DNA of 64,000 bases, from positions 640,001 to 704,000 of the forward strand of contig CBDBOV010000003.1 in the NCBI GenBank assembly GCA_965208575.1. Reading direction: 5' to 3'. Positions 1-64,000 of this stretch are shown here, one piece after another. Both the position numbers and the translations under genes were made by a program. Origin of the DNA: Spirochaetia bacterium. Its GTDB lineage: Bacteria > Spirochaetota > Spirochaetia > SZUA-6 > Bin103. The notes below the pieces were generated by a model, which was given only the letters and a program-made list of their open reading frames with translations, did no database searches and was not told where the DNA came from. Within the stretch, counting starts at the first letter, position 1; each line of letters begins with the position of its first letter.

Positions 1-195
1 AAGGAGTTCGCATTGCGGCCCGGCATGGAGGTAGACGCGACGGTTGATCCGCGTGACGGGAGTTTCGTGGTGCGCACCGGAGTCAAGTTGTTCGAGGAGG
101 GCGAGGTCTCACCGCGGTACCGGAAAATGGTGAACCATCTCGTGGAGGAGCGGCGAGAACTGTACGAACGCCTCGCCGGCGGCAGTGATGAATGA
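1..195 (+). CDS. AbrB/MazE-like antitoxin (5'-partial)
   Basis: Frame is open from base 1 (KEFALRPGMEVDATVDPRDGSFVVR...RRELYERLA). Stop overlaps the Doc start (ATGA). Confidence 0.6.
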   Translation, partial: KEFALRPGMEVDATVDPRDGSFVVRTGVKLFEEGEVSPRYRKMVNHLVEERRELYERLAGGSDE

Positions 196-578
196 TCGAG
201 TATCTCGGTGAGCAGCAGATTCTCCACCTCCATCGGTCGCTGCTGGCCGCCACCGGCGGAGCCGGCGGCCTGAGGGATCGGGGGATGCTGCAATCGGCGC
301 TGGCGCGGCCCGCCGCGTCCTTTGCCGGCCAGGATCTCTACGTGTCTCTGTCGGAAAAGGCGGCAGCCTTGATGCACTCGCTGGTGAGCAACCATGCGTT
401 CGTGGACGGCAATAAGAGAGTCGCAATTGCGGCGACCGAGCTGTTCCTGCTCGCCAATGGCCATCGCCTCGAGGCCGATGCCGATGCCCTGGAGCAGTTG
501 ACCCTCGCGGCGGCGGCGTCCCAAATCGGCCGCGAAGAAATCCGGATTTGGATCGAGCAGCATATCTCGCGGGAATGA
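192..578 (+). CDS. Doc (death-on-curing, Fic/Doc family) toxin
   Basis: Motif HAFVDGNKR; N-terminal GGAGGLRDRGMLQSALARP is typical of Doc; 128 aa. Confidence 0.9.
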   Translation: MIEYLGEQQILHLHRSLLAATGGAGGLRDRGMLQSALARPAASFAGQDLYVSLSEKAAALMHSLVSNHAFVDGNKRVAIAATELFLLANGHRLEADADALEQLTLAAAASQIGREEIRIWIEQHISRE

Positions 579-718
579 CGAGCAACAAAGATGCCTGATC
601 AGGGCTGGACGTGACGGCGGCGCTCGCCGTGCTGTGGGAGCCGCAGGCCGCCGCCGGGGGAGCCGGGACTCCCTGAGAGATCGGCGCCGTCGCGAAATGC
701 CTCTAAAGGGCGCGTTCC

Positions 719-983
719 GGCCGGTGTGGACTACTTGGATATGGACGCTGAGCATACAAATTTTGATATGAAAGAGCTAGTGGAGACCGTCCATTGTGCT
801 CACCTGGCTGGTATCACACCTATGGTACGCCTTCCTGCCTTGGAGCAACATTTCATCACTAGACTGCTAGATAACGGTTGTCAATGTCTGATCCTACCAA
901 GTATCAGGACCGGAGCGGAGGCCCGGCGGTTCATAGAGTTTGCCAAATTCCACCCGGAAGGAAAGCGTGCGTTTGGTGAGTGA
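719..983 (+). pseudogene. HpcH/HpaI aldolase fragment (copy 1)
   Basis: DYLDMDAEHTNFD...PMVRLP...LLDNGCQCLILP...KFHPEGKR. Truncated at both ends and near-identical to 18706-18965. Confidence 0.75.
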
Positions 984-989
984 GCACCG

Positions 990-1958
990 CTATGTGTTTA
1001 ACGCCGGGCTGTAGTACTCAGGTTTCGATCTTACTTCTTCAATAAATTCGGCCACTATCTTTTCGAAATCCGCATACACTGGCCGCCACTCCCATTCCTC
1101 ACGAGCCCGGCTATCATCGAAGTTATTGAGACTGCGGTAATAATCCATCACCCATGGGTCCGGCTTATAGGTAAATTGAGCCTCCGGAATGAACTTCTTT
1201 ATAGTCAGTTCTACCTCCCTGGCCGGTAGTGATGGGAACACCCCTACAACGTTATAGCAGACGGTCTCTATTTGCTCCTTGGGTGCATCATACAGCATTT
1301 GTGTGGCCCGCATGGCATCTTCATAGTACAGGACAGGAAGTTTGGTGTCTTCGCTGACAGGACACTCGGCCGGCCTGCCCAGGGCCGCACTTTGAATCAT
1401 CCAGGAAATATATTGCAGCTCCTTACTGATCCTGACACTGGGACCAAAGATGTTGGGGTATCGTATGCAGCGAAAGTCAAGGTCAAAGGTGTTCCGATAG
1501 TATCTGCCAATAAGCTCACCATATAGCTTCGTTACACCGTACGCGCTAGCAGGCCGTTGTAGTGTCTCATCGGTGATAGTTTCAGTAGGTATTCCCAGAC
1601 TATAGGTCATCATACTGCTGGTAAACACCACCCGCTTTACCCCGAACAGTCGCGCCGCCTCCAGGACATGCATTATTCCGGCGACATTCCCTTCACAAAC
1701 GATCCAGGGGCGTAGCGGGAAGCTAGGTATCGTGCCAAGGTGAAATACGCCTTCTACGTTGTTTTCCTTGACAACATTCAACACTTCAGGCCAGATCTTC
1801 TGGTCTCCCTGGACAACCTTTACGTTGTTCTTGATATCCGCGACGCTCTCTATTCGCGGAGCGATGTCAAACAATATGACGTCCTCGCCCCTCTCTACCA
1901 GTCTATGTGCCAGGCCAGTACCAACCCAACCTGTTCCGCCGGTAATAAGTATAGACAT
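990..1958 (-). CDS. NAD-dependent epimerase/dehydratase family extended SDR (threonine dehydrogenase-like), copy 1
   Basis: ILITGGTGWVG Rossmann motif, YGVTK catalytic motif. Start placed at MSILITGG after AGAGAAGG. GC is lower than the flanks. Confidence 0.85.
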   Translation of the reverse strand: MSILITGGTGWVGTGLAHRLVERGEDVILFDIAPRIESVADIKNNVKVVQGDQKIWPEVLNVVKENNVEGVFHLGTIPSFPLRPWIVCEGNVAGIMHVLEAARLFGVKRVVFTSSMMTYSLGIPTETITDETLQRPASAYGVTKLYGELIGRYYRNTFDLDFRCIRYPNIFGPSVRISKELQYISWMIQSAALGRPAECPVSEDTKLPVLYYEDAMRATQMLYDAPKEQIETVCYNVVGVFPSLPAREVELTIKKFIPEAQFTYKPDPWVMDYYRSLNNFDDSRAREEWEWRPVYADFEKIVAEFIEEVRSKPEYYSPALNT

Positions 1959-2040
1959 CCTTCTCTGCTTCCTTATGTGATCGTCCTCCATGTAAGGAAC
2001 AAATGTCAACCCCGCAGTACGCTTTTTCGAACGATTATGC

Positions 2041-2119
2041 GCAGCAGAAAGACGATCATGCTCAGGATCAGGAGCGTAGGGACGACCAGCAGCAACCCTC
2101 TGATGGCGTACGCTTTCAT
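2041..2119 (-). pseudogene. N-terminal stub of a DppB/OppB-like permease
   Basis: ATG AAA GCG TAC GCC ATC... = MKAYAIRGLLLVVPTLLILSMIVFLL matches the start of the permease at 28706, then breaks into low-GC DNA. Confidence 0.8.
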
Positions 2120-2159
2120 GGCAGATACCTGGCTGTGATCACGCGGCGTGCGGAGATGA

Positions 2160-2200
2160 GAGGGGAGCCGGGAAGCCTGCGCGAGGCTCCCGACTCCCTC
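2160..2200 (-). terminator. GC-rich stem-loop downstream of SBP1 (terminator or mRNA stabiliser)
   Basis: GGGAGCCGGGAAGCCT...AGGCTCCCGACTCCC. Equivalent hairpins lie at 20216-20270 and 28724-28763, with a remnant at ~657-673. Confidence 0.55.
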
Positions 2201-2211
2201 ATATGGCGTAA

Positions 2212-3981
2212 CTAGCCGCCCATTTCCCTCTTCAGCGCCTGATCGATCCAGAGGCGGGCATAGACGGCGTTCTTGTTCCAGACCCCCATGTAGAAGTCAC
2301 CGTCGAAGCCCTGCAGCCACGGCTGGGTGACGTTGAACCATGGATTCAGGCCTCCCCACATGACGATGTGGTTCTTGACGAGCCAGAAGTCTGCCTCTCT
2401 GCCGAGCCGCTGATACTCCTCCGCGGTGGCAGCCACTCTCAGTTGCTCGATCAGTGCGTCGTACTCCGGGTCACTCAGTCCGGCGATGTTATTGTCGGCG
2501 CCGGATTCAGTGTGGGGCAGCATAATGAGCGGGCGATATGGGGTCCCCTGACTCCAGGTGCTGATGCCGTCATAGTCGCCCTTGCCACCCCCGGCGTTGG
2601 CCCGAATCGTAGGCCAGTCCATTTGCCGGATCTCAACCTCGACCCCGATCTCGGCAAGGTAGCCTTGGACGATCTCACGATGCCCGACACTGGTGGGGTT
2701 GGCGATGATGTCGCTGATCGTGAATCGGACGCCGTCGGCGCCGCGCGGATACCCGGCCTCGTCGAGGAGCTTCTCGGCAGCTTCCGGGTCGTACCGGTAG
2801 TACTGCCTGACCTCCTCGGGCCACTCCGCATACGGGATCGCAAATCCGGTGAACGGCTGTAACGAGCCCATGGGTTCGGGCCGCATCCAACCCTTGTAGT
2901 AGGTGTTGTTGATCGTTTCGAGGTCGACCGCCATCTGTATGGCGTGGCGCACGCGGATGTCGTCGAAGGGAGGCTTGGTCACGTTGAAGGCAGCGCTCTC
3001 CCCGGCCCGAAAATAGTACGCGTTCACCCTCAGCTCTGGGTTGGTCCGCTGCAGGCTGTCGATCGGGTCCACCGTAAAGAACTGACCGTGGCCGTTGTGC
3101 GCAAGGTAGTCGATCTGGCCGGTGCGCATGGCCGATACGCGCGTCGCCTGGTCTGGCATGATCAGTCTGACCAGCTCGTCGACGTAGGGCAGGCGGTTAT
3201 CGGGGTATTTCTCGTCGTGGCCCCAGTAGTCGGGGTTCTTGACCCAGGTGATGGAGCTGCCGTCGACCCAGTCCGTCAGCATGAAGGGACCGGTACCGAC
3301 CAGGTTCCGCCAGTCGGCGACGTCGCCGTGCTGCTCGATCGCCTCGGGGGCGTTTACGAACCCGATATTGTCGTCGATCAGCACCAACAGCGCATCAAGG
3401 GGTGGATCTACCAGCTTGACCTCGACCGTATATCTGTCGGTGGCGGTGACCGATTCCCATGACATCGCGGGGTATCGGGTGTTCTGGTCGCTGGTGCGCC
3501 AGCGCGCGATGTTGTACACCACGTCCTCGGCGGTCAGCTCGCGACCGTTCATCGGTGCCTTGTCATGCCAGCGAACGCCCTGGCGGATGTGGAAGATATA
3601 GGTCGTCGGATCGGGGATGTCCCAGCTTTCGGCCAGAGCCGGGGCAAATTGGTCTTCGAGCAGGAACTCGTTGGCGAGATTGTTCACGCTCCGGTCGATT
3701 CCCCAGTTCGCGATGCCGAGCTTCTCGACCACGCCGCTGGCTGCGGATCCCGCCCCTATGCCACCGATCATCGCGTCGGAATTCGGCGGCTCCCACGAGG
3801 CGCCGTAGGTCAGCGTCCCACCATACTCCGGCGCCGTGTACACCTTGCCGTTGGTGGGGTCGGTGACGTACCTCTTCTCGGCGGCGGCTGCCGCGCCGGC
3901 GCTGTCGCTCTCGCCGGCGGCGAACGAAACGGTGGCCGCCAGCGCGAACGCCAGTGCCATCGATACGAATCTGGAAACCAT
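2212..3981 (-). CDS. Family-5 (Opp/Dpp/Nik-type) ABC substrate-binding protein, paralogue SBP1 (589 aa)
   Basis: RBS AGAGGAGG before ATG; signal peptide; motifs PEYGGTL, LAESW, FHIRQGVRWH, GTGPF, KPPFDDIRVR. Confidence 0.92.
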   Translation of the reverse strand: MVSRFVSMALAFALAATVSFAAGESDSAGAAAAAEKRYVTDPTNGKVYTAPEYGGTLTYGASWEPPNSDAMIGGIGAGSAASGVVEKLGIANWGIDRSVNNLANEFLLEDQFAPALAESWDIPDPTTYIFHIRQGVRWHDKAPMNGRELTAEDVVYNIARWRTSDQNTRYPAMSWESVTATDRYTVEVKLVDPPLDALLVLIDDNIGFVNAPEAIEQHGDVADWRNLVGTGPFMLTDWVDGSSITWVKNPDYWGHDEKYPDNRLPYVDELVRLIMPDQATRVSAMRTGQIDYLAHNGHGQFFTVDPIDSLQRTNPELRVNAYYFRAGESAAFNVTKPPFDDIRVRHAIQMAVDLETINNTYYKGWMRPEPMGSLQPFTGFAIPYAEWPEEVRQYYRYDPEAAEKLLDEAGYPRGADGVRFTISDIIANPTSVGHREIVQGYLAEIGVEVEIRQMDWPTIRANAGGGKGDYDGISTWSQGTPYRPLIMLPHTESGADNNIAGLSDPEYDALIEQLRVAATAEEYQRLGREADFWLVKNHIVMWGGLNPWFNVTQPWLQGFDGDFYMGVWNKNAVYARLWIDQALKREMGG

Positions 3982-4222
3982 GCTGGTTCCTCCTCTCGGG
4001 TCGCCATGCGGCGACCTGCTTGTGCGCTTGCTGCCGGCAACGCCGGCCGGTGTGGCTGGTGGATGGGGGAGATGAAAGAGATGCGGGTGGCTGGCCGAGG
4101 CAGTGAAACGGTGGATGTGCGGACGTATGGCCGCCGCCGCTACGCTGATCGACGGTGCCGCGGTCAGCACCACCCCGCGCGCTCGGTCGTCGCGTGCTTG
4201 GCTCGGGCAGTTAGCGGCGCGC

Positions 4223-4238
4223 GGTAGTCGGGTAGTCG
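4223..4238. repeat. (GGTAGTCG)x2 in the SBP1 leader
   Basis: Read directly; same unit as at 9656 and 22311. Confidence 0.8.
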
Positions 4239-4278
4239 GCGGGTGGGCTGGGTCATGTCGTCACCCATTACCCGTGCC

Positions 4279-4307
4279 AGTATAGACGGCCCGCCCGGGT
4301 AGTGCAA
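4279..4307 (-). promoter_or_regulatory. sigma70 promoter of SBP1
   Basis: Minus strand TTGCAC-17 bp-TATACT, conserved upstream of all four paralogues. Confidence 0.8.
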
Positions 4308-4329
4308 TGACAGGCGTGTAGCCGCGAGC

Positions 4330-4358
4330 TTGATCGGTCGCATGCAGATTATTACAAT
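4330..4358 (+). promoter_or_regulatory. sigma70 promoter of the PIN/UPF0175 pair (probably leaderless)
   Basis: TTGATC-17 bp-TACAAT, 8 nt before GTG 4367. Confidence 0.6.
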
Positions 4359-4366
4359 AGAATACA

Positions 4367-4837
4367 GTGAAGATCGTCATGGATGCTGACTGCCTCATCA
4401 AGCTGACCAAGGCCGACTTGAAAGAACAGGTGTGCGCCGGGTGGAGCATTACGATTCCAGAGTTGGTGAGACGCGAAACGGTCGAGCGGGCTCCCCAGCT
4501 TCCCGACGCGGTACGCATCCGCGAGAACGTCGAGAAGAGGCGTATCGCGGTACGAGACGTTGCAGGCCCACAGGGTGACGGAGAAGATGCGGCACTGTTC
4601 CTGTTCCGGGAAGGCGGCTTCGACCTGATTGCGAGTGACGATGCGCGGTTCATCCGCCGACTGCGCGGACTTGGTGTGCCGTTCGCGGTCCCGGCGGTAA
4701 TCGCGGTGTTGCTCTGCCGTGACGGCGCGCTGACGGCAGATCAAGCGCGGGAGGCTCTCGAAGCCTTGCGTCCCCATATCAGCGCCGATCAGTATGCCGC
4801 TGCACAGCTCTTGGTTTCGGGAGGCGTGGTGAGGTGA
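4367..4837 (+). CDS. PIN-like (DUF3368-type) putative toxin
   Basis: Acidic PIN pattern IVMDADCLI...GEDAAL...IASDDARF. Confidence 0.7.
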   Translation: MKIVMDADCLIKLTKADLKEQVCAGWSITIPELVRRETVERAPQLPDAVRIRENVEKRRIAVRDVAGPQGDGEDAALFLFREGGFDLIASDDARFIRRLRGLGVPFAVPAVIAVLLCRDGALTADQAREALEALRPHISADQYAAAQLLVSGGVVR

Positions 4838-5136
4838 TCACGAAATCGTTGCGGTTGTCGGACTCCCTGGTGAGCGCGGTACGGGAAATCGGACGTGCCG
4901 AACAGATCGAGGAATCGGCGGCGATGCGGAAGCTCCTGCACATGGGCTACGGGCTCTATCTGGCCGAGCAGTACCGGGCGGGACGACGCACGCTGCGTGA
5001 CGTGGCGGACCGCCTGGACCTGTCGCTGAGCGAGACGCTCGACACGCTGCAGCGTCTCGGCATCACCGGCAACACCGGCGCCGATGATACGCTCGCATCC
5101 TTCCGTTCCACGTCGAAGCCAACTGGCCGTCAGTGA
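4834..5136 (+). CDS. UPF0175-like HTH protein, putative antitoxin
   Basis: YRAGRRTLRDVADRLDLSLSETLDTLQRLGI; coupled to the upstream gene by GTGA overlap. Confidence 0.65.
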   Translation: MITKSLRLSDSLVSAVREIGRAEQIEESAAMRKLLHMGYGLYLAEQYRAGRRTLRDVADRLDLSLSETLDTLQRLGITGNTGADDTLASFRSTSKPTGRQ

Positions 5137-5387
5137 GGCACGTAGGCTACCTCGGCCCGTCCGAGTTGTCGGATTGGCGGGTTAGCGGCAGTTCCGACAG
5201 GACTCCGTACGGTAGGCGGGGCTGGGCCGAAAGCGACGCCGAGAGGCGGCGGTTTCGGGGCCCTGACCCGAGGGCTAACCGGCGAGCAGACGCTGCATCA
5301 ACTCCGGCAGATTCAGGAATCGTGTACTGGTCCCGCCATAGTCGCGGACGTAGGATCTTTCGGTGTCGGCGGTCACGACGAAGTTGG

Positions 5388-5476
5388 CACTCATAGCGGA
5401 TTCTCGGATCGAGGAACCCATACGTCAGGTCGATGAGCACGTTCCCCACCACGACGAAGCTGCCAAACAGCAGGTT
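5388..5476 (-). pseudogene. C-terminal scrap of DppB permease
   Basis: NLLFGSFVVVGNVLIDLTYGFLDPRIRYE; nucleotide match to 27751-27839. Confidence 0.85.
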
Positions 5477-5497
5477 CTTCCGGCCCAACCGGCCTGC

Positions 5498-5530
5498 CTA
5501 GGAACCTGTCGGAATCCGACAGCCTCCTAG
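5498..5530. repeat. Palindrome resembling two fused IS/MITE ends bounded by CTAG
   Basis: CTAGGAACCTGTCGGA-A-TCCGACAGCCTCCTAG. Confidence 0.6.
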
Positions 5531-7604
5531 CGTGAGTTTCCTAGTTATTTCGGGTGGCTGGTAGTTTGAGTGGATAAGTCATTTTAGGATAGCAAGTTAC
5601 TCGCTATCCTGTCGGACGGGGCTTGTATACACTGACCGTGGTGCTGTCAGGGATGGGCGTGTCGGTATACGTCAAGTAGGCGGCACAGTTTGTCTTGCAG
5701 GGACGACCGTTCAGAGAGCACGTATTGAGCCCGGTAGCGCCCTCTGGTGGCCGGCTCAGGCGCGGCGTAGAGGTTGACCACTTCGGTCACGCCGCTGAGT
5801 TCCGTCAGTAGTTGCTCGATGGTAAGGAGTTGTCCGCCGTCGGCCGCCTTGCGTTGCAGCAGCGAACTCAGCAGCAGTGCCAACACACAATAGAACACGT
5901 GTACGCGCAGCTTCTGATCGGTCCAGTGGAAGGTCGGCGAGAAGCTCACCCAGTGGGGATTCTTCATCTGCTTGAACGCCCGCTCCACGTGATGTTGAGC
6001 GCGGCTGGCCAAGATGATCTCCTGGTCGCTCCACGACTCGTTGTCGGTGCACAGGATGCGTTTGCCCAAGCGCCGGCGTTGCAAGCGCTGGTACGCTGCC
6101 CAATCGGTGCGAAATCGAAAACTGAGCACGCCGTCGGATTCGCTGATCTGAACCTTGAGAATCTGCTTTACGTACTGACCCGAGGTGATCGTGTCGAAAT
6201 GCTTCTGCAAGGATGCTCTGCTGTAGCCTTTGCCCTTTGCTCCCGGTAGCTGGCTGCGCGCCAGCTTGCTGCGCAAGGCGCGCAACGCAGCGCGCTTCTT
6301 GCGCAACGCGTGGTTGATCCCAGCCAGCTGCCCGTCCAGCAACCGGCGACTGTTGGTGACCACCACGGTGCGGCGCTCACCCCAGATCACCTTGTCGCTG
6401 CGGTAAGCGGTCACCCCGGCCAGCCGTGGGTCAGTGAAGGAGTGAAACCTGCCGGCGGGAACCGCCAGCAGATCCTCGTGCTGAGTCACGGTCAAGGAGG
6501 TGACGAAATGGTATGGGCCGGCTTGCAGCGCCTCGATATTCGCTCTCGAGGTGTTGCCGCCATCGAACACCAGCGTGACATCTTCGCAGTCCTGGGCCAA
6601 CTGCTTGCAGCGGCTGATCAGCGTCTCGATCAAGCTCGAGAACATCGCGGCGTCATTCTGATTTCCCGGATACGGGTGTGAGAGCAGCGGAATGTGGTAG
6701 TCGCAGCTTACCAGGAGTGCCAAGCCCAGGATCCGCAGATCGGCGCGTTTGCTTTTCGCGTGGCCACGTTGTGCCAGTGCACTGACGGTGCGACTGTCGA
6801 TGAACGTATCGAAGTTGGTCGCATCGAAGATGAGCGGTCGCAGATCGATCCGGTAGTGGTCGATCACCCGCTGCGCCAGTTGTTGCTCAATCGCGCCGAT
6901 GGCAGCGCTGTCGAGCATGTTCATGTGATCCCAGAATCGCTGACTGGCGAGCGAGCGCTGTGCAGCGGGGAGCAGCCGATTCAACACCGTGCGTCGATAC
7001 CACTGGTACAGAGAAGCCTTGCTGGAGGCGGCCACACAACGGTTCAGCGCCGCCACCAGCAGATACTGTCCGCAGGACAGTCCTTGGTCTCGCTTGGGGA
7101 CCTGGGTATCGATAAGGCCCACCACATCCAACTCTTGGGCGATCTGCCAGAGCGCGGCCAACGCACCGAACTGAATGACCTTCGCCTTTGCCGGTCGGGT
7201 GGGAGCCTCACGGAGGCGCTGGAGCAACTTCTCTGCGCTGCCGAGATGTTCGAGGACGATGGGACGTGGTTTGCCGTTGACGCGTCTGGACTCGACGATC
7301 TGCCAGTAGGTGTGCCCGCGGGAGACCTTTTTCTGGAGGGTGGCCACTGCAATCAGTGTATACACTTAGTACGGAGACAGTCAAGGAGAACCGGCATGAG
7401 TGGGTCGGAAGGATCGAAGAGGGGATACTTCGAGTAGTATTGAGGAAGCTGTCCGGCACGGCGCTCGATATATTCAGTGTATACACTGATCCTCTCAAGA
7501 GGAGAGTCCACTTCCGTGAACCTATCTTGTTTCATGGTAACAACTTATCTGGATGAACCAGAGAATCCCGCGGTCAAATCAACGGGATAAGTAGGAAGGT
7601 CAGG
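5531..7604 (-). mobile_element. IS1634-family insertion sequence
   Basis: Imperfect 22-bp terminal inverted repeats (CGTGAGTTTCCTAGTTATTTCG vs CCTGACCTTCCTACTTATCCCG, 16/22). CTAG direct repeats at 5527-5530 and 7605-7608. Confidence 0.75.
5647..7347 (-). CDS. IS1634-family DDE transposase
   Basis: KKVSRGHTYWQIVESRRVNGKPR N-terminus; FDATNF, GHAKSKRADLR, VFDGG, VERAFKQMK, HVFYCVLAL. Start GTG 7347 (alternative 7365). Confidence 0.88.
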   Translation of the reverse strand: MATLQKKVSRGHTYWQIVESRRVNGKPRPIVLEHLGSAEKLLQRLREAPTRPAKAKVIQFGALAALWQIAQELDVVGLIDTQVPKRDQGLSCGQYLLVAALNRCVAASSKASLYQWYRRTVLNRLLPAAQRSLASQRFWDHMNMLDSAAIGAIEQQLAQRVIDHYRIDLRPLIFDATNFDTFIDSRTVSALAQRGHAKSKRADLRILGLALLVSCDYHIPLLSHPYPGNQNDAAMFSSLIETLISRCKQLAQDCEDVTLVFDGGNTSRANIEALQAGPYHFVTSLTVTQHEDLLAVPAGRFHSFTDPRLAGVTAYRSDKVIWGERRTVVVTNSRRLLDGQLAGINHALRKKRAALRALRSKLARSQLPGAKGKGYSRASLQKHFDTITSGQYVKQILKVQISESDGVLSFRFRTDWAAYQRLQRRRLGKRILCTDNESWSDQEIILASRAQHHVERAFKQMKNPHWVSFSPTFHWTDQKLRVHVFYCVLALLLSSLLQRKAADGGQLLTIEQLLTELSGVTEVVNLYAAPEPATRGRYRAQYVLSERSSLQDKLCRLLDVYRHAHP

Positions 7605-7634
7605 CTAGGTCACGATTGACTAGCGATACCTGAG

Positions 7635-9404
7635 CTAGCCGCCCATTTCCCTCTTTAGCGCCTGATCGATCCAGAGGCGGGCATAGACGGCGTTCTTGTT
7701 CCGGGTCCCCATGTAGAAGTCACCGTCGAAACCCTGCAGCCACGGCTGGGTGACGTTGAACCATGGATTCAGGCCTCCCCACATGAAGATGTGGTTCTTG
7801 ACGAGCCAGAAATCTGCCTCTCTCGCGAGCCGCTGATACTCCTCCGCGGTGGCAGCCACTTTCAGTGCCTCGAACAGCGCGTCGTACTCCGGGTCACTGA
7901 GTCCTGGGGCGTTGTTCGGGTGGCCCGACGACGTGGCGTTCAGAATTACCAGAGGGCGATACGGGACGCCCTGACCCCAGGTGGTGATGCCGTCATACTC
8001 GCCCTTGCCACCCTTGAAGTTGGCGCTCATCGTAGACCAGTCCTGTTGCCGGATCTCGACCTGGACCCCGATCTTGGCAAGGTAGCCCTGGACGATCTCA
8101 TGATGCCCGATGCTCTGGGGGTTGCTAAAGATGTCGCTGATCGTGAATCGGATGCCGTCGGCGCCGCGCGGATACCCGGCCTCGTCGAGGAGCTTCTCGG
8201 CAGCTTCCGGGTCGTACCGGTAGTACTGCCTGACCTCCTCGGGCCACTCAGCAAACGGAATCGCAAATCCGGTGGCGGGCTGTTGCGTCCCCATGGGTTC
8301 GGGCCGCATCCAACCCTTGTAGTAGGTAGTGTTGATGGATTCGAGGTCGACCGCCATCTGTATTGCGTGGCGCACGCGGATGTCGTCGAAGGGTGGCTTG
8401 GTCACGTTGAAGGCAGCGCTCTCCCCCGCCCGAAAATAGTACGCGTTCACCCTCAGCTCGGGGTTGCTCCGCTGCAGGCTGTCGATCGGGTCCACCGTCT
8501 GAAAGTATCCGTCGCTGTTGTGACCAAGGTAGTCGATCTGGCCAGTACGCATGGCCGAGATGCGTGTCGCTTGGTCAGGCATGATCAGTCTGACCAGCTC
8601 GTCGATGTAGGGCAGGCGGTTCTCGGGGTACTTCTCGTCGTGGCCCCAGTAGTCGGGATTCTTGACCCAGGTGATGGCGCTGCCGTCGACCCAGTCCGTC
8701 AACATGAAGGGACCGGTACCGACCAGGTTCCTCCAGTCGGCGACGTCGCCGTGCTGCTCGATCACCTCAGGGGCGTTTACGAACCCCAAACCGTCCTCGA
8801 TCAGCACCAACAGCGCATCGAGGGGTGGATCGACCAGCTTGACCTCGACCGTGTATCTGTCGGTGGCGGTGACCGATTCCCATGTCATCGCGGGGTATCG
8901 GGTGTTCTTGTCGCTGGTGCGCCAGCGCGCGATGTTGTACACCACGTCCTCGGCCGTGAGCTCGCGGCCGTTCATCGGTGCCTTGTTGTGCCAGCGAACG
9001 CCCTGACGGATGTGGAAGATATAGGTCGTCGGATTGGGGATGTCCCAGCTTTCGGCCAGAGCCCCGGTAAAGTGGTCGGCGAGCAGGATTTCGTTCGCGA
9101 GGTCGTTCACGCTCCGATCTATGCCCCAGTTGGCGATGCCGAGCTTCTCGACCACGCCGCTGGCGGCAGCTCCTGCGGTGATACCACCGACAATCGCGTC
9201 GGAGTTCGGAGGCTCCGAACTGGAGCCGTAGGTCAACGTCCCACCATACTCCGGCGCCGTGTACACCTTGCCGTTGGTGGGGTCGGTGACGTACTTCTTG
9301 TCGGCGGCGGCTGCCGCGCCGGCGCTGTCGCTTTCGCCGGCGGCGAACGAAACGGTGGCCGCCAGCGCGAACGCCAGTGCCATCGATACGAATCTGGAAA
9401 CCAT
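7635..9404 (-). CDS. Family-5 ABC SBP, paralogue SBP2 (589 aa)
   Basis: Same RBS, length and motifs as SBP1. Confidence 0.92.
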   Translation of the reverse strand: MVSRFVSMALAFALAATVSFAAGESDSAGAAAAADKKYVTDPTNGKVYTAPEYGGTLTYGSSSEPPNSDAIVGGITAGAAASGVVEKLGIANWGIDRSVNDLANEILLADHFTGALAESWDIPNPTTYIFHIRQGVRWHNKAPMNGRELTAEDVVYNIARWRTSDKNTRYPAMTWESVTATDRYTVEVKLVDPPLDALLVLIEDGLGFVNAPEVIEQHGDVADWRNLVGTGPFMLTDWVDGSAITWVKNPDYWGHDEKYPENRLPYIDELVRLIMPDQATRISAMRTGQIDYLGHNSDGYFQTVDPIDSLQRSNPELRVNAYYFRAGESAAFNVTKPPFDDIRVRHAIQMAVDLESINTTYYKGWMRPEPMGTQQPATGFAIPFAEWPEEVRQYYRYDPEAAEKLLDEAGYPRGADGIRFTISDIFSNPQSIGHHEIVQGYLAKIGVQVEIRQQDWSTMSANFKGGKGEYDGITTWGQGVPYRPLVILNATSSGHPNNAPGLSDPEYDALFEALKVAATAEEYQRLAREADFWLVKNHIFMWGGLNPWFNVTQPWLQGFDGDFYMGTRNKNAVYARLWIDQALKREMGG

Positions 9405-9655
9405 AGTGGTTCCTCCTCTCGGGTCACCATGGGGCGACCCACTTGTGCGCTTGTTGCCGGCAACGCCGGCCGGTGTGGCGGGTGGATTGGGGAGATGAAA
9501 GAGATGCGGGTCGCTGGCCGAGGCAGTGGAACGGTGGATGCGCGGACCTGTGGCCGCCGCCGCTCGGCGGATCGATGGTACCGCGGTCAACACCGCGCCG
9601 CGCACTCGGCCGTCGCGTGGTTGGCTCGGGCAGTTAGTTATAGTTAGCGGCGCGC

Positions 9656-9711
9656 GGTAGTCGGGTAGTCGGGTAGTCGGGTAGTCGGGTAGTCGGGTAG
9701 TCGGGTAGTCG
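9656..9711. repeat. (GGTAGTCG)x7 VNTR in the SBP2 leader
   Basis: Seven perfect 8-bp units, read directly. Confidence 0.95.
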
Positions 9712-9743
9712 AGCGTACCATGTCGTTACCCATTACCCGTGCC

Positions 9744-9772
9744 AGTATAGACGGCCCGCCCGGGTAGTGCAA
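9744..9772 (-). promoter_or_regulatory. sigma70 promoter of SBP2
   Basis: TTGCAC-17-TATACT. Confidence 0.8.
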
Positions 9773-9956
9773 GGACAATCGCATCTACCGCCATCCACCG
9801 CCCCGTCGCCTGGGCTTCCGGAGCCATGTGGGCGACGACGTTGCCGTGGCTGGCGCCGGAGAAGCGCGTCGGTGATGAGGGCGACGCCGGCGATCATGCC
9901 GCTGGACCGCTCGGACCGCTCCGTTGCCCCGCCGGGTTCCGTGCTATTATGCCGCT

Positions 9957-12765
9957 GTGATGCAGACTGCGGCGGTCAGGTCTCGTCCGTTGCTCGCCGG
10001 CGCGGCCGCCAAGCGCCGCGTCGCGTCGCGGGCGTCGCGCTGCTGCTCGTCATCCTGGTGCCGTTCGCGGCGCTGAACCGGCTCCCAAGCTGGATACGGT
10101 GCGCGAGGACCTGCGCGCCGCGCTCGCCCCCACCGCGCAGTGTTTTCAGGGGTTCTGCATCGAAGATCCCGAGCGGGCGGGCGAACGGAGTGGCTTCCTC
10201 GACCGTTGGTGGCGATTCTCCGTGACCTACCTGCAGCTCGTTGCCGTCGGGATGTTGTTTGCGTTTGCCGCCGCCGCCATTGCCGAGGCGTTCCTGGTCT
10301 CCGACCTGTCGGTGCGTGCAGGCCCCGCTACCGCTACCGCGGCCGCTGGACGCGGGCGTTGGCGGCGCATCCTGAAGGGCGTCGGTCTCGGCCCGGTGCT
10401 CAACCTCTGCTCGGCATGCGTCGCTCCGGTGTCCAGCACGCTGCGCCGCGGCGGCATGGGAGTCGAGGGCGCGCTCGCCCTGGTGCACGGATCGGCCACG
10501 ATGAACGTGCCGTCGCTGCTGATGATCGCCGTGGTGTTCACCCCGCTGCTCGGTGCGAGCCGGCTCGTTCTCGGGCTGGTCGCAGCGTTCTCGCTGGGGC
10601 CCCTGGTCGCGTGGGCGGTGCGCCTGCGCGGCGCGCGCCTCGACCACCGCGCGGGCGCCGAGCTCGCCTGTGCGGTGCCGGCCGTGGCAGCGGAGACGGC
10701 GACCTGGTTGGAGGTGCTGCGCACCGGCGGCGCGCACTGGCTGCGCTCGTTCGTCCGCCTGGTGCGGCGCATGTTGCCGCTCATGATCGTGGCCGGCTTC
10801 GCCAGCGGCGCGGCGATCCAGGCGTTGCAGCCACAGACCGTTACCGCCTTCCTCGGCGACAGCCTGCTGGGGGTCCTCGTCGCGGCGACGCTCGGGGTGC
10901 TGATCAACGTGCCGTTGCTGTTCGAGATCCCGCTCGTCGCGCTGCTGCTGATCCTCGGCGCCGGTACGGCGCCGGCCGCGGCGCTGCTGTTCGCCGCCGC
11001 CGCCGCGGGGCCGGTCACCTTCCTCGCGCTTGCCAAGGCCCTCGGGCGCCGCGGCGTCGCCGTCTACGCGGGCGGCACCTGGGCGATCGCCGTGCTCGGG
11101 GGATGCGCGGTGCTGCTGGTGGGGGCGCTGCTGGGGCCGGAGCGGGCGGCGCTGCGACTCGACGGTGGTCCGGCTACGGACGCCACCGGCCACGTCGGCG
11201 CCGTGCCCAACGCCATCGTGCTGGCCACCTGCGCCGGTGAGCCGGCGCTGTGCCCGGAGCAGAGCGGACTCCGTTGGCCGCACACGCCCACCATCCATGG
11301 GCACTCGGTGACCAGTGCCGGGGGCGCCGTCGGCGACTTCGACCGGGACGGTTGGCAGGACCTGTTCGTGCCGTCGGGCGGCACCTCGCCCGACCGGCTG
11401 TACATGAACAACGGCGACGGCACGTTCACGGACCGCGCCGCCGAGGCCGGAATCGCGGCCCGCCATCACGGCTACGGCGCGGCCGTCGGCGACGTGGACG
11501 GCGATGGCTGGCTCGACATCTTCGTCATCAGCTACGGCAGCGTGGACCAGCGCTTCACCATGCCCGGCAACCACCGCCTGTACCGCAACAACGGCGACGG
11601 CACGTTCACCGACATCGCCGCCCGCGCGGGGGTGGCGACCACCAGCCTCAAGCAGCCGACCGGCACCGGGGCCAGCTTCGGCGACTACGACCTCGACGGC
11701 GACCTGGACCTGGCCGTGGCCTCGTGGTTCTACGGCGAGGGGGGCAACGCGCTGTTCCGGAACAACGGCGACGGGACGTTCGAGAACGTGACCTCACTGC
11801 TGCCATTCGGTGGCAAGCGTGCCCCGATGGGGTATACGCCGCTGTTCGCCGACATGGACGGCGACCGCTATCCCGAGTTGCTGTGGGCCGCCGACTACTT
11901 CACCAGCAGCTACCTGCGCAACGACGGCGGTGGCGGCTTCACCGACATCACCGCGCAATCCGGGACCGGGCTGGACGCCAACGGCATGGGCGCAGCGGCA
12001 GCCGATCTCGACAACGACGGCAGGCTCGACTGGTTCGTGACCTCGATCAGCACACGGTATGCGGTCGACAAGGCGCCGGGTACCGGGAACTTCCTGTACC
12101 GCAACCAGGGCGGCCATCGCTACGAGTCGGTCGGCGACCGCGCGGGGGTCAAGGAGGGCGGCTGGGGATGGGGTGCCGTCGCGGTGGACCTGGACCACGA
12201 CGGCTGGCTCGACCTGGTGCAGACCAACGGCTGGGAGGGGCCCAACGGCCGCGACGATCCCGAGTGGGCGTCCGAGACGACCAGGGTGTTCCGCAACCTC
12301 ACCGCCGCCTCGTCTGAACTGACCTTCGCCGACGTCGCCGAACAAGCGGGCCTCGTGCACCGCGGGCAGGGCCGGGGAGTGGTTCACCTCGACTATGACA
12401 ATGACGGCGACCAGGACCTGGTCATCTTCAACAACGCGGAACTACCTACGCTGGTGCGCAACGAGCTCGACCCGGGCAGCGACGGCGCCGGGCACTGGCT
12501 GCGCGTGTTTCTGGACACCGCAGCGCGTGCAGACCTGGCGCCCGACGGTTTCGGCAGCCTGGTCGCGGTGCGCGCCGGCGATCTTCGCCAAGTGCGCTAC
12601 GTCGGCGCGGCGGCCGGCTACCTCGGTCCGTCCGAGCTGTCGGCCCACTTCGGTCTCGGCGCCGCGCCGGTGGTGGACGAGCTGCAGGTGCACTGGGCCG
12701 ACGGCAGCACCTCCACCTACCACCAGGTGCCCACCAACCGCACCCTCACCATCACGGCCCGTTGA
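9957..12765 (+). CDS. DUF318/ArsP-like permease fused to FG-GAP/VCBS repeats and ASPIC-UnbV (CRTAC1-like), copy A, frameshifted near the 5' end
   Basis: Permease motifs GPVLNLCSAC, SATMNVPSL, GVLINVP; repeated D-x-D-x-D-G-x-x-DL loops; C-terminal GYLGPS..AHFGLG..VHWADG. Main ORF is 10099-12765; likely start GTG 9957 follows TG-c-TATTAT. Confidence 0.8.
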
Positions 12766-13031
12766 TGCGTCCAACGGCGGCACCCGCTGCGCGAACTCAT
12801 CTCGCGGCGCTCCATCACCAACCGGAGGAGCGGCGCAATCTGCGGATCGGCCTCCTGATCAGAGAGCTCCGCCTCGAGAAAGGCATGACGCAGGACCAGC
12901 TCGCGCGGGAGATTCGCACCACCAAGAGTGCAATCTCCAGACTCGAGAATCACTCCGAGAGCATTACGCTTGCGACGCTCGAGAAGGTGGCCCACGCGCT
13001 CGGGAAAGTGGTCCACATCGAGCTGTCATAA
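12762..13031 (+). CDS. XRE-family HTH protein (orphan antitoxin-like; N-terminus probably scrambled)
   Basis: IRELRLEKGMTQDQLAREIRTTKSAISRLEN...TLEKVAHALGK. Confidence 0.75.
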   Translation: MMRPTAAPAARTHLAALHHQPEERRNLRIGLLIRELRLEKGMTQDQLAREIRTTKSAISRLENHSESITLATLEKVAHALGKVVHIELS

Positions 13032-13468
13032 TCCACGCCTGCACGAATCCTCCACCGCGACCACCGCGGTGTGAGCCCTTCGTCGACCACGCCCTCCCCG
13101 CTGCCGATCTTCGGCGCCTGCCCGACACTGTGGCGCGGCCGGCCGTTTTGCCCCACTCGCCGACGTGCGAATGAATCGACCGCAGATGTCTTCACGCTCG
13201 ATCACCGCGGCGCCTGCATCATTCAGTTCGCCACCCCCGCGCCGACCCATGCGTGGGCGGCCGACCGGCAGCCCCGCGGTGTCACGCCGGATGCCCGTCG
13301 GCCGCTCCGGAGGCGCGCCCGGAACGCGCGAATAGCTAACAGCACGCCGATCAGACTGCCATTCACCCCGCCTCATGTGCCCATTGCCGCGTCCTGTCCC
13401 CGCCGCCACCCCCTCAATGGCGAATCCTGCGGACCGCCGGGAAGAGCCAATGGGCGATTCTCAGGTGT

Positions 13469-13831
13469 TCAGGAAGTTCCGCTTCCGGAATACGCCTGTG
13501 CTGTCGGTGCCGCCTCTCGCAGTACCACCACTTCCTTACTGAGGCGTCCCTTCAGTCGTGCTCTCTCTACCTCGAGCACGTAGCGCGTTTGCAGGTTAAG
13601 CCAGAAGCGCTCGGTCGTGCCAAAATAGCGCGCAAGCCGCAGCGCGGTATCAGCCGTGATCGCCCGCTTGCCATGCACGATCTCGTTGATCCGCCGAGGG
13701 GGAACGCTGATGTCCTTTGCAAGCCGATACTGGCTGAGTTCCATCGGCTCCAGAAACTCCTGTAGCAGGATCTCGCCAGGGTGAATCGGGGGTGGGCCTT
13801 CCTTGCCGGAGGAATACGCCGACGAGTCCGG
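13469..13831 (-). pseudogene. higA: HigA-family antitoxin lacking its native start codon
   Basis: PPIHPGEILLQEFLEPMELSQYRLAKDISVPPRRINEIVHGKRAITADTALRL. No start codon upstream of PPIHPG; first ATG is at 13744. Confidence 0.75.
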
Positions 13832-15319
13832 TCAGTCTTCGCGGGAAAAGTAGCGTTCGATCGCGTGATCGATCGGCCAGAGATCCAGCAGTTCGAGGGA
13901 TTCGCGCAACGAGATGATCGTGTAGAACGGCGGCTCCCGGTCGTATCGGTGAAGGATCTCTTCTACGTGCGATCGGTCGATGCGAGCCGCCGGGCGCTCG
14001 GTCAGGTTGGCGACGTGGAGGGCGATCCGCGCGTTGACCGCCGCCGCCTCCGTGAGGCCCGGGATGCACACCTTGTCGATGTGATCGGTGTCGAGGTGAT
14101 AGGAAGCGAAGTCCCCCCTCTTCGCCTCGGTCGACGTCAGGTGGACCGTCGGGACGCCCTTGAATCCGAACGGTGTGCTGTCCAGGCCCCACCAGCCGGG
14201 ATGGGCGGTCGTGACCCGGAAAGGAGGCGGAGGCTCGCCACCGATCCGGACGCTCTCCGCGACCTGCTCCATGGTTCCGCGGAGTTCGTCGCGACCCTGT
14301 ATTTCGATGCCGGACGGTCGACCTCCGAGACAGTCGTTGTTGATCATCAGCACGAGGTCGCCCAGCTCCCGCTCGTGGCGATGCACATAGGCCATGGAGC
14401 CGACGAGACCGGGCTCCTCCACGCCGAACAGGACGATCTTGACGTCGCGTCGAAGATGCGATGCGAACGTGCTCAGCCCCCGCGCGGCCTCGAGCACGGT
14501 CGCCACCCCCGCCGCATTGTCGATGGCGCCCGAAGCAACGTGATGACAGTCGTAGTGCGCGCCGATGACGAGGTGCTCGTTGCCGGTCGCTTCCGCCCCT
14601 TCGCCCCGGGCGGTCACTTCTCCGACGACGTTCCAGGAGTCCTTGCGTTCGATCCGGCTGTCCAGCAGCAGGCGAAACCGCAGCGCCCCCCTGCGCCGTG
14701 CGACACGCTGAAGCCATGCGCCGTCTTCGTAGGTGATCGATGCCACCGGTACGCCGCCGACGCGCCCGAACGCGCACGTTCCCGCGGGCAGGTGCTGTCC
14801 GGGGCTGTGGTGCCAGCCGATGAAACCCAGCGCCCCGTATCGCGCCGCAAGCTCGGTCTTCATTTGGCGTGGGATGCTGTGCGCAACTCCGTCCACGTAC
14901 GTCGAGTCGTAAAGCGACACGACGAACCGGCCACGGATCTGCTCCCGGTGCTGCTCGAAGTCGGCGGGGTCGCCGCGCTCGAGGATGACGGCCTCACCCA
15001 CCTGACCGTCGGGGGGCGTGGACGGCGACAGCACGGCGCAGCGGCACTGAATCGTCCGGTCCACGGGGGCGCAGAGCGTCAGCTCCTCCCGGACCGGCGT
15101 CCATGCCCGGTGTTGGAACGGTTCCGCCCGGACCTGATGAAGTCCATAGCGCTTCAGGGTGTCGCACAGAAAGTCACGGGCCCGCACCTCGTTCGCGGTG
15201 CCCGGCTGCCGCGTGCCGATATCGTCGGCGAGTACCTGCAGGTTCTCGAAGGCTTCGGAGCGCGCCTCGATCTCCTCGACGAGCTGGCGCTCCGCCGCGT
15301 GTCGGGACGATGGCTTCAT
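13832..15319 (-). CDS. M28 family peptidase with PA domain
   Basis: IGAHYD, GAIDNAAG, FGVEEPGLVGS, INND, YHLDTD; RBS GGGAGAG before ATG 15319. Confidence 0.88.
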   Translation of the reverse strand: MKPSSRHAAERQLVEEIEARSEAFENLQVLADDIGTRQPGTANEVRARDFLCDTLKRYGLHQVRAEPFQHRAWTPVREELTLCAPVDRTIQCRCAVLSPSTPPDGQVGEAVILERGDPADFEQHREQIRGRFVVSLYDSTYVDGVAHSIPRQMKTELAARYGALGFIGWHHSPGQHLPAGTCAFGRVGGVPVASITYEDGAWLQRVARRRGALRFRLLLDSRIERKDSWNVVGEVTARGEGAEATGNEHLVIGAHYDCHHVASGAIDNAAGVATVLEAARGLSTFASHLRRDVKIVLFGVEEPGLVGSMAYVHRHERELGDLVLMINNDCLGGRPSGIEIQGRDELRGTMEQVAESVRIGGEPPPPFRVTTAHPGWWGLDSTPFGFKGVPTVHLTSTEAKRGDFASYHLDTDHIDKVCIPGLTEAAAVNARIALHVANLTERPAARIDRSHVEEILHRYDREPPFYTIISLRESLELLDLWPIDHAIERYFSRED

Positions 15320-15880
15320 CCGGTGATCTCTCCCACGTCTTCCCAGGCACCGCTCTCCCACGAGCCGGCCTTGGCAGCACTGACTCTCCGGCAAATCGCG
15401 CAACCGGCGGATCTGGACGAACGAAATTCGACCAGGACCGATGAAGCAAGTGATCAGGTGATAGGAAGAGTAATCGAGAACCGAACGGGCGTAAAGCAAG
15501 TGATGTGCAACCGCTTCGGTGGTCGACCCGGGCATGGGCGCCGGTAGGACGGGCGACAGCAGGCTCGTCTGGTCCCGCAGGCCAGCGTCCATCGCCCTCG
15601 GGTTGTCGGTGACCTTCGCTCCCCCCGGTGACCCCTGGTGACCCCCACGAGTCGTTGACAGGGTGGTCGCGTCCATAGCAAGCTCGCGTCACTTGGGGTC
15701 CGACGGATCGCTGATGAAACGCCGCGACGACAGTCAGCGCAGTGACCCGTTCGCTGTGACGCGACCGGTGCATCCCCGTCGGGTAGAGCGCTGGTGCGCG
15801 CACCCGTAGGTGGAGGGTTTCCAGCCCCGCCCTTTCGGTAGCGAGGTGGGTTCACAGTTGAGCGCCAAGGAGAACTGATT

Positions 15881-16144
15881 ATGGAACTTGCCTTGCACGA
15901 AGCGGAAACATGCCTCTCCGATCTCGTCATCGCCGTCCAGAGTGGCGAACGGGTCGTCATAACGAGGAACGGAGAACCAACCGTGGAGCTGGTCCGCTGC
16001 CGCGCGAAGCGAGGCGGTATCGACTTCGACAAGCTTGACGCGGATCGCCGCGGGCTCGGAATCAAGGGGGACGAAGAGAGGTGGCCTAAGGAATTCGACG
16101 ATCCGGCCTTCAGCCGCGCCGTGTTGGGACTCGACGACGAATAG
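15881..16144 (+). CDS. Phd/YefM-family antitoxin
   Basis: LHEAETCLSDLVIAVQSGERVVITRNGEPTVEL; RBS AAGGAG. Confidence 0.85.
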   Translation: MELALHEAETCLSDLVIAVQSGERVVITRNGEPTVELVRCRAKRGGIDFDKLDADRRGLGIKGDEERWPKEFDDPAFSRAVLGLDDE

Positions 16145-16154
16145 GCTGACGGCC

Positions 16155-16550
16155 ATGCGTGTTCTTCTCGATACGTCCTACCTTTACGATCTGATGGAAA
16201 CGAGCGGCAAGTTTTCCGACAACGAACGCCGTTTCTTCGCCGAGCAAAAAGCTGAGCTCTTCGTGAGCGCCGTGTCCATCTGGGAGATGCGTCTGAAGTA
16301 CCGCGCCCGTCATCCGTCCGGCAAACGCAAGAGTCCCTTCAATCCCAATTCGGTGGTCGCCATGGTCGAACGACAGGACGTGACTTGCTTGCCGATGACC
16401 ATGCAACACGCCGCGAGTGAACTCGAAGTCGCTATCGCGCACAAAGACCCGTTCGACGAACTCCTCCTTGTGCAGGCCCAGGAAGAAGGTCTCAAGTTTC
16501 TCACCGCGGACCGGCAGCTTATCGGACACCCGCTGGCAATCACTGCGTAA
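16155..16550 (+). CDS. VapC-family PIN toxin
   Basis: MRVLLDTS...SAVSIWEM...HKDPFDELLLVQAQEEG..LTADR. Confidence 0.9.
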   Translation: MRVLLDTSYLYDLMETSGKFSDNERRFFAEQKAELFVSAVSIWEMRLKYRARHPSGKRKSPFNPNSVVAMVERQDVTCLPMTMQHAASELEVAIAHKDPFDELLLVQAQEEGLKFLTADRQLIGHPLAITA

Positions 16551-16678
16551 CATGACGATCACCCTTGACGCCGGCCGGGCGCCAAGCCGGCCCCGGCATG
16601 CTGGACGGGGGCCCACGAACGGATGACGCGTGTCAGTGGATGCCGGCTTCTGGGCCTGGGAAGTGGTTTCACCGAGGT

Positions 16679-16708
16679 CTCGCCGGAGCTCGCCGGAGCT
16701 CGCCGGAG
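16679..16708. repeat. (CTCGCCGGAG)x3 tandem repeat
   Basis: Read directly, just before the ASPIC fragment. Confidence 0.75.
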
Positions 16709-16738
16709 TTCTCTCCGGGCAGTTCGCGTCGGTGGTCG

Positions 16739-17029
16739 CGTGGCGCGAACTTCCTTCGGGTTCAGCTGCGTGGCCTGCCGCCCAACACCGAAGCGGTGGG
16801 AGCGCGTATCACCGTGACGACGACTGGCGCCGGCGACGCACGGGTGCGTATGCGTGAGCTCACGCTGGGCAGCAACTACCTGTCGCAGAACCCGCTGGTG
16901 CAGGTGTTCGGTCTGGGCGGCCAAACCGAGTGCGACGTCGAGGTCGAATGGCCCGACGGCCGGCGAACGCGGCTGGCGCAGGTAGCGGTCGGGGAGACGC
17001 TGCTGGTCACGCATCCGGCCCTGCCCTGA
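16739..17029 (+). pseudogene. Isolated ASPIC/UnbV C-terminal domain fragment (a different CRTAC1-like paralogue)
   Basis: NFLRVQLRGLPPNTEAVGARITV...GSNYLSQNPLVQVFGLG...VEWPDG. Confidence 0.75.
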
Positions 17030-17271
17030 GCGGTAACCTCTGCGCTGATCTCGTGTGAGTCAGCCTCGAAAGCCTTGTGAACGCCGGCGCCTTCGCCGTC
17101 CAAACAGGCGCGCGTGCACGTCGGCATGCGTGGGCACGCCTGCTCTCTTCCTACGACTAAGTCCACGAAACCGACACGAAGAAACACGAAGGAATCCCAG
17201 GAGGGAACACCGTAGACGTAGGGTGGGCGTGTCTACCCCTCTTCGTTAGACTGCGAGGCCAGCAGAATCCA

Positions 17272-18453
17272 ATGATTGACCGTGCCATTGAAGACCTGAT
17301 GACCTTGCTCCCAATCGAAGGCCCGCCGGCAGGTGAAGGTCGCGTTGCCGAGCATCTGCGTGGCGCACTCATTGAGATCGGTGTTCCCGAGGCGGACATC
17401 CACGTCGACCAGGCGCAGGAGCAGAGCGAGTACGGAGGCGATACGGGCAATCTGATTGTCCGGATGGATGGCAATCGAGGCGGGCAGCGGCTGATGTTCA
17501 GCACGCATATGGATACGGTGCCTGATGCGGTTGGCTGCATTCCTCGTCTCGATCGGGAAAATAACCGCATTGTCAATGATGCCGAAGGCAGGGCGCTTGG
17601 AGGTGACAATCGGACCTCCTGCGCAGTGCTGCTTCACCTGGCCCGGGCTCTCGTCGAGAAGGGGGGAGACCATCAACCGATCACGCTGGTCTTCTTTATC
17701 CAAGAGGAAGTTGGGCTCGTCGGGGCCAGAGGGATGGATCTTTCGATGCTTGGCGATTCCCTGCCCGAGATGTGCTTCAATCTGGACGGCGGTCGGTCGG
17801 ATGTGGGAGTGACGGCCGTGATCGGCACCGAGCGCTTTACGATCGAGGTAACTGGAATCGCGTCACATGCGGGGCAGCCGGGCGGCGGCGTGTCAGCGGC
17901 CATCATCGCGGCGCAGGCGCTCGCCGAGATCGAGCAGGGAGGATGGCAGAGCGTGATCGATCAGCCGGATGGGAAAGGGTCGGCGAACGTGGGTATCGTG
18001 CGAGGTGGCCAGGGAACGAACGTGGTGATGCCTTCGATGCATATCCTGGCGGAGGCCCGATCACACGATCCAGCGTTTCGGAAGAAGATCATCGCTACGT
18101 GGAAGGCGGCTTTCGTGAGGTCCGCTGAGAGCGTTCATAACGAACGGGGCGAGAACGGGACAGTCGCGTTCGGACCTGGCCCGACCTACGAGGCGTTCGC
18201 TCTCAATGATGATGCCCCCGTGGTTCAACGCTATCTGAGTGGAGTGAAGGCCTGCGGGATGGATCCGAAGACCGTAAGCAACGACGGCGGGATGGATGCG
18301 AACTGGATTGTCACGCACGGGATTCCGACAGTGACATTCGGGGCGGGACAGCGAGATGTACATACGTCGGATGAGTGGATTGCCTTGGAGGACTTTGCGG
18401 CGGCATGTCGTCTTGTAACACAGCTTTCCGAACAGATCCCTCAAACGGATTAA
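17272..18453 (+). CDS. M20/M25/M40 metallo-hydrolase (PepT-like)
   Basis: FSTHMDTV, LGGDNR, QEEVGLVGA, GGMDAN, VHTSDE. Confidence 0.88.
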   Translation: MIDRAIEDLMTLLPIEGPPAGEGRVAEHLRGALIEIGVPEADIHVDQAQEQSEYGGDTGNLIVRMDGNRGGQRLMFSTHMDTVPDAVGCIPRLDRENNRIVNDAEGRALGGDNRTSCAVLLHLARALVEKGGDHQPITLVFFIQEEVGLVGARGMDLSMLGDSLPEMCFNLDGGRSDVGVTAVIGTERFTIEVTGIASHAGQPGGGVSAAIIAAQALAEIEQGGWQSVIDQPDGKGSANVGIVRGGQGTNVVMPSMHILAEARSHDPAFRKKIIATWKAAFVRSAESVHNERGENGTVAFGPGPTYEAFALNDDAPVVQRYLSGVKACGMDPKTVSNDGGMDANWIVTHGIPTVTFGAGQRDVHTSDEWIALEDFAAACRLVTQLSEQIPQTD

Positions 18454-18631
18454 CTCGGACGTTTTGACGACCTGCTCCGCACGGTGCGGCGGGATGAAGA
18501 TGACACCATCATCTGGAAAGGAGATACTATTGATCGCTAATATACCTGCTTCAGGTATAGGACCTATCGGGCATACGCCCTTATTAATTGGAGGAAACAA
18601 TGCCACTGCGGGAGAATAAGTTAAAGCAAAG

Positions 18632-19053
18632 TTGAAAAGAGGTGAGGTTATCATCGAAACATTGACGAAGAGCCGCGGACCATACGTGGCGGAGGCTTTT
18701 GCAAAGGCCGGTGTGGACTACTTGGATATGGACGCTGAGCATACAAATTTTGACATGAAAGAGCTAGTGGAGACCGTCCATTATGCTCATCTGGCTGGGG
18801 TATCACACCTATGGTACGCCTTCCTGCCTTGGAGCAACATTTCATCACTAGATTGCTGGATAACGGTTGTCAATGTCTGATCCTACCAAGTATCAGGACC
18901 GGAGCGGAAGCCCGGCGGTTCATAGAGTTTGCCAAGTTCCACCCGGAAGGAAAGCGTGCGTTTGGCATGTACGGGGTACGTGATTTACCGGCAGCGTGCG
19001 CTCAGTTCGGATTTATGGTTTCTGGAGCGTGCAGCGCGAAATGCGGTCGATGA
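18632..19053 (+). pseudogene. HpcH/HpaI aldolase, frameshifted and truncated (copy 2)
   Basis: Split into ORFs 18632-18880 and 18811-19053 by a G-run (GCTGGGGTATC vs GCTGGTATC in copy 1). Confidence 0.75.
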
Positions 19054-19093
19054 GATCGCAGCTTGGCGCGATCGATGAGGTGAGTGAGCACCG

Positions 19094-20062
19094 CTATGTG
19101 TTTAACGCCGGGCTGTAGTACTCAGGTTTCGATCTTACTTCTTTAATGAAATCGGCCACTATCTTTTCGAAATCCGCATACACTGGCCTCCACCCCCATT
19201 CCTCACGAGCCCGGCGATCATCGAAGTTATCGAGACTGCGGTAATAATCCATCACCCATGGGTCCGGCTTATAGGTAAATTGAGCTTCCGGAATGAACTT
19301 CTTTATAGTCAGTTCTACCTCCCTGGCCGGTAGTGATGGGAACACCCCTACAATGTTATAGCAGACGGTCTCTATTTGCTCCTTGGGTGCATCATACAGC
19401 ATTTGTGTGGCCCGCATGGCATCTTCATAGTACAGGACAGGAAGTTTGGTGTCTTCGCTGACAGGACACTCGGCCGGCCTGCCCAGGGCCGCACTTTGAA
19501 TCATCCAGGAAATATATTGCAGCTCCTTACTGATCCTGACACTGGGACCAAAGATGTTGGGGTATCGTATGCAGCGAAAGTCAAGGTCAAAGGTGTTCCG
19601 ATAGTATCTGCCAATAAGCTCACCATATAGCTTCGTTACACCGTACGCGCTAGCAGGCCGTTGTAGTGTCTCATCGGTGATAGTTTCAGTAGGTATTCCC
19701 AGACTATAGGTCATCATACTGCTGGTAAACACCACCCGCTTTACCCCGAACAGTCGCGCCGCCTCCAGGACATGCATTATTCCGGCGACATTCCCTTCAC
19801 AAACGATCCAGGGGCGTAGCGGGAAGCTAGGTATCGTGCCAAGGTGAAATACGCCTTCTACGTTGTTTTCCTTGACAACATTCAACACTTCAGGCCAGAT
19901 CTTCTGGTCTCCCTGGACAACCTTTACGTTGTTCTTGATATCCGCGACGCCCTCTATTCGCGGAGCGATGTCAAACAATATGACGTCCTCGCCCCTCTCT
20001 ACCAGTCTATGTGCCAGGCCAGTACCAACCCAACCTGTTCCGCCGGTAATAAGTATAGACAT
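19094..20062 (-). CDS. NAD-dependent epimerase/dehydratase family SDR, copy 2
   Basis: Near-identical to 990-1958, with about seven amino-acid differences. Confidence 0.85.
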   Translation of the reverse strand: MSILITGGTGWVGTGLAHRLVERGEDVILFDIAPRIEGVADIKNNVKVVQGDQKIWPEVLNVVKENNVEGVFHLGTIPSFPLRPWIVCEGNVAGIMHVLEAARLFGVKRVVFTSSMMTYSLGIPTETITDETLQRPASAYGVTKLYGELIGRYYRNTFDLDFRCIRYPNIFGPSVRISKELQYISWMIQSAALGRPAECPVSEDTKLPVLYYEDAMRATQMLYDAPKEQIETVCYNIVGVFPSLPAREVELTIKKFIPEAQFTYKPDPWVMDYYRSLDNFDDRRAREEWGWRPVYADFEKIVADFIKEVRSKPEYYSPALNT

Positions 20063-20298
20063 CCTTCTCTGCTTCCTTATGTGATCGTCCTCCATGTAAG
20101 GAACAAATGTCAACCCCGCAGTACGCTTTTTCGAACGATTATGCGCACCGTCAACTGAAGCTCGTACGCTCTCATGGCAGATACCTGGCTGTGATCACGC
20201 GGCGTGCGGAGATGAGAGGGGAGCCGGGATAGCGGTCGGCCCTGCAGGCCGACTATCCCCCGACTCCCCTAAGTCACGATTGACTAGCGATAACTGAG

Positions 20299-22068
20299 CT
20301 AGCCGCCCATTTCCCTCTTCAGCGCCTGATCGATCCAGAGGCGGGCGAAGACGGCGTTCTTGTTCCAGACCCCCATGTAGAAGTCACCGTCGAAACCCTG
20401 CAGCCACGGCTGGGTGACGTTGAAGTATGGAATGAGGCCTCCCCACATGTGGATGTGGTTCTTTACGAGCCAGAAAACGGCCTCTCTCGCGAGCCGCTGG
20501 TGTTCCTCCGCGGTGGCAGCCACTTTCAGTTGCTCGATCAGTGCGTCGTACTCCGGGTCACAGAGTCCGGAGACGTTAACGTTGTCGCCGCACGTCATCT
20601 GGGGAAGACGAATCAGAGGGCGATACGGAGTGCCCTGACCCCAGTAGCTGATGCCGTCATAGTCGCCCTTGCCACCCTTGATCTTGGGGTGCATCGTAGC
20701 CCAGTCCTGTTGCCGGATCTCCGTCTGGACCCCGATCTCGGCAAGGTAGCCTTGGACGATCTCACGATGCGGGACGTTTGTGGGGAATCTGTAGTTGTCG
20801 GTCATCGTGAATCGGATGCCATCGGCGCCGCGCGGATACCCGGCCTCGTCGAGGAGCTTCTCGGCAGCTTCCGGGTCGTACCGGTAGTACTGCTTGACCT
20901 CCTCGGGCCACTCCGCATACGGAATCGCATTTCCGGTGAACGGCTGTAACTCCCCCATGGGTTCCGGCCGCATCCAACCCTTGTAGAAGGTGTTGTTGAT
21001 CGTATCGAGGTCGACCGCCATCTGTATGGCGTGCCGCACGCGGATGTCGTCGAAGGGAGGCTTGGTCACGTTGAAGGCAGCGCTCTCCCCCGCCTGAAAA
21101 TACATCGCGTTCACCCTCAGCTCGGGGTTGGTCCGCTGCAGGCTTTCGACCGGGTCCACCGTCGTGAACCGCCCGTTGCTGTTGTGACCAAGGTAGTCGA
21201 TCTGGCCAGTACGCATGGCCGAGATGCGTGTCGCTTGGTCAGGCATGATCAGTCTGACCAGCTCGTCGGTGTAGGGCAGGCGGTTCTCGGGGTACTTCTC
21301 GTCGTGGCCCCAGTAGTCGGGGTTCTTGACCCAGGTCATCGAGCTGCCGTCGACCCAGTCCGTCAGCATGAAGGGACCGGTACCGACCAGGTTCCGCCAG
21401 TCGGCGACGTCGCCGTGCTGCTCGATCGCCTCGGGCGCGTTTACGAACCCGATATTGTCGTCGATCAGCACCGACAGCGCATCGAGGGGTGGATCTACCA
21501 GCTTGACCTCGACCGTGTATCTGTCGGTGGCGGTGACCGATTCCCATGACATCACGGGGTATCGGGTGTTCTGGTCGCTGGTGCGCCAGCGCGCGATGTT
21601 GTACACCACGTCGTCGGCCGTGAGCTCGCGACCGTTCATCGGTGCCTTGTCGTGCCAGCGAACGCCCTGACGGATGTGGAAGATATAGGTCGAAGGGTTG
21701 GGGATGTCCCAGCGTTCGGCCAGAGCCCCGGTGAAGTGGTCCTCGAGCAGGAACTCGATGGTGAGATCGTTCACGCTCCGATCTATGCCCCAGTTGGCGA
21801 TGCCGAGCTTCTCGACCACGCCGCTGGCGGCAAATCCTGCGCTGATACCACCGACCATCGCATCGGAGTTCGGAGGCTCCGACGAGGAGCCGTAGGTCAA
21901 CGTCCCACCATACTCCGGCGCCGTGTACACGATGCCGTTGGTGGGGTCGGTCACGTACCTCTTCTCGGCGGCGGCTGCCGCGCCGGCGCTCTCGCCTTCG
22001 CCGGCGGCGAACGAAACGGTGGCCGCCAGCGCGAACGCCAGTGCCATCGATACGAATCTGGAAACCAT
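20299..22068 (-). CDS. Family-5 ABC SBP, paralogue SBP3 (589 aa)
   Basis: Same RBS, length and motifs as SBP1. Confidence 0.92.
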   Translation of the reverse strand: MVSRFVSMALAFALAATVSFAAGEGESAGAAAAAEKRYVTDPTNGIVYTAPEYGGTLTYGSSSEPPNSDAMVGGISAGFAASGVVEKLGIANWGIDRSVNDLTIEFLLEDHFTGALAERWDIPNPSTYIFHIRQGVRWHDKAPMNGRELTADDVVYNIARWRTSDQNTRYPVMSWESVTATDRYTVEVKLVDPPLDALSVLIDDNIGFVNAPEAIEQHGDVADWRNLVGTGPFMLTDWVDGSSMTWVKNPDYWGHDEKYPENRLPYTDELVRLIMPDQATRISAMRTGQIDYLGHNSNGRFTTVDPVESLQRTNPELRVNAMYFQAGESAAFNVTKPPFDDIRVRHAIQMAVDLDTINNTFYKGWMRPEPMGELQPFTGNAIPYAEWPEEVKQYYRYDPEAAEKLLDEAGYPRGADGIRFTMTDNYRFPTNVPHREIVQGYLAEIGVQTEIRQQDWATMHPKIKGGKGDYDGISYWGQGTPYRPLIRLPQMTCGDNVNVSGLCDPEYDALIEQLKVAATAEEHQRLAREAVFWLVKNHIHMWGGLIPYFNVTQPWLQGFDGDFYMGVWNKNAVFARLWIDQALKREMGG

Positions 22069-22310
22069 GCTGGTTCCTCCTCTCGGGTCGCCATGGGGTG
22101 ACCCACTTGTGCGCTTGTTGCCGGCAACGCCGGCCGGTGTGGCTGGTGGATGAGGGAGATGCGGGTGGCTGGCCGAGGCAGTGGAACGGTGGATGTGCGG
22201 ACCTATGGCCGCCGCCGCTCGGCGGATCGATGGTGCCGCGGTCAACACCGCGCCGCGCACTCGGCCGTCGCGTGGTTGGCTCGGGCAGTTAGTTATAGTT
22301 AGCGGCGCGC

Positions 22311-22339
22311 GGTAGTCGGGTAGTCGGGTAGTCGGGTAG
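22311..22339. repeat. (GGTAGTCG)x3 + GGTAG in the SBP3 leader
   Basis: Read directly. Confidence 0.9.
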
Positions 22340-22367
22340 GGTCATGTCGCCACCCATTACCCGTGCG

Positions 22368-22396
22368 AGTATAGACGGCCCGCCCGGGTAGTGCAA
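22368..22396 (-). promoter_or_regulatory. sigma70 promoter of SBP3
   Basis: TTGCAC-17-TATACT. Confidence 0.8.
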
Positions 22397-22580
22397 GGAC
22401 ACGCATCTACCGCAATCTACTGCCCCCGTCGCCTGGGCTTCCGGAGCCATGTGGGCGAACGACGTTGCCGTGGCTGGCGCCGGAGAAGCGCGTCGGTGAT
22501 GAGGGCGACGCCGGCGATCATGCCGCTGGACCGCTCGGACCGCTCCGTTGCCCCGGCGGGTTCCGTGCTACTATGCTACG

Positions 22581-25374
22581 GTGATGCAGACTGCGGCGGT
22601 CAGGGCTCGTCCGTTGCTCGCCGGCGCCGCCGCCAAGCGTCGCGGGCGTCCCGTTGCTGCTCGTCATCCTGGTGCCGTTCGCGGCGCTGAACCGGCTCCC
22701 CAAGCTGGATACGGTGCGCGAGGACCTGCGCGCCGCGCTCGCCCCCACCGCGCAGTGTTTTCAGGGGTTCTGCATCGAGGATCCCGAGCGGGCGGGCGAA
22801 CGGAGTGGCTTCTTCGACCGTTGGTGGCGATTCTCCGTGACCTACCTGCAGCTCGTTGCCGTCGGGATGTTGTTTGCGTTTGCCGCCGCCGCCATTGCCG
22901 AGGCGTTCCTGGTCTCCGACCTGTCGGTGCGTGCAGGCCCCGCTACCGCGGCCGCTGGACGCGGGCGTTGGCGGCGCATCCTGAAGGGCGTCGGTCTCGG
23001 CCCCGTGCTCAACCTCTGCTCGGCATGCGTCGCTCCGGTGTCCAGCACGCTGCGCCGCGGCGGCATGGGAGTGGAGGGCGCGCTCGCCCTGGTGCACGGA
23101 TCGGCCACCCTGAACGTGCCGTCGCTGCTGATGATCGCCGTGGTGTTCACCCCGCTGCTCGGTGCAAGCCGGCTCGTTCTCGGGCTGGTCGCAGCGTTCT
23201 CGCTGGGGCCCCTGGTCGCGTGGGCGGTGCGGCGGCGCGGCGCGCGCCTCGACCACTGCGCGGGCGCCGAGCTCGCCTGTGCGGTGCCGGCCGTGGCAGC
23301 GGAGACGGCGACCTGGTCGGAGGTGCTGCGCACCGGCGGCGCGGCATGGCTGCGCTCGTTCGCCCGCCTGGTGCGGCGCATGTTGCCGCTCATGATCGTG
23401 GCCGGCTTCGCCAGCGGCGCGGCGATCCAGGCGTTGCAGCCAGAGACCGTTACCGCCTACCTCGGCGACAGCCTGCTGGGGGTGGTAATCGCGGCGACGC
23501 TCGGGGTGCTGATCAACGTGCCGCTGCTGTTCGAGATCCCGCTGGTCGCGCTGCTGCTGATCCTCGGCGCCGGTACGGCGCCGGCGGCGGCCCTGCTGTT
23601 CGCCGCCGCCGCCGCCGGGCCGGTTACCTTCCTCGCGCTTGCCAAGGCCCTCGGGCGCCGCGGCGTCGCCGTCTACGCGGGCGGCACCTGGGCGATCGCC
23701 GTGCTCGGGGGATGCGCGGTGCTGCTGGTGGGGGCGCTGCTGGGGCCGGAGCGGGCGGCGCTGCGACTCGACGGTGGTCCGGCTACGGACGCCACCGGCC
23801 ACGTCGGCGCCGTGCCCAACGCCATCGTGCTGGCCACCTGCGCCGGTGAGCCGGCGCCGTGCCCGGAGCAGAGCGGACTCCGTTGGCCGCACACGCCCAC
23901 CATCCATGGGCACTCGGTGACCAGTGCCGGGGGCGCCGTCGGCGACTTCGACCGGGACGGTTGGCAGGACCTGTTCGTGCCGTCGGGCGGCACCTCGCCC
24001 GACCGGCTGTACATGAACAACGGCGACGGCACGTTCACGGACCGCGCCGCCGAGGCCGGAATCGCGGCCCGCCATCACGGCTACGGCGCGGCCGTCGGCG
24101 ACGTGGACGGCGATGGCTGGCTCGACATCTTCGTCATCAGCTACGGCAGCGTGGACCAGCGCTTCACCATGCCCGGCAACCACCGCCTGTACCGCAACAA
24201 CGGCGACGGCACGTTCACCGACATCGCCGCCCGCGCGGGGGTGGCGACCACCAGCCTCAAGCAGCCGACCGGCACCGGGGCCAGCTTCGGCGACTACGAC
24301 CTCGACGGCGACCTGGACCTGGCCGTGGCCTCGTGGTTCTACGGCGAGGGGGGCAACGCGCTGTTCCGGAACAACGGCGACGGGACGTTCGAGAACGTGA
24401 CCTCACTGCTGCCATTCGGTGGCAAGCGTGCCCCGATGGGGTATACGCCGCTGTTCGCCGACATGGACGGCGACCGCTATCCCGAGTTGCTGTGGGCCGC
24501 CGACTACTTCACCAGCAGCTACCTGCGCAACGACGGCGGTGGCGGCTTCACCGACATCACCGCGCAATCCGGGACCGGGCTGGACGCCAACGGCATGGGC
24601 GCAGCGGCAGCCGATCTCGACAACGACGGCAGGCTCGACTGGTTCGTGACCTCGATCAGCACACGGTATGCGGTCGACAAGGCGCCGGGTACCGGGAACT
24701 TCCTGTACCGCAACCAGGGCGGCCATCGCTACGAGTCGGTCGGCGACCGCGCGGGGGTCAAGGAGGGCGGCTGGGGATGGGGTGCCGTCGCGGTGGACCT
24801 GGACCACGACGGCTGGCTCGACCTGGTGCAGACCAACGGCTGGGAGGGGCCCAACGGCCGCGACGATCCCGAGTGGGCGTCCGAGACGACCAGGGTGTTC
24901 CGCAACCTCACCGCCGCCTCGTCTGAACTGACCTTCGCCGACGTCGCCGAACAAGCGGGCCTCGTGCACCGCGGGCAGGGCCGGGGAGTGGTTCACCTCG
25001 ACTATGACAATGACGGCGACCAGGACCTGGTCATCTTCAACAACGCGGAACTACCCACGCTGGTGCGCAACGAACTCGACGCGGGCAGCGACGGCGCCGG
25101 GCGCTGGCTGCGCGTGTTTCTGGACACGGCAGCGCGTGCGGATCTGGCGCCCGACGGGTTCGGCAGCCTGGTCGCGGTGCGCGCCGGCGATCTTCGCCAG
25201 GTGCGCTACGTCGGCGCGGCGGCCGGCTACCTCGGCCCGTCCGAGCTGTCGGCCCACTTCGGTCTCGGCGCCGCGCCGGTGGTGGACGAGTTGCAGGTGC
25301 ACTGGGCCGACGGCAGCACCTCCACCTACCACCAGGTGCCCACCAACCGCACACTCACCATCACGGCCCGTTGA
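22581..25374 (+). CDS. Permease-FG-GAP-ASPIC/UnbV fusion, copy B
   Basis: Near-identical to copy A. Main ORF is 22654-25374. The likely start GTG 22581 (after TG-c-TACTAT) is out of frame. Confidence 0.8.
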
Positions 25375-25440
25375 TGCGTCCAACGGCGGCACCCGCTGCG
25401 CGAACTCATCTCGCGGCGTTCCATCACCAACCGACAAACA

Positions 25441-25504
25441 ACTAACCGCTCCGGCTGATCGCCCGGTACGTGACCCGCGCACGCCGTCGCCTTCACCACC
25501 GCCG
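25441..25504. repeat. Dispersed ~65-bp repeat (second copy at 57560-57624)
   Basis: TAACCG.TCCGGCTGATCGCCCGGTACG.GACCC(C)GCGCACGCCGTCGCCTTCACCACCGCCG. Confidence 0.85.
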
Positions 25505-25552
25505 AGGCGATCCGCTCGGACCAGCGCGTGTGCACCACACCGGTGTTCGCGG

Positions 25553-25870
25553 TTAGAGCCGGCTTTTCCAGTAACCAGGCTTGCGACGATCGTGGGCGAC
25601 AGCGAGCACTCGGATCGTGGCTTCGGTCTCGTGGTTGATGTAGACGACATGGTACGGGAAGCGCTTGACAGGTGCGCGCCGCACACGCAGTTCGGCAGGC
25701 ACTCGAGGCACGAACACACCTGCACGTGGGAAGCGAACGATATGGGCCAGGGTGGCGTCTACCGTGTCGAGGAACTCGGTGCCCAATCCGGCTCGCTGGT
25801 CGTCGTACCAGCGGGCGGCAGCGCGGTATTCCTGTTCTGCCTCGTCTTCAAACCGGATGGCGCGGGTCAC
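25553..25870 (-). CDS. RelE/ParE-family toxin
   Basis: AEQEYRAAARWYDDQRAGLGTEF...RFPYHVVY...VLAVAHDRRKPGYW. Confidence 0.9.
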   Translation of the reverse strand: MTRAIRFEDEAEQEYRAAARWYDDQRAGLGTEFLDTVDATLAHIVRFPRAGVFVPRVPAELRVRRAPVKRFPYHVVYINHETEATIRVLAVAHDRRKPGYWKSRL

Positions 25871-26109
25871 CGCCGACGCAACTCGTCTTCGGCTCGCCGT
25901 CTCACATCTTCCCAGGGAGTCCCAGCTGATTGGCCGGAGAGAATCCGCCGGGCCCGCCGCTCGATTTCAGCGGCCCAGGCTGTCTCGACATCCTGCATGT
26001 CGCTTTCGGCCTCGTCCAGGCTGACGAGCAATTCGGCAGCCACATCGGCGCGTTCTTCGGCAGGCAGCGTCAGGGCTTCGCGGAGAAGCTGTTGCGTACG
26101 AGAGGTCAT
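25867..26109 (-). CDS. Addiction-module antitoxin
   Basis: EALTLPAEERADVAAELLVSLD...AWAAEIERR...PWEDV; GTGA overlap with the toxin. Confidence 0.88.
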   Translation of the reverse strand: MTSRTQQLLREALTLPAEERADVAAELLVSLDEAESDMQDVETAWAAEIERRARRILSGQSAGTPWEDVRRRAEDELRRR

Positions 26110-26197
26110 AGCGGCATTCTAACCGCGGTGAGGCAGGCCACCAAGTCGGTCACCCAGGCGCTTTGATCTGGTGGGGGCTTTGCGGGCGGTGCCAGCT

Positions 26198-26521
26198 CTA
26201 CGTCAGTCCGAGCTGGACTCGCAAGGCTCGTTCGACGGAGTCCATGTCCTGGCCTGTCAGGATGCCGAGCCGCCTGGTCAGCCGATGCTTGGCAGTGGTC
26301 GTGATCTGATCGGCCATGGCCTTCTGTCGTCGGCTGCCAACATGTACCAGAGCCTCGCTCGGATACACTCTGCGAGTAGCTGATGTCAGCGGCACGACCT
26401 GCACGCGATTGAGATGCCGATTCGCTGCGTCGTTGCTTACGATGACCGCAGGGCGTCGCTTTCGGACTTCGCCTCCCTGGCCCGATTCAAACGAAACCCA
26501 CCACACCTCACCGCGGGTCAT
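26198..26521 (-). CDS. MazF/PemK-family toxin
   Basis: RGEVWWVSF...GGEVRKRRPAVIVSND...VVPLTS...ADQI. Confidence 0.92.
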   Translation of the reverse strand: MTRGEVWWVSFESGQGGEVRKRRPAVIVSNDAANRHLNRVQVVPLTSATRRVYPSEALVHVGSRRQKAMADQITTTAKHRLTRRLGILTGQDMDSVERALRVQLGLT

Positions 26522-26738
26522 CTTTCACGTCGCCCAGGAGAGCCTCCGACCACTCCTCGGCGTCCCGCTCCCGGTTCTCGTCGCGGGCCATCTCCTCATA
26601 GACCGGATCAAGATCGGCGTCGACCACATGCGGGCGTACGATCTCTTCTATGAACCGAGCGATCTTTCTGGGCCCTACCTTTCTGTACAGACCTTCGTAG
26701 ACGGCTTCGTCAATCGTGATGGTGAGCTTCCGCTGCAT
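26508..26738 (-). CDS. Antitoxin of the MazF module
   Basis: MQRKLTITIDEAVYEGLY...YEEMARDENRERDAEEWSE. Overlaps the toxin; an upstream palindrome TTACACGTGTAA (26753-26764) could be the operator. Confidence 0.8.
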   Translation of the reverse strand: MQRKLTITIDEAVYEGLYRKVGPRKIARFIEEIVRPHVVDADLDPVYEEMARDENRERDAEEWSEALLGDVKDDPR

Positions 26739-26821
26739 GAGTAACACGTATATTACACGTGTAACAGCACAGTCAAGCTCGATGGCTCCGCGACAGAGAG
26801 CTCCGGCCAGAGCCTATCTAC

Positions 26822-27757
26822 CTACGCTCTTTTCGCCGGCTCGCGGCCCAGGCGGCCGCCGCCGCCCCGCAGGCGCGGGTCGAGCAGGTCGCGCACCGCG
26901 TCGCCGAACATGTTCAGGCTGTAGACCAGCACGGTCAGGAAGATGCCGGGCCAGAACGCCAGCCACGGCGCCTGCTCCATGTACTCGCGGCCTTCGCGGC
27001 TCAGCATACCACCCCAACTGGGAACCTCCAGTGGCAGACCGAAGCCGAGAAAGCTCAAGCTGGCCTCACTGATGATCACCGCACCGATGTTGATGCTGAA
27101 CACGATGATCACGGGAGCGACGATGTTGGGCACCACGTGCCACACGAGCGTCCTCCATCGCGAGGACCCGATCGCCTCGGCCGCCTGAAAGTACGCGTTC
27201 TCCTTGATCGCGATTACGGCGCTTCTGACCACCCGCGAGCCGCCGATGCCGCCGGTAACGCCAAGGACCACGATGGTCTGCACCAGCCCCTGCCCGACGA
27301 TGGACATGATGGTCAACAGGATCAGCAGTCCGGGTATCGACACCCAGGCGTCGACGAATCGTTGGGTCGCCAGGTCCACGTTACCGCCAACGAATCCGGA
27401 GGCACCGCCGACCACCATGGCGACCACGACGTTGAGGGCGGTCGCGGCCAGGCCAACGGTCAGCGAAACACGGGCGCCGTAGATCAGGCGGGTCAGCAGG
27501 TCGCGTCCGACATGATCGGTGCCGAGCAGGAAGCGCGCCGAGGGGCCGCTGAGCCGATCGGCCAGGCTCATCTCCAGCATTCCGTAGGGAGCCAGCACGT
27601 CGGCGAAGATGGCGGTCAGCGCGAACAGCACGATGATGATCCCGCTGGCGGTTCCCAGCGGTTTCTCCTTCCACAGCCGGGCGAAGAAGTAGGCGGCGCC
27701 GGCGCGGGTCTTCGGCTCGCTGGGCTCGCTCACCGCGGTGGTCTGTCTGTCACTCAT
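26822..27757 (-). CDS. ABC transporter permease, DppC/OppC-like
   Basis: LGTDHVGRDL, EAA loop (YFQAAEAIGSS), LSFLGFG, WGGML, GDAVRDLLDP. Confidence 0.92.
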   Translation of the reverse strand: MSDRQTTAVSEPSEPKTRAGAAYFFARLWKEKPLGTASGIIIVLFALTAIFADVLAPYGMLEMSLADRLSGPSARFLLGTDHVGRDLLTRLIYGARVSLTVGLAATALNVVVAMVVGGASGFVGGNVDLATQRFVDAWVSIPGLLILLTIMSIVGQGLVQTIVVLGVTGGIGGSRVVRSAVIAIKENAYFQAAEAIGSSRWRTLVWHVVPNIVAPVIIVFSINIGAVIISEASLSFLGFGLPLEVPSWGGMLSREGREYMEQAPWLAFWPGIFLTVLVYSLNMFGDAVRDLLDPRLRGGGGRLGREPAKRA

Positions 27758-28706
27758 AGCGGATTCTCGGATCGAGGAACCCATACGTCAGGTCGATGAG
27801 CACGTTCCCCACCACGACGAAGCTGCCAAACAGCAGGTTGATTCCCGACACCACCGTGTAGTCTCGGTCTTCGAGCGCATTCAGCATCAGACGACCCAGC
27901 CCAGGCAGATTGAAGATGTTCTCCATGATGACCGAGCCGCCCACCAGGATGGGCAGCTGCAAGCCCACCAGCGTGATCACCGGGATGATGGCGTTCTTGA
28001 CCGCGTGCCGCACGACCACCGCCCGCTCCTTCAGCCCCTTGGACCAGGCGGTGCGGACATAGTCCTGCCGTAGCACCTCCAGCATCATGGTGCGTGTCAT
28101 CCGCATGGTGGCCGCGGCCATCGCCGTTCCCAGGATGGCGCCGGGAATGAGGAACATCCCCAGGTTCCCCAGCGGGTCGGCGCTGAACCGGATGAGCCGC
28201 ATCGGCGGTGACCAGCCCCACCAGATTGCCGGGTAGAGCATGACCATCAACGCCAGCCAGAAGTTGGGCGTTGCCAGGCCGACGACGGCAACCGAGCGTC
28301 CCACGTAGTCGGGGGTGGTATCCTGGCGGATCGCCGAGTAGATGCCCACCGGCAGGGCGATCAGCAGCCCGATCACCAGCGCCGTCACGCCGAGCTGAAT
28401 CGTCACCGGCAACCTGCCCGCTATCTTCTCGTTTACGGAGAAGCGGCCGAGCAGGGATTGACCCAGGCTCCCGTGCAGCACGATGTCGCCCAGCCAGCGC
28501 GCGTACTGCACGGGAATGGGCTGGTCCAAGCCGAGCTTGCGCTCGAGAGCTTCGCGGTCGATCTCGCCGGCGGTGAAGGCGAAGTCGGCCTGCATGGCGT
28601 CGATGACATCGCCGGGGATGAACCGGACCAGCAGAAAGACGATCATGCTCAGGATCAGGAGCGTAGGGACGACCAGCAGCACCCTTCTGATGACGTACGC
28701 TCTCAT
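27750..28706 (-). CDS. ABC transporter permease, DppB/OppB-like
   Basis: RFIPGD, LGLDQP, QDYVRTAWSKGL, FNLPGLG, LDPRIRY. Confidence 0.93.
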   Translation of the reverse strand: MRAYVIRRVLLVVPTLLILSMIVFLLVRFIPGDVIDAMQADFAFTAGEIDREALERKLGLDQPIPVQYARWLGDIVLHGSLGQSLLGRFSVNEKIAGRLPVTIQLGVTALVIGLLIALPVGIYSAIRQDTTPDYVGRSVAVVGLATPNFWLALMVMLYPAIWWGWSPPMRLIRFSADPLGNLGMFLIPGAILGTAMAAATMRMTRTMMLEVLRQDYVRTAWSKGLKERAVVVRHAVKNAIIPVITLVGLQLPILVGGSVIMENIFNLPGLGRLMLNALEDRDYTVVSGINLLFGSFVVVGNVLIDLTYGFLDPRIRYE

Positions 28707-28723
28707 GGCAGATACCTGGTTGT

Positions 28724-28763
28724 GAGGGAGCCGGGAAGCTTGCGCGAGGCTTCCGGCTCCCTC
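28724..28763 (-). terminator. Stem-loop between SBP4 and dppB
   Basis: GAGGGAGCCGGGAAGCTT...AGGCTTCCGGCTCCCTC. Confidence 0.6.
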
Positions 28764-28774
28764 ATATGGCGTAA

Positions 28775-30544
28775 CTAGCCGCCCATTTCTTTCTTCAGCG
28801 CCTGGTCGATCCAGAGGCGGGCATAGACGGCGTTCTTGTTCCAGACCCCCATGTAGAAGTCACCGTCGAAGCCCTGCAGCCACGGCTGGGTGACGTTGAA
28901 CCATGGATTCAGGCCTCCCCACATGAAGATGTGGTTCTCCACGAGCCAGTAATCTGCCTCTTTGCCGAGCCGCTGATATTCCTCCGCGGTGGCAGCCACT
29001 CTCAGTTGCTCGATCAGTGCGTCGTACTCCGGGTCACTGAGTCCGGGGACGTTATTGTCGGCGCCGGACGCCTTGTGGGGCAGAATAATGAGAGGGCGAT
29101 ATGGGGTTCCCTGACTCCAGTTGCCGATGCCGTCATACTCGCCCTTGCCACCCCGGAAGCTGGCCTGGAACGTAGGCCAGTCCATTTGCCGGATCTCGAC
29201 CTGGACCCCGATCTCGGCAAGGTAGCCCTGGACGATCTCACGATGCCCGATACTCGCGGGGTTGGCGATGATGTCGCTGATCGTGAATCGAATGCCGTCG
29301 GCGCCGCGCGGATACCCGGCCTCGTCGAGGAGCTTCTCGGCAGCTTCCGGGTCGTACCGGTAGTACTGCTTGACCTCCTCGGGCCACTCCGCATACGGAA
29401 TCGCAAATCCGGTGGCGGGCTGTATCGACCCCATGGGTTCGGGCCGCATCCAACCCTTGTAGTAGGTGTTGTTGATCGTTTCGAGGTCGACCGCCATCTG
29501 TATTGCGTGGCGCACGCGGATGTCGTCGAAGGGTGGCTTGGTCACGTTGAAGGCAGCGCTCTCCCCCGCCCGAAAATAGTACGCGTTCACCCTCAGTTCG
29601 GGGTTGGTCCGCTGCAGGCTGTCGATCGGGTCCACCGTGAAGAACTGACCGTGGCCGTTGTGCGCCAGGTAGTCGATCTGGCCGGTGCGCATGGCCGATA
29701 CGCGCGTCGCTTGGTCTGGCATGATCAGTCTGACCAACTCGTCGACGTAGGGCAGGCGGTTCTCGGGGTACTTCTCGTCGTGGCCCCAGTAGTCGGGATT
29801 CTTGACCCAGGTCATGGAGCTGCCGTCGACCCAGTCCGTCAGCATGAAGGGACCGGTACCGACCAGGTTCCGCCAGTCGGCGACGTCGCCGTGCTGCTCG
29901 ATCACCTCGGGGGCGTTTACGAACCCGATATTGTCGTCGATCAGCACCAACAGCGCATCGAGGGGTGGATCTACCAGCTTGACCTCGACCGTATATTTGT
30001 CGGTGGCGGTGACCGATTCCCATGACATCGCGGGGTATCGGGTGTTCTGGTCGCTGGTGCGCCAGCGCTCGATGTTGTACACCACGTCCTCGGCGGTCAG
30101 CTCGCGACCGTTCATCGGCGCCTTGTCGTGCCAGCGAACGCCCTGACGGATGTGGAAGATATAGGTCGAAGGGTCGGGGATGTCCCAGCTTTCGGCCAGA
30201 GCCGGGGCAAAATGGTCTTCGAGCAGGAACTCGTTGGCGAGATTGTTCACGCTCCGATCGATGCCCCAGTTGGCGATGCCGAGCTTCTCGACGACGCCGC
30301 TGGCGGCAGATCCTGCCCCGATACCACCGACCATCGCGTCGGAGTTCGGCGGCTCCCACGAGGCGCCGTAGGTCAGCGTCCCACCATACTCCGGCGCCGT
30401 GTACACGATGCCGTTGGTGGGATCGGTGACGTACTTCTTGTCGGCGGCGGCTGCCGCGCCGGCGCTCTCGCTCTCGCCGGCGGCGAACGAAACGGTGGCC
30501 GCCAGCGCGAACGCCAGTGCCATCGATACGAATCTGGAAACCAT
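28775..30544 (-). CDS. Family-5 ABC SBP, paralogue SBP4 (589 aa), the only copy with intact permeases
   Basis: Same RBS, length and motifs; followed by dppB-dppC. Confidence 0.92.
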   Translation of the reverse strand: MVSRFVSMALAFALAATVSFAAGESESAGAAAAADKKYVTDPTNGIVYTAPEYGGTLTYGASWEPPNSDAMVGGIGAGSAASGVVEKLGIANWGIDRSVNNLANEFLLEDHFAPALAESWDIPDPSTYIFHIRQGVRWHDKAPMNGRELTAEDVVYNIERWRTSDQNTRYPAMSWESVTATDKYTVEVKLVDPPLDALLVLIDDNIGFVNAPEVIEQHGDVADWRNLVGTGPFMLTDWVDGSSMTWVKNPDYWGHDEKYPENRLPYVDELVRLIMPDQATRVSAMRTGQIDYLAHNGHGQFFTVDPIDSLQRTNPELRVNAYYFRAGESAAFNVTKPPFDDIRVRHAIQMAVDLETINNTYYKGWMRPEPMGSIQPATGFAIPYAEWPEEVKQYYRYDPEAAEKLLDEAGYPRGADGIRFTISDIIANPASIGHREIVQGYLAEIGVQVEIRQMDWPTFQASFRGGKGEYDGIGNWSQGTPYRPLIILPHKASGADNNVPGLSDPEYDALIEQLRVAATAEEYQRLGKEADYWLVENHIFMWGGLNPWFNVTQPWLQGFDGDFYMGVWNKNAVYARLWIDQALKKEMGG

Positions 30545-30854
30545 ACTGGTTCCTCCTCTCGGGCCGCCATGCGGTGACCCACTTGTGCGCTTGCTGCCGG
30601 CAACGCCGGCCGGTGTGGCTGGTGGATGGGGGAGATGAAAGAGATGCGGGTGGCTGGCCGAGGCAGTGGAACGGTGGATGTGCGGACCTATGGCCGCCGC
30701 CGCTACGCTGATCGACGGTGCCGCGGTCAGCACCACGCCGCGCGCTCGGTCGTCGCGTGCTTGGCTCGGGCGCTTCGCTGTGCACAACTGTCCGGTTAGT
30801 GCGGACATCAGGCGGCGGCTGGGCTGGATCATGTCGTCACCCATTACCCATGCA

Positions 30855-30884
30855 AGTATAGACGGCCCGCTCGGGTCAGCGCAA
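30855..30884 (-). promoter_or_regulatory. sigma70 promoter of SBP4
   Basis: TTGCGC-18-TATACT. Confidence 0.7.
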
Positions 30885-30900
30885 GTTCGCGCATTGACTC

Positions 30901-32434
30901 GGGTGCATTCCGTCAGTGTGGTAGCGGTCAGGCAGCCTCAAGCTGGATCTGGTTGGATTCTGGGGTGGGCGATGAGGGCAACAGGCTCTCGAAATCGTCC
31001 CAGAAGCGACGGCTCTTCGCCGAAGCGCGGAGCTGAAGCATCTCCTTGGCTCCGTCCAGCGACCAAGTCATCCCACTCTGCTTCATGCGCTTGGCGACGA
31101 CGTTCTTGCAGGCTCCCTCGACTACACCGCTGCCGATCGGCAGACCGCACGATCGATACAGCGGGTAGTCCATGCGGTGCTGGTTGGCCGTGAAGTAGTT
31201 GATCTCGCCCTGGAGGTCGTAGCACTGCTTCTCGCTGTAGCGGCCACTGACGTGCAGTTCCTGCAGTTCCTTGATTACGGCGGCGACGCAGCCCTTGCGC
31301 AGCAGGCTGCGCCAGCGCTTGAAGGATCTCTTGAACTGCTCGCTGCCCTCGCCGTACAACACCTTGCCGATCTTCCCCAAGTGGTCGCAGGCATGCCAGA
31401 AATCGAGGATGTGCCAGACCTTCTGCCCGGGTTCGGACAGCTGGGAGACCCGGTCCCATATCCAATGCGCTCCATCGCCCAGAATCACCAGCACCAGCGC
31501 TGCCAGGTGAGCGCTGCGCCGGCTCATTTCCACCTCGATCCGGGGAAAGAACTCATCAGCATGCTCGATCCCGGTGACACAGGAGGTCTTGGTGCAGTGC
31601 GCTGCACCCTCCCGGTCCACCTTCACCGCTGATACCGTCGCTACCTTGGAGTCCCGAAACACGCGATCGTAACTCTTTTTCCCATCTTCAGTTACCCGCT
31701 CGTTCGCGCGTGTCGCCACCTTCCCCGCGTCGATGCCCACGACCATCGTCCCGGTGATCTCTTCGCGCACCGCCACCGGCTCGTCGGCACGCTCGACAAT
31801 CTCCCGCTGGCGTTGCTCCGCCAACCCGTCAGTAACCGCCCGCACCATCTCGAACGCCTTGTTCATCGACACCAGCTCCCGCCCGTCAGGCCGCAACACC
31901 TCGTGGAATTGCGCCAGACCCTGCTCGTAGGACTGCTCGGCGCACCACCGCGCCATGAAGTACTGGCACCCAGGCGTGTACCCGCCCGCGATACCCAGTT
32001 GCTCTGTCAGCGGCACCCACCCCTTGCCACCGCCACCGAGCGGCGCGTAGTAGGCGCGCACCAAGGTGATCACGCCGAACAGCCCATGCAGCGTCTTCCG
32101 CCGTCTCCCGACAAAGCGGTACCGAACCTCGCCGCGGGTTGCGCGCGCACCGACATACCCATCACCGACTTGCTCACACCAGCGTTGCATCGCTGCACGT
32201 CCCGCAGCCACCAGGCACTTCAGCATACCGAGCTCCGCGGCGAGCAGATCCCGTGGTCCGCTGCACGGGTTCAGGTCAATCCCGCACCGGGTCTTGCAAA
32301 ACCGGAGCAACTCCGTTACCAAGGTCTCACTCATTTTGGTCCCCTCCCAGAGACAGGTCGATGTTTACCACATCACCGAATCTCTGGTCTCTGGGAGGGT
32401 TCCTATTCCGCTACCACAGAGAAAGAATGCACCC
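30901..32434 (-). mobile_element. ISKra4-like insertion sequence
   Basis: 27-bp imperfect inverted repeats GGGTGCATTC..TC..TGTGGTAGCGG. Perfect 9-bp target duplication CATTGACTC at 30892-30900 and 32435-32443. Confidence 0.9.
30928..32334 (-). CDS. ISKra4-like (IS256 superfamily) transposase
   Basis: LGDGAHWIW, ILDFWHACDHL, RMDYP, PIGSGVVEGACK, RMKQSGMTWS. Confidence 0.88.
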   Translation of the reverse strand: MSETLVTELLRFCKTRCGIDLNPCSGPRDLLAAELGMLKCLVAAGRAAMQRWCEQVGDGYVGARATRGEVRYRFVGRRRKTLHGLFGVITLVRAYYAPLGGGGKGWVPLTEQLGIAGGYTPGCQYFMARWCAEQSYEQGLAQFHEVLRPDGRELVSMNKAFEMVRAVTDGLAEQRQREIVERADEPVAVREEITGTMVVGIDAGKVATRANERVTEDGKKSYDRVFRDSKVATVSAVKVDREGAAHCTKTSCVTGIEHADEFFPRIEVEMSRRSAHLAALVLVILGDGAHWIWDRVSQLSEPGQKVWHILDFWHACDHLGKIGKVLYGEGSEQFKRSFKRWRSLLRKGCVAAVIKELQELHVSGRYSEKQCYDLQGEINYFTANQHRMDYPLYRSCGLPIGSGVVEGACKNVVAKRMKQSGMTWSLDGAKEMLQLRASAKSRRFWDDFESLLPSSPTPESNQIQLEAA

Positions 32435-32558
32435 CATTGACTCATCGAAAATCTAACCGTAGCGAAAGCATGCCTCATCTAAAAATCTAACCGAACGGGC
32501 TGGACCTTCCGGGTCCGGTTGGAGCCTCTCCGAGGGACGTGAGGAGGTTCCGGAGGAG

Positions 32559-33833
32559 ATGGGGTTGAAGATGAGTTCAAGGCGAGAGCTCACCGAGCAG
32601 CACGCGCAGCGGTATCGTCGGGCGGGCAAGAAGGAGAAGGGGCGCATACTCGACGAGTTCGTCGAGTCGACCGGGTACCAGCGCAAGTACGCGATCCATC
32701 TGTTGACCTGGTGGGGACGGACCCGCATGGTGCGAGTCGACGGCACACTGGTGAAGCTGGTGGTCGGGCGTCCGCGGCCTGCCCAGCGCCGCGTGCGACC
32801 GCGGCGCTACGACCAGGAGGTGCTGGTCGCTCTGAAGCTGATCTGGTACGTGTTCGACTGCATGTGCGGCAAGCGCCTGGTGGTCGTGCTGCGCACCATG
32901 CTGCCGACGCTGGAGTCGTTCGGCGAGATCGAGCTGACCGCAGCGGTGCGCGGCAAGCTGCAGACCATCAGCGCCGCGACCATCGACCGGCTGCTGCAGC
33001 AGGAGCGCGCACGGCTGCGCCTGAAGGGTCGCACGCACACCAAGCCGGGCACCCTCCTGAAGGATCAGATCGCGATCCGAACCTTCGCTGACTGGGACGA
33101 GCAGGAGCCGGGCTTCTTCGAGATCGACTTGGTGGGCCATGAAGGCGGCAACGCGTCAGGCGACTTCTGCCACACGCTCACCATCACCGACGTTGACACC
33201 GGCTGGGTCGACCTGTACGGCGTGCAGAACAAGGCGCAGCGCTGGACCCACGAGGCGATCGACGCTGCCCGGCAGAGCCTGCCGATCGTGATGCGGGGGA
33301 TCGACACCGACAACGGCAGCGAGTTCATCAATCATCATTTGCTGCGCTATTGCGAAGCGCACGGCATCACGTTCACTCGGGGTCGCCCGCATCGCAAGAA
33401 CGACACCTGCTACGTCGAGCAGAAGAATGGCCACGTGGTGCGACGGGCGGTCGGCCACCTGCGTTACGACACCGACCGGGAACTGGCTGCCCTCAACGCG
33501 ATATACCGCCCGCTGTGCCTGCTGGTGAACTTCTTCTATCCCTCGGTGAAGCTGGTGAAGAAAACCCGCACCGGCAGCAAGGTGCGCCGCATCTATGACG
33601 ACCCGCAGACGCCGTATCACCGCATGCTGGCCTCCGAGTCGGTGAGCGAGAAGGTGAAGAACCGCCTCAAGCAGCAGTACGCGACGTTGAATCCGGTCGC
33701 CCTCAAGCGCGAGCTGACCAGGTTGACCGAGGATCTGCTGCAGCTGAACGTCAGCAAGACCGCCAAGGCCGCACCAAGCACGGTGCAAACACCGAGCGAG
33801 GAGCGTGGTGGCAGCGGTCGCACGGCAAAATGA
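32559..33833 (+). CDS. DDE-type integrase/transposase (rve core)
   Basis: EKGRILDEF, CGKRL, SAATIDRLL, EIDLVGH, DTDNGSEFIN, KNDTCYVEQKN; RBS GGAGG. Confidence 0.88.
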   Translation: MGLKMSSRRELTEQHAQRYRRAGKKEKGRILDEFVESTGYQRKYAIHLLTWWGRTRMVRVDGTLVKLVVGRPRPAQRRVRPRRYDQEVLVALKLIWYVFDCMCGKRLVVVLRTMLPTLESFGEIELTAAVRGKLQTISAATIDRLLQQERARLRLKGRTHTKPGTLLKDQIAIRTFADWDEQEPGFFEIDLVGHEGGNASGDFCHTLTITDVDTGWVDLYGVQNKAQRWTHEAIDAARQSLPIVMRGIDTDNGSEFINHHLLRYCEAHGITFTRGRPHRKNDTCYVEQKNGHVVRRAVGHLRYDTDRELAALNAIYRPLCLLVNFFYPSVKLVKKTRTGSKVRRIYDDPQTPYHRMLASESVSEKVKNRLKQQYATLNPVALKRELTRLTEDLLQLNVSKTAKAAPSTVQTPSEERGGSGRTAK

Positions 33834-33886
33834 CCCTCTCAGGCGGGTCTGACGGTCGATAATCGGAGAATGGGCGGTCAGCGATG

Positions 33887-33957
33887 AGAAAACGTCGCCT
33901 CAGCCGCGCTGTAAGGCCCCTCCACGACACGAGGTGGTGTCTGGATACCCCCGTGTC
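33887..33957. repeat. ~70-bp direct repeat, copy 1
   Basis: GTCGCCTCAGCCGCGCTGTAAGGCC.CTCC.CGACACGAGGTGGTGTCTGGA.A.CCCCGTGTC; also at 35860-35929. Confidence 0.9.
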
Positions 33958-33975
33958 TATGCATAACCATGCAAT

Positions 33976-35649
33976 TCAGTGCAACTTTATCCGCGACCGT
34001 AAGCCGGGTGGCGGAGTCCCGGTGCCGTCCCTGCAGTGCCTCGGCGAGGCGATTGCGGACCGCTGCCAGCCGGCTGCGTACCCGCCTGATGCTCTTTTCC
34101 AGGGCCCGGCGCACCGGTTCACGACCCGTGCGTCGGGCTCCGGCGGCGCAAGGTCATGGCTCGGCAGCGCGTCAAGGTTGAACTGCTCGCGCAGGTACTT
34201 GAAGAAGTTCTCCTGCGACCAGCGCGAGAACATGGCGCCGGCGACCTGCGCCAACGGCATCTGCGGGTGCGTGGTGATCACCGCCACCTGACGACCGTTG
34301 GCCAGACGCCGCCGGATCTGGCGCACCACCAGCCCGTTGCGCAGCATGATCGGCTGCTCGGCCAGATCAACCGCAGTCGTGCTGGTGCCGGCGGGACCAT
34401 GGATCGGTACCTCGAAGGTGTGGAAGTCTTCCGGCAGCCAGTCCGCGCCGTTGAAGTTCTTGTGCCAGGTGATGCAGGCGATGCCACGCCGGGCCAGGCG
34501 CTTGAACAGGTCCGGGCTCCAGCCCTCGCGGTCGAACACCAGGGTCAGCTGCGGGGTACCGGCCGGTGCTCCGGTCAGGTCGGGGGCCGCTTCGGTCACC
34601 ACCCCCAGGTGCTGCAACTGCGGCACCACGTCGTGCTTGATCGCATTCACCGGCTTCGGGTCCAGCGCCTTGTGCAGGCACAGCAGCGGTGCGCCGCCGA
34701 GGGCGTTGATCCAGTAGCTCACCGACGCCGGCAGACACAGCTTCTGGCGTGCGACGAAGTGTTTCGGCAACCGCCCGTTGCGCCCGGTGTACACCTTCAC
34801 GTGGCCATCCACGGCCAGCGTCGTCCAGTCGTCGTCGTGCTCGCTGGCCCAGGTACGCGCCAGTACCGATTGCCAATCGCGCACGGTGTGCTCGGCGCTG
34901 GCCAGCAGCCTGATCTTGCGGCGCAGCGTCTTGGTCTCCGGACAGCGGTCGAGGCCGAGGATGGCGCCCCACTCGCCGGGTGCCTGGTAGCGCAGGCTCT
35001 CGGGGTTGCGCACCCGGGCCAGGGTCATGCAGGCGACGAACAGGAGGATGGTGGTCAGGCCGTAGAATCCGGCCGGCAGGCGGAACAGGCGGTTGGCGGC
35101 GGTGAGCAGGCCCTCGCGCAGCAGCATCGCCAGTGCGGCCAGCACGCCGCCGCCAGCGACCGCGTGGGCGGGCTCGACGAACGCTGGTGTGGCCTCGGTC
35201 AGCAGGCCGGCTCTGGCGAGCGTGCGGCGTTCCACGTCGCGCGCCGCGCGGCCCATGGGCGCGTGCTTGTCGCGGGCGTCGCGGCTGGCGCGCTCAGTGG
35301 CGACCGCCGGGTCGCTGACCGCGGCGGCGGTGCTGACCGGGTGATCAGTGGTGGTGGCCGCCGGCGCAACCTCGGCGCTGGCGGCGGGCTCCCGGGTGGG
35401 ATCTGTGATGACGCCGGCGCGGCGGTTCTCGTTGAAGGTGCTCACCGGGATGCCGAGTTCGCGAGCGCAGGCTGAGCCGCTCATCCCGGAAGCGAGCAGC
35501 TTGGCTGCCTGGTCCGCCATCTCGGCGTCGTCCACGGTGGCCTCCACGGCACCGCGCCGGCTGACTCCGGTCGGGCTACGCCCTCCGTCCGTCAGCGGGG
35601 TACAGCATCTCCTCCGCCCCGTTCGATCCCGACGGCTCCGGTGTCGCAA
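33976..35649 (-). pseudogene. Putative transposase, frameshifted (~34115) and truncated
   Basis: HTH; GGVLAAL..L..EGL; GAILGLDRCPETKTLRRK; VDGHVKVYTG; VFDREGWSP; MFSRWSQENFFKY. The coiled-coil continuation is in another frame (33878-34114). Confidence 0.75.
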
Positions 35650-35859
35650 CCTCGTCGCCTACCCCGTCCCGGCGGTGGGGAATTGTCATGACCCTGCCCC
35701 GGGCAACGCACCTCGGTGCAGTTGTCCGGGGCGCCTCGCTCCGTGCGCTCCGCAGCAACCTGCGCGCCGCTCGCGGCGTGGGCGGCATCACCCGGCTCGG
35801 CAAATGACTTCTGAGCGTCTCTGACGCCCGTATATCCGTGAGCCAGACGGTCGGCGTCA

Positions 35860-35929
35860 AGAAATGTCGCCTCAGCCGCGCTGTAAGGCCTCTCCGCGAC
35901 ACGAGGTGGTGTCTGGACATCCCCGTGTC
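35860..35929. repeat. ~70-bp direct repeat, copy 2
   Basis: Matches 33887-33957 with few mismatches. Confidence 0.9.
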
Positions 35930-36299
35930 ACCAGCACCGAAGTCGCCTCCAGACCCGTCCGCCCCCTCTTCGGTCAGCGACACGACACGGCACCGACCAC
36001 CTCCCTGCCGTTGACGCCTCCTCATCCGCGCCGACCAACCAGATACGCCCCCGGTCGCGTTGGTGTGCTTGAATCAACCCGGCCGGTCGCCCAGCAGCCT
36101 ATCCACTTATCCACAATTTATGAGTCTCCCCCCTCGCGCTCCCCCCTCGTTCTCCGCCTCCCTTTCGGTTAGATTCTTACGTGAGGCACGCTCACCGTAA
36201 GGTTAGATTTTTACGTGAGGCAATAGGGCACGCGAGCCATAGCCATGCGCCATGCGCATGCCCGATGCGGGCGTCGCGGGCGCGCCGGCAGACCGAATG

Positions 36300-36770
36300 C
36301 TATCGCGCCAGTCGCGGGTCGTACTGGAAACGGGAGATGGGCCCCGCCCGGATGGCGCCGAAGTCGGGGTGCTCGGGATTGACGATGTAGTTGGTTTCGC
36401 CGCGGACTACCGCGCTCGGCACCTGCAGCACGGCAGACTGCGTGCATTCGGTCCAGCCGTCGCCGATTTCCCGAGTTACGGGGCAGAGGCTCGGTTGCGC
36501 CCACTCCGGCGGCAACTGATCTTCGCCGATGTGCATCACCAGGTGCTCCAGGATAAACACCGGCATCTTTCGATACGTTCGCAGGACGCTTTCGGCTCTC
36601 AGGTGGACCAGCAACTCCATGCCGGCAAGCGCCAGACTGTCGCCGAGATAGACGACCGCGCGGCCCACGCTGTTCCAGCGCCCGCCGTAACGCCGGGCAC
36701 CCTCGCCCGTCATCATTTGCTCAGCGGTCTGAGCGAACTCCGGCGCAGCCAGGCGCCAGCCGGTGATCAA
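36300..36770 (-). CDS. RES-domain toxin (RES-Xre/MbcT-like)
   Basis: GEGARRYGGRWNSVG.AVVY, ELLVH, VPSAVV, NYIVNPEHPDF, DPRL. Confidence 0.9.
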   Translation of the reverse strand: MITGWRLAAPEFAQTAEQMMTGEGARRYGGRWNSVGRAVVYLGDSLALAGMELLVHLRAESVLRTYRKMPVFILEHLVMHIGEDQLPPEWAQPSLCPVTREIGDGWTECTQSAVLQVPSAVVRGETNYIVNPEHPDFGAIRAGPISRFQYDPRLAR

Positions 36771-37264
36771 CTGAATACGCCATGCCGTAGTCGACCGATG
36801 AGGTGCTCGACGTCGCGGGCTCCCGTTTCCGTTGACGCACGCTGGAGGGGCGTCTCCCGGTCCAGGAGATCATGTGGCGTGCGCAGCCAGCGCCCGGCGG
36901 CACTCGCGTCGCCCCGCATCATGGCCATGGCCATCGCCTCCAGGCGAGCGACGCGTACCAGCCGGTCCGACTCCGCCGGCGTCAACGTGCCGCTCCGCTT
37001 CCTGCGGGCGAGGGTGGTCGCCGGGATGCCGACGATCGCCGCCAGTTGCCCCTGCGATCCGCCGATGGCCTTTGCCAGTTCATCGAACATGGAAAAAGGC
37101 AGACCGCTGCGCACCATCTTGAGCACGCCGCGGCCATGCAGCAGGGCGAACAGGCCGCCGTTCGGCGCGTGGCCCGCGGCGTACTGCGTTGCCGGCTCCG
37201 CGACGCCACGTGGGGGCGACTCGGGAACCTGCCGCCGGGCGGGCATGACGCCGGAACGCGGCAT
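36767..37264 (-). CDS. Xre/MbcA/ParS antitoxin
   Basis: TLARRK..G.LTPAESDRL.RVARL...A.RWL..P...L...PL....T..G...V..LIGRL.HGVFS. Confidence 0.9.
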   Translation of the reverse strand: MPRSGVMPARRQVPESPPRGVAEPATQYAAGHAPNGGLFALLHGRGVLKMVRSGLPFSMFDELAKAIGGSQGQLAAIVGIPATTLARRKRSGTLTPAESDRLVRVARLEAMAMAMMRGDASAAGRWLRTPHDLLDRETPLQRASTETGARDVEHLIGRLRHGVFS

Positions 37265-37321
37265 CGGGACGGTCCTGATATAGTCCTGCCTCGTTCTGGC
37301 CGATGAATCACATCTCGCCGC

Positions 37322-38881
37322 TCAGCGGCGCCTCCAGGTCTCGATCTGCTCACGCAACTCGATCTGGAAGCGGGGCATCGGGGAACGTCCCGCGGCGGCT
37401 TCCTGTCGCGCAACGGTCCGCGCCAACTCCGTCGTGGATCGGTTCAGACGATCGCCGAGTGCTCTCAGCGCAGCCTTCACGCGGTCGCGTTGGCGCACGC
37501 TCCCCGCCAGCAGCCGTTCGATCCCCCGCATCTCGGCACGCAGGTCGGTCGCAGGTATTCCCAGGACCTCGGCGTACTCCGCGGCCTGCGCCTGCAGCGT
37601 GTCCCAAATCCAACCCTCCGGCGGCCCCTCGCCGGGGAGAAACAGGGGCTGCATACTGTGACCGAACCGGGAGGCAATCTCCCCAATCCCGGCTGCCCGA
37701 TGCCGCCCATCGCCGTCGAGTACTACCAGAAAGTCGCGCAGCTTGTTGAATTTGCCCATGGTACGAACGTGGCCCGGAAACTCATCCTGACCAGTGTCCC
37801 GGCCGATCACGAAATCGTCATGGCGCATCCCGATTTGAGGGTTGAGCACGTCGAGAACACCATGAATCACCGCCTCGGCAATCGCGTCTTCACATAATAT
37901 GGAGAGTTGATCGCGTGACTGACCGTAGAGCGCCTTCTGCAGAATGTCGCGGTACGGGAGCACGAGCCGGACCTCGGCCGTGACGTCATCGCGGTCCAGG
38001 AACAACCGAGCCTCTTCCGGCACACTGTCGAGCACTACCGGGCTGTGCGTGGCGACCACGACTTGCAGTTCCCGGCGCAGCGCAAGACGCTGGAGTTCCA
38101 GCATGGTTTGTTGCTGTGTATAGGGATGCAACCCGACTTCCAGTTCGTCGATGAGTACCAACGCTCCCCGGAGCTGTGACAGGTCTTTCGACAGACGCAG
38201 TATGGCGCGTTCCCCGGATGACATGTGGAACTCGGAGTAATTCGACGGCGCACCGGAACGCCCGTCGGCAAACAGCAGGTCTCTTGCGCCGGCGTGGATG
38301 ACCGACAGTTTGCGATAGTGACTCCCGAGAATGCGATCCGCAAAGAGGAGCGAGTCGGGCGTAATCTCGGTAGCTCCGAACTCCTTGCGCGCCAACTGCA
38401 GGATGCCGCGCACCTCGGATGGATTGGTAAGATTCGCCAGGGTGCGCAGGTAGAGCGCCCGTTCCGGCTGACTGGCGTTCGGGCGGCCGAGATAGCTCCG
38501 GTTCCATGACTTGCCCCGCCGCCACGCCATGGCGAAGTGGTCGCCGTGATGCAGATACTCGAACTCCAGTTCGGTCGGTGGCACGAGGTCCGAGAACTCT
38601 CCGGACGAACGGCCCGCGAAGTTGGGAAACAAGACACCGGGACTGTAGTCACGCGGCCGGTCGGGAACGCGGTAGGCGCAGGCGCAGGCGAACAGCACGG
38701 TCGACTTGCCGCACCGATTGGGCCCGGCGAGCACACTGACCGGATAGGAGAACGGCACGCGCAGGTCGCCGATGCCGCGCAGATTCCTGATGCGGACGGC
38801 TTGCAGCACGCTCCGGCGCCGGTTTGCGGCCGCACGGAGCGAACTCCACACTTCCTCCAGTTGGCGCTTGATCAGTGACAC
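37322..38881 (-). CDS. ABC-type (AAA_15/21-like) ATPase with a C-terminal TOPRIM-like domain (OLD-like architecture)
   Basis: Walker A GPNRCGKST, signature MSSGE, Walker B LIDELE, H-loop ATHS, then LCED and LDGD. Start GTG 38881 follows TG-c-TATAGT. Confidence 0.8.
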   Translation of the reverse strand: MSLIKRQLEEVWSSLRAAANRRRSVLQAVRIRNLRGIGDLRVPFSYPVSVLAGPNRCGKSTVLFACACAYRVPDRPRDYSPGVLFPNFAGRSSGEFSDLVPPTELEFEYLHHGDHFAMAWRRGKSWNRSYLGRPNASQPERALYLRTLANLTNPSEVRGILQLARKEFGATEITPDSLLFADRILGSHYRKLSVIHAGARDLLFADGRSGAPSNYSEFHMSSGERAILRLSKDLSQLRGALVLIDELEVGLHPYTQQQTMLELQRLALRRELQVVVATHSPVVLDSVPEEARLFLDRDDVTAEVRLVLPYRDILQKALYGQSRDQLSILCEDAIAEAVIHGVLDVLNPQIGMRHDDFVIGRDTGQDEFPGHVRTMGKFNKLRDFLVVLDGDGRHRAAGIGEIASRFGHSMQPLFLPGEGPPEGWIWDTLQAQAAEYAEVLGIPATDLRAEMRGIERLLAGSVRQRDRVKAALRALGDRLNRSTTELARTVARQEAAAGRSPMPRFQIELREQIETWRRR

Positions 38882-39060
38882 GCCTGCGACTATAGCATGC
38901 ACACGGTATCTGCCGGCGACGGAGCGACCGAGGCCACGATCGTGGCCCGCGCCGAACTGCTCGCAGAACTGAGGCGATTGGTCTCGTCGATGCGGTGGCG
39001 TCGGGGCGGCCACCAGCCGTGTCCTTGAAAATTCTGTGATGATCGCAGATATTTCAAGGA

Positions 39061-40236
39061 ATGGAGGGACGACACGTAGCCCGCGCACGGGTGACCGAGC
39101 GGCTCACCCGTCTGCTCGCGCGGTTCCCGGTGGTTGGTCTGGTCGGTGCCCGCCAAGTAGGCAAGACTACTCTGGCACGACAGATCGCTGCCACCAGCAG
39201 CGGCCCGGTCGCGGTTTTCGACCTGGAGCACCCGGGGGACGTGGCACGCCTGGCTGAACCGATGCTCGCGCTGGAGGGCCTGACCGGCCTCGTGGTGATC
39301 GACGAGGTGCAACGGCGTCCCGACCTGTTCCCGGCGCTGCGCGTGTTGGCCGACCGTCCCGGCGTCCCGTGCCGGTTTCTGGTGCTGGGGAGTGCTTCCC
39401 CGGCGCTGTTGCGCCAGTCCTCGGAGTCGCTCGCCGGTCGCATCGCCTACCTGCAGGTGGGCGGGTTCCTGCTCGACGAGGTGAGTCCGGGTCACGCCGG
39501 AGCGCTCTGGTTGCGGGGCGGGTTTCCGCGCTCTTACCTAGCGCCGTCGGACGCGGCGAGCTTCGAGTGGCGTCAGGAGTTCGTACGCACGTTCCTGGAA
39601 CGCGATCTGCCGCAACTCGGTGTCACCATCGGCGCCACCACGCTGCGGCGATTCTGGACCATGCTGGCGCACAGTCATGGCCAGGTGTGGCGCAGCGCCG
39701 AGCTGGCGCGTTCGTTCGGCGTGGCGGACACCACGGTGCGACGCTATCTCGACCTCCTCACGGGAGCGCTGATCGTGCGTCAACTCCAGCCCTGGTATGA
39801 GAACGTCGGCAAGCGTCAGGTGAAGCGGCCGAAGGTGTACATCGGCGACTCGGGTCTGCTGCATGCGCTCCTCAACCTGCGCGGGCGGGAGGATGTCGAG
39901 TCGCATCCGGTGCTGGGTGCGTCCTGGGAGGGATACGCCGTTGAGCAGCTCATCGGCCACCTGCGCGCGGATCCCGAGGAGTGCTTCTTCTGGGCCACCC
40001 ACTCCGGCCCGGAACTGGACCTGTTGATCGTGCGCGGTCGGCAGCGTCGCGGTTTCGAGATAAAGCGAACCGTCGCGCCCAGAGTAACCAAGTCGATGCA
40101 CTCCGCGCTGCAGGTTCTGCGCCTCGATTCACTGGACGTGGTCCACGCCGGGCAGGCGACGTTCCCTCTGGCCGAGCGAATTCGCGCGGTGAGTGTGACC
40201 GGCCTCCTCGACGAAATCGAGCCGCTGGCACCCTGA
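39061..40236 (+). CDS. ATP-binding protein, AAA_14 + DUF4143
   Basis: GARQVGKTT, IDEVQ, LGSAS, ESLAGR, RGGFP, DSGLLH, ELDL, FEIK. Confidence 0.9.
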   Translation: MEGRHVARARVTERLTRLLARFPVVGLVGARQVGKTTLARQIAATSSGPVAVFDLEHPGDVARLAEPMLALEGLTGLVVIDEVQRRPDLFPALRVLADRPGVPCRFLVLGSASPALLRQSSESLAGRIAYLQVGGFLLDEVSPGHAGALWLRGGFPRSYLAPSDAASFEWRQEFVRTFLERDLPQLGVTIGATTLRRFWTMLAHSHGQVWRSAELARSFGVADTTVRRYLDLLTGALIVRQLQPWYENVGKRQVKRPKVYIGDSGLLHALLNLRGREDVESHPVLGASWEGYAVEQLIGHLRADPEECFFWATHSGPELDLLIVRGRQRRGFEIKRTVAPRVTKSMHSALQVLRLDSLDVVHAGQATFPLAERIRAVSVTGLLDEIEPLAP

Positions 40237-40341
40237 TCGACCTGATTCGGTATACCTGCCCGCGGCGGCAGCCGGTCGCTCACGTGGTAGCTTCAGACCG
40301 TTCCCGGCATCGGTGAACGTTACCGTTCGCATCGCTTTTCT

Positions 40342-40896
40342 TCACAGCGGAGAGACTCCGCGGCTGCGGCGGGCGGCGAGGATGCTTCGTTCCATCTCGT
40401 GGCCCGCGTCACGCAGTTCCGCCAACTTCTCCGGATCCAACTCGACAGGGAAGGCGGTGGGGATGCGTTGCAGGCAGGCGAGGGTCTCGGTCCAGTAGTA
40501 GACGGTGCGGAAGAACACCAGCACGTCACCGTGCTCCAGGAGCAGCTTGCGGTACATGATCGAGCGGCCCATGTCGTAGCCGTCCATCACCTCCCGCCAG
40601 GCGGCGCAGTCGCCGGCCAGCAGGTAGGTGCAGCGCGGCTCCGCCTCCGCGCGAGTGGTCAGGCGGACGCCGGTGCATGCGCCGCGCTCAAGCTCCAGCA
40701 CGATAGTGTCGGGGTTGCCGCCGGGCAGGTCGCGCACCGCCAGGCCGAGCGTGCAGTTGACGTTGGCCTTGGCGCGCTCGATCCAGTTCCAGAATCCCTC
40801 CACCTTGCGCTCCACGGTGGCCGGATCGGGGCCCTCGTTGATCGCGGCACGCGCCGCCTGCGCCCAGTCGGCGGAGAAGAACGGGATCGGTGCCAT
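40342..40896 (-). CDS. SCP2 sterol/lipid-carrier-like domain protein
   Basis: FFSADWAQAARAAIN...LELERGACTG...YLLAGDCAAWREVMDG.D.....M..KLLLE.GD; TGATG coupling to the upstream gene. Confidence 0.6.
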   Translation of the reverse strand: MAPIPFFSADWAQAARAAINEGPDPATVERKVEGFWNWIERAKANVNCTLGLAVRDLPGGNPDTIVLELERGACTGVRLTTRAEAEPRCTYLLAGDCAAWREVMDGYDMGRSIMYRKLLLEHGDVLVFFRTVYYWTETLACLQRIPTAFPVELDPEKLAELRDAGHEMERSILAARRSRGVSPL

Positions 40897-41906
40897 CAGC
40901 CGCCGGCCATCACCGGGTCCATCTGGTCGATCATCTCCTCGACGTCGGCGGGCAGGGCGACGCCGACCAGGCCCAGCTTCTTGCGGAGCTGGCGCCCGCG
41001 CAGCGCCTTCTCGCGCTCCGCCGACCAGCCGAGCACGCCGAGGTCCACGCGCATGCTGCCGGTGTTGGCGAACGTCAGCAGGGTGCGCATGGTCTCGTGC
41101 AGGTCGCGCACCAGCCCCGGATCGTCGTTCAGCAGCTCGCGGATGAAGCGCAGGCCAGCCTGTACGTGGCGCGCCTCGTCGCGGCAGGTGGCGGTGAAGC
41201 CGGCGTAGTAGGCGGGCAGCACCTTGCGGTCGCGCGCGAACCCGAGCGTGACCTTCATCGACGACAGCGCCAGCACGCCCTCGATCCACAGCATGTAGGT
41301 CACCGCGTACTGCATCAGCAGGTGCCTGTCGTACGGGTTGCGGCGCAGGTCGTCGGTCAGGTAGGCGAGCAGCCCGAACGGTCCCGTGAAGCCGTCGCCG
41401 ACGAACGGGTAGGACTCGTCGAGCAGGTCCATGATGGTGTCGCCCGGCATGCCCACCACCTCACGGTAGAAGCGGTCGAAGAAGATGGTGTGGCGCGCCT
41501 CGTCCTCAAGGTGGCTGGACAGGAAGATCCGGTAGTCCTCCGGAATGCCCATGAACAGCGGTCCCAGGCACACGGTGACCTGCCGCTCGCCGTGGTGGAA
41601 CCCGGATGCCATCTTCAGGAACGTGTCCCGCTCCTCCTCCGACATGCGCTCGTTCCAGTCGTGCACGTCGGTGGCGAAGTCGAGCTCGGTCACGTCCCAG
41701 CGCTGCTTGAGGTACTTCTCGTACAGCCGCAGGTAGCTCGGAAACTCGCGCGCGCTGTCGTGCACGTAATCGAGCAGGTCGTCGATGTCGACCCTGGCGA
41801 TGCCGCGCAGGTCGGTGTAGGCGAAGCTCGGCTCCCGCGCCGAAGCCCCGTTGACCAGCGGCGGGCGGTCGACGGTAGACGGTGCGGTGGGGGCTGGGGT
41901 TGCCAC
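40896..41906 (-). CDS. Ferritin-like dimetal carboxylate protein, R2-like ligand-binding oxidase (R2lox) type
   Basis: GERQV, EDEARH, Y..WIEGVLA, RDEARH metal-ligand motifs; RBS AGAAGGAG. Confidence 0.75.
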   Translation of the reverse strand: MATPAPTAPSTVDRPPLVNGASAREPSFAYTDLRGIARVDIDDLLDYVHDSAREFPSYLRLYEKYLKQRWDVTELDFATDVHDWNERMSEEERDTFLKMASGFHHGERQVTVCLGPLFMGIPEDYRIFLSSHLEDEARHTIFFDRFYREVVGMPGDTIMDLLDESYPFVGDGFTGPFGLLAYLTDDLRRNPYDRHLLMQYAVTYMLWIEGVLALSSMKVTLGFARDRKVLPAYYAGFTATCRDEARHVQAGLRFIRELLNDDPGLVRDLHETMRTLLTFANTGSMRVDLGVLGWSAEREKALRGRQLRKKLGLVGVALPADVEEMIDQMDPVMAGG

Positions 41907-42027
41907 TGATGCTCTCCTTCTCAGGACGGCGTTCCGCCAATCCTACCGCCGGAGCCGGCGCGCGGCAAATCGCCCGTGCGCTCCCCAAGTCCGATAGTAT
42001 CAAGCAATACAAATGAGGGAGATTGGC

Positions 42028-42486
42028 ATGGCGGGAAACACGAACGTAACGCTGGACGAGCACTTCAGCCGGGACGTGACGGAGGTGGTGCCGTTTCTGG
42101 CAGTGGCGGACATGCGCGCCTCGCTGGCGTTCTACGTCGACGGGCTGGGGTTCGCGATGGAGGGCAAATGGGTGGATGACGGCGCGCTGCGCTGGTGCCG
42201 GTTGCGCCGTGGCGGTGCGTCGCTCATGTTGCAGCAGTTCCGCACTTCCGGGCACGACGCACGCCGGTTCAGCGACAACAAGGGCGAAGGGGTGGTGCTG
42301 TGCTTCTTCTGCGCCGACGCAGTGGCATTCTACCGCGCAGTGTGCGAGCGCGGGCTGGCGGCGACCGAGCCGCAAGTCGGGAACGCCATGTGGGTGACCG
42401 AGCTGACCGATCCGGACGGGTACCGGCTGTTGTTCGAGAGTCCCACCGACGTGCCGGAAGAGACCAGGCTGTCGCAAATCCCGTAA
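42028..42486 (+). CDS. VOC/glyoxalase family protein
   Basis: VPFLAVADMRASLAFYVDGLGF...LTDPDGYRLLF. Confidence 0.88.
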   Translation: MAGNTNVTLDEHFSRDVTEVVPFLAVADMRASLAFYVDGLGFAMEGKWVDDGALRWCRLRRGGASLMLQQFRTSGHDARRFSDNKGEGVVLCFFCADAVAFYRAVCERGLAATEPQVGNAMWVTELTDPDGYRLLFESPTDVPEETRLSQIP

Positions 42487-42548
42487 TCCCAACCCCAGCC
42501 CATGCCCGTGTTGCAGGAGGCGGGGGCAAACCGTAGGATGCCGCCGTA

Positions 42549-44693
42549 ATGCAGCTACCAAAGGACTATGCCGATCGCGTCTATGCGGGCGTGTTGGGCA
42601 AGATCATCGGCGTCTACCTGGGGCGCCCGTTCGAGGGCTGGGAGTTCGAGCGCATCGAGCGCGAGCTCGGCGAGATTACCGATTACGTGCACGAGCGGAT
42701 GGGGGTGCCGCTGATCGTTACCGACGACGACATCTCCGGCACCTTCACCTTCATCCGTGCGCTGGAGGACTTCGCCGGCGGCGCCGGCATCAGTGCCGCC
42801 GACATCGGGCGCACCTGGCTCAACTACCTGATCGAGGAACGCACCGTGCTGTGGTGGGGCGGCCTCGGCAACTCCACCGAGCACACCGCCTACCTGCGCC
42901 TCAAACACGGCGTGGAGGCGCCGCGCAGCGGCTCCATCGCCCTGAACAGCAAGGTGGTGGCGGAGCAGATCGGCGCCCAGATCTTCATCGACGGCTGGGC
43001 GATGGTGGCGCCGGGCGACCCGGAGCTGGCCGCGGCGCTGGCCGGCAAGGCGGGCAGCGTGAGCCACGACGGCGAAGCGGTGTACGGCGCCCAGGTGCTG
43101 GCGGCGATGGAGGCGGCGGCGTTCACGGAGTCGAACATGGATGCCCTGCTGGACACCGGCGTGCGCTTCATTCCGGCCGACTCGGTGATCGCGCGCCTGA
43201 TCGCCGACCTGCGCGAGTGGCACGCGGCCGACGGCGACGACTGGCGCAAGAGCTTCGGGCGCATCCAGGGCAGCTACGGCTACGACAAGTACGGCGGCAA
43301 CTGCCACATGGTGCCCAACCACGCCATCATCATCCTGGCCCTGCTGGCCGGCGGCGGCGACTTTGCCCATTCGTTGATGATCGCCAACACCTGCGGCTGG
43401 GACACCGACTGCAACTCCGGCAACGTCGGCTGCCTGCTCGGCATCCGCGGCGGCCTTGCGGCGATCGACGCCGCCGGCGCGAACGGAGGCGGCAACGGCG
43501 CCGGCGTCGGCAAGTGGCGCGGCCCGGTGGCGGACCGGTTGTACCTGCCCACCGCCGACGGCGGGCGCTGCATCACCGACGCCGTGCAGCAGTCGTACCG
43601 GCTGATCAACCTGGGCCGCGGGCTGCAGGGGCTCGATCCGCTGGCGCCCAAGGATGGCGCGCGCTTCCACTTCTCGCTGCCCGGCTCCGTGCAGGGCTTC
43701 GAGCCGGGCGGCGCCGCCTCGTCGGTCGCCAACGACGGCGGCCGGCTGGCGATACGGTTCAAGGGCGTCGACGCGACCGGCAAGGCGAGCGCGTCGACCG
43801 CCACCTTCATCCCCATGGACGCCGACAAGGTGGGCGGCTACCAGCTCCTGGCCTCGCCGACCCTGCACCCGGGGCAGCGCGTGCGCGCCCGGGTGGACCT
43901 GGACGCCGCGGCGAGCGGCGCCGTGGCGTGCCGGCTGTGGGCCAAGGTGGTGCGCAGCGCGGAGGACACGGAGAAGGTCGCTTCCGACCCGGTGGAACTG
44001 GCGCCCGGCGCCGGCGCCGAGTTGGAGTGGGAGGTGCCCGACACCAACGGCCACCCGGTGGCCCGGGTCGGCATCTCCGCGGTGTCCGCCGCATCCGGCG
44101 CCGGCGCCGTGGCCGGCACCCTGTATCTCGACTGGCTGACCTGGGACGGCACCCCGCGCACCAGCCTGTCGCGTCCGAGCGGCGCCGCGATCGAGCGTCC
44201 CAAGATCCGCGCGTGGCCGTGGTGGGGACGGGCCTGGGTGAACGGCGCCTCCATGTTCTGGCCCAAGGACTGGGCCGAACCGATGCGGCTGATCCAGAAC
44301 GAGGGCACGGGGCTGGCCTTTCAGGGCAACGAGACCTGGACCGACTACCGGGTCACCGCCACCATGCGCATCCACATGGCCAAGGCGGGCGGCATCGGCG
44401 CCCGTGCCGGCGGCATGCACCGCTACTACGCGTTGCTGATCGGCGGCGACGGCGTGGTGCGCCTGGTGCGCCACGTCAACGAAACGGTAGTGCTCGGCGA
44501 GGCGCCGCTGGCCGGTGGGCTCGACGAGCGGCACCGGCTGACCCTGGAGGTGGACGGCTCCACCATCCGCGGGTCGGTGGACGGCGGCCCCGCTCTCGAG
44601 GCGACCGACGACGCGCTGCGCGGCGGCGCGGTAGCCTTGATCGGCGAGGAGGGGCGCGTCGAATACTGGGACGTCGATATCGAACCGGTGTAA
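42549..44693 (+). CDS. ADP-ribosylglycohydrolase family protein with C-terminal beta-rich extension
   Basis: GKIIGVYLGRPFEGW, TDDD, GWDTDCN. Confidence 0.85.
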   Translation: MQLPKDYADRVYAGVLGKIIGVYLGRPFEGWEFERIERELGEITDYVHERMGVPLIVTDDDISGTFTFIRALEDFAGGAGISAADIGRTWLNYLIEERTVLWWGGLGNSTEHTAYLRLKHGVEAPRSGSIALNSKVVAEQIGAQIFIDGWAMVAPGDPELAAALAGKAGSVSHDGEAVYGAQVLAAMEAAAFTESNMDALLDTGVRFIPADSVIARLIADLREWHAADGDDWRKSFGRIQGSYGYDKYGGNCHMVPNHAIIILALLAGGGDFAHSLMIANTCGWDTDCNSGNVGCLLGIRGGLAAIDAAGANGGGNGAGVGKWRGPVADRLYLPTADGGRCITDAVQQSYRLINLGRGLQGLDPLAPKDGARFHFSLPGSVQGFEPGGAASSVANDGGRLAIRFKGVDATGKASASTATFIPMDADKVGGYQLLASPTLHPGQRVRARVDLDAAASGAVACRLWAKVVRSAEDTEKVASDPVELAPGAGAELEWEVPDTNGHPVARVGISAVSAASGAGAVAGTLYLDWLTWDGTPRTSLSRPSGAAIERPKIRAWPWWGRAWVNGASMFWPKDWAEPMRLIQNEGTGLAFQGNETWTDYRVTATMRIHMAKAGGIGARAGGMHRYYALLIGGDGVVRLVRHVNETVVLGEAPLAGGLDERHRLTLEVDGSTIRGSVDGGPALEATDDALRGGAVALIGEEGRVEYWDVDIEPV

Positions 44694-45054
44694 CGGCCCG
44701 CGGCGAACCTCGGGCGGCATGCGAACGCCGCAGCCGTGCAATCGTCCAGCCAATCGCTCGTCGCCGCCGGTTGCCGCCTCGGCGGCGACGAACGCGGCGG
44801 GTTGAGCACCTTCAGTGACTGCGGCTGACCGGCGTTCGGCGCGCCGCGGGCGCTCCCGCGCGGCCCGGCCAGCCTTCCCGCGCCGCCAACTCGTGGAGGA
44901 GCCGGACGGCCGGTTCGGATACCCTCGGCACGGTGGTTCCCAGCGGTCGACACTCCATTACACTACATGGTGTACGCCTGCAGGCGACTCGACAGCGCGG
45001 TGACGCGGCCCCGCGGTCATGCGCCGCCGCTGCAAGAGCAGGAGGAGAGAGCCG

Positions 45055-45537
45055 ATGTCCAGGACCTTGTATCTGCTGCGTCACGCCAAGGCAGGATCCC
45101 CGGCTGCGGGAGCGCGCGACCACGACCGGGAGCTGACCGGCCGCGGACGGCGTGAGGCGGCGGCCCTGGGCGCCCGCTACGCCGGCGGCGCAGAACTCCC
45201 GGATCTGGTCATTGCCAGCACCGCGGCGCGCGCCGTGCAGACCGCCGAGTTGTGGGTGCGGGCAGCCGGGTTGCCGGCAGGGGTGATCATGCGGCGCGGC
45301 GGGATCTACCTGGCGGAGGCGGAAGCCGTGCTGAGCCTGGTCCACGGCCTGGACGGGGCGCTGCGGCGGGTGCTGCTGGTGGGGCACAATCCCACCTTCA
45401 GCGAGTTGGTCTCCGGCCTCTCGCGGCGCTTCATCGCCCTGCCGACGTGCGCCATGGCAGTGCTGAGCATCGCCGGCCCGTGGGCCGACACCGGCGCGGC
45501 GACCGCCCGCCTGCTGCGCATCGACCGCGGCCGCTGA
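45055..45537 (+). CDS. SixA-like histidine phosphatase
   Basis: LLRHAKA, DHDRELT.RG, STAARA.QTA, VGHNP; RBS GGAGGAG. Confidence 0.88.
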   Translation: MSRTLYLLRHAKAGSPAAGARDHDRELTGRGRREAAALGARYAGGAELPDLVIASTAARAVQTAELWVRAAGLPAGVIMRRGGIYLAEAEAVLSLVHGLDGALRRVLLVGHNPTFSELVSGLSRRFIALPTCAMAVLSIAGPWADTGAATARLLRIDRGR

Positions 45538-45593
45538 TGCCGCCCGGCGCACCCCTACCCGAACCGGTGAGAATCCGGCATGCTCGGACGGAC

Positions 45594-46427
45594 ATGGAAT
45601 CGAACAAGGGCACCGGCCGGCTGGCCGGCAAGGTGGCGATCGTTACCGGCGGCGGGGCGCGCGAAGGAACCGAACTGGGTACCGGGCGCGCCAGCGCGAT
45701 AGCGATGGCGCGCGAGGGAGCGCGGGTGCTGGTCGCCGACCTGCACCAGGACAACGCGGAGCGAACCGTGGCGGAAATCCGCGGCGAGGGCGGTGAGGCG
45801 TCAGCGTTCGCCGCCGACGTGTCGAACAGCGAGCAGTGCGCCGCCATGGCCGCGGCGGCGGTGGAGCGCTTCGGCGCCCTGCACGTGCTGATGAACAACT
45901 GCGGGGCAGGCGGCACCAGCGGCACGGTGAGCGGCATGGACGAGGCGATTCTGGAGCGCAGCCTGAACGTCAATCTCAAGAGCGCCGTCTTTTCCAGCAA
46001 GCATGCCATCCCGCACATGGCGGCGGCGGGCGGCGGATCGATCATCAACGTGTCCTCCATCGACGGCCTCACCGCCGGCATGATGACCAACGCCCCGTAC
46101 GGGATCGCCAAGGGGGCGCTGCACATGCTGACCAAGACCACCGCGGTGTACCACGGGCGCGAGGGGATCCGCGCCAACTGCATCGCACCGGGGCACCTGC
46201 ACGCCGCGTTCACCGACAGATTCCCGGAGCGCACCCGCGACCTGCGGCGCCGCGCCGGTCCGCTCGGCACCGAGGGCACCGCGTGGGACATCGCCTGGGC
46301 GGCGGTGTTCCTGGCCAGCGACGAAGCGCGCTGGATCTCGGGCGTGGTGCTGCCGGTGGACGCCGGCCTGCTCGCCGCCGCCCCGCTCACCGCCTACGCC
46401 TACCTGGAGGACGTCAAGTACCTGTAA
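45594..46427 (+). CDS. Classical SDR oxidoreductase
   Basis: VAIVTGGG, NNCG, NVSS, YGIAK, NCIAPG. Confidence 0.9.
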   Translation: MESNKGTGRLAGKVAIVTGGGAREGTELGTGRASAIAMAREGARVLVADLHQDNAERTVAEIRGEGGEASAFAADVSNSEQCAAMAAAAVERFGALHVLMNNCGAGGTSGTVSGMDEAILERSLNVNLKSAVFSSKHAIPHMAAAGGGSIINVSSIDGLTAGMMTNAPYGIAKGALHMLTKTTAVYHGREGIRANCIAPGHLHAAFTDRFPERTRDLRRRAGPLGTEGTAWDIAWAAVFLASDEARWISGVVLPVDAGLLAAAPLTAYAYLEDVKYL

Positions 46428-46472
46428 TTGCGGCAGTTGCGGCGTCGGGCAGCGCCGCCGCCAGCGCGCGGC

Positions 46473-47819
46473 CTAGGCGGGCAGCACCTCGTGCACGGAG
46501 TCGCGCAGGATCTCCACCATCCGGTCGAGTTGCTGTTCGCTTGTGACCACCGGCGGCGCCAGCGGGAACACGTCGCCGCGCACGCGGCTGAACAGGCCGC
46601 GTGCCTGGGCGGCGGCGTGCACCCGGTTGCCCACGTTGTCGGCGGCCGGGAACTCGTCCTTGGACGCCTTGTCCTGCACGATCTCTACCGCGCACATCAA
46701 TCCCTTGCCGCGCACGTCGCCAACGTGCGGGTGGTCGGCGAGCGCATCGTTCAGGCCCGCCAGCAGCCGGTCACCCTTGGCAGCCGACTGGCCCGGGAAG
46801 TCCTCGTCCAGGATGATGTCGATGGTGCGCAGCGCCACCGCACAGCCGGTCGGGTGGGCGCTGTAGGTGTAGGCGTGCATCCACGGCCCGGAGGCGCCGT
46901 CCAGCACCTCGGCAATCGCGTCGTTCACGCCGACGCCGCCCAGTGGGAAGTAGCCTGAGGTCACCGCCTTGGCGAACTGCATCATGTCCGGCTGCACGCC
47001 CCAGTGGTCGAGCGCAAACAGCTTGCCGGTGCGCCCGAAGCCGGTGATCACTTCGTCCGCGGCAAACAGCACGTCGTAGCGGTCGCAGATCTCGCGAATG
47101 CGCGGGAAGTAGTCGTCCTGCGGCACGATCACCCCGCCGGCGCCCTGCACCGGCTCGGCCAGGAACATCGCCACCGTGTCCGCGCCCTCGCGCAGGATCG
47201 CCCGCTCCAGCTCGTCGGCGGCCGCCACCCCCTGGCTCACCCCCGCCGGCGCCTCGTAGCGGTAGGGGTAGGGGGACGGTATGTGAATGAAACCGGGCAC
47301 GCGCGGCTCGAACGCCGGCCAGTAGGTGGCGATGCCGGTGGCGCTCATGGCGGCCAGCGTCACGCCGTGGTAGCCCCACTGGCGCGAGATCACCTTGGTC
47401 TTGTGCGGCTTGCCGCGCAGCTTCCAGTAAGAGCGCGCGAGCTTGAACGAGGTCTCGCTCGACTCGCCGCCGCCGGAGGTGAAGAAGAACCGGTTGATCG
47501 ACGGGTAGGTGATCCCGGCCAGCCGTTCCGCCAGGTCGATGGCGGGCGGGCTGGAGCTGCCAGCGTAGGCGGAGCAGTAGGCGAGGGTGCTCATCTGCCC
47601 GGCGGCGGCGTCCGCCAGCTCGGTGCGCCCGTGGCCGGCCACCACGTTCCAGAGCCCAGACAGGCCGTCCAGGTACTCGTTGCCGTCGGCGTCTTCCATC
47701 ACCGCGCCGTGGCCGCGCACCCACACGTGGCCGTCGGCATGGACGTTGCGGCTGTGGATCGGATGAATCAGGTGGCGCTGGTCGCGCTCCAGGAACTGGG
47801 TCTTCGTTGCGTGCTGCAC
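46473..47819 (-). CDS. Class-III PLP aminotransferase (omega-amine type)
   Basis: YLDGLSGLW, GYHG, EPVQGAGG, DEVITGFGRTG, FAKAVTSGY. Confidence 0.92.
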   Translation of the reverse strand: MQHATKTQFLERDQRHLIHPIHSRNVHADGHVWVRGHGAVMEDADGNEYLDGLSGLWNVVAGHGRTELADAAAGQMSTLAYCSAYAGSSSPPAIDLAERLAGITYPSINRFFFTSGGGESSETSFKLARSYWKLRGKPHKTKVISRQWGYHGVTLAAMSATGIATYWPAFEPRVPGFIHIPSPYPYRYEAPAGVSQGVAAADELERAILREGADTVAMFLAEPVQGAGGVIVPQDDYFPRIREICDRYDVLFAADEVITGFGRTGKLFALDHWGVQPDMMQFAKAVTSGYFPLGGVGVNDAIAEVLDGASGPWMHAYTYSAHPTGCAVALRTIDIILDEDFPGQSAAKGDRLLAGLNDALADHPHVGDVRGKGLMCAVEIVQDKASKDEFPAADNVGNRVHAAAQARGLFSRVRGDVFPLAPPVVTSEQQLDRMVEILRDSVHEVLPA

Positions 47820-47907
47820 GCGGCAAGATAGTACCGGGGACGCGCGCCCGGCAACAAGCCGGCCGGCTGTCCGCGTCTGTCCGGAATACGCCTCCCGGTA
47901 CCTGGAG

Positions 47908-49140
47908 CTATTGTTCCCAATAGCGTTTGAGCGCCGTCAGGCCCTCCTCGGCGTCCTTCTCGTCGATGCCGGAGTAGGCGAAGCGCACGTACACCCGCTC
48001 CTCGCCGGGCAGCGACCGCCCGAAGTGGGTGCGGGCGCAGAATGACACGCCGGTCTCGTGCATGGTGGTGATGCGAAATGCCTGGGTGTCCTCGTCACTG
48101 CCTACTCGGTATCCGAGCCGGCGGTACACGTCGGTCACGTCCGGGAACAGGTAGAAGGTGGCGTCGGAGTCGGGCACCGTTACCCCGTCGATGCCGTTCA
48201 GCAGGTCGACGATGCGGTCGCGGCGGCCCTGCAGCGTGTTCACGATGTGCCCGGAGCCGCTCTGGTCGCCCTGCAGCGCCTCCACGCCGGCCAGTTGCAC
48301 GAACTGGTTGGTGCACGATTCGTCGTTGGTGTTGATCTTGGTGATGATGTCGACGACCGATTCCGGCCCCACCGCGGCGCCGAGCCGCCACCCGGTCATG
48401 GCGTATTTCTTGGAAAACGTGTAGCCGATAACCGTGCGCTCGGCCATGCCGTCGAATTCGACGATGGAGTGGCTGCTGCCGGCGTAGCGGATGTCGATGT
48501 AGGGATCGTCGGACAGCACCCACAGGTCGCGGTCGCGGGCGAGGTCGGCGAGCCACTCCAACTCTTCCGCGCTGGCGTCGGCGCCGGTGGGGTTGTGCTG
48601 AGCGTTGACGATCAGCACGCGCGTGGTGTCGTCGACGGCGCGCTGCACGGAGTCGCGGTCGATGCGGAACCGGCCCTCGTCGATCGTGTAGGTGTAAGGC
48701 TGGCCGCGCCCGCCGAGAAAGTCCACCTGCGACTCGTAGATCGGGTAGCCGGGATTGGGATACAGCACGCCGTCGCCGTTCTCCATCACCGCCATCAGGA
48801 ACTTGCCGATGCACGGTTTGCCGCCCGGCTGCACCGACACGTTGGCGGCATGGTAATCCACCCCGCGCTCCGCGCTCAGCGACTCTGCGAGCGCCTCGCG
48901 CAGTTGCGGCACGCCGCCGGCGGGCGTGTAGAACGTCCTGCCGTCGATCATCGCGGAGTAGGCGGAACGGATAATGTTCAGCGGCGTGCGAATGTTCATG
49001 TCACCGAGGTGGAATGGATAGACGCGGTGCCCCTGCGCCGCCCAGGCGGCCGCATCGCCGGACACGGCGAACGCCGTCTCGGTACCCAGGCGGGAGATGC
49101 GGCGCGGGGTGCGGGGACGGCTCATGCTCAGTGTGCTCAT
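47908..49140 (-). CDS. Class I/II PLP aminotransferase
   Basis: PNPGYPIY, HNPTG, SDDPY, FSKKYAMTGWRLG, VRFAY. Confidence 0.92.
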   Translation of the reverse strand: MSTLSMSRPRTPRRISRLGTETAFAVSGDAAAWAAQGHRVYPFHLGDMNIRTPLNIIRSAYSAMIDGRTFYTPAGGVPQLREALAESLSAERGVDYHAANVSVQPGGKPCIGKFLMAVMENGDGVLYPNPGYPIYESQVDFLGGRGQPYTYTIDEGRFRIDRDSVQRAVDDTTRVLIVNAQHNPTGADASAEELEWLADLARDRDLWVLSDDPYIDIRYAGSSHSIVEFDGMAERTVIGYTFSKKYAMTGWRLGAAVGPESVVDIITKINTNDESCTNQFVQLAGVEALQGDQSGSGHIVNTLQGRRDRIVDLLNGIDGVTVPDSDATFYLFPDVTDVYRRLGYRVGSDEDTQAFRITTMHETGVSFCARTHFGRSLPGEERVYVRFAYSGIDEKDAEEGLTALKRYWEQ

Positions 49141-49185
49141 AGTCAATTTCTCCGGGTGTAATGAATGGTGGCGGTGCTCACACGG

Positions 49186-51753
49186 TCAGGCAGGATCGAG
49201 AGCGGCGAGCAGGCGGCGCTGGCGGTCGAGGCGCTGCGCGCGGTCGGCTGCGAACCGCTGCACGCCGGCGATGATCGATTCGGTGTCCAGGTGCGCCTCG
49301 GCGATCACGTCCGCCTCGGTGCCGCCGGTGAGCCAGCGCTGGTGCCAGTCGGAGGTCAACGAGTACTCGGTTACCAGCGGGCCGACGTCGCGCAGCGGCC
49401 ACATGCGCTGCGTGCCGGTGCTCACCACCATCAGGTCGGCGCGCGCCTCGGCGGGGAGCACGGCATCGCGATACGCCTGCGGCTGCCGGTCGAACAGCTC
49501 TTCGCTGACCGCGGCGACGATCTTCACGTTGATTCCGGCCTCCTCGAGCCGCGGGATCGCCTGCACGAGGTTGAAGGTGGAACTCGATCCCTGCACCACC
49601 ACGTAGCCGTGGCGCGGGCGGCCGGCGGCGAAGTCGCGGATCACGTAGAAGCCCTTGGCGGCCGCGTCACGGTCGCTGTCGGCGAACGTCGAGCGGTCGG
49701 CCACCGGGAAGTCGGGGCGCGCTACCTCGATGACGATGATGCCGACCTCCGCTTCGCGGGCGGCGATCTCGGCGGCGGCGAAGTACCCGGGCGCCACGTC
49801 GTTGTAGTCCCAGAAACTGAGCACGATCGCCTGGCCCTTCGGAAACAGGCGCCATACCTGCGGCGCGAAGATGCCGAAGTGGGTGCGCGCGTCGGCGGCG
49901 GTCTCGGGGCCGGAGTGGCCGGCGAGGATGTTCAGCACGCCGACGCGGAATGGGCTGTCCTGGTTCTGCTGGCTCCACACCCGCGCCGGCAGGTACATCA
50001 GTGGCGTAAACGCGCCGTAGCTGCCGCTCAGCGCCCACACGCCGCCGTGCACGGCGGCGTCGGGAGAGGCGCTCTGGCTGACCAGGCCAACGGCGGTGAG
50101 GGTGTTGCACGCCTCCTGGATGGCCGCCTTGAAGCGGGTGCCGGCGGGGTTGCGCACCGGGTCGTAGTGGCCGGTCAGCGAGCCGCCCTCGACGTTGATC
50201 GAACCGGACAGGTCGGCGGCCACGGTGACGAAGCGGTTGCCGGTGACGTGGTTCATCCACTTGATCACCTCGGAGATGGCACGCCGCGTGCCGGCCACCT
50301 CACCGGGCTTCTTGAACAGGTTGACGCTCACCTCGGACTGCTCGCCGCTGGTGGGGTGGGTTGCGGTGACCGTGGTCGGCTCGGACGGCAGCGCGCTCAC
50401 CCGCAGGCGGGCGTCCTGGAACGGATCGGTCCGCGCGTCGATGCGCAGCGGCATTTCGCTCGGGACGGTGTCGGCGATCTCCAGCAGGCGGTCGGCGAGC
50501 CAGTCGCCGAGTCCGTTCTTGTCCAGCGCGGACATCGCCACGTCGACGTTGGTCTTGAACTGGATCAGCCGCTCTCGCGGGTCGTCGACCGCGCCGTCGC
50601 GGATGCCCGAGAACGTCACCCCGAAGCGCCGCTCGAAGGTCTCGGCGAGCGCGACGAAGTAGGGCACGTTCATCTTCATCTCGTAGGGGTGGCTGTGGTA
50701 GCTGACCAACTGCTCGCCGAACCCGGGAATGGTGCCGTTGGCGGCGGCGGGCCACCAGCCCTTGGTGGTGCGTCCGACCACGATCATGGGGCGGCGGTCG
50801 TCCGGGTCCCACTGCTCCATCGCCCGCATGGCGGCGAGGATTTCGTCGTAGGAGTTGCCGTCGTCGAGGGATAGCACGTTCCAGCCGTAGGACGCCCATT
50901 GCTCGGCGATGTCGTACCCGTCCATGCCGTCCGGTATCACGCCGCCCTGCAGCCGGTCGTCGATGCCGGCGTTGTTGTAGGACAGCAGGATGCGCAGCCG
51001 CTTGCCCACCTGCTGGGCGACCGCCTGGGTCTTGAGCTCCTGGGCATGGCCGGCGGTCATGGCGAATTCCCCTTCCAGCGCCATCACCTTGAGTGATGAT
51101 GGTGCGCCGGCGAAGTCCCAGAACGCGGCCTTGCCGGCGGCGCTGCCGATGCCGATGCCGGACGGGCCGCCGTTTACGTCGTTGGTCACGTCGGTGGTTT
51201 CGGCGTGCCCCGCCAGCGCGCGGATGCCGCGCAGCCCGGCCTGGGCGAACAGCGGGTCGTCGGTCAGGCCGTGATCGGCAAGCAGCGTGGCGAGGGCGCC
51301 GGCGCCGCGCCGGAACCCGAGACAGTCGATCGACAGCAGCCCCAGTTCCGGATCCGCGTAGTAGCGGTCATCGCCGGTGGCGGCGTGGCGGCGTGCCAGC
51401 GCCTCGCCCATGATCATCCACAGCGCGTAGGCGGTGGGAATGTTGTGGCCGCCGGCGAGCAGGAAGCGGTCCGCGAACGGGTGCTTGGGATGGCGGTAGT
51501 CGTAGCGCAGCCCGCCGGCGTCCGGGCCCGCCAGGTGCAGCGCGACGTTATACGGCGTGTAGGCCAGCGGCCCGCCGAAATGGCCGGTCTGCGCGTAGTT
51601 GCCGAGCAGGGTGAGCGTCATGGCGGTCAGAAAGCCCACCTGCTCGAATCGTTCCGCGTCGTAGGCGGGAACCGGCATCGCCCGCTCGAGGCGTGTGTGC
51701 GGGCGTTCCCGCTCGCGAATGCCGACACTTGAAGTTCCGTTGGACCCTGCCAT
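49186..51753 (-). CDS. Transketolase-like ThDP enzyme (divergent, 855 aa)
   Basis: GHFGG, DRFLLAGGH, GHAE, GPSGIG, YNN, TTKG, ADLSGS, ADARTH; RBS AAGGAG before ATG 51753. Confidence 0.8.
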   Translation of the reverse strand: MAGSNGTSSVGIRERERPHTRLERAMPVPAYDAERFEQVGFLTAMTLTLLGNYAQTGHFGGPLAYTPYNVALHLAGPDAGGLRYDYRHPKHPFADRFLLAGGHNIPTAYALWMIMGEALARRHAATGDDRYYADPELGLLSIDCLGFRRGAGALATLLADHGLTDDPLFAQAGLRGIRALAGHAETTDVTNDVNGGPSGIGIGSAAGKAAFWDFAGAPSSLKVMALEGEFAMTAGHAQELKTQAVAQQVGKRLRILLSYNNAGIDDRLQGGVIPDGMDGYDIAEQWASYGWNVLSLDDGNSYDEILAAMRAMEQWDPDDRRPMIVVGRTTKGWWPAAANGTIPGFGEQLVSYHSHPYEMKMNVPYFVALAETFERRFGVTFSGIRDGAVDDPRERLIQFKTNVDVAMSALDKNGLGDWLADRLLEIADTVPSEMPLRIDARTDPFQDARLRVSALPSEPTTVTATHPTSGEQSEVSVNLFKKPGEVAGTRRAISEVIKWMNHVTGNRFVTVAADLSGSINVEGGSLTGHYDPVRNPAGTRFKAAIQEACNTLTAVGLVSQSASPDAAVHGGVWALSGSYGAFTPLMYLPARVWSQQNQDSPFRVGVLNILAGHSGPETAADARTHFGIFAPQVWRLFPKGQAIVLSFWDYNDVAPGYFAAAEIAAREAEVGIIVIEVARPDFPVADRSTFADSDRDAAAKGFYVIRDFAAGRPRHGYVVVQGSSSTFNLVQAIPRLEEAGINVKIVAAVSEELFDRQPQAYRDAVLPAEARADLMVVSTGTQRMWPLRDVGPLVTEYSLTSDWHQRWLTGGTEADVIAEAHLDTESIIAGVQRFAADRAQRLDRQRRLLAALDPA

Positions 51754-51923
51754 TGGCTGTTTACTCCTTGAATACGCCGCTGCGGACGTGCCCTCCGAGG
51801 GGCGAAGCGCCACCGCCACAGCCGACCTGCACTATAGGGGCAAAGCGAAGCGACCGGCAAGGTCCGTGACGGCGGTCCTGGTCCCCGCGACCGTCCCCAC
51901 CGGGGGCGCTGCAATCGGGTCCG

Positions 51924-52901
51924 CTAGGGGCTCTGCGCGCCGACCGTTTCCACGTAGACGGCGTACAGCGACTGGCTGGCGGCCATGAACAGGCGGTTCT
52001 TCTTGGCGCCGCCGAAGCACAGGTTGGCGCACCGCTCCGGCAGGTGGATCTGGCCGATCAACTCGCCCTCCGGGGAAAAGCAGTGCACCCCGTTGATGCC
52101 CTCGCCGCCGGCGGCGCCCGCCCACACGTTGCCGTAGATGTCGACCCGCAGGCCGTCGGAGTTGCCCGGGCTCATGTCCGCGAACACCCGCTGACCGCGC
52201 GCCCGGTTGTCGGCCACGTCGTAGCGGTAGATCACGCGCGGGGTACCGGGATGGTGCGAGATGCCGGTCTCCACCACGTACAGCCCGGCGAAGTCGGGCG
52301 TGAAGCAAATCCCGTTCGGCATCACCATGTCGTCGACCGCCACCGTGACCGCGCCGGTGGCCGGGTCGAGGCGGTACACGCGCGCCGGCAGCTCGTGCTC
52401 GGCCCAGTGGCCCTCGTACTGGTACAGGGTGCCGTAGCCCGGGTCGGTGAACCAGATCGAGCCGTCCGGGTGGGTGCACAGGTCGTTGGGCCCGTTCAGC
52501 GGCTTGCCGTCGAAGCGGTCGATCAGCACGGTGATCGAGCCGTCGTGCTCGGTGCGGGTGACGCGGCGGCTGTCGTGCTCGCAGGAAATCAGCCGCCCCT
52601 GCGCGTCGCGGAAGTTGCCGTTGGTGTTGTTGGAGGGCCGGCGGAACTCGCTGACCCGGCCGCCGGCGGCGTCGTAGCGCAGGATGCGGTTGTTGGGAAT
52701 GTCGCTGAACAGCAGGCAGTCGTGGTCGCCGAACCACACCGGGCCCTCTGCCCAGCGCGCGCCGGTGTACAGCCGCTCCACGGCCGCGTTGCCGATCCGC
52801 ATCCTTGCGAAGCGCGGGTCGTGCACCTGCACGGCGGGATCGGGATAGGCGACGATGCCGTTCCAGTCGCGTCCGGCGATCGGCGATTCAGTGGTGGCCA
52901 T
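51924..52901 (-). CDS. SMP-30/gluconolactonase family protein
   Basis: AEGPVW, FSDIP, PND, FTDP.YG, PNG, DGLRVD, NLCFGG. Confidence 0.92.
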   Translation of the reverse strand: MATTESPIAGRDWNGIVAYPDPAVQVHDPRFARMRIGNAAVERLYTGARWAEGPVWFGDHDCLLFSDIPNNRILRYDAAGGRVSEFRRPSNNTNGNFRDAQGRLISCEHDSRRVTRTEHDGSITVLIDRFDGKPLNGPNDLCTHPDGSIWFTDPGYGTLYQYEGHWAEHELPARVYRLDPATGAVTVAVDDMVMPNGICFTPDFAGLYVVETGISHHPGTPRVIYRYDVADNRARGQRVFADMSPGNSDGLRVDIYGNVWAGAAGGEGINGVHCFSPEGELIGQIHLPERCANLCFGGAKKNRLFMAASQSLYAVYVETVGAQSP

Positions 52902-52958
52902 GGCCGCAATATAGCACAGGCGACCGGCCGCGACGGCGGGTTCGGGGCGCTAACGGCG

Positions 52959-53510
52959 CTAACCGCTCAGCTTCTTGAGCTGCTCGATGATCTCGGACGT
53001 CTTCGGGCGGTCGCTGGTGCGCCGGCTGACGTGCGACCAGCGCACGATGCCGTCGGTGTCGATGATGAACGTGGCGGGGGCGGCCAGGCTGTCCCCGCGC
53101 AGGTTGTATACCCCGTAGGCGTCCACCACATCGGTGTCGCTGTTGTACAGCACCGGGAATTCGATGCCAACCTTGCCGACGATCGACTGCGCCCCCGACA
53201 GGTCGTCGGTGCTGATCGCCAGCACCTCTGCTCCCAGCTCGGTGATTTCCTCGTAGTGATTACTCAGCTCGACGAGCTGACGCCGGCAGTACGTTCACCA
53301 GAACGCGCGGTAGAACACCAGCACCACCGCGTGCTCTTCCAGGGTGGCGCTCAGGGAATGGGTGTCGCCGGCCGCGCTCGGCAGCTCGAAGTCGGGCGCG
53401 GCCGTTCCTGTCTCCGGGGTGGTCGCCATCAGTGTCGCAGGAATCACGCTTGCAAGCGCCAGCGCAACGAGTGATCGCCGCCACGCCGCGCGGCTGCCAG
53501 AGTTCCCCAT
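52959..53510 (-). CDS. Peroxiredoxin-like (AhpC/TSA/redoxin) selenoprotein with UxxC motif and signal peptide, 183 aa
   Basis: APDFELP...VVLVFYRAFW-TGA-TYCRRQL...VLAISTD...PATFIIDTDGIVRW. In-frame TGA at 53295-53297 occupies the catalytic Cys position. Confidence 0.9.
53264..53294 (-). promoter_or_regulatory. Putative bacterial SECIS element
   Basis: UGA-14 nt-UCAGCUC(GUC)GAGCUGA; perfect 7-bp stem with a G-first loop. Confidence 0.7.
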
Positions 53511-53516
53511 GCGCCA

Positions 53517-53545
53517 ACTATACCCGCCCGCCAGCGCGCCGGCAA
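53517..53545 (-). promoter_or_regulatory. sigma70 promoter, leaderless start of the selenoprotein gene
   Basis: TTGCCG-17-TATAGT, then 6 nt to ATG. Confidence 0.65.
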
Positions 53546-53924
53546 GGGAACCAGACGGGCCAAGCGGGGACCATCGGCGAATGCTCGGCGGACGCTCGAG
53601 CGCTCGGTCCACCGTACGGCTCGGAGCCTGCACCGATGCGTTGTTCCGCTGACCGCCGAGCTGCAGCCATCGCTCGCCGGCAAGCATACACTCGGAACGA
53701 GGTCTCGTGGAGCAAGACAACGAGCGCACGCGAGCGCCAACGGTGCCGCTCAAGCGTATCAAGATCGACCTCGCGCGGCCGATGAGGCGCAGCGAAGAAC
53801 AACCGGACCGCAGTGCCTGCGGTCGCAGCGACGGTGCGAAATTGTCACGCAATCCGCGCGATCCGGCGCGATCCCATACCCCGCTACTCGTGGTTCGGGG
53901 ATGTGGTACCATGCCGCAACCGAC

Positions 53925-54971
53925 ATGCCTACCTTCACTCCCGATCAACTCACCTCCCACGCGCAGCGTCTGCTTGGCGCGGCGGGTCTCGCTGACGACG
54001 AAGCCCGGCACATCGCCGGATCGCTGGTTCTGTCCAACTTGATGGGCCATGACTCCCACGGCGTCACGCGCCTGCCCCAATACCTGGGCGTCCTGGAACA
54101 AGGCGGTTTCGTGCCGGGCGTCACCATCGAGGTGGTGCGCGAAGCTCCGGCCTCAGCCGTGGTCGACGGCAAGTGGGGCTTCGGCCAGACGGTCGCCAGG
54201 CAGGCGATGGCGCTGGCCATCGAAAAGGCGAGGCAGACCTCGGTGGGGGTGGTGGAGGTGTTCAACTGCGGCCACATCGGCCGCCTCGGCGAGTACGTGG
54301 AGACGGCCGCGGCCACCGACATGATTGGCCTGGTGACCTGCAACAACCATGGCGGCGGGCTGCTGCAAGTGCCGTTCGGGGGTGCTCAGCCGCGCATGTC
54401 GCCCAATCCGATCTCGCTTGGCGTACCGACCGGCGGTGAGCTGCCGATCGTCGTCGACATGACCTCCAGCGTGGTGGCCGAGGGCAAGATCAAGATGAAG
54501 CGCAACCTCGGCGAGCCGATGCCGGACGGCTGGGCGCTCGACGCGGACGGACGCCCGATCACCGATCCGGAGCAGTTCTACGGCCCGCCGCGCGGCGCCA
54601 TCCTGCCGTTCGGCGGCGACAGCGCGCACAAGGGCTTCGCGCTCTCGATCCTGGTCGAAGTGCTGTCGGGCGCCCTCGGCGGTGCCGGCTACAGCCGCGA
54701 CGCCCAGACGCGCTGGGGCAATGGCGTGTTCATGATGGCGATCGACATCGCGGCGTTCATCGCCCCCGACGAGTTCAAGCGCGACACCGCGACGTTCGTG
54801 GACTGGCTGAAGAGTTCGGCGCTGATGGAGGGATTCGACGAGATCCTGCTGCCGGGCGAGCCGGAGACGCGCACCCGCCGGCAGCGGGAAGCCGACGGCG
54901 TGTACGTGGATGAACCCACCTGGCAGCAGATGACCGAGGCCGCCGCCAAGCTCGGCATCGAACTGGAGTAA
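53925..54971 (+). CDS. Ldh_2 family (malate/lactate/ureidoglycolate-type) oxidoreductase
   Basis: GHDSHG, HIGRLGEY, NPI, DMTSS, HKG.AL, LPGE. Confidence 0.9.
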   Translation: MPTFTPDQLTSHAQRLLGAAGLADDEARHIAGSLVLSNLMGHDSHGVTRLPQYLGVLEQGGFVPGVTIEVVREAPASAVVDGKWGFGQTVARQAMALAIEKARQTSVGVVEVFNCGHIGRLGEYVETAAATDMIGLVTCNNHGGGLLQVPFGGAQPRMSPNPISLGVPTGGELPIVVDMTSSVVAEGKIKMKRNLGEPMPDGWALDADGRPITDPEQFYGPPRGAILPFGGDSAHKGFALSILVEVLSGALGGAGYSRDAQTRWGNGVFMMAIDIAAFIAPDEFKRDTATFVDWLKSSALMEGFDEILLPGEPETRTRRQREADGVYVDEPTWQQMTEAAAKLGIELE

Positions 54972-54979
54972 GGCGGGCG

Positions 54980-56746
54980 TTACGCGAGCTGGAAGGGAGC
55001 TGCCTGGCGGCCGCCGTCCGGCAGCACCGAAGGGATGTGGACGTTCAGCAGGTAGGACCGCCGCTCTCGTTGGACCACCTCCAGGCCCGCCCGCAGCGCG
55101 TCCGGCAGCTCCTCCTCCGACCGCACGTCGCGGCCGTCCACTCCGTACGCTCGCGCCACCCCGACCAGGTCGATGCCGTCGAGCACCACCCCCGGCCATT
55201 CGCCGGCGGCTCCCATCGCGCCTTCGGAAGCGACCCGGACGAAGCTGCCGGCGACGACCCCGTAGCCGCCGTTGTTGGGCACCACGTACAGCACCGGCAC
55301 CCGGTGATGGGCCGCGGTCCAGAATGCGGTGTCCGCATAGAACACCGAGCCGTCTCCGACCACGCCGATCACCGGCACGTCGGGCGCCGCCAGCTTCACG
55401 CCGAGCGCGGCGCCCATGCCGTAGCCCTCCGAACCGCCCGCCTGCGGGATGTACTGCGAGCGGCCCGGCGGCTGAATACCGCCCATCCACGCCCACAGGG
55501 CGAAGTTCTCCATGGTGATGTTGGCGCCGCCGACCACCTCCGCCGCCTTGTGGATCTCGTCCGCCAGCACCCACGCGCGCACGGTGCCGTCCGGCGCCGG
55601 CGCCGCCGGGCGCGTGGCATGCCGCCGTGCGCGTTCCTCGGCCGCCGCCTGCAGGGCCTGCTCGCGCCGCGCGGCGAACGCGCTGCCGCTGCCGGACGCT
55701 GCGCTCCCCGCGCTCGCTGACGCATCCAGCCACCCCGACAGGCGTTCGAGCGTGCGCGCCTCGTCGGCCACCACCGCCGCGCTCAGCCCCTCCATGTTGG
55801 TGAGGTTCTCGACGTCGGGGCCCACCGCCACCAGCCGTGCGTGGGGGAACTTGCGGAGGGCCGCCGGCGCGCGCGAGAAGCTGTGCTGGCGCACGCCGAT
55901 CGCCAGCACGTAGTCGGGATCGAACGCCGCCAGGTCCCTGCAGTGCAGCGGATGGTTGGGCTGCACCGCGCGGTTGAACTGGTCGCCGTCGGCCACCCGC
56001 GCGCCGACCCGGTCGGCGAACGTGTTCAGCAGGTGCGCGGCGCCGCTCTTCCAGATGCCGTCGCCCACGTACAGCAGCGGGCGCTGCGCCTCGGCCAGCG
56101 CCCGCATCACTTCCTCGACTTCGGCGTCGCTCGGGTAGCCGGCGCGCAGCTCCGGCAGCGGCCCCTCAATGATGGAAGCGTCGATCGGCTGCATGCCGAT
56201 GGCGTCCTCGTAGATCGCCAGGTGCACGGGGCCGATCGGCGGCGTCATGGCGGTGAGCACCGCGCGGTACACGGCGTGGGCCAGCCCGGCCGGGTCGATC
56301 ACCGCCCAACTCGCCTTCACGTAGGGCGCCGACAGGTAGGTCGGGCCGAAGCTGTGGTCGATGTGGTGCCCCCAGCCGCGCTTGTCCACCGCGCTGCCGG
56401 TGTCGGCCGCGTAGGTCAGGGTCACCAGCGGCAGCTTGGCGTTCCACACGTTCAGCATCTGCCCCAACGACTGGCCGAGGCCGGCGTCCAGGTGGGCGAG
56501 CATCACCGCCGGCCGCGGCCCCACCTGGGCGTAGCCGCCCGCCATCGACGTGACCACGCCTTCGTGCAGCCCCAGGATGCCGTGCACCTCGGCGTGGCCG
56601 TACAACGCGTCGAAGAACGCCGCCTCATGGGAGCCGGTGTTGTTGAACACGTAACGGACGCCGAGGGCGGCGAGCTGCTCCACCACCACCTGCGACGGCG
56701 TCCCGGTAAACGGCCGGGAGGAACCTGCTGAGGTCAAACCACTCAT
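54980..56746 (-). CDS. ThDP-dependent enzyme (benzoylformate decarboxylase/acetolactate synthase superfamily)
   Basis: LGLHEG; VGDGS...NNGGY ThDP motif. Confidence 0.88.
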   Translation of the reverse strand: MSGLTSAGSSRPFTGTPSQVVVEQLAALGVRYVFNNTGSHEAAFFDALYGHAEVHGILGLHEGVVTSMAGGYAQVGPRPAVMLAHLDAGLGQSLGQMLNVWNAKLPLVTLTYAADTGSAVDKRGWGHHIDHSFGPTYLSAPYVKASWAVIDPAGLAHAVYRAVLTAMTPPIGPVHLAIYEDAIGMQPIDASIIEGPLPELRAGYPSDAEVEEVMRALAEAQRPLLYVGDGIWKSGAAHLLNTFADRVGARVADGDQFNRAVQPNHPLHCRDLAAFDPDYVLAIGVRQHSFSRAPAALRKFPHARLVAVGPDVENLTNMEGLSAAVVADEARTLERLSGWLDASASAGSAASGSGSAFAARREQALQAAAEERARRHATRPAAPAPDGTVRAWVLADEIHKAAEVVGGANITMENFALWAWMGGIQPPGRSQYIPQAGGSEGYGMGAALGVKLAAPDVPVIGVVGDGSVFYADTAFWTAAHHRVPVLYVVPNNGGYGVVAGSFVRVASEGAMGAAGEWPGVVLDGIDLVGVARAYGVDGRDVRSEEELPDALRAGLEVVQRERRSYLLNVHIPSVLPDGGRQAAPFQLA

Positions 56747-56791
56747 GTGCAGTGTTGTATCACATCGCCCGCGAATCGCAAGCTTGGCTGG

Positions 56792-57379
56792 TCAGGAGTG
56801 GGGCGGCGAATCCGCGTCCGGAAACGGGTCGGTCATGCCGGCCGGGAGGGGCACTTCGAAGGCGTTCAGGACCACCGAGACCAGGCAGTAATAGCCGATG
56901 ATGGTGACCAGCTCGATGACGCCGTTTTCCCCGAGCAGGTCGACGGCGGTCCGGTAGGTGGCATCGTCGATGCGATGGTCGCGCACGAGCTGCACGGCCA
57001 GGTCGTGGCCGGCTGCCTGATCGGCCGGCAGCGACGGTGTGCCGCGCCGGCGAATGGTCTCGACGGCAGCCGCATCGACTCCCGCCGCCACCGCCATCGG
57101 ACCATGCATCGCAAACTCGAACTTCGCGCGGTAGTAGGCGCCGACGACGCAGATCGCCACCTCTCGTACCTGGTCGCTCAGCGACGTGTCGAACCGGGCA
57201 GCGGCACCGAGCTGCTGCGCAGGCATGCCGATCGTTGGCGACCGCACCCACACGCTGAATGGTCCGCGCAGGCCGATATTCGGATCCGCGCCACCACGCG
57301 GGCCGGAATTGATCGCGTCGAGCACGGCGCGTTGTTGATCGGTCAGCTGATCGATGTCGAGCACTGGCAGTCGAGCCAT
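56792..57379 (-). CDS. Carboxymuconolactone decarboxylase/AhpD-like family protein
   Basis: GPF..W.RSP, REVAIC, FEF..H, GV.ELV..IGYY. Confidence 0.85.
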   Translation of the reverse strand: MARLPVLDIDQLTDQQRAVLDAINSGPRGGADPNIGLRGPFSVWVRSPTIGMPAQQLGAAARFDTSLSDQVREVAICVVGAYYRAKFEFAMHGPMAVAAGVDAAAVETIRRRGTPSLPADQAAGHDLAVQLVRDHRIDDATYRTAVDLLGENGVIELVTIIGYYCLVSVVLNAFEVPLPAGMTDPFPDADSPPHS

Positions 57380-57435
57380 GGCCCATTATGCCACCGTTCC
57401 AAGCAGACGTGGCGAGCTGTCGCGAGTTTCGACAA

Positions 57436-57465
57436 TTGACATCAGTTACAGTGCCCTGCTACGAT
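57436..57465 (+). promoter_or_regulatory. Candidate sigma70 promoter facing SBP5
   Basis: TTGACA-18-TACGAT with an extended TG. Confidence 0.5.
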
Positions 57466-57559
57466 TGGAAACTCGAAGCCATGCGCCGGCACCGTATATT
57501 ATACGACGACAAGCTACCCCCCCCCCTCCAGCCCGGGGCAACTCTTTATACGAAAAGCC

Positions 57560-57624
57560 ATTAACCGATCCGGCTGATCGCCCGGTACGCGACCCCGCGC
57601 ACGCCGTCGCCTTCACCACCGCCG
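57560..57624. repeat. Dispersed ~65-bp repeat, copy 2
   Basis: Matches 25441-25504. Confidence 0.85.
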
Positions 57625-58101
57625 TAGCTATCGGTGGCGCCGGCTCGGTCCATCGCCGAACCGGCATGCTGGCCGCCCGCGCCCTTCCCGGCGACCGCAA
57701 CGGTGCCGGATCCCCGCCCCGAACTCACCGTCACAGAACCGACCGTCGGCGTCGCCGGTCAATCACATTCGTTGCTCGGCCGACCAGCGCCCCGCGTGGC
57801 GTTATGACGCAGGTGCCAACGTCCGCCGAGCGGTCGGTGTTTGCATGATGGCGCGCGCACGCGGATCCCATGGTCCGTCAGGCATCTCGCAGGGCACCCA
57901 ACGTCCCAAGAAGGAGGTGAAGATGTTACCGAAAGAACCGCACGCGCGCGCGGCGTGAGCTGGGGTGAACCCGGTGAGTCACACGCCGCGCGCTTCAGCC
58001 ATTTGACTCAAAATGGCCGTCTGCGTTGCGGGCGCGAGAGTAGCCAGGGAGCGGCAAGCCGCTACGCAATACTCTCGAAAAATCCACATACGGAGGAACG
58101 T

Positions 58102-59916
58102 ATGAACATTGTAAAGATCAGAATGACGACCTTCGCGATTGCGTTGGTCCTCGTCGTTACCGCAACCGGCCTCTGGGCCGCTGGCGCCACAGACACGGAG
58201 TCGGCAGCGGCGGCCGAAAAGGAAATGGTGCGCGACCCCTCCACCGGCCAGATGGTGACCGCGCCCCAGTACGGCGGGACAATAACCTATCCCTACAATG
58301 TAGTTTTGGAGACTACTGACCCCCATACTAGCGGCCACTTTGCGGGTGACATCGACAGCGTCAATCAGCAGCTTGCCGTCCCGGACTGGGGAATAGATAG
58401 GGATCAACTTGACTATAGAAGCGGCTACATCGGTATGGAGTTCTATGTAGGGCAGCTGGCTGAAAGCTGGGAAATGCCTGACGATAGAACCTATATCTTC
58501 CACATCCGCCAGGGCGTTCACTACGCCCTTGACCCAGACAGTGAGGCCAGCCGCTTAGTAAACGGGCGGGAGCTCACAGCCGATGACGTCGTATATTCCA
58601 TTCAGCGTCATAGCGCTCTGGGCGACTTCACCGAACGCCCCGTTCGGACTTACGAAATGATCAATCTGCCATGGGAATCGATAGAGGCCACCGACAAATA
58701 TACGGTTGTTATCAAGATGAAGGAGTTCTCCCTCATTGCGCTAAGGGCTATCATCACCGAAGATTCATTTTGGATATTACCCCCCGAGGTAATCCAGAAA
58801 TACGGGAACTACGAGGATTGGAAGAACGTGGTCGGCACTGGGCCCCTTATGCTGACTGACTGGACCGAGGACGTCTCCAAGACCTGGACCAGGAATCCTG
58901 ACTACTGGGGCTACGACCCCAAATACCCGCAGAACCGCGTGCCCTATGTAGACGAGATAAGGGCCCTGTATATGCCAGAAAGAGCAACAGCTCTGTCGGC
59001 ACTACGCACGGGTAAGATTGATCTTACGGTGGGGAGTTTCCTTCTCAAGACTCTCGACGACGTAAAGAGCCTCGAGCGGACCAACCCCGAAATCACGGTG
59101 ACCACTACTTTCGGGACTTCTACGACTGTTTTTACTCTGAACACGCACAAGCCGCCCTTTGACGACATCAGGGTACGCCGCGCAATGCAGATGGCACTGG
59201 ACCTTGAGACGATTAGCGACACTTACTTTGGCGGTTTGGCTAGGTGGAAACCTCAGGGGGGCGTAGGGAAAGCCGTCGTGGGGTATAACACCTCATTTGA
59301 TGAGTATCCCGAAGAGGTCAAGCAATACTATATCTATGACCCGGAACGTGCCGAGAAGCTGCTTGAAGAGGCTGGATATCCGCGCGGCGCGGACGGCGTT
59401 CGACTCAAGGTCCACCTGCACCACCGCGATGTTTCGGATTTAGGCTATACAGAAATAGCTGTCAGCTACTGGGGTGAGATTGGCATTGATGTAGATGTTG
59501 GTATATACGACACGCCTTCTTGGGTAGCAGGCAGAGCAGACACTACGTTGTATGAGCTAGCCACTAGCTACCAGGGCTTTACTTATAACCCTGAAACCTG
59601 GGTAACCTATTATCGCACGGATTACAAACATCGGAGCGAATACATAGGCGGATACCAGAGCCCTGAGATGGACGCCCTGTATGACGCCTTTTTCGCCGCA
59701 AAAACCGTTGAGGAGCAGCAGAGGATATTTAAGGAGTTTGATATGGAGGTCGGCATAAAGCGGCACAATCAAGTATGGGGTCCTATAGCCCCAGGGTTTA
59801 TTCAGGCCCAGCCGTGGGTTATAGGCTATAACGGTGAAGTCACTGGAAATCGTCCTCGTCTCGCCCTCGTCCACCTTTGGATTGACCAGGAGATGAAGGA
59901 AGCAATGGGGCATTAG
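58102..59916 (+). CDS. Family-5 ABC SBP (SBP5, divergent relative of SBP1-4)
   Basis: RBS GGAGG; signal peptide; PQYGGT, LAESW, GTGP, KPPFDDIRVR, WIDQ. Confidence 0.92.
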   Translation: MNIVKIRMTTFAIALVLVVTATGLWAAGATDTESAAAAEKEMVRDPSTGQMVTAPQYGGTITYPYNVVLETTDPHTSGHFAGDIDSVNQQLAVPDWGIDRDQLDYRSGYIGMEFYVGQLAESWEMPDDRTYIFHIRQGVHYALDPDSEASRLVNGRELTADDVVYSIQRHSALGDFTERPVRTYEMINLPWESIEATDKYTVVIKMKEFSLIALRAIITEDSFWILPPEVIQKYGNYEDWKNVVGTGPLMLTDWTEDVSKTWTRNPDYWGYDPKYPQNRVPYVDEIRALYMPERATALSALRTGKIDLTVGSFLLKTLDDVKSLERTNPEITVTTTFGTSTTVFTLNTHKPPFDDIRVRRAMQMALDLETISDTYFGGLARWKPQGGVGKAVVGYNTSFDEYPEEVKQYYIYDPERAEKLLEEAGYPRGADGVRLKVHLHHRDVSDLGYTEIAVSYWGEIGIDVDVGIYDTPSWVAGRADTTLYELATSYQGFTYNPETWVTYYRTDYKHRSEYIGGYQSPEMDALYDAFFAAKTVEEQQRIFKEFDMEVGIKRHNQVWGPIAPGFIQAQPWVIGYNGEVTGNRPRLALVHLWIDQEMKEAMGH

Positions 59917-59955
59917 GGGTTTTGAGCAGCCGACAAGACTGACAGGGTGGGTCAC

Positions 59956-60929
59956 ATGAGAGCCTATATCATCAGGCGGTTATTGCTGATCATCCCCACC
60001 CTGTTTGTATTGAGCATCCTGGTCTTTCTCTCGGTCCGCTTCATCCCCGGCGATGTAATAGACGTAATGGTGGGTAGGATGGTAGGATGGAAGCCGAGTC
60101 GGGCGGCGGCGGCAAGCTTGACCGTGAAGCTATGGAGCGTATGCTGGGATTAGACCAGCCTGTGCACGTGCAGTATGGACGCTGGATCGGCGGCATCCTC
60201 CTGCACGGCACCCTTGGAGAATCACTGTTTCGCGGTTGGCGCATCGAGGAGCGCATGCTGGGACGACTGCCGGTCACCGCCGAGCTCGGGGTGCTGGCCA
60301 TCCTCATCGGCCTGGTCATCGCCCTGCCGGTTGGCATCTACTCGGCGGTGCGCCAGTACACGGCCGCCGACTACGTGGGACGGTCGGTCGCCATCATGGG
60401 GCTGGCCACGCCCAACTTCTGGCTGGGAACGATGGTGATGATCTACCCGGCCATCTGGTGGGCGTGGTCGCCACCGATGGAGTTTGTTTCCCTCTCCGAA
60501 GACCCGCTGGGGAACCTCGGCATGTTCCTCATCCCCAGCCTGATCCTCGGCACCTACCTGGCGGCCAGCACCATGCGCATGACGCGCACCATGATGCTGG
60601 AGGTGCTGCGCCAGGACTACATCCGTACCGCCTGGGCCAAGGGGCTGCTGGAGCGGTCGGTGATTCTGCGCCACGCGGTGAAGAACGCGATCATCCCGGT
60701 GGTGACGCTGGTGGGCATGCAGTTGCCGATCCTGGTGGGCGGCTCGGTGATCATCGAGAACATCTTCAACCTGCCGGGGCTGGGGCGGATGATGCTGGCT
60801 GCGCTCAACACCCGCGACTACCCGGTGGTCTCGGGGGTGAATCTGTTCTTCGCCACGGTGGTGGTGTTCGTCAATCTGCTGACCGATCTGCTGTATGCGT
60901 CGCTGGACCCACGGATTCGCTACGAATGA
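59956..60929 (+). pseudogene. DppB-like permease frameshifted by an 8-bp tandem duplication
   Basis: GGTAGGAT x2 at 60073-60088. Removing one unit restores MRAY...VMVGRMEAESGGGGKLDR. Confidence 0.85.
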
Positions 60930-60938
60930 GGCACGCCC

Positions 60939-61898
60939 ATGGGTGACGTATCACAGCTGAGGCCGGCCGGCGCCGAGCCGGCCGCCGGGGCGGCTGCGGC
61001 TGGGCAGGCTGGAGCGCGGCGGTTCTTCGGCCGGCTGGTCCGTGAGCAGCCGTTGGGCACGGCCGGCGGCATCGTCATCCTGCTCCTGGTGCTGGTCAGC
61101 ATCTTCGCCGATTCGCTGGCGCCCTACCGCTTCGAGGAGATCCACCTGCGCGATCGCCTACAGGCCCCCTCGGCCGCGTACCTGCTGGGCACCGACCACG
61201 TGGGGCGTGACCTGTTGAGCCGCCTCATCCACGGGGCGCGGCTGTCGCTGTCGGTGGGGCTGGCCGCCACGGCCCTCAACGTCGTGGTGGCGGTGTTGAT
61301 CGGCGGCACCACCGGATTCATCGGCGGGCGGCTGGACCTGGTGACGCAGCGCTTCGTCGACGCCTGGATGGCGTTCCCGGGGCTGCTGTTGCTGCTGACG
61401 ATCATGTCGATTGCCGGCCGCGGCATGGCGCAGATCATCATCGTGCTGGGGGTGTCGGGCGGCATCCCGGCCTCGCGGGTGGTGCGCGGCGCGGTGCTGG
61501 GGGTGAAGGAGAACGTCTACTTCCAGGCGGCGCAGGCGATCGGCAGCTCGCGCCGGCGCTCGCTGCTGCGCCACGTGCTGCCCAACATCGCCGCGCCGAT
61601 CATCATCATCTTCAGCATCAACGTCGGCGGGGTGATCATGTCGGAGGCGGCGCTGAGCTTTCTCGGCTTCGGTCTGCCGCCGGACATACCGAGCTGGGGC
61701 GGCATGCTGAGCCGGGAGGGGCGGCAGTACATGGAGATTGCGCCGCATCTGGCGCTGTGGCCGGGCCTGTGTCTGACCGTGGTCGTCTACAGCCTCAACA
61801 TGTTCGGCGACGCGGTGCGCGACCTGCTGGACCCGCGGCTGCGCGGCCGGCTCGGGCGCTACGGCGCAGACGCCACGGCGCGGCCAAAGGCCAGCTGA
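60939..61898 (+). CDS. DppC-like permease
   Basis: LGTDHVGRD, EAA loop, LSFLGFG, GDAVRDLLDP. Confidence 0.92.
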   Translation: MGDVSQLRPAGAEPAAGAAAAGQAGARRFFGRLVREQPLGTAGGIVILLLVLVSIFADSLAPYRFEEIHLRDRLQAPSAAYLLGTDHVGRDLLSRLIHGARLSLSVGLAATALNVVVAVLIGGTTGFIGGRLDLVTQRFVDAWMAFPGLLLLLTIMSIAGRGMAQIIIVLGVSGGIPASRVVRGAVLGVKENVYFQAAQAIGSSRRRSLLRHVLPNIAAPIIIIFSINVGGVIMSEAALSFLGFGLPPDIPSWGGMLSREGRQYMEIAPHLALWPGLCLTVVVYSLNMFGDAVRDLLDPRLRGRLGRYGADATARPKAS

Positions 61899-62027
61899 AC
61901 CCGAGCTGACACGCCGGCTCATCGCGGCGTTGGACGCCGGCGCTGCAACGCAAGGGGCACCGATTGATCACCTCTACCCCGACGCCGAGATTCTTGATGC
62001 CGAACCTTCGTCCGGGGCGTCACTAAG

Positions 62028-62478
62028 TATCTGCTGGGCAGCGACCGGCTCGGCAGGGATCTGTTCAGTCGACTCATCTACGGCGCCCGCCTGTCGCTCG
62101 TCGTCGGCCTGTCGGCGACGGCGCTGAACGTGGCAGTGGCGCATCATCATTTTCAGCATCAACGTCGGCGGCGTCATCATCGCCGAGGCCAGCTTGAGCT
62201 TCCTCGGTTTCGGTCTGCCGGCGAGTGTGCCGAGCTGGGGCGGCATGCTCAGCAGGGAAGGGCGCAGCTACATGGAGATCGCGCCGTGGCTGGCGATCTG
62301 GCCCGGCGTGTTCCTGACCATCACCGTGTACAGCCTGAACATGTTCGGCGACGCGCTCAGGGACCTGCTCGACCCGCGGCTGCGGGGCGGCACAGGGCGT
62401 CTCGGCGCCGATGCCGCCCGGACGGTCTCCAACGGAGCCCGCGGCGAGCCACGGGCTGCTGGCAGCACGGACCGCTAG
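62028..62478 (+). pseudogene. Second DppC-like permease remnant with internal deletion
   Basis: YLLGSDRLGRDLFSRLIYGARLSL...NVAVA joined out of frame (~62141) to IIIFSINVGG...DLLDPRLRG. Confidence 0.8.
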
Positions 62479-62558
62479 GGCAGCACCAGCGCCCGCACTT
62501 CCGCGTGCATGGCGCGCTCCAGCTCGATCAGCGCCGAGGTGTCGAGGACGAATCCCAT
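62475..62558 (-). pseudogene. PIN toxin remnant
   Basis: MGFVLDTSALIELER then stop after 27 aa; overlaps the antitoxin 3' end. Confidence 0.6.
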
Positions 62559-62815
62559 GGGTTGTCCAGAATACGATCCGAGGAGTTGACCGCCTGCAGG
62601 TCGTCGGCGAAATCCGGGTCGACGCCAACGCTGGCGAGAGCACCCCAGACCTGACGCAGGGTCGCTGTGCGAGAACCGGCCGCCGGCACCAGCTCGGCGA
62701 TCGGCTTGCCGTTCTTGACCAGTACGAACTGGTCGTCGGTGTGCTTGATCCGGGCCAGGCAGTCACCCAGGTTGCGCGCCGCCCATGTGGTGGACACGGG
62801 AATTCTCATACGCAT
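62528..62815 (-). CDS. Phd/YefM-like antitoxin
   Basis: VSTTWAARNLGDCLARIK...FVLVKNGKPIAELVP...DPDFADDL. Confidence 0.75.
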   Translation of the reverse strand: MRMRIPVSTTWAARNLGDCLARIKHTDDQFVLVKNGKPIAELVPAAGSRTATLRQVWGALASVGVDPDFADDLQAVNSSDRILDNPWDSSSTPRR

Positions 62816-62840
62816 AACGGTAAAGTACGGTTTGCGTGTT

Positions 62841-64000
62841 TCAAGTAGCCGCCTCCGCGCCGCCGACCTCCAGGTACAGCACGCTGCCGGCGTGCAGGTG
62901 AGCGGGTTCGGCGAGAATAACCGTCTGCTGCCGCTGGGCATACGGCAAGTCCTGGCCGTCCAGAGTCGCGTTGGTCACGCCCCGCTTGAGAAGCGGACTC
63001 GCGTCGAAACGCCGCAGTACGATCGATCCGTGCACCACCGACAGGATGACCCGGTCCGCATGCAACTCCACGGTTCCCCATGCGCTGCTCAGGCACCAGA
63101 AGTAGCGATGGTGAGTGCGTGCCTGCCGGGGATGGAAACCGATCTTGCCCCTGGTCATGTCGAACGTGAAGCCGCTGAGGGCGAGCAGCAGCGCGTAGGA
63201 GGACATGGCGCGGGCGTAGTTGCTGCCGCACTCCATCTCGTTCCACGGGTTGCGCTTCTCGCCGTCGTAGCGGGCCCGGATCGCCTGCACGATTTCGATG
63301 CCCTCGTCGACCAGCCCCTCCTGGATCATGTGGCCGGCGGCCTGGTACTCGAAACCGCTCATCGTCTCCTCGGCGAACGGGATGCCGGTGTTCGGCCGCC
63401 CGCGCCGGTAGGAGCAGGTCAGCACGCCCGCCTCGTCGTTCAGGCTGAACACGCGGCGCGGGTTGAAGGTGTGCCGCATCGCTCTGACGAAGTTGTACCG
63501 ATATACCGACCGCAGCGCAATGCGCCTCTGCTGCGGATCGAAGACCTCGCCGAGCCCCGAGATGTTGGCGTGCCACTGGGCGACCACCTGATCGATTCCA
63601 CAGCCGTCAGCCACCTGGTAGTTGATCCGCCCGCTCTCGGCGTCCCAGTACTCGTCCCAGTCGCGGCGCGTGGCGGTGCGACCGGTGTCGCCGTCGACCA
63701 CGGTGACATCGTCCTCGATCAGCTCGTCGAGCATGCCCTTGTCGGTCAGGTCGATGAGCTGGTGGTAGTACTCGCCGTTGAACAAGTGCGCGTCCACCCA
63801 GCGTTTCCCGCTCCGGAACAGGGCGCGGTACCCGGCCGCGGCGTCCGCGTCCTCCAGGTGGTCGGCCATCTCCGCGGCGGCCTTCAGGGCGGCCAGGTAG
63901 AAGCCGGTGAGCCACGAATTGGGGCCGAACAGCTCGGTGTCGAGGGTGTGGTGCTGGCGGCCTTCCAGTACGCCGTCCCGGTCGCGGTCCCACCGGTCGC
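62841..64000 (-). CDS. GH116 non-lysosomal glucosylceramidase-like glycoside hydrolase (5' part lies outside the window)
   Basis: WDRDRDGVLEGRQHHTLDTELFGPNSWL, LFNGEYY, GCGIDQ, ETMSGFEY, RYDGEKRNPWNEMECGSNYARAM. Confidence 0.9.
   Translation of the reverse strand, partial: DRWDRDRDGVLEGRQHHTLDTELFGPNSWLTGFYLAALKAAAEMADHLEDADAAAGYRALFRSGKRWVDAHLFNGEYYHQLIDLTDKGMLDELIEDDVTVVDGDTGRTATRRDWDEYWDAESGRINYQVADGCGIDQVVAQWHANISGLGEVFDPQQRRIALRSVYRYNFVRAMRHTFNPRRVFSLNDEAGVLTCSYRRGRPNTGIPFAEETMSGFEYQAAGHMIQEGLVDEGIEIVQAIRARYDGEKRNPWNEMECGSNYARAMSSYALLLALSGFTFDMTRGKIGFHPRQARTHHRYFWCLSSAWGTVELHADRVILSVVHGSIVLRRFDASPLLKRGVTNATLDGQDLPYAQRQQTVILAEPAHLHAGSVLYLEVGGAEAAT

Follow-up and report, generated by a model that had tools for sequence, protein, structure and literature searches.

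The stretch of DNA analyzed here (64,000 nucleotides from an uncultured Spirochaetia bacterium, hereafter the window) carries four intact minus-strand genes for family-5 SBPs, each of 1770 nt (589 codons plus stop, from ORF listing and translation): S1 (2212-3981), S2 (7635-9404), S3 (20299-22068), and S4 (28775-30544). All four translations start from the same ATG, the longer ORFs with GTG or ATG starts being read-through of a conserved leader, and their protein alignment contains no gap over 589 codons, with pairwise identities of 84.7-93.7% (amino acid) and 90.3-95.1% (nucleotide). S1 matches Pfam PF00496 with 252.6 bits (cut-off 32.4). S1, S2, and S3 are orphan SBP genes with the pocket types IRANAG/GISTW (derived), DIFSNP/MSANFK/GITTW, and DNYRFP/MHPKIK/GISYW (the most diverged), respectively, and S4 is the SBP gene of an intact operon. 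These genes had been reported in an earlier sequence-only reading of this DNA, every variable motif of which was reproduced (ASW/SSS, GIGAGS/GITAGA/GISAGF, HNGHGQFF/HNSDGYFQ/HNSNGRFT, SL/TQ/EL/SI, DIIANP/DIFSNP/DNYRFP, four decamers beginning with DW, and GISTW/GITTW/GISYW/GIGNW), as was the incongruent sharing of states: ASWEP and AHNGHGQ by S1 and S4; AEKRY, QPFTG, and GDYDG by S1 and S3; ADKKY, QPATG, and GEYDG by S2 and S4; TNGIV and PST by S3 and S4. Its description of a nearly invariant scaffold was overstated, since 116 of the 589 columns vary, 93 of them outside the two pocket-homologous segments considered below, and the genes do not form a tandem array. The copies are instead dispersed over 28 kb between other genes and IS elements, within larger segmental duplications of unequal extent in an IS-rich region.

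Approximately 330 nt 5' of the gene, including the RBS GAGAGGAGG, are common to S1-S4 (minus-strand positions 3982-4310 for S1; equivalents at ~9405-9789 for S2, 22069-22413 for S3, and 30545-30885 for S4), in agreement with the proposal that each gene has the same promoter, leader, and RBS, apart from indel differences between the copies. The S1 region comprises a conserved TTGCAC-17 nt-TATACT element, which was not called by a simple promoter scan, a ~250-nt leader that contains two hairpins, and the RBS. An 8-mer repeat (4223-4239 in the S1 region) is present in 2.1, 7.0, 3.6, and 0 copies in S1-S4, respectively, and the S3 region has a 9-nt deletion.

Intact permease genes follow S4 alone, as previously noted: a dppB/oppB-type gene (27750-28706, minus strand; Pfam BPD_transp_1 and BPD_transp_1_N), whose best NCBIfam matches, Opp/Nik B permeases, all fall short of the equivalog cut-offs, and a dppC/oppC-type gene (26822-27784, minus strand; BPD_transp_1 and OppC_N). 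Downstream of S1, only the first 78 nt of dppB are found (2042-2119, minus strand, 95% identical), fused to duplicated block E (719-2043, minus strand), which contains an NAD-dependent epimerase/dehydratase gene (990-2009) and is 96.5-99% identical to 18706-20147 (gene 19094-20113) downstream of S3; the S3 stump (~20148-20190) has the same junction plus a further deletion. An IS1634-family transposase gene (5647-7365, minus strand) lies downstream of S2, in the position expected for the permease genes, the element starting at most ~30 nt from the S2 stop codon. An isolated 92-nt remnant at 5385-5476 (minus strand) combines the 3'-terminal 89 nt of dppB (100% identical) with the overlapping 5'-terminal 37 nt of dppC. 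Block F (9777-12824, plus strand), with an ArsP_1-like permease + FG-GAP + UnbV/ASPIC gene (10099-12765), is 95-100% identical to 22413-25433 (gene 22654-25374), and is oriented divergently from S2 and from S3. An ISKra4-family transposase gene (30928-32334, minus strand) adjoins the S4 copy at its upstream end. What borders the copies ranges from dppB stumps to an IS insertion to larger duplicated blocks, and with such heterogeneous boundaries they are not the self-contained cassettes once suggested. A separate, distant SBP5 system at 57841-61898 (plus strand) encodes an SBP with 42% identity to S4 and its own permease pair (59956-61898), of which dppB2 appears frameshifted. Neither the 42 ORFs scanned in the window nor the 15 scanned in the related locus L001 include an ABC ATPase gene, which leaves the transporter incomplete as far as seen.

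The host genome is high in GC, rich in IS elements, and related to two 'Spirochaetia bacterium' metagenome-assembled genomes, whose loci L001 (OZ242313.1) and L002 (OZ253572.1) have the order SBP-dppB-dppC-X-FG-GAP, as at S4. L001 is collinear with window positions 22562-30769 and contains one SBP, the only copy of this SBP clade in its genome, 95% identical to S4; in L002, SBP-dppBC is followed by a 5'-truncated second SBP copy. Self-BLAST blocks together with the comparison to single-copy L001 establish the duplication proposed earlier. Each copy pairs in the tree with an orthologue from another assembly; orthologue-like matches are P0005 for S1 (94.6% identity), P0038 for S2 (97.7% over 517 columns), and P0031, P0030, and P0026 for S3 (93.5-95.1%). 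The present S4 locus would represent the ancestral arrangement, from which segmental duplications and rearrangements may have generated three extra copies, each keeping the upstream region, leader, and RBS; the permease genes would have been lost from S1 and S3 by a deletion leaving the dppB stump and from S2 in an IS-associated event.

Recombination or gene conversion among the copies is supported by several tests, in keeping with the mosaic ancestry claimed before. Restricted to the four window copies, the signal is modest (PHI p=0.044; synonymous sites p=0.14), and PHI gives p=0.0005 with five or six sequences and, for synonymous sites, p=0.014 and 0.008 on the larger sets; NSS gives p=0.0005, and for short shared tracts p falls as low as 0.0008. 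Flanks 99-100% identical, including stretches of 0.8-1 kb at 100%, surround SBP genes that are only ~90% identical, and pS along the gene ranges from 0 to 0.29. Homologous recombination or gene conversion may keep homogenizing the flanks and parts of the scaffold and sometimes swap short tracts. The idea of an amplify-and-shuffle system stands as to duplication and recombination, but the heterogeneous boundaries speak against dedicated machinery.

Two pocket segments were preselected by homology to OppA 360-373 and 396-420, 42 columns in total. Variable columns account for 23 of these 42, versus 93 of 547 elsewhere (Fisher p=1.4e-7), the ratio of differences inside to outside these segments being 3.69 for paralogues compared with one another and 1.35 for members of one type. 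Nine of the 15 published OppA binding residues that are mappable coincide with variable columns (background 97/455; p=0.001), and the residue list of PMC9967938 alone gives 6 of 11 (p=0.015), the mapping onto OppA/DppA being based on alignments at ~20% identity, with two alignments disagreeing by one residue around 476-480. Differences are accordingly enriched in segments homologous to known ligand-contact loops, as had been surmised. The variable N-lobe segments 61-79 and 373-380 lie outside the mapped region, since residues 1-107 are not reached by any HMM alignment to a solved structure. For the pocket segments omega is ~0.85, compared with 0.287 for the remainder of the gene (2dlnL=17.0); the pocket value is indistinguishable from 1 (2dlnL=0.35 against omega=1), so that relaxed constraint alone could yield the same number. 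Gene-wide pairwise dN/dS is 0.25-0.74, and sliding-window pN/pS of 1.5-1.8 at codons 436-480 is based on non-independent pairs, with no significance attached.

The pocket strings group into a few types. Each type is preserved beyond this genome, orthologues in other assemblies departing from it at 1-4 of the 42 columns, so these are discrete paralogue types rather than the hypervariable genes of the sequence-only reading. For example, S1 and S4, like S4 and the L001 SBP, differ at 4.9% of positions outside the pocket segments, and inside them the first pair differs at 10 of 42 columns and the second at 3. In its second pocket segment S4 closely resembles the outgroup clade (FQASF; GIGNW versus GMGNW), S3 has the longest pocket branch, and the sister clade has virtually a single pocket string, 21 of its 41 sequences being identical over the 42 columns. 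The copies would have diverged chiefly in loops lining the ligand cleft of homologues, giving rise by neofunctionalization to discrete, later conserved binding-site types. We lean toward the view that S1-S4 are lineage-specific paralogues of one periplasmic cluster-C SBP, with an S4-like origin, neofunctionalized pockets, ongoing conversion, and a shared DppBC.

The extra copies could alternatively be redundant or decaying by-products of IS-driven rearrangement, their differences reflecting relaxed constraint and no new specificities. The pocket omega is compatible with this, as are the 0.287 outside the pocket segments (on the high side for bacterial genes), the many transposase genes and gene fragments in the region, the truncated second copy in L002, and the damaged appearance of the second transporter in the window. 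Yet four ORFs have remained intact with RBS and upstream region and without an indel in 589 codons, and the near-unchanged pocket types in other assemblies, reflected in the within-type ratio of 1.35, imply constraint after divergence; we regard decay as unlikely. Slightly less probable still is that the orphan SBPs are specialized but feed another permease (the 59956-61898 pair or one beyond the window) or act as sensory or chemotactic receptors. There is indeed a second permease pair in the window, neither pair is accompanied by an ATPase gene among the ORFs scanned, and S1 and S3 now lie upstream of a same-strand epimerase gene; however, S1-S3 descend from an S4-type gene, S1 and S3 retain stumps of the dppB found at S4, the scaffold matches S4 at 85-94% identity compared with 42% for the SBP5 of the other system, and dppB2 appears frameshifted.

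That strain haplotypes of one locus were joined in one contig is very unlikely, even though all relatives are metagenome-assembled genomes, the closest representative genome has one copy, and the perfectly identical flank stretches could mislead an assembler: the junctions differ for each copy (dppB stumps with the epimerase block, IS1634-family element, divergent FG-GAP gene), whereas alleles of one locus would share flanks; S1-, S2-, and S3-type proteins each occur in other assemblies at ~94-98% identity; and L002 independently has a second, truncated copy at the same locus. We give hardly any credence to the idea that the variable segments arise from purpose-built machinery, for instance a diversity-generating retroelement or an integron-like cassette system. 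Repeated promoter-bearing units with localized variation resemble such a system superficially, but the 42 window ORFs scanned include neither a reverse transcriptase nor an integron integrase, the matches to rve and DDE are IS transposases, an Rfam scan of the window gave no match, the copy boundaries lack site specificity, and the variation consists of few conserved types. What endures of the earlier interpretation is duplication, recombination, and cleft-loop enrichment, and not hypervariability, self-contained cassettes, or dedicated machinery.

It is reasonable to infer that one permease pair is shared by all four, the orphans most likely bringing different but related ligands to the sole intact DppBC-type permease, with ATPases encoded elsewhere; the differences in ligand, docking to DppBC, and co-regulation are likewise inferred. 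The AF2 model (pLDDT 91.7) has family-5 SBPs as its top PDB matches, and with E. coli DppA and Salmonella OppA, both cluster-C peptide-binding proteins, the SBPs share Pfam family and fold (Foldseek: 1dpp, E 6e-34; 1ola, E 4e-32; target-normalized TM-scores 0.73-0.75), and an HMM alignment spans residues 108-570. In contrast, identity is only 19-25%, NCBIfam scores are far below the cut-offs (DppA 104 bits, cut-off 1005; OppA 90.6, cut-off 947), and the anchor residues are replaced: DppA R383 aligns to D424 and D436 to G479 or T/V480, and OppA R413 aligns to G472 and D419 to G479, with D424, G472, and G479 invariant across S1-S4 and position 480 being T or V. Peptide-anchoring roles of these Arg and Asp residues are described in PMC12136057 and PMC6305025. 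Because they are absent, the ligand of S1-S4 is probably other than a plain peptide.

Multiple or orphan SBPs that depend on one ABC translocator are familiar from HisJ/ArgT with HisQMP and AmiA/AliA/AliB with AmiCDEF, and 'Homes for the orphans' is reportedly a review of them. The window resembles such systems in having SBP genes without their own permease genes and a related complete operon nearby, and differs in that the orphan state is directly traceable to deletion and IS events. Gene conversion that makes bacterial paralogues evolve in concert is likewise well known, and near-identical flanks, diverged cores, and significant PHI and tract tests conform to it, although concerted evolution with selected islands of divergence is a general process and no named system. 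The combination of orphan SBPs, paralogues, and gene conversion was absent as a theme among the literature matches listed. The locus adds a good example to a class of systems already known, in which an ABC importer has several SBPs and paralogues undergo gene conversion, and is a clear case of a well-known bacterial route to widening what one transporter imports. In Borrelia burgdorferi, according to PMC7822543, OppA1-5 operate with one primary OppB1C1 permease and OppDF, and the OppA paralogues have differing binding pockets, their multiplicity being read as widening or partitioning the ligand repertoire; on that description, several paralogous family-5 SBPs per 'primary' permease in a spirochaete host are common to both. 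Unlike the separately regulated Borrelia proteins, the window copies have one common upstream region; they are also much closer mutually (85-94% amino acid identity, computed for the window copies only), lack the peptide-anchoring Arg and Asp, have no adjacent ATPase genes among the ORFs scanned, and show lost-permease stumps and a recombination signal. Borrelia OppAIV (4gl8, E 2e-14) and a PDB entry named OppA3 (9pv8, E 2e-13) are only distant matches to the window protein.

ORF calls and translation both return four intact family-5 SBP genes in the window (G+C ~65%), each of exactly 1770 nt and on the minus strand, at 2212-3981 (S1), 7635-9404 (S2), 20299-22068 (S3) and 28775-30544 (S4), as the sequence-only reading of the locus had it. 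Their products align without gaps across 589 residues, with amino acid identities of 84.7-93.7% and nucleotide identities of 90.3-95.1%, and every variable motif and incongruent sharing listed in that reading was found in the protein alignment. S1 matches Pfam SBP_bac_5 (PF00496) at 252.6 bits (cut-off 32.4), and S2-S4 are 85-94% identical to S1. The best Foldseek match of an AF2 model of S4 (pLDDT 91.7, pTM 0.87) is 5u4o (E 2.3e-37, target-normalised TM-score 0.82, 25% identity), and DppA, OppA, NikA and opine binders come next; the best 50 PDB matches listed are SBPs, nearly all of them family-5 peptide, nickel or opine binders. The S4 model thus has a general match to family-5 SBPs and no close solved structure. 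Read by eye, the N-terminus, a possible export signal, is hydrophobic (MVSRFVSMALAFALAATVSFAAG) and lacks a lipobox Cys; residues 1-35 are predicted with pLDDT <50.

Intact OppB/OppC-type permease genes (Pfam, NCBIfam) adjoin S4 alone, the OppB-type gene at 27750-28706 and the OppC-type gene at 26822-27784, both downstream, and S1-S3 are left with stumps or none; the claim that only the fourth SBP keeps dppBC therefore stands. Self-BLAST of the window revealed duplications that are larger than the genes and unequal in extent. Block E, with an epimerase gene, lies after S1 (719-2043) and after S3 (18706-20147) at 96.5-99% identity, and block F, with an FG-GAP gene, lies divergent to S2 and to S3, where 7605-12824 matches 20269-25433 at 94.4% identity overall. 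The four genes thus lie within larger, unequal duplications and do not form the simple array of cassettes first described, and "self-contained" units as the basis of a cassette mechanism were not shown. On the downstream side of S1, 78 nt from the start of dppB persist at 2042-2119 (95% identical), fused directly to block E; S3 shares this stump/block E junction and has undergone a further deletion. Downstream of S2, homology stops ~30 nt past the stop codon, at an IS1634-family element with its transposase gene at 5647-7365. An isolated 92-nt remnant at 5385-5476 is made up of the final 89 nt of dppB (100% identical) and the initial 37 nt of dppC, which overlap, and it is all that derives from dppBC in the ORF at 5147-5488, which was ruled out as a DppC fragment at the protein level. 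The S4 copy borders directly, at its upstream end, on a transposase gene of the ISKra4 family (30928-32334).

Relatives were sought in one genome per GTDB species; of the 46 loci returned, just two exceed 51% identity: L001, from OZ242313.1 ('MAG: Spirochaetia bacterium', 5.0 Mb; 94% identity), and L002, from OZ253572.1 (7.0 Mb; 84% identity). L001 harbors a single SBP gene, after which come dppB, dppC, a short stretch and an FG-GAP gene, and is collinear with window positions 22562-30769, which identifies S4-dppBC as the ancestral locus. The duplication proposed in the sequence-only reading is borne out by the self-BLAST blocks together with this collinear single-copy locus. L002 has the L001 order plus a 5'-truncated second SBP copy (ORF 13890-15188, 432 aa) and one more fragment; SBP duplication is therefore a recurrent event, with decay of some of the copies. 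A tree of 43 close proteins pairs S4 with the L001 protein (95%) and the other three with orthologue-like proteins from other assemblies: S1 with P0005 (95%), S2 with P0038 (98% over 517 columns) and S3 with P0031, P0030 and P0026 (93.5-95%). The group containing S2 and S3 splits off ahead of the divergence of L001 and S4. This early branching and the pairings with proteins of other assemblies indicate that the paralogue types predate the strain represented by the window and occur elsewhere. The same distribution bears on the alternative that S1-S4 are strain haplotypes that were assembled together, since each paralogue type is also present in other assemblies, which argues against it.

The four proteins vary at 116 of 589 columns. 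Single-sequence and profile HMM alignments to solved structures covered residues 108-570 and did not place the variable N-lobe segments 61-79 and 373-380. Two pocket segments, residues 420-435 and 455-480 (42 columns), were fixed beforehand via Salmonella OppA (1b05), where they correspond to residues 360-373 and 396-420, and contain 23 variable columns out of 42 vs 93 out of 547 elsewhere (Fisher p=1.4e-7). Published OppA binding residues were collected from the introduction of PMC9967938 and from the hydrogen-bond tables of PMC6305025. Against a background of 97/455, variable columns take up 6 of the 11 residues from PMC9967938 (p=0.015) and 9 of the 15 in the union of both lists (p=0.001); with the mapping shifted by 1-3 residues, 4-8 of the 15 still do so. 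A very variable loop, 486-500, takes in the position aligned to OppA T438. The enrichment at segments homologous to OppA/DppA contacts suggests that divergence is centred on the binding site, as proposed earlier, and by the same homology a pocket location would apply to part of the variation only.

Across 41 close sequences, the 42 pocket columns present 19 different strings, with 21 sister-clade sequences sharing a single one and the clade of the window showing five or six discrete pocket types. The ratio of pocket differences to differences in the rest of the protein is 3.69 between paralogues and 1.35 within types, and at an equal scaffold divergence of 4.9% the pocket differs at 10 of 42 positions between S1 and S4 and at 3 of 42 between S4 and L001. 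These comparisons suggest that change came as a burst between the types and then gave way to constraint, as opposed to ongoing hypervariation, and the term "hypervariable" is inappropriate for pocket strings that form discrete types conserved within themselves. Over the whole gene, pairwise dN/dS values lie between 0.25 and 0.74. Sliding windows put pN/pS at 0.1-0.7 along most of the gene length, at ~0.95 across codons 406-450 and at 1.5-1.8 across codons 436-480, with pS spanning 0 to 0.29. In a codon model fitted to six sequences, omega is 0.85 in the 42 codons of the pocket segments and 0.287 in the remaining codons, two values that differ (2dlnL=17.0); the pocket value is no different from 1 (2dlnL=0.35), and positive selection is therefore not demonstrated. 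A dN/dS above 1 was accordingly not obtained. It is the conservation within types that sets S1-S4 apart from plain decay.

Evidence for recombination between the copies came from several directions. Informative sites among S1-S4 are divided into 42 supporting (S1,S4)(S2,S3), 12 supporting (S1,S3)(S2,S4) and 11 supporting (S1,S2)(S3,S4). The PHI test, in our own implementation, returned p=0.044 for a set of four sequences and p=0.0005 for sets of five or six, and the neighbour-similarity score (NSS) returned p=0.0005; with purely synonymous columns, PHI gave p=0.14 (21 sites), 0.014 and 0.008. A run-length test, with p values per pair among 15 pairs and uncorrected, detected shared tracts between S2 and L001 at codons 481-495 (26 polymorphic sites, p=0.0008), between S2 and S3 at codons 267-297 (p=0.0034) and between S2 and S4 at codons 317-355 (p=0.007). 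The flanks are discordant with the genes that they accompany: block E is 99-100% identical between the S1 and S3 sides, with 1170-1970 at 100%, vs 79-98% per 100 nt for the S1 and S3 genes, and block F is 95-100% identical between the S2 and S3 sides, with 1 kb (11402-12401) at 100%, vs 79.5-96% for the S2 and S3 genes. Either the flanks were homogenised while the SBP cores resisted, or diverged SBP alleles recombined into recently duplicated blocks, and both readings entail exchange between copies. The mosaic ancestry claimed in the sequence-only reading is thus supported by topology conflict, PHI, NSS, shared tracts and flank-core discordance. A diversity-generating retroelement was also considered and rejected, as no RT domain occurs among the 42 window ORFs scanned and the variation consists of discrete conserved types; an integron was rejected alongside it.

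According to PMC12136057, DppA R383 and D436, the precursor numbering of Arg355 and Asp408, bind the dipeptide carboxyl and amino groups, respectively, and according to PMC6305025, OppA R413 binds the ligand carboxylate and D419 the alpha-amino group. The Arg anchor was not found in S1-S4, where the residues aligned to DppA R383 and OppA R413 are D424 and G472, both invariant, and neither was the Asp anchor, with which either the invariant G479 (phmmer) or T/V480 (profile) is aligned; none of the four proteins has an acidic residue at 477-480. NCBIfam assigned no equivalog to the SBP or to the permeases, and the SBP equivalogs all score far below cut-off (DppA 104 vs 1005 bits, OppA 90.6 vs 947, NikA 119.3 vs 393). 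The missing charged anchors and the sub-cut-off scores suggest that the ligand is probably not a plain peptide.

The locus combines four intact paralogous SBP genes with one intact dppBC of the same lineage. Pfam detected no ABC ATPase in the ORFs scanned, 42 from the window and 15 from L001; the energising subunits are presumably encoded elsewhere in the genome. A second, separate permease pair, dppB2/dppC2, lies at 59956-61898, and among the ORFs scanned (window 1-64000; L001 1-21767) neither Opp/Dpp-type pair is accompanied by an ABC ATPase gene. The second pair seems to be damaged: in dppB2 (59956-60929), residues 1-38 are in another frame than the remainder, with a break near 60069-60108, and extra dppC-like fragments follow dppC2 at 62025-62421.

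The analysis shows that the SBP-dppBC locus was duplicated segmentally, that three copies lost their permease genes, and that the copies diverged, with differences enriched at particular sites, into conserved types and exchanged sequence with one another. The one intact DppBC presumably continues to serve the three orphan SBPs, given their descent from its own SBP and the 85-94% of the sequence that they have kept, and the orphans presumably bind different ligands. A more elaborate scheme, which we consider rather improbable, would have the permease-docking scaffold and the leader held matched to the one DppBC by gene conversion and the binding-loop modules kept distinct, and sometimes swapped, by selection, with combinatorial specificities, repeat-tuned expression and non-peptide ligands. 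Codons 481-495, identical in S2 and in the L001 orthologue of S4, may be an example of such module exchange between copies. Under this scheme of a homogenised scaffold and diversified pocket, each receptor might have its expression tuned by an 8-mer repeat in the leader, present in 0 to ~14 copies, and the proteins would bind non-peptide compounds from a host-associated or marine niche.

Orphan SBPs that share one translocator are a recognised theme, and gene conversion among paralogues is a general phenomenon. Among the papers listed by a literature search on orphan SBPs, paralogues and gene conversion (12 of 24), none deals with such an SBP family, which is no proof that nothing is in print. 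The S1-S4 locus is a clean, young case of an already known type of system and reveals no new kind of mechanism. The closest system described is the Opp system of Borrelia burgdorferi, in which, according to PMC7822543, five OppAs with paralogue-specific pockets serve one primary permease. Should the four proteins bind different ligands, the locus would be an unusually young and readable case of an ABC importer gaining substrates, since a stretch of 30 kb displays the ancestral copy next to the derived ones, together with the scars of deletion and the tracts exchanged. It would then also suggest a class of non-peptide ligands for a family-5 SBP branch of uncultured Spirochaetia that is so far uncharacterised. 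The paralogues differ at few residues (37-90), so that the differences are testable by loop swaps.

Approximately 330 nt upstream of the SBP gene are common to S1-S4 and L001, and this region contains a conserved TTGCAC-17 nt-TATACT element, a leader of ~250 nt with two hairpins and the RBS GAGAGGAGG. The four genes had been described as having the same promoter, leader and RBS; the shared upstream region and RBS were found as described, and a simple sigma-70 scan did not call TTGCAC-17-TATACT, with the -35 hexamer matching at only 3/6 positions, so that "same promoter" refers to conservation alone. Rfam returned 0 matches over the whole window, which places the conserved leader in no described RNA family, and its consensus fold lends no support to a structured regulator, since only 1 of 27 pairs has a compensatory change and the covariation term is +0.48. 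Between the TATACT element and the leader sits a tandem 8-mer repeat (GGTAGTCG, + strand), present in 2.1 copies at S1 (4223-4239), 7.0 at S2 (9656-9711), 3.6 at S3 (22311-22339), 0 upstream of S4 and ~14 in L001 (~9600-9720). This variable-number repeat might alter the expression of each copy. Directly 3' of the SBP stop codon and before dppB, a G+C-rich inverted repeat without a T-run (~2130-2211 and ~28707-28774) is kept in S1, S4 and the related loci L001 and L002, and S3 has a variant of it. The repeat may form a stem-loop between the cistrons and so raise the amount of SBP relative to permease.

The long FG-GAP ORF adjoining the SBP locus in all three genomes has an unusual architecture, in which an ArsP_1-like 'predicted permease' region (46-58 bits, cut-off 32.3) is joined to FG-GAP repeats and, at the C-terminus, to an UnbV/ASPIC domain. 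This ORF occurs at 10099-12765 and 22654-25374 in the window and, on the minus strand, at 15501-18458 in L001 and 16316-20248 in L002. A stand-alone 154-aa ORF at 16565-17029, with an UnbV/ASPIC domain only, is probably a further fragment of such a gene left by rearrangement. Toxin-antitoxin or defence-like genes are scattered at 16035-16550, 26198-26521 and 37322-40236, comprising a PIN-domain ORF, a MazF-like ORF located between dppC and the FG-GAP gene, and AAA_21/AAA_15 (AbiEii-like) and AAA_14/DUF4143 ORFs. Three different transposase genes, of the ISKra4 family, with an rve integrase core and of the Transposase_29 type, follow in succession at 30928-35649, and a pair of 68-nt repeats (33890-33957 and 35862-35929) flanks the Transposase_29 gene.
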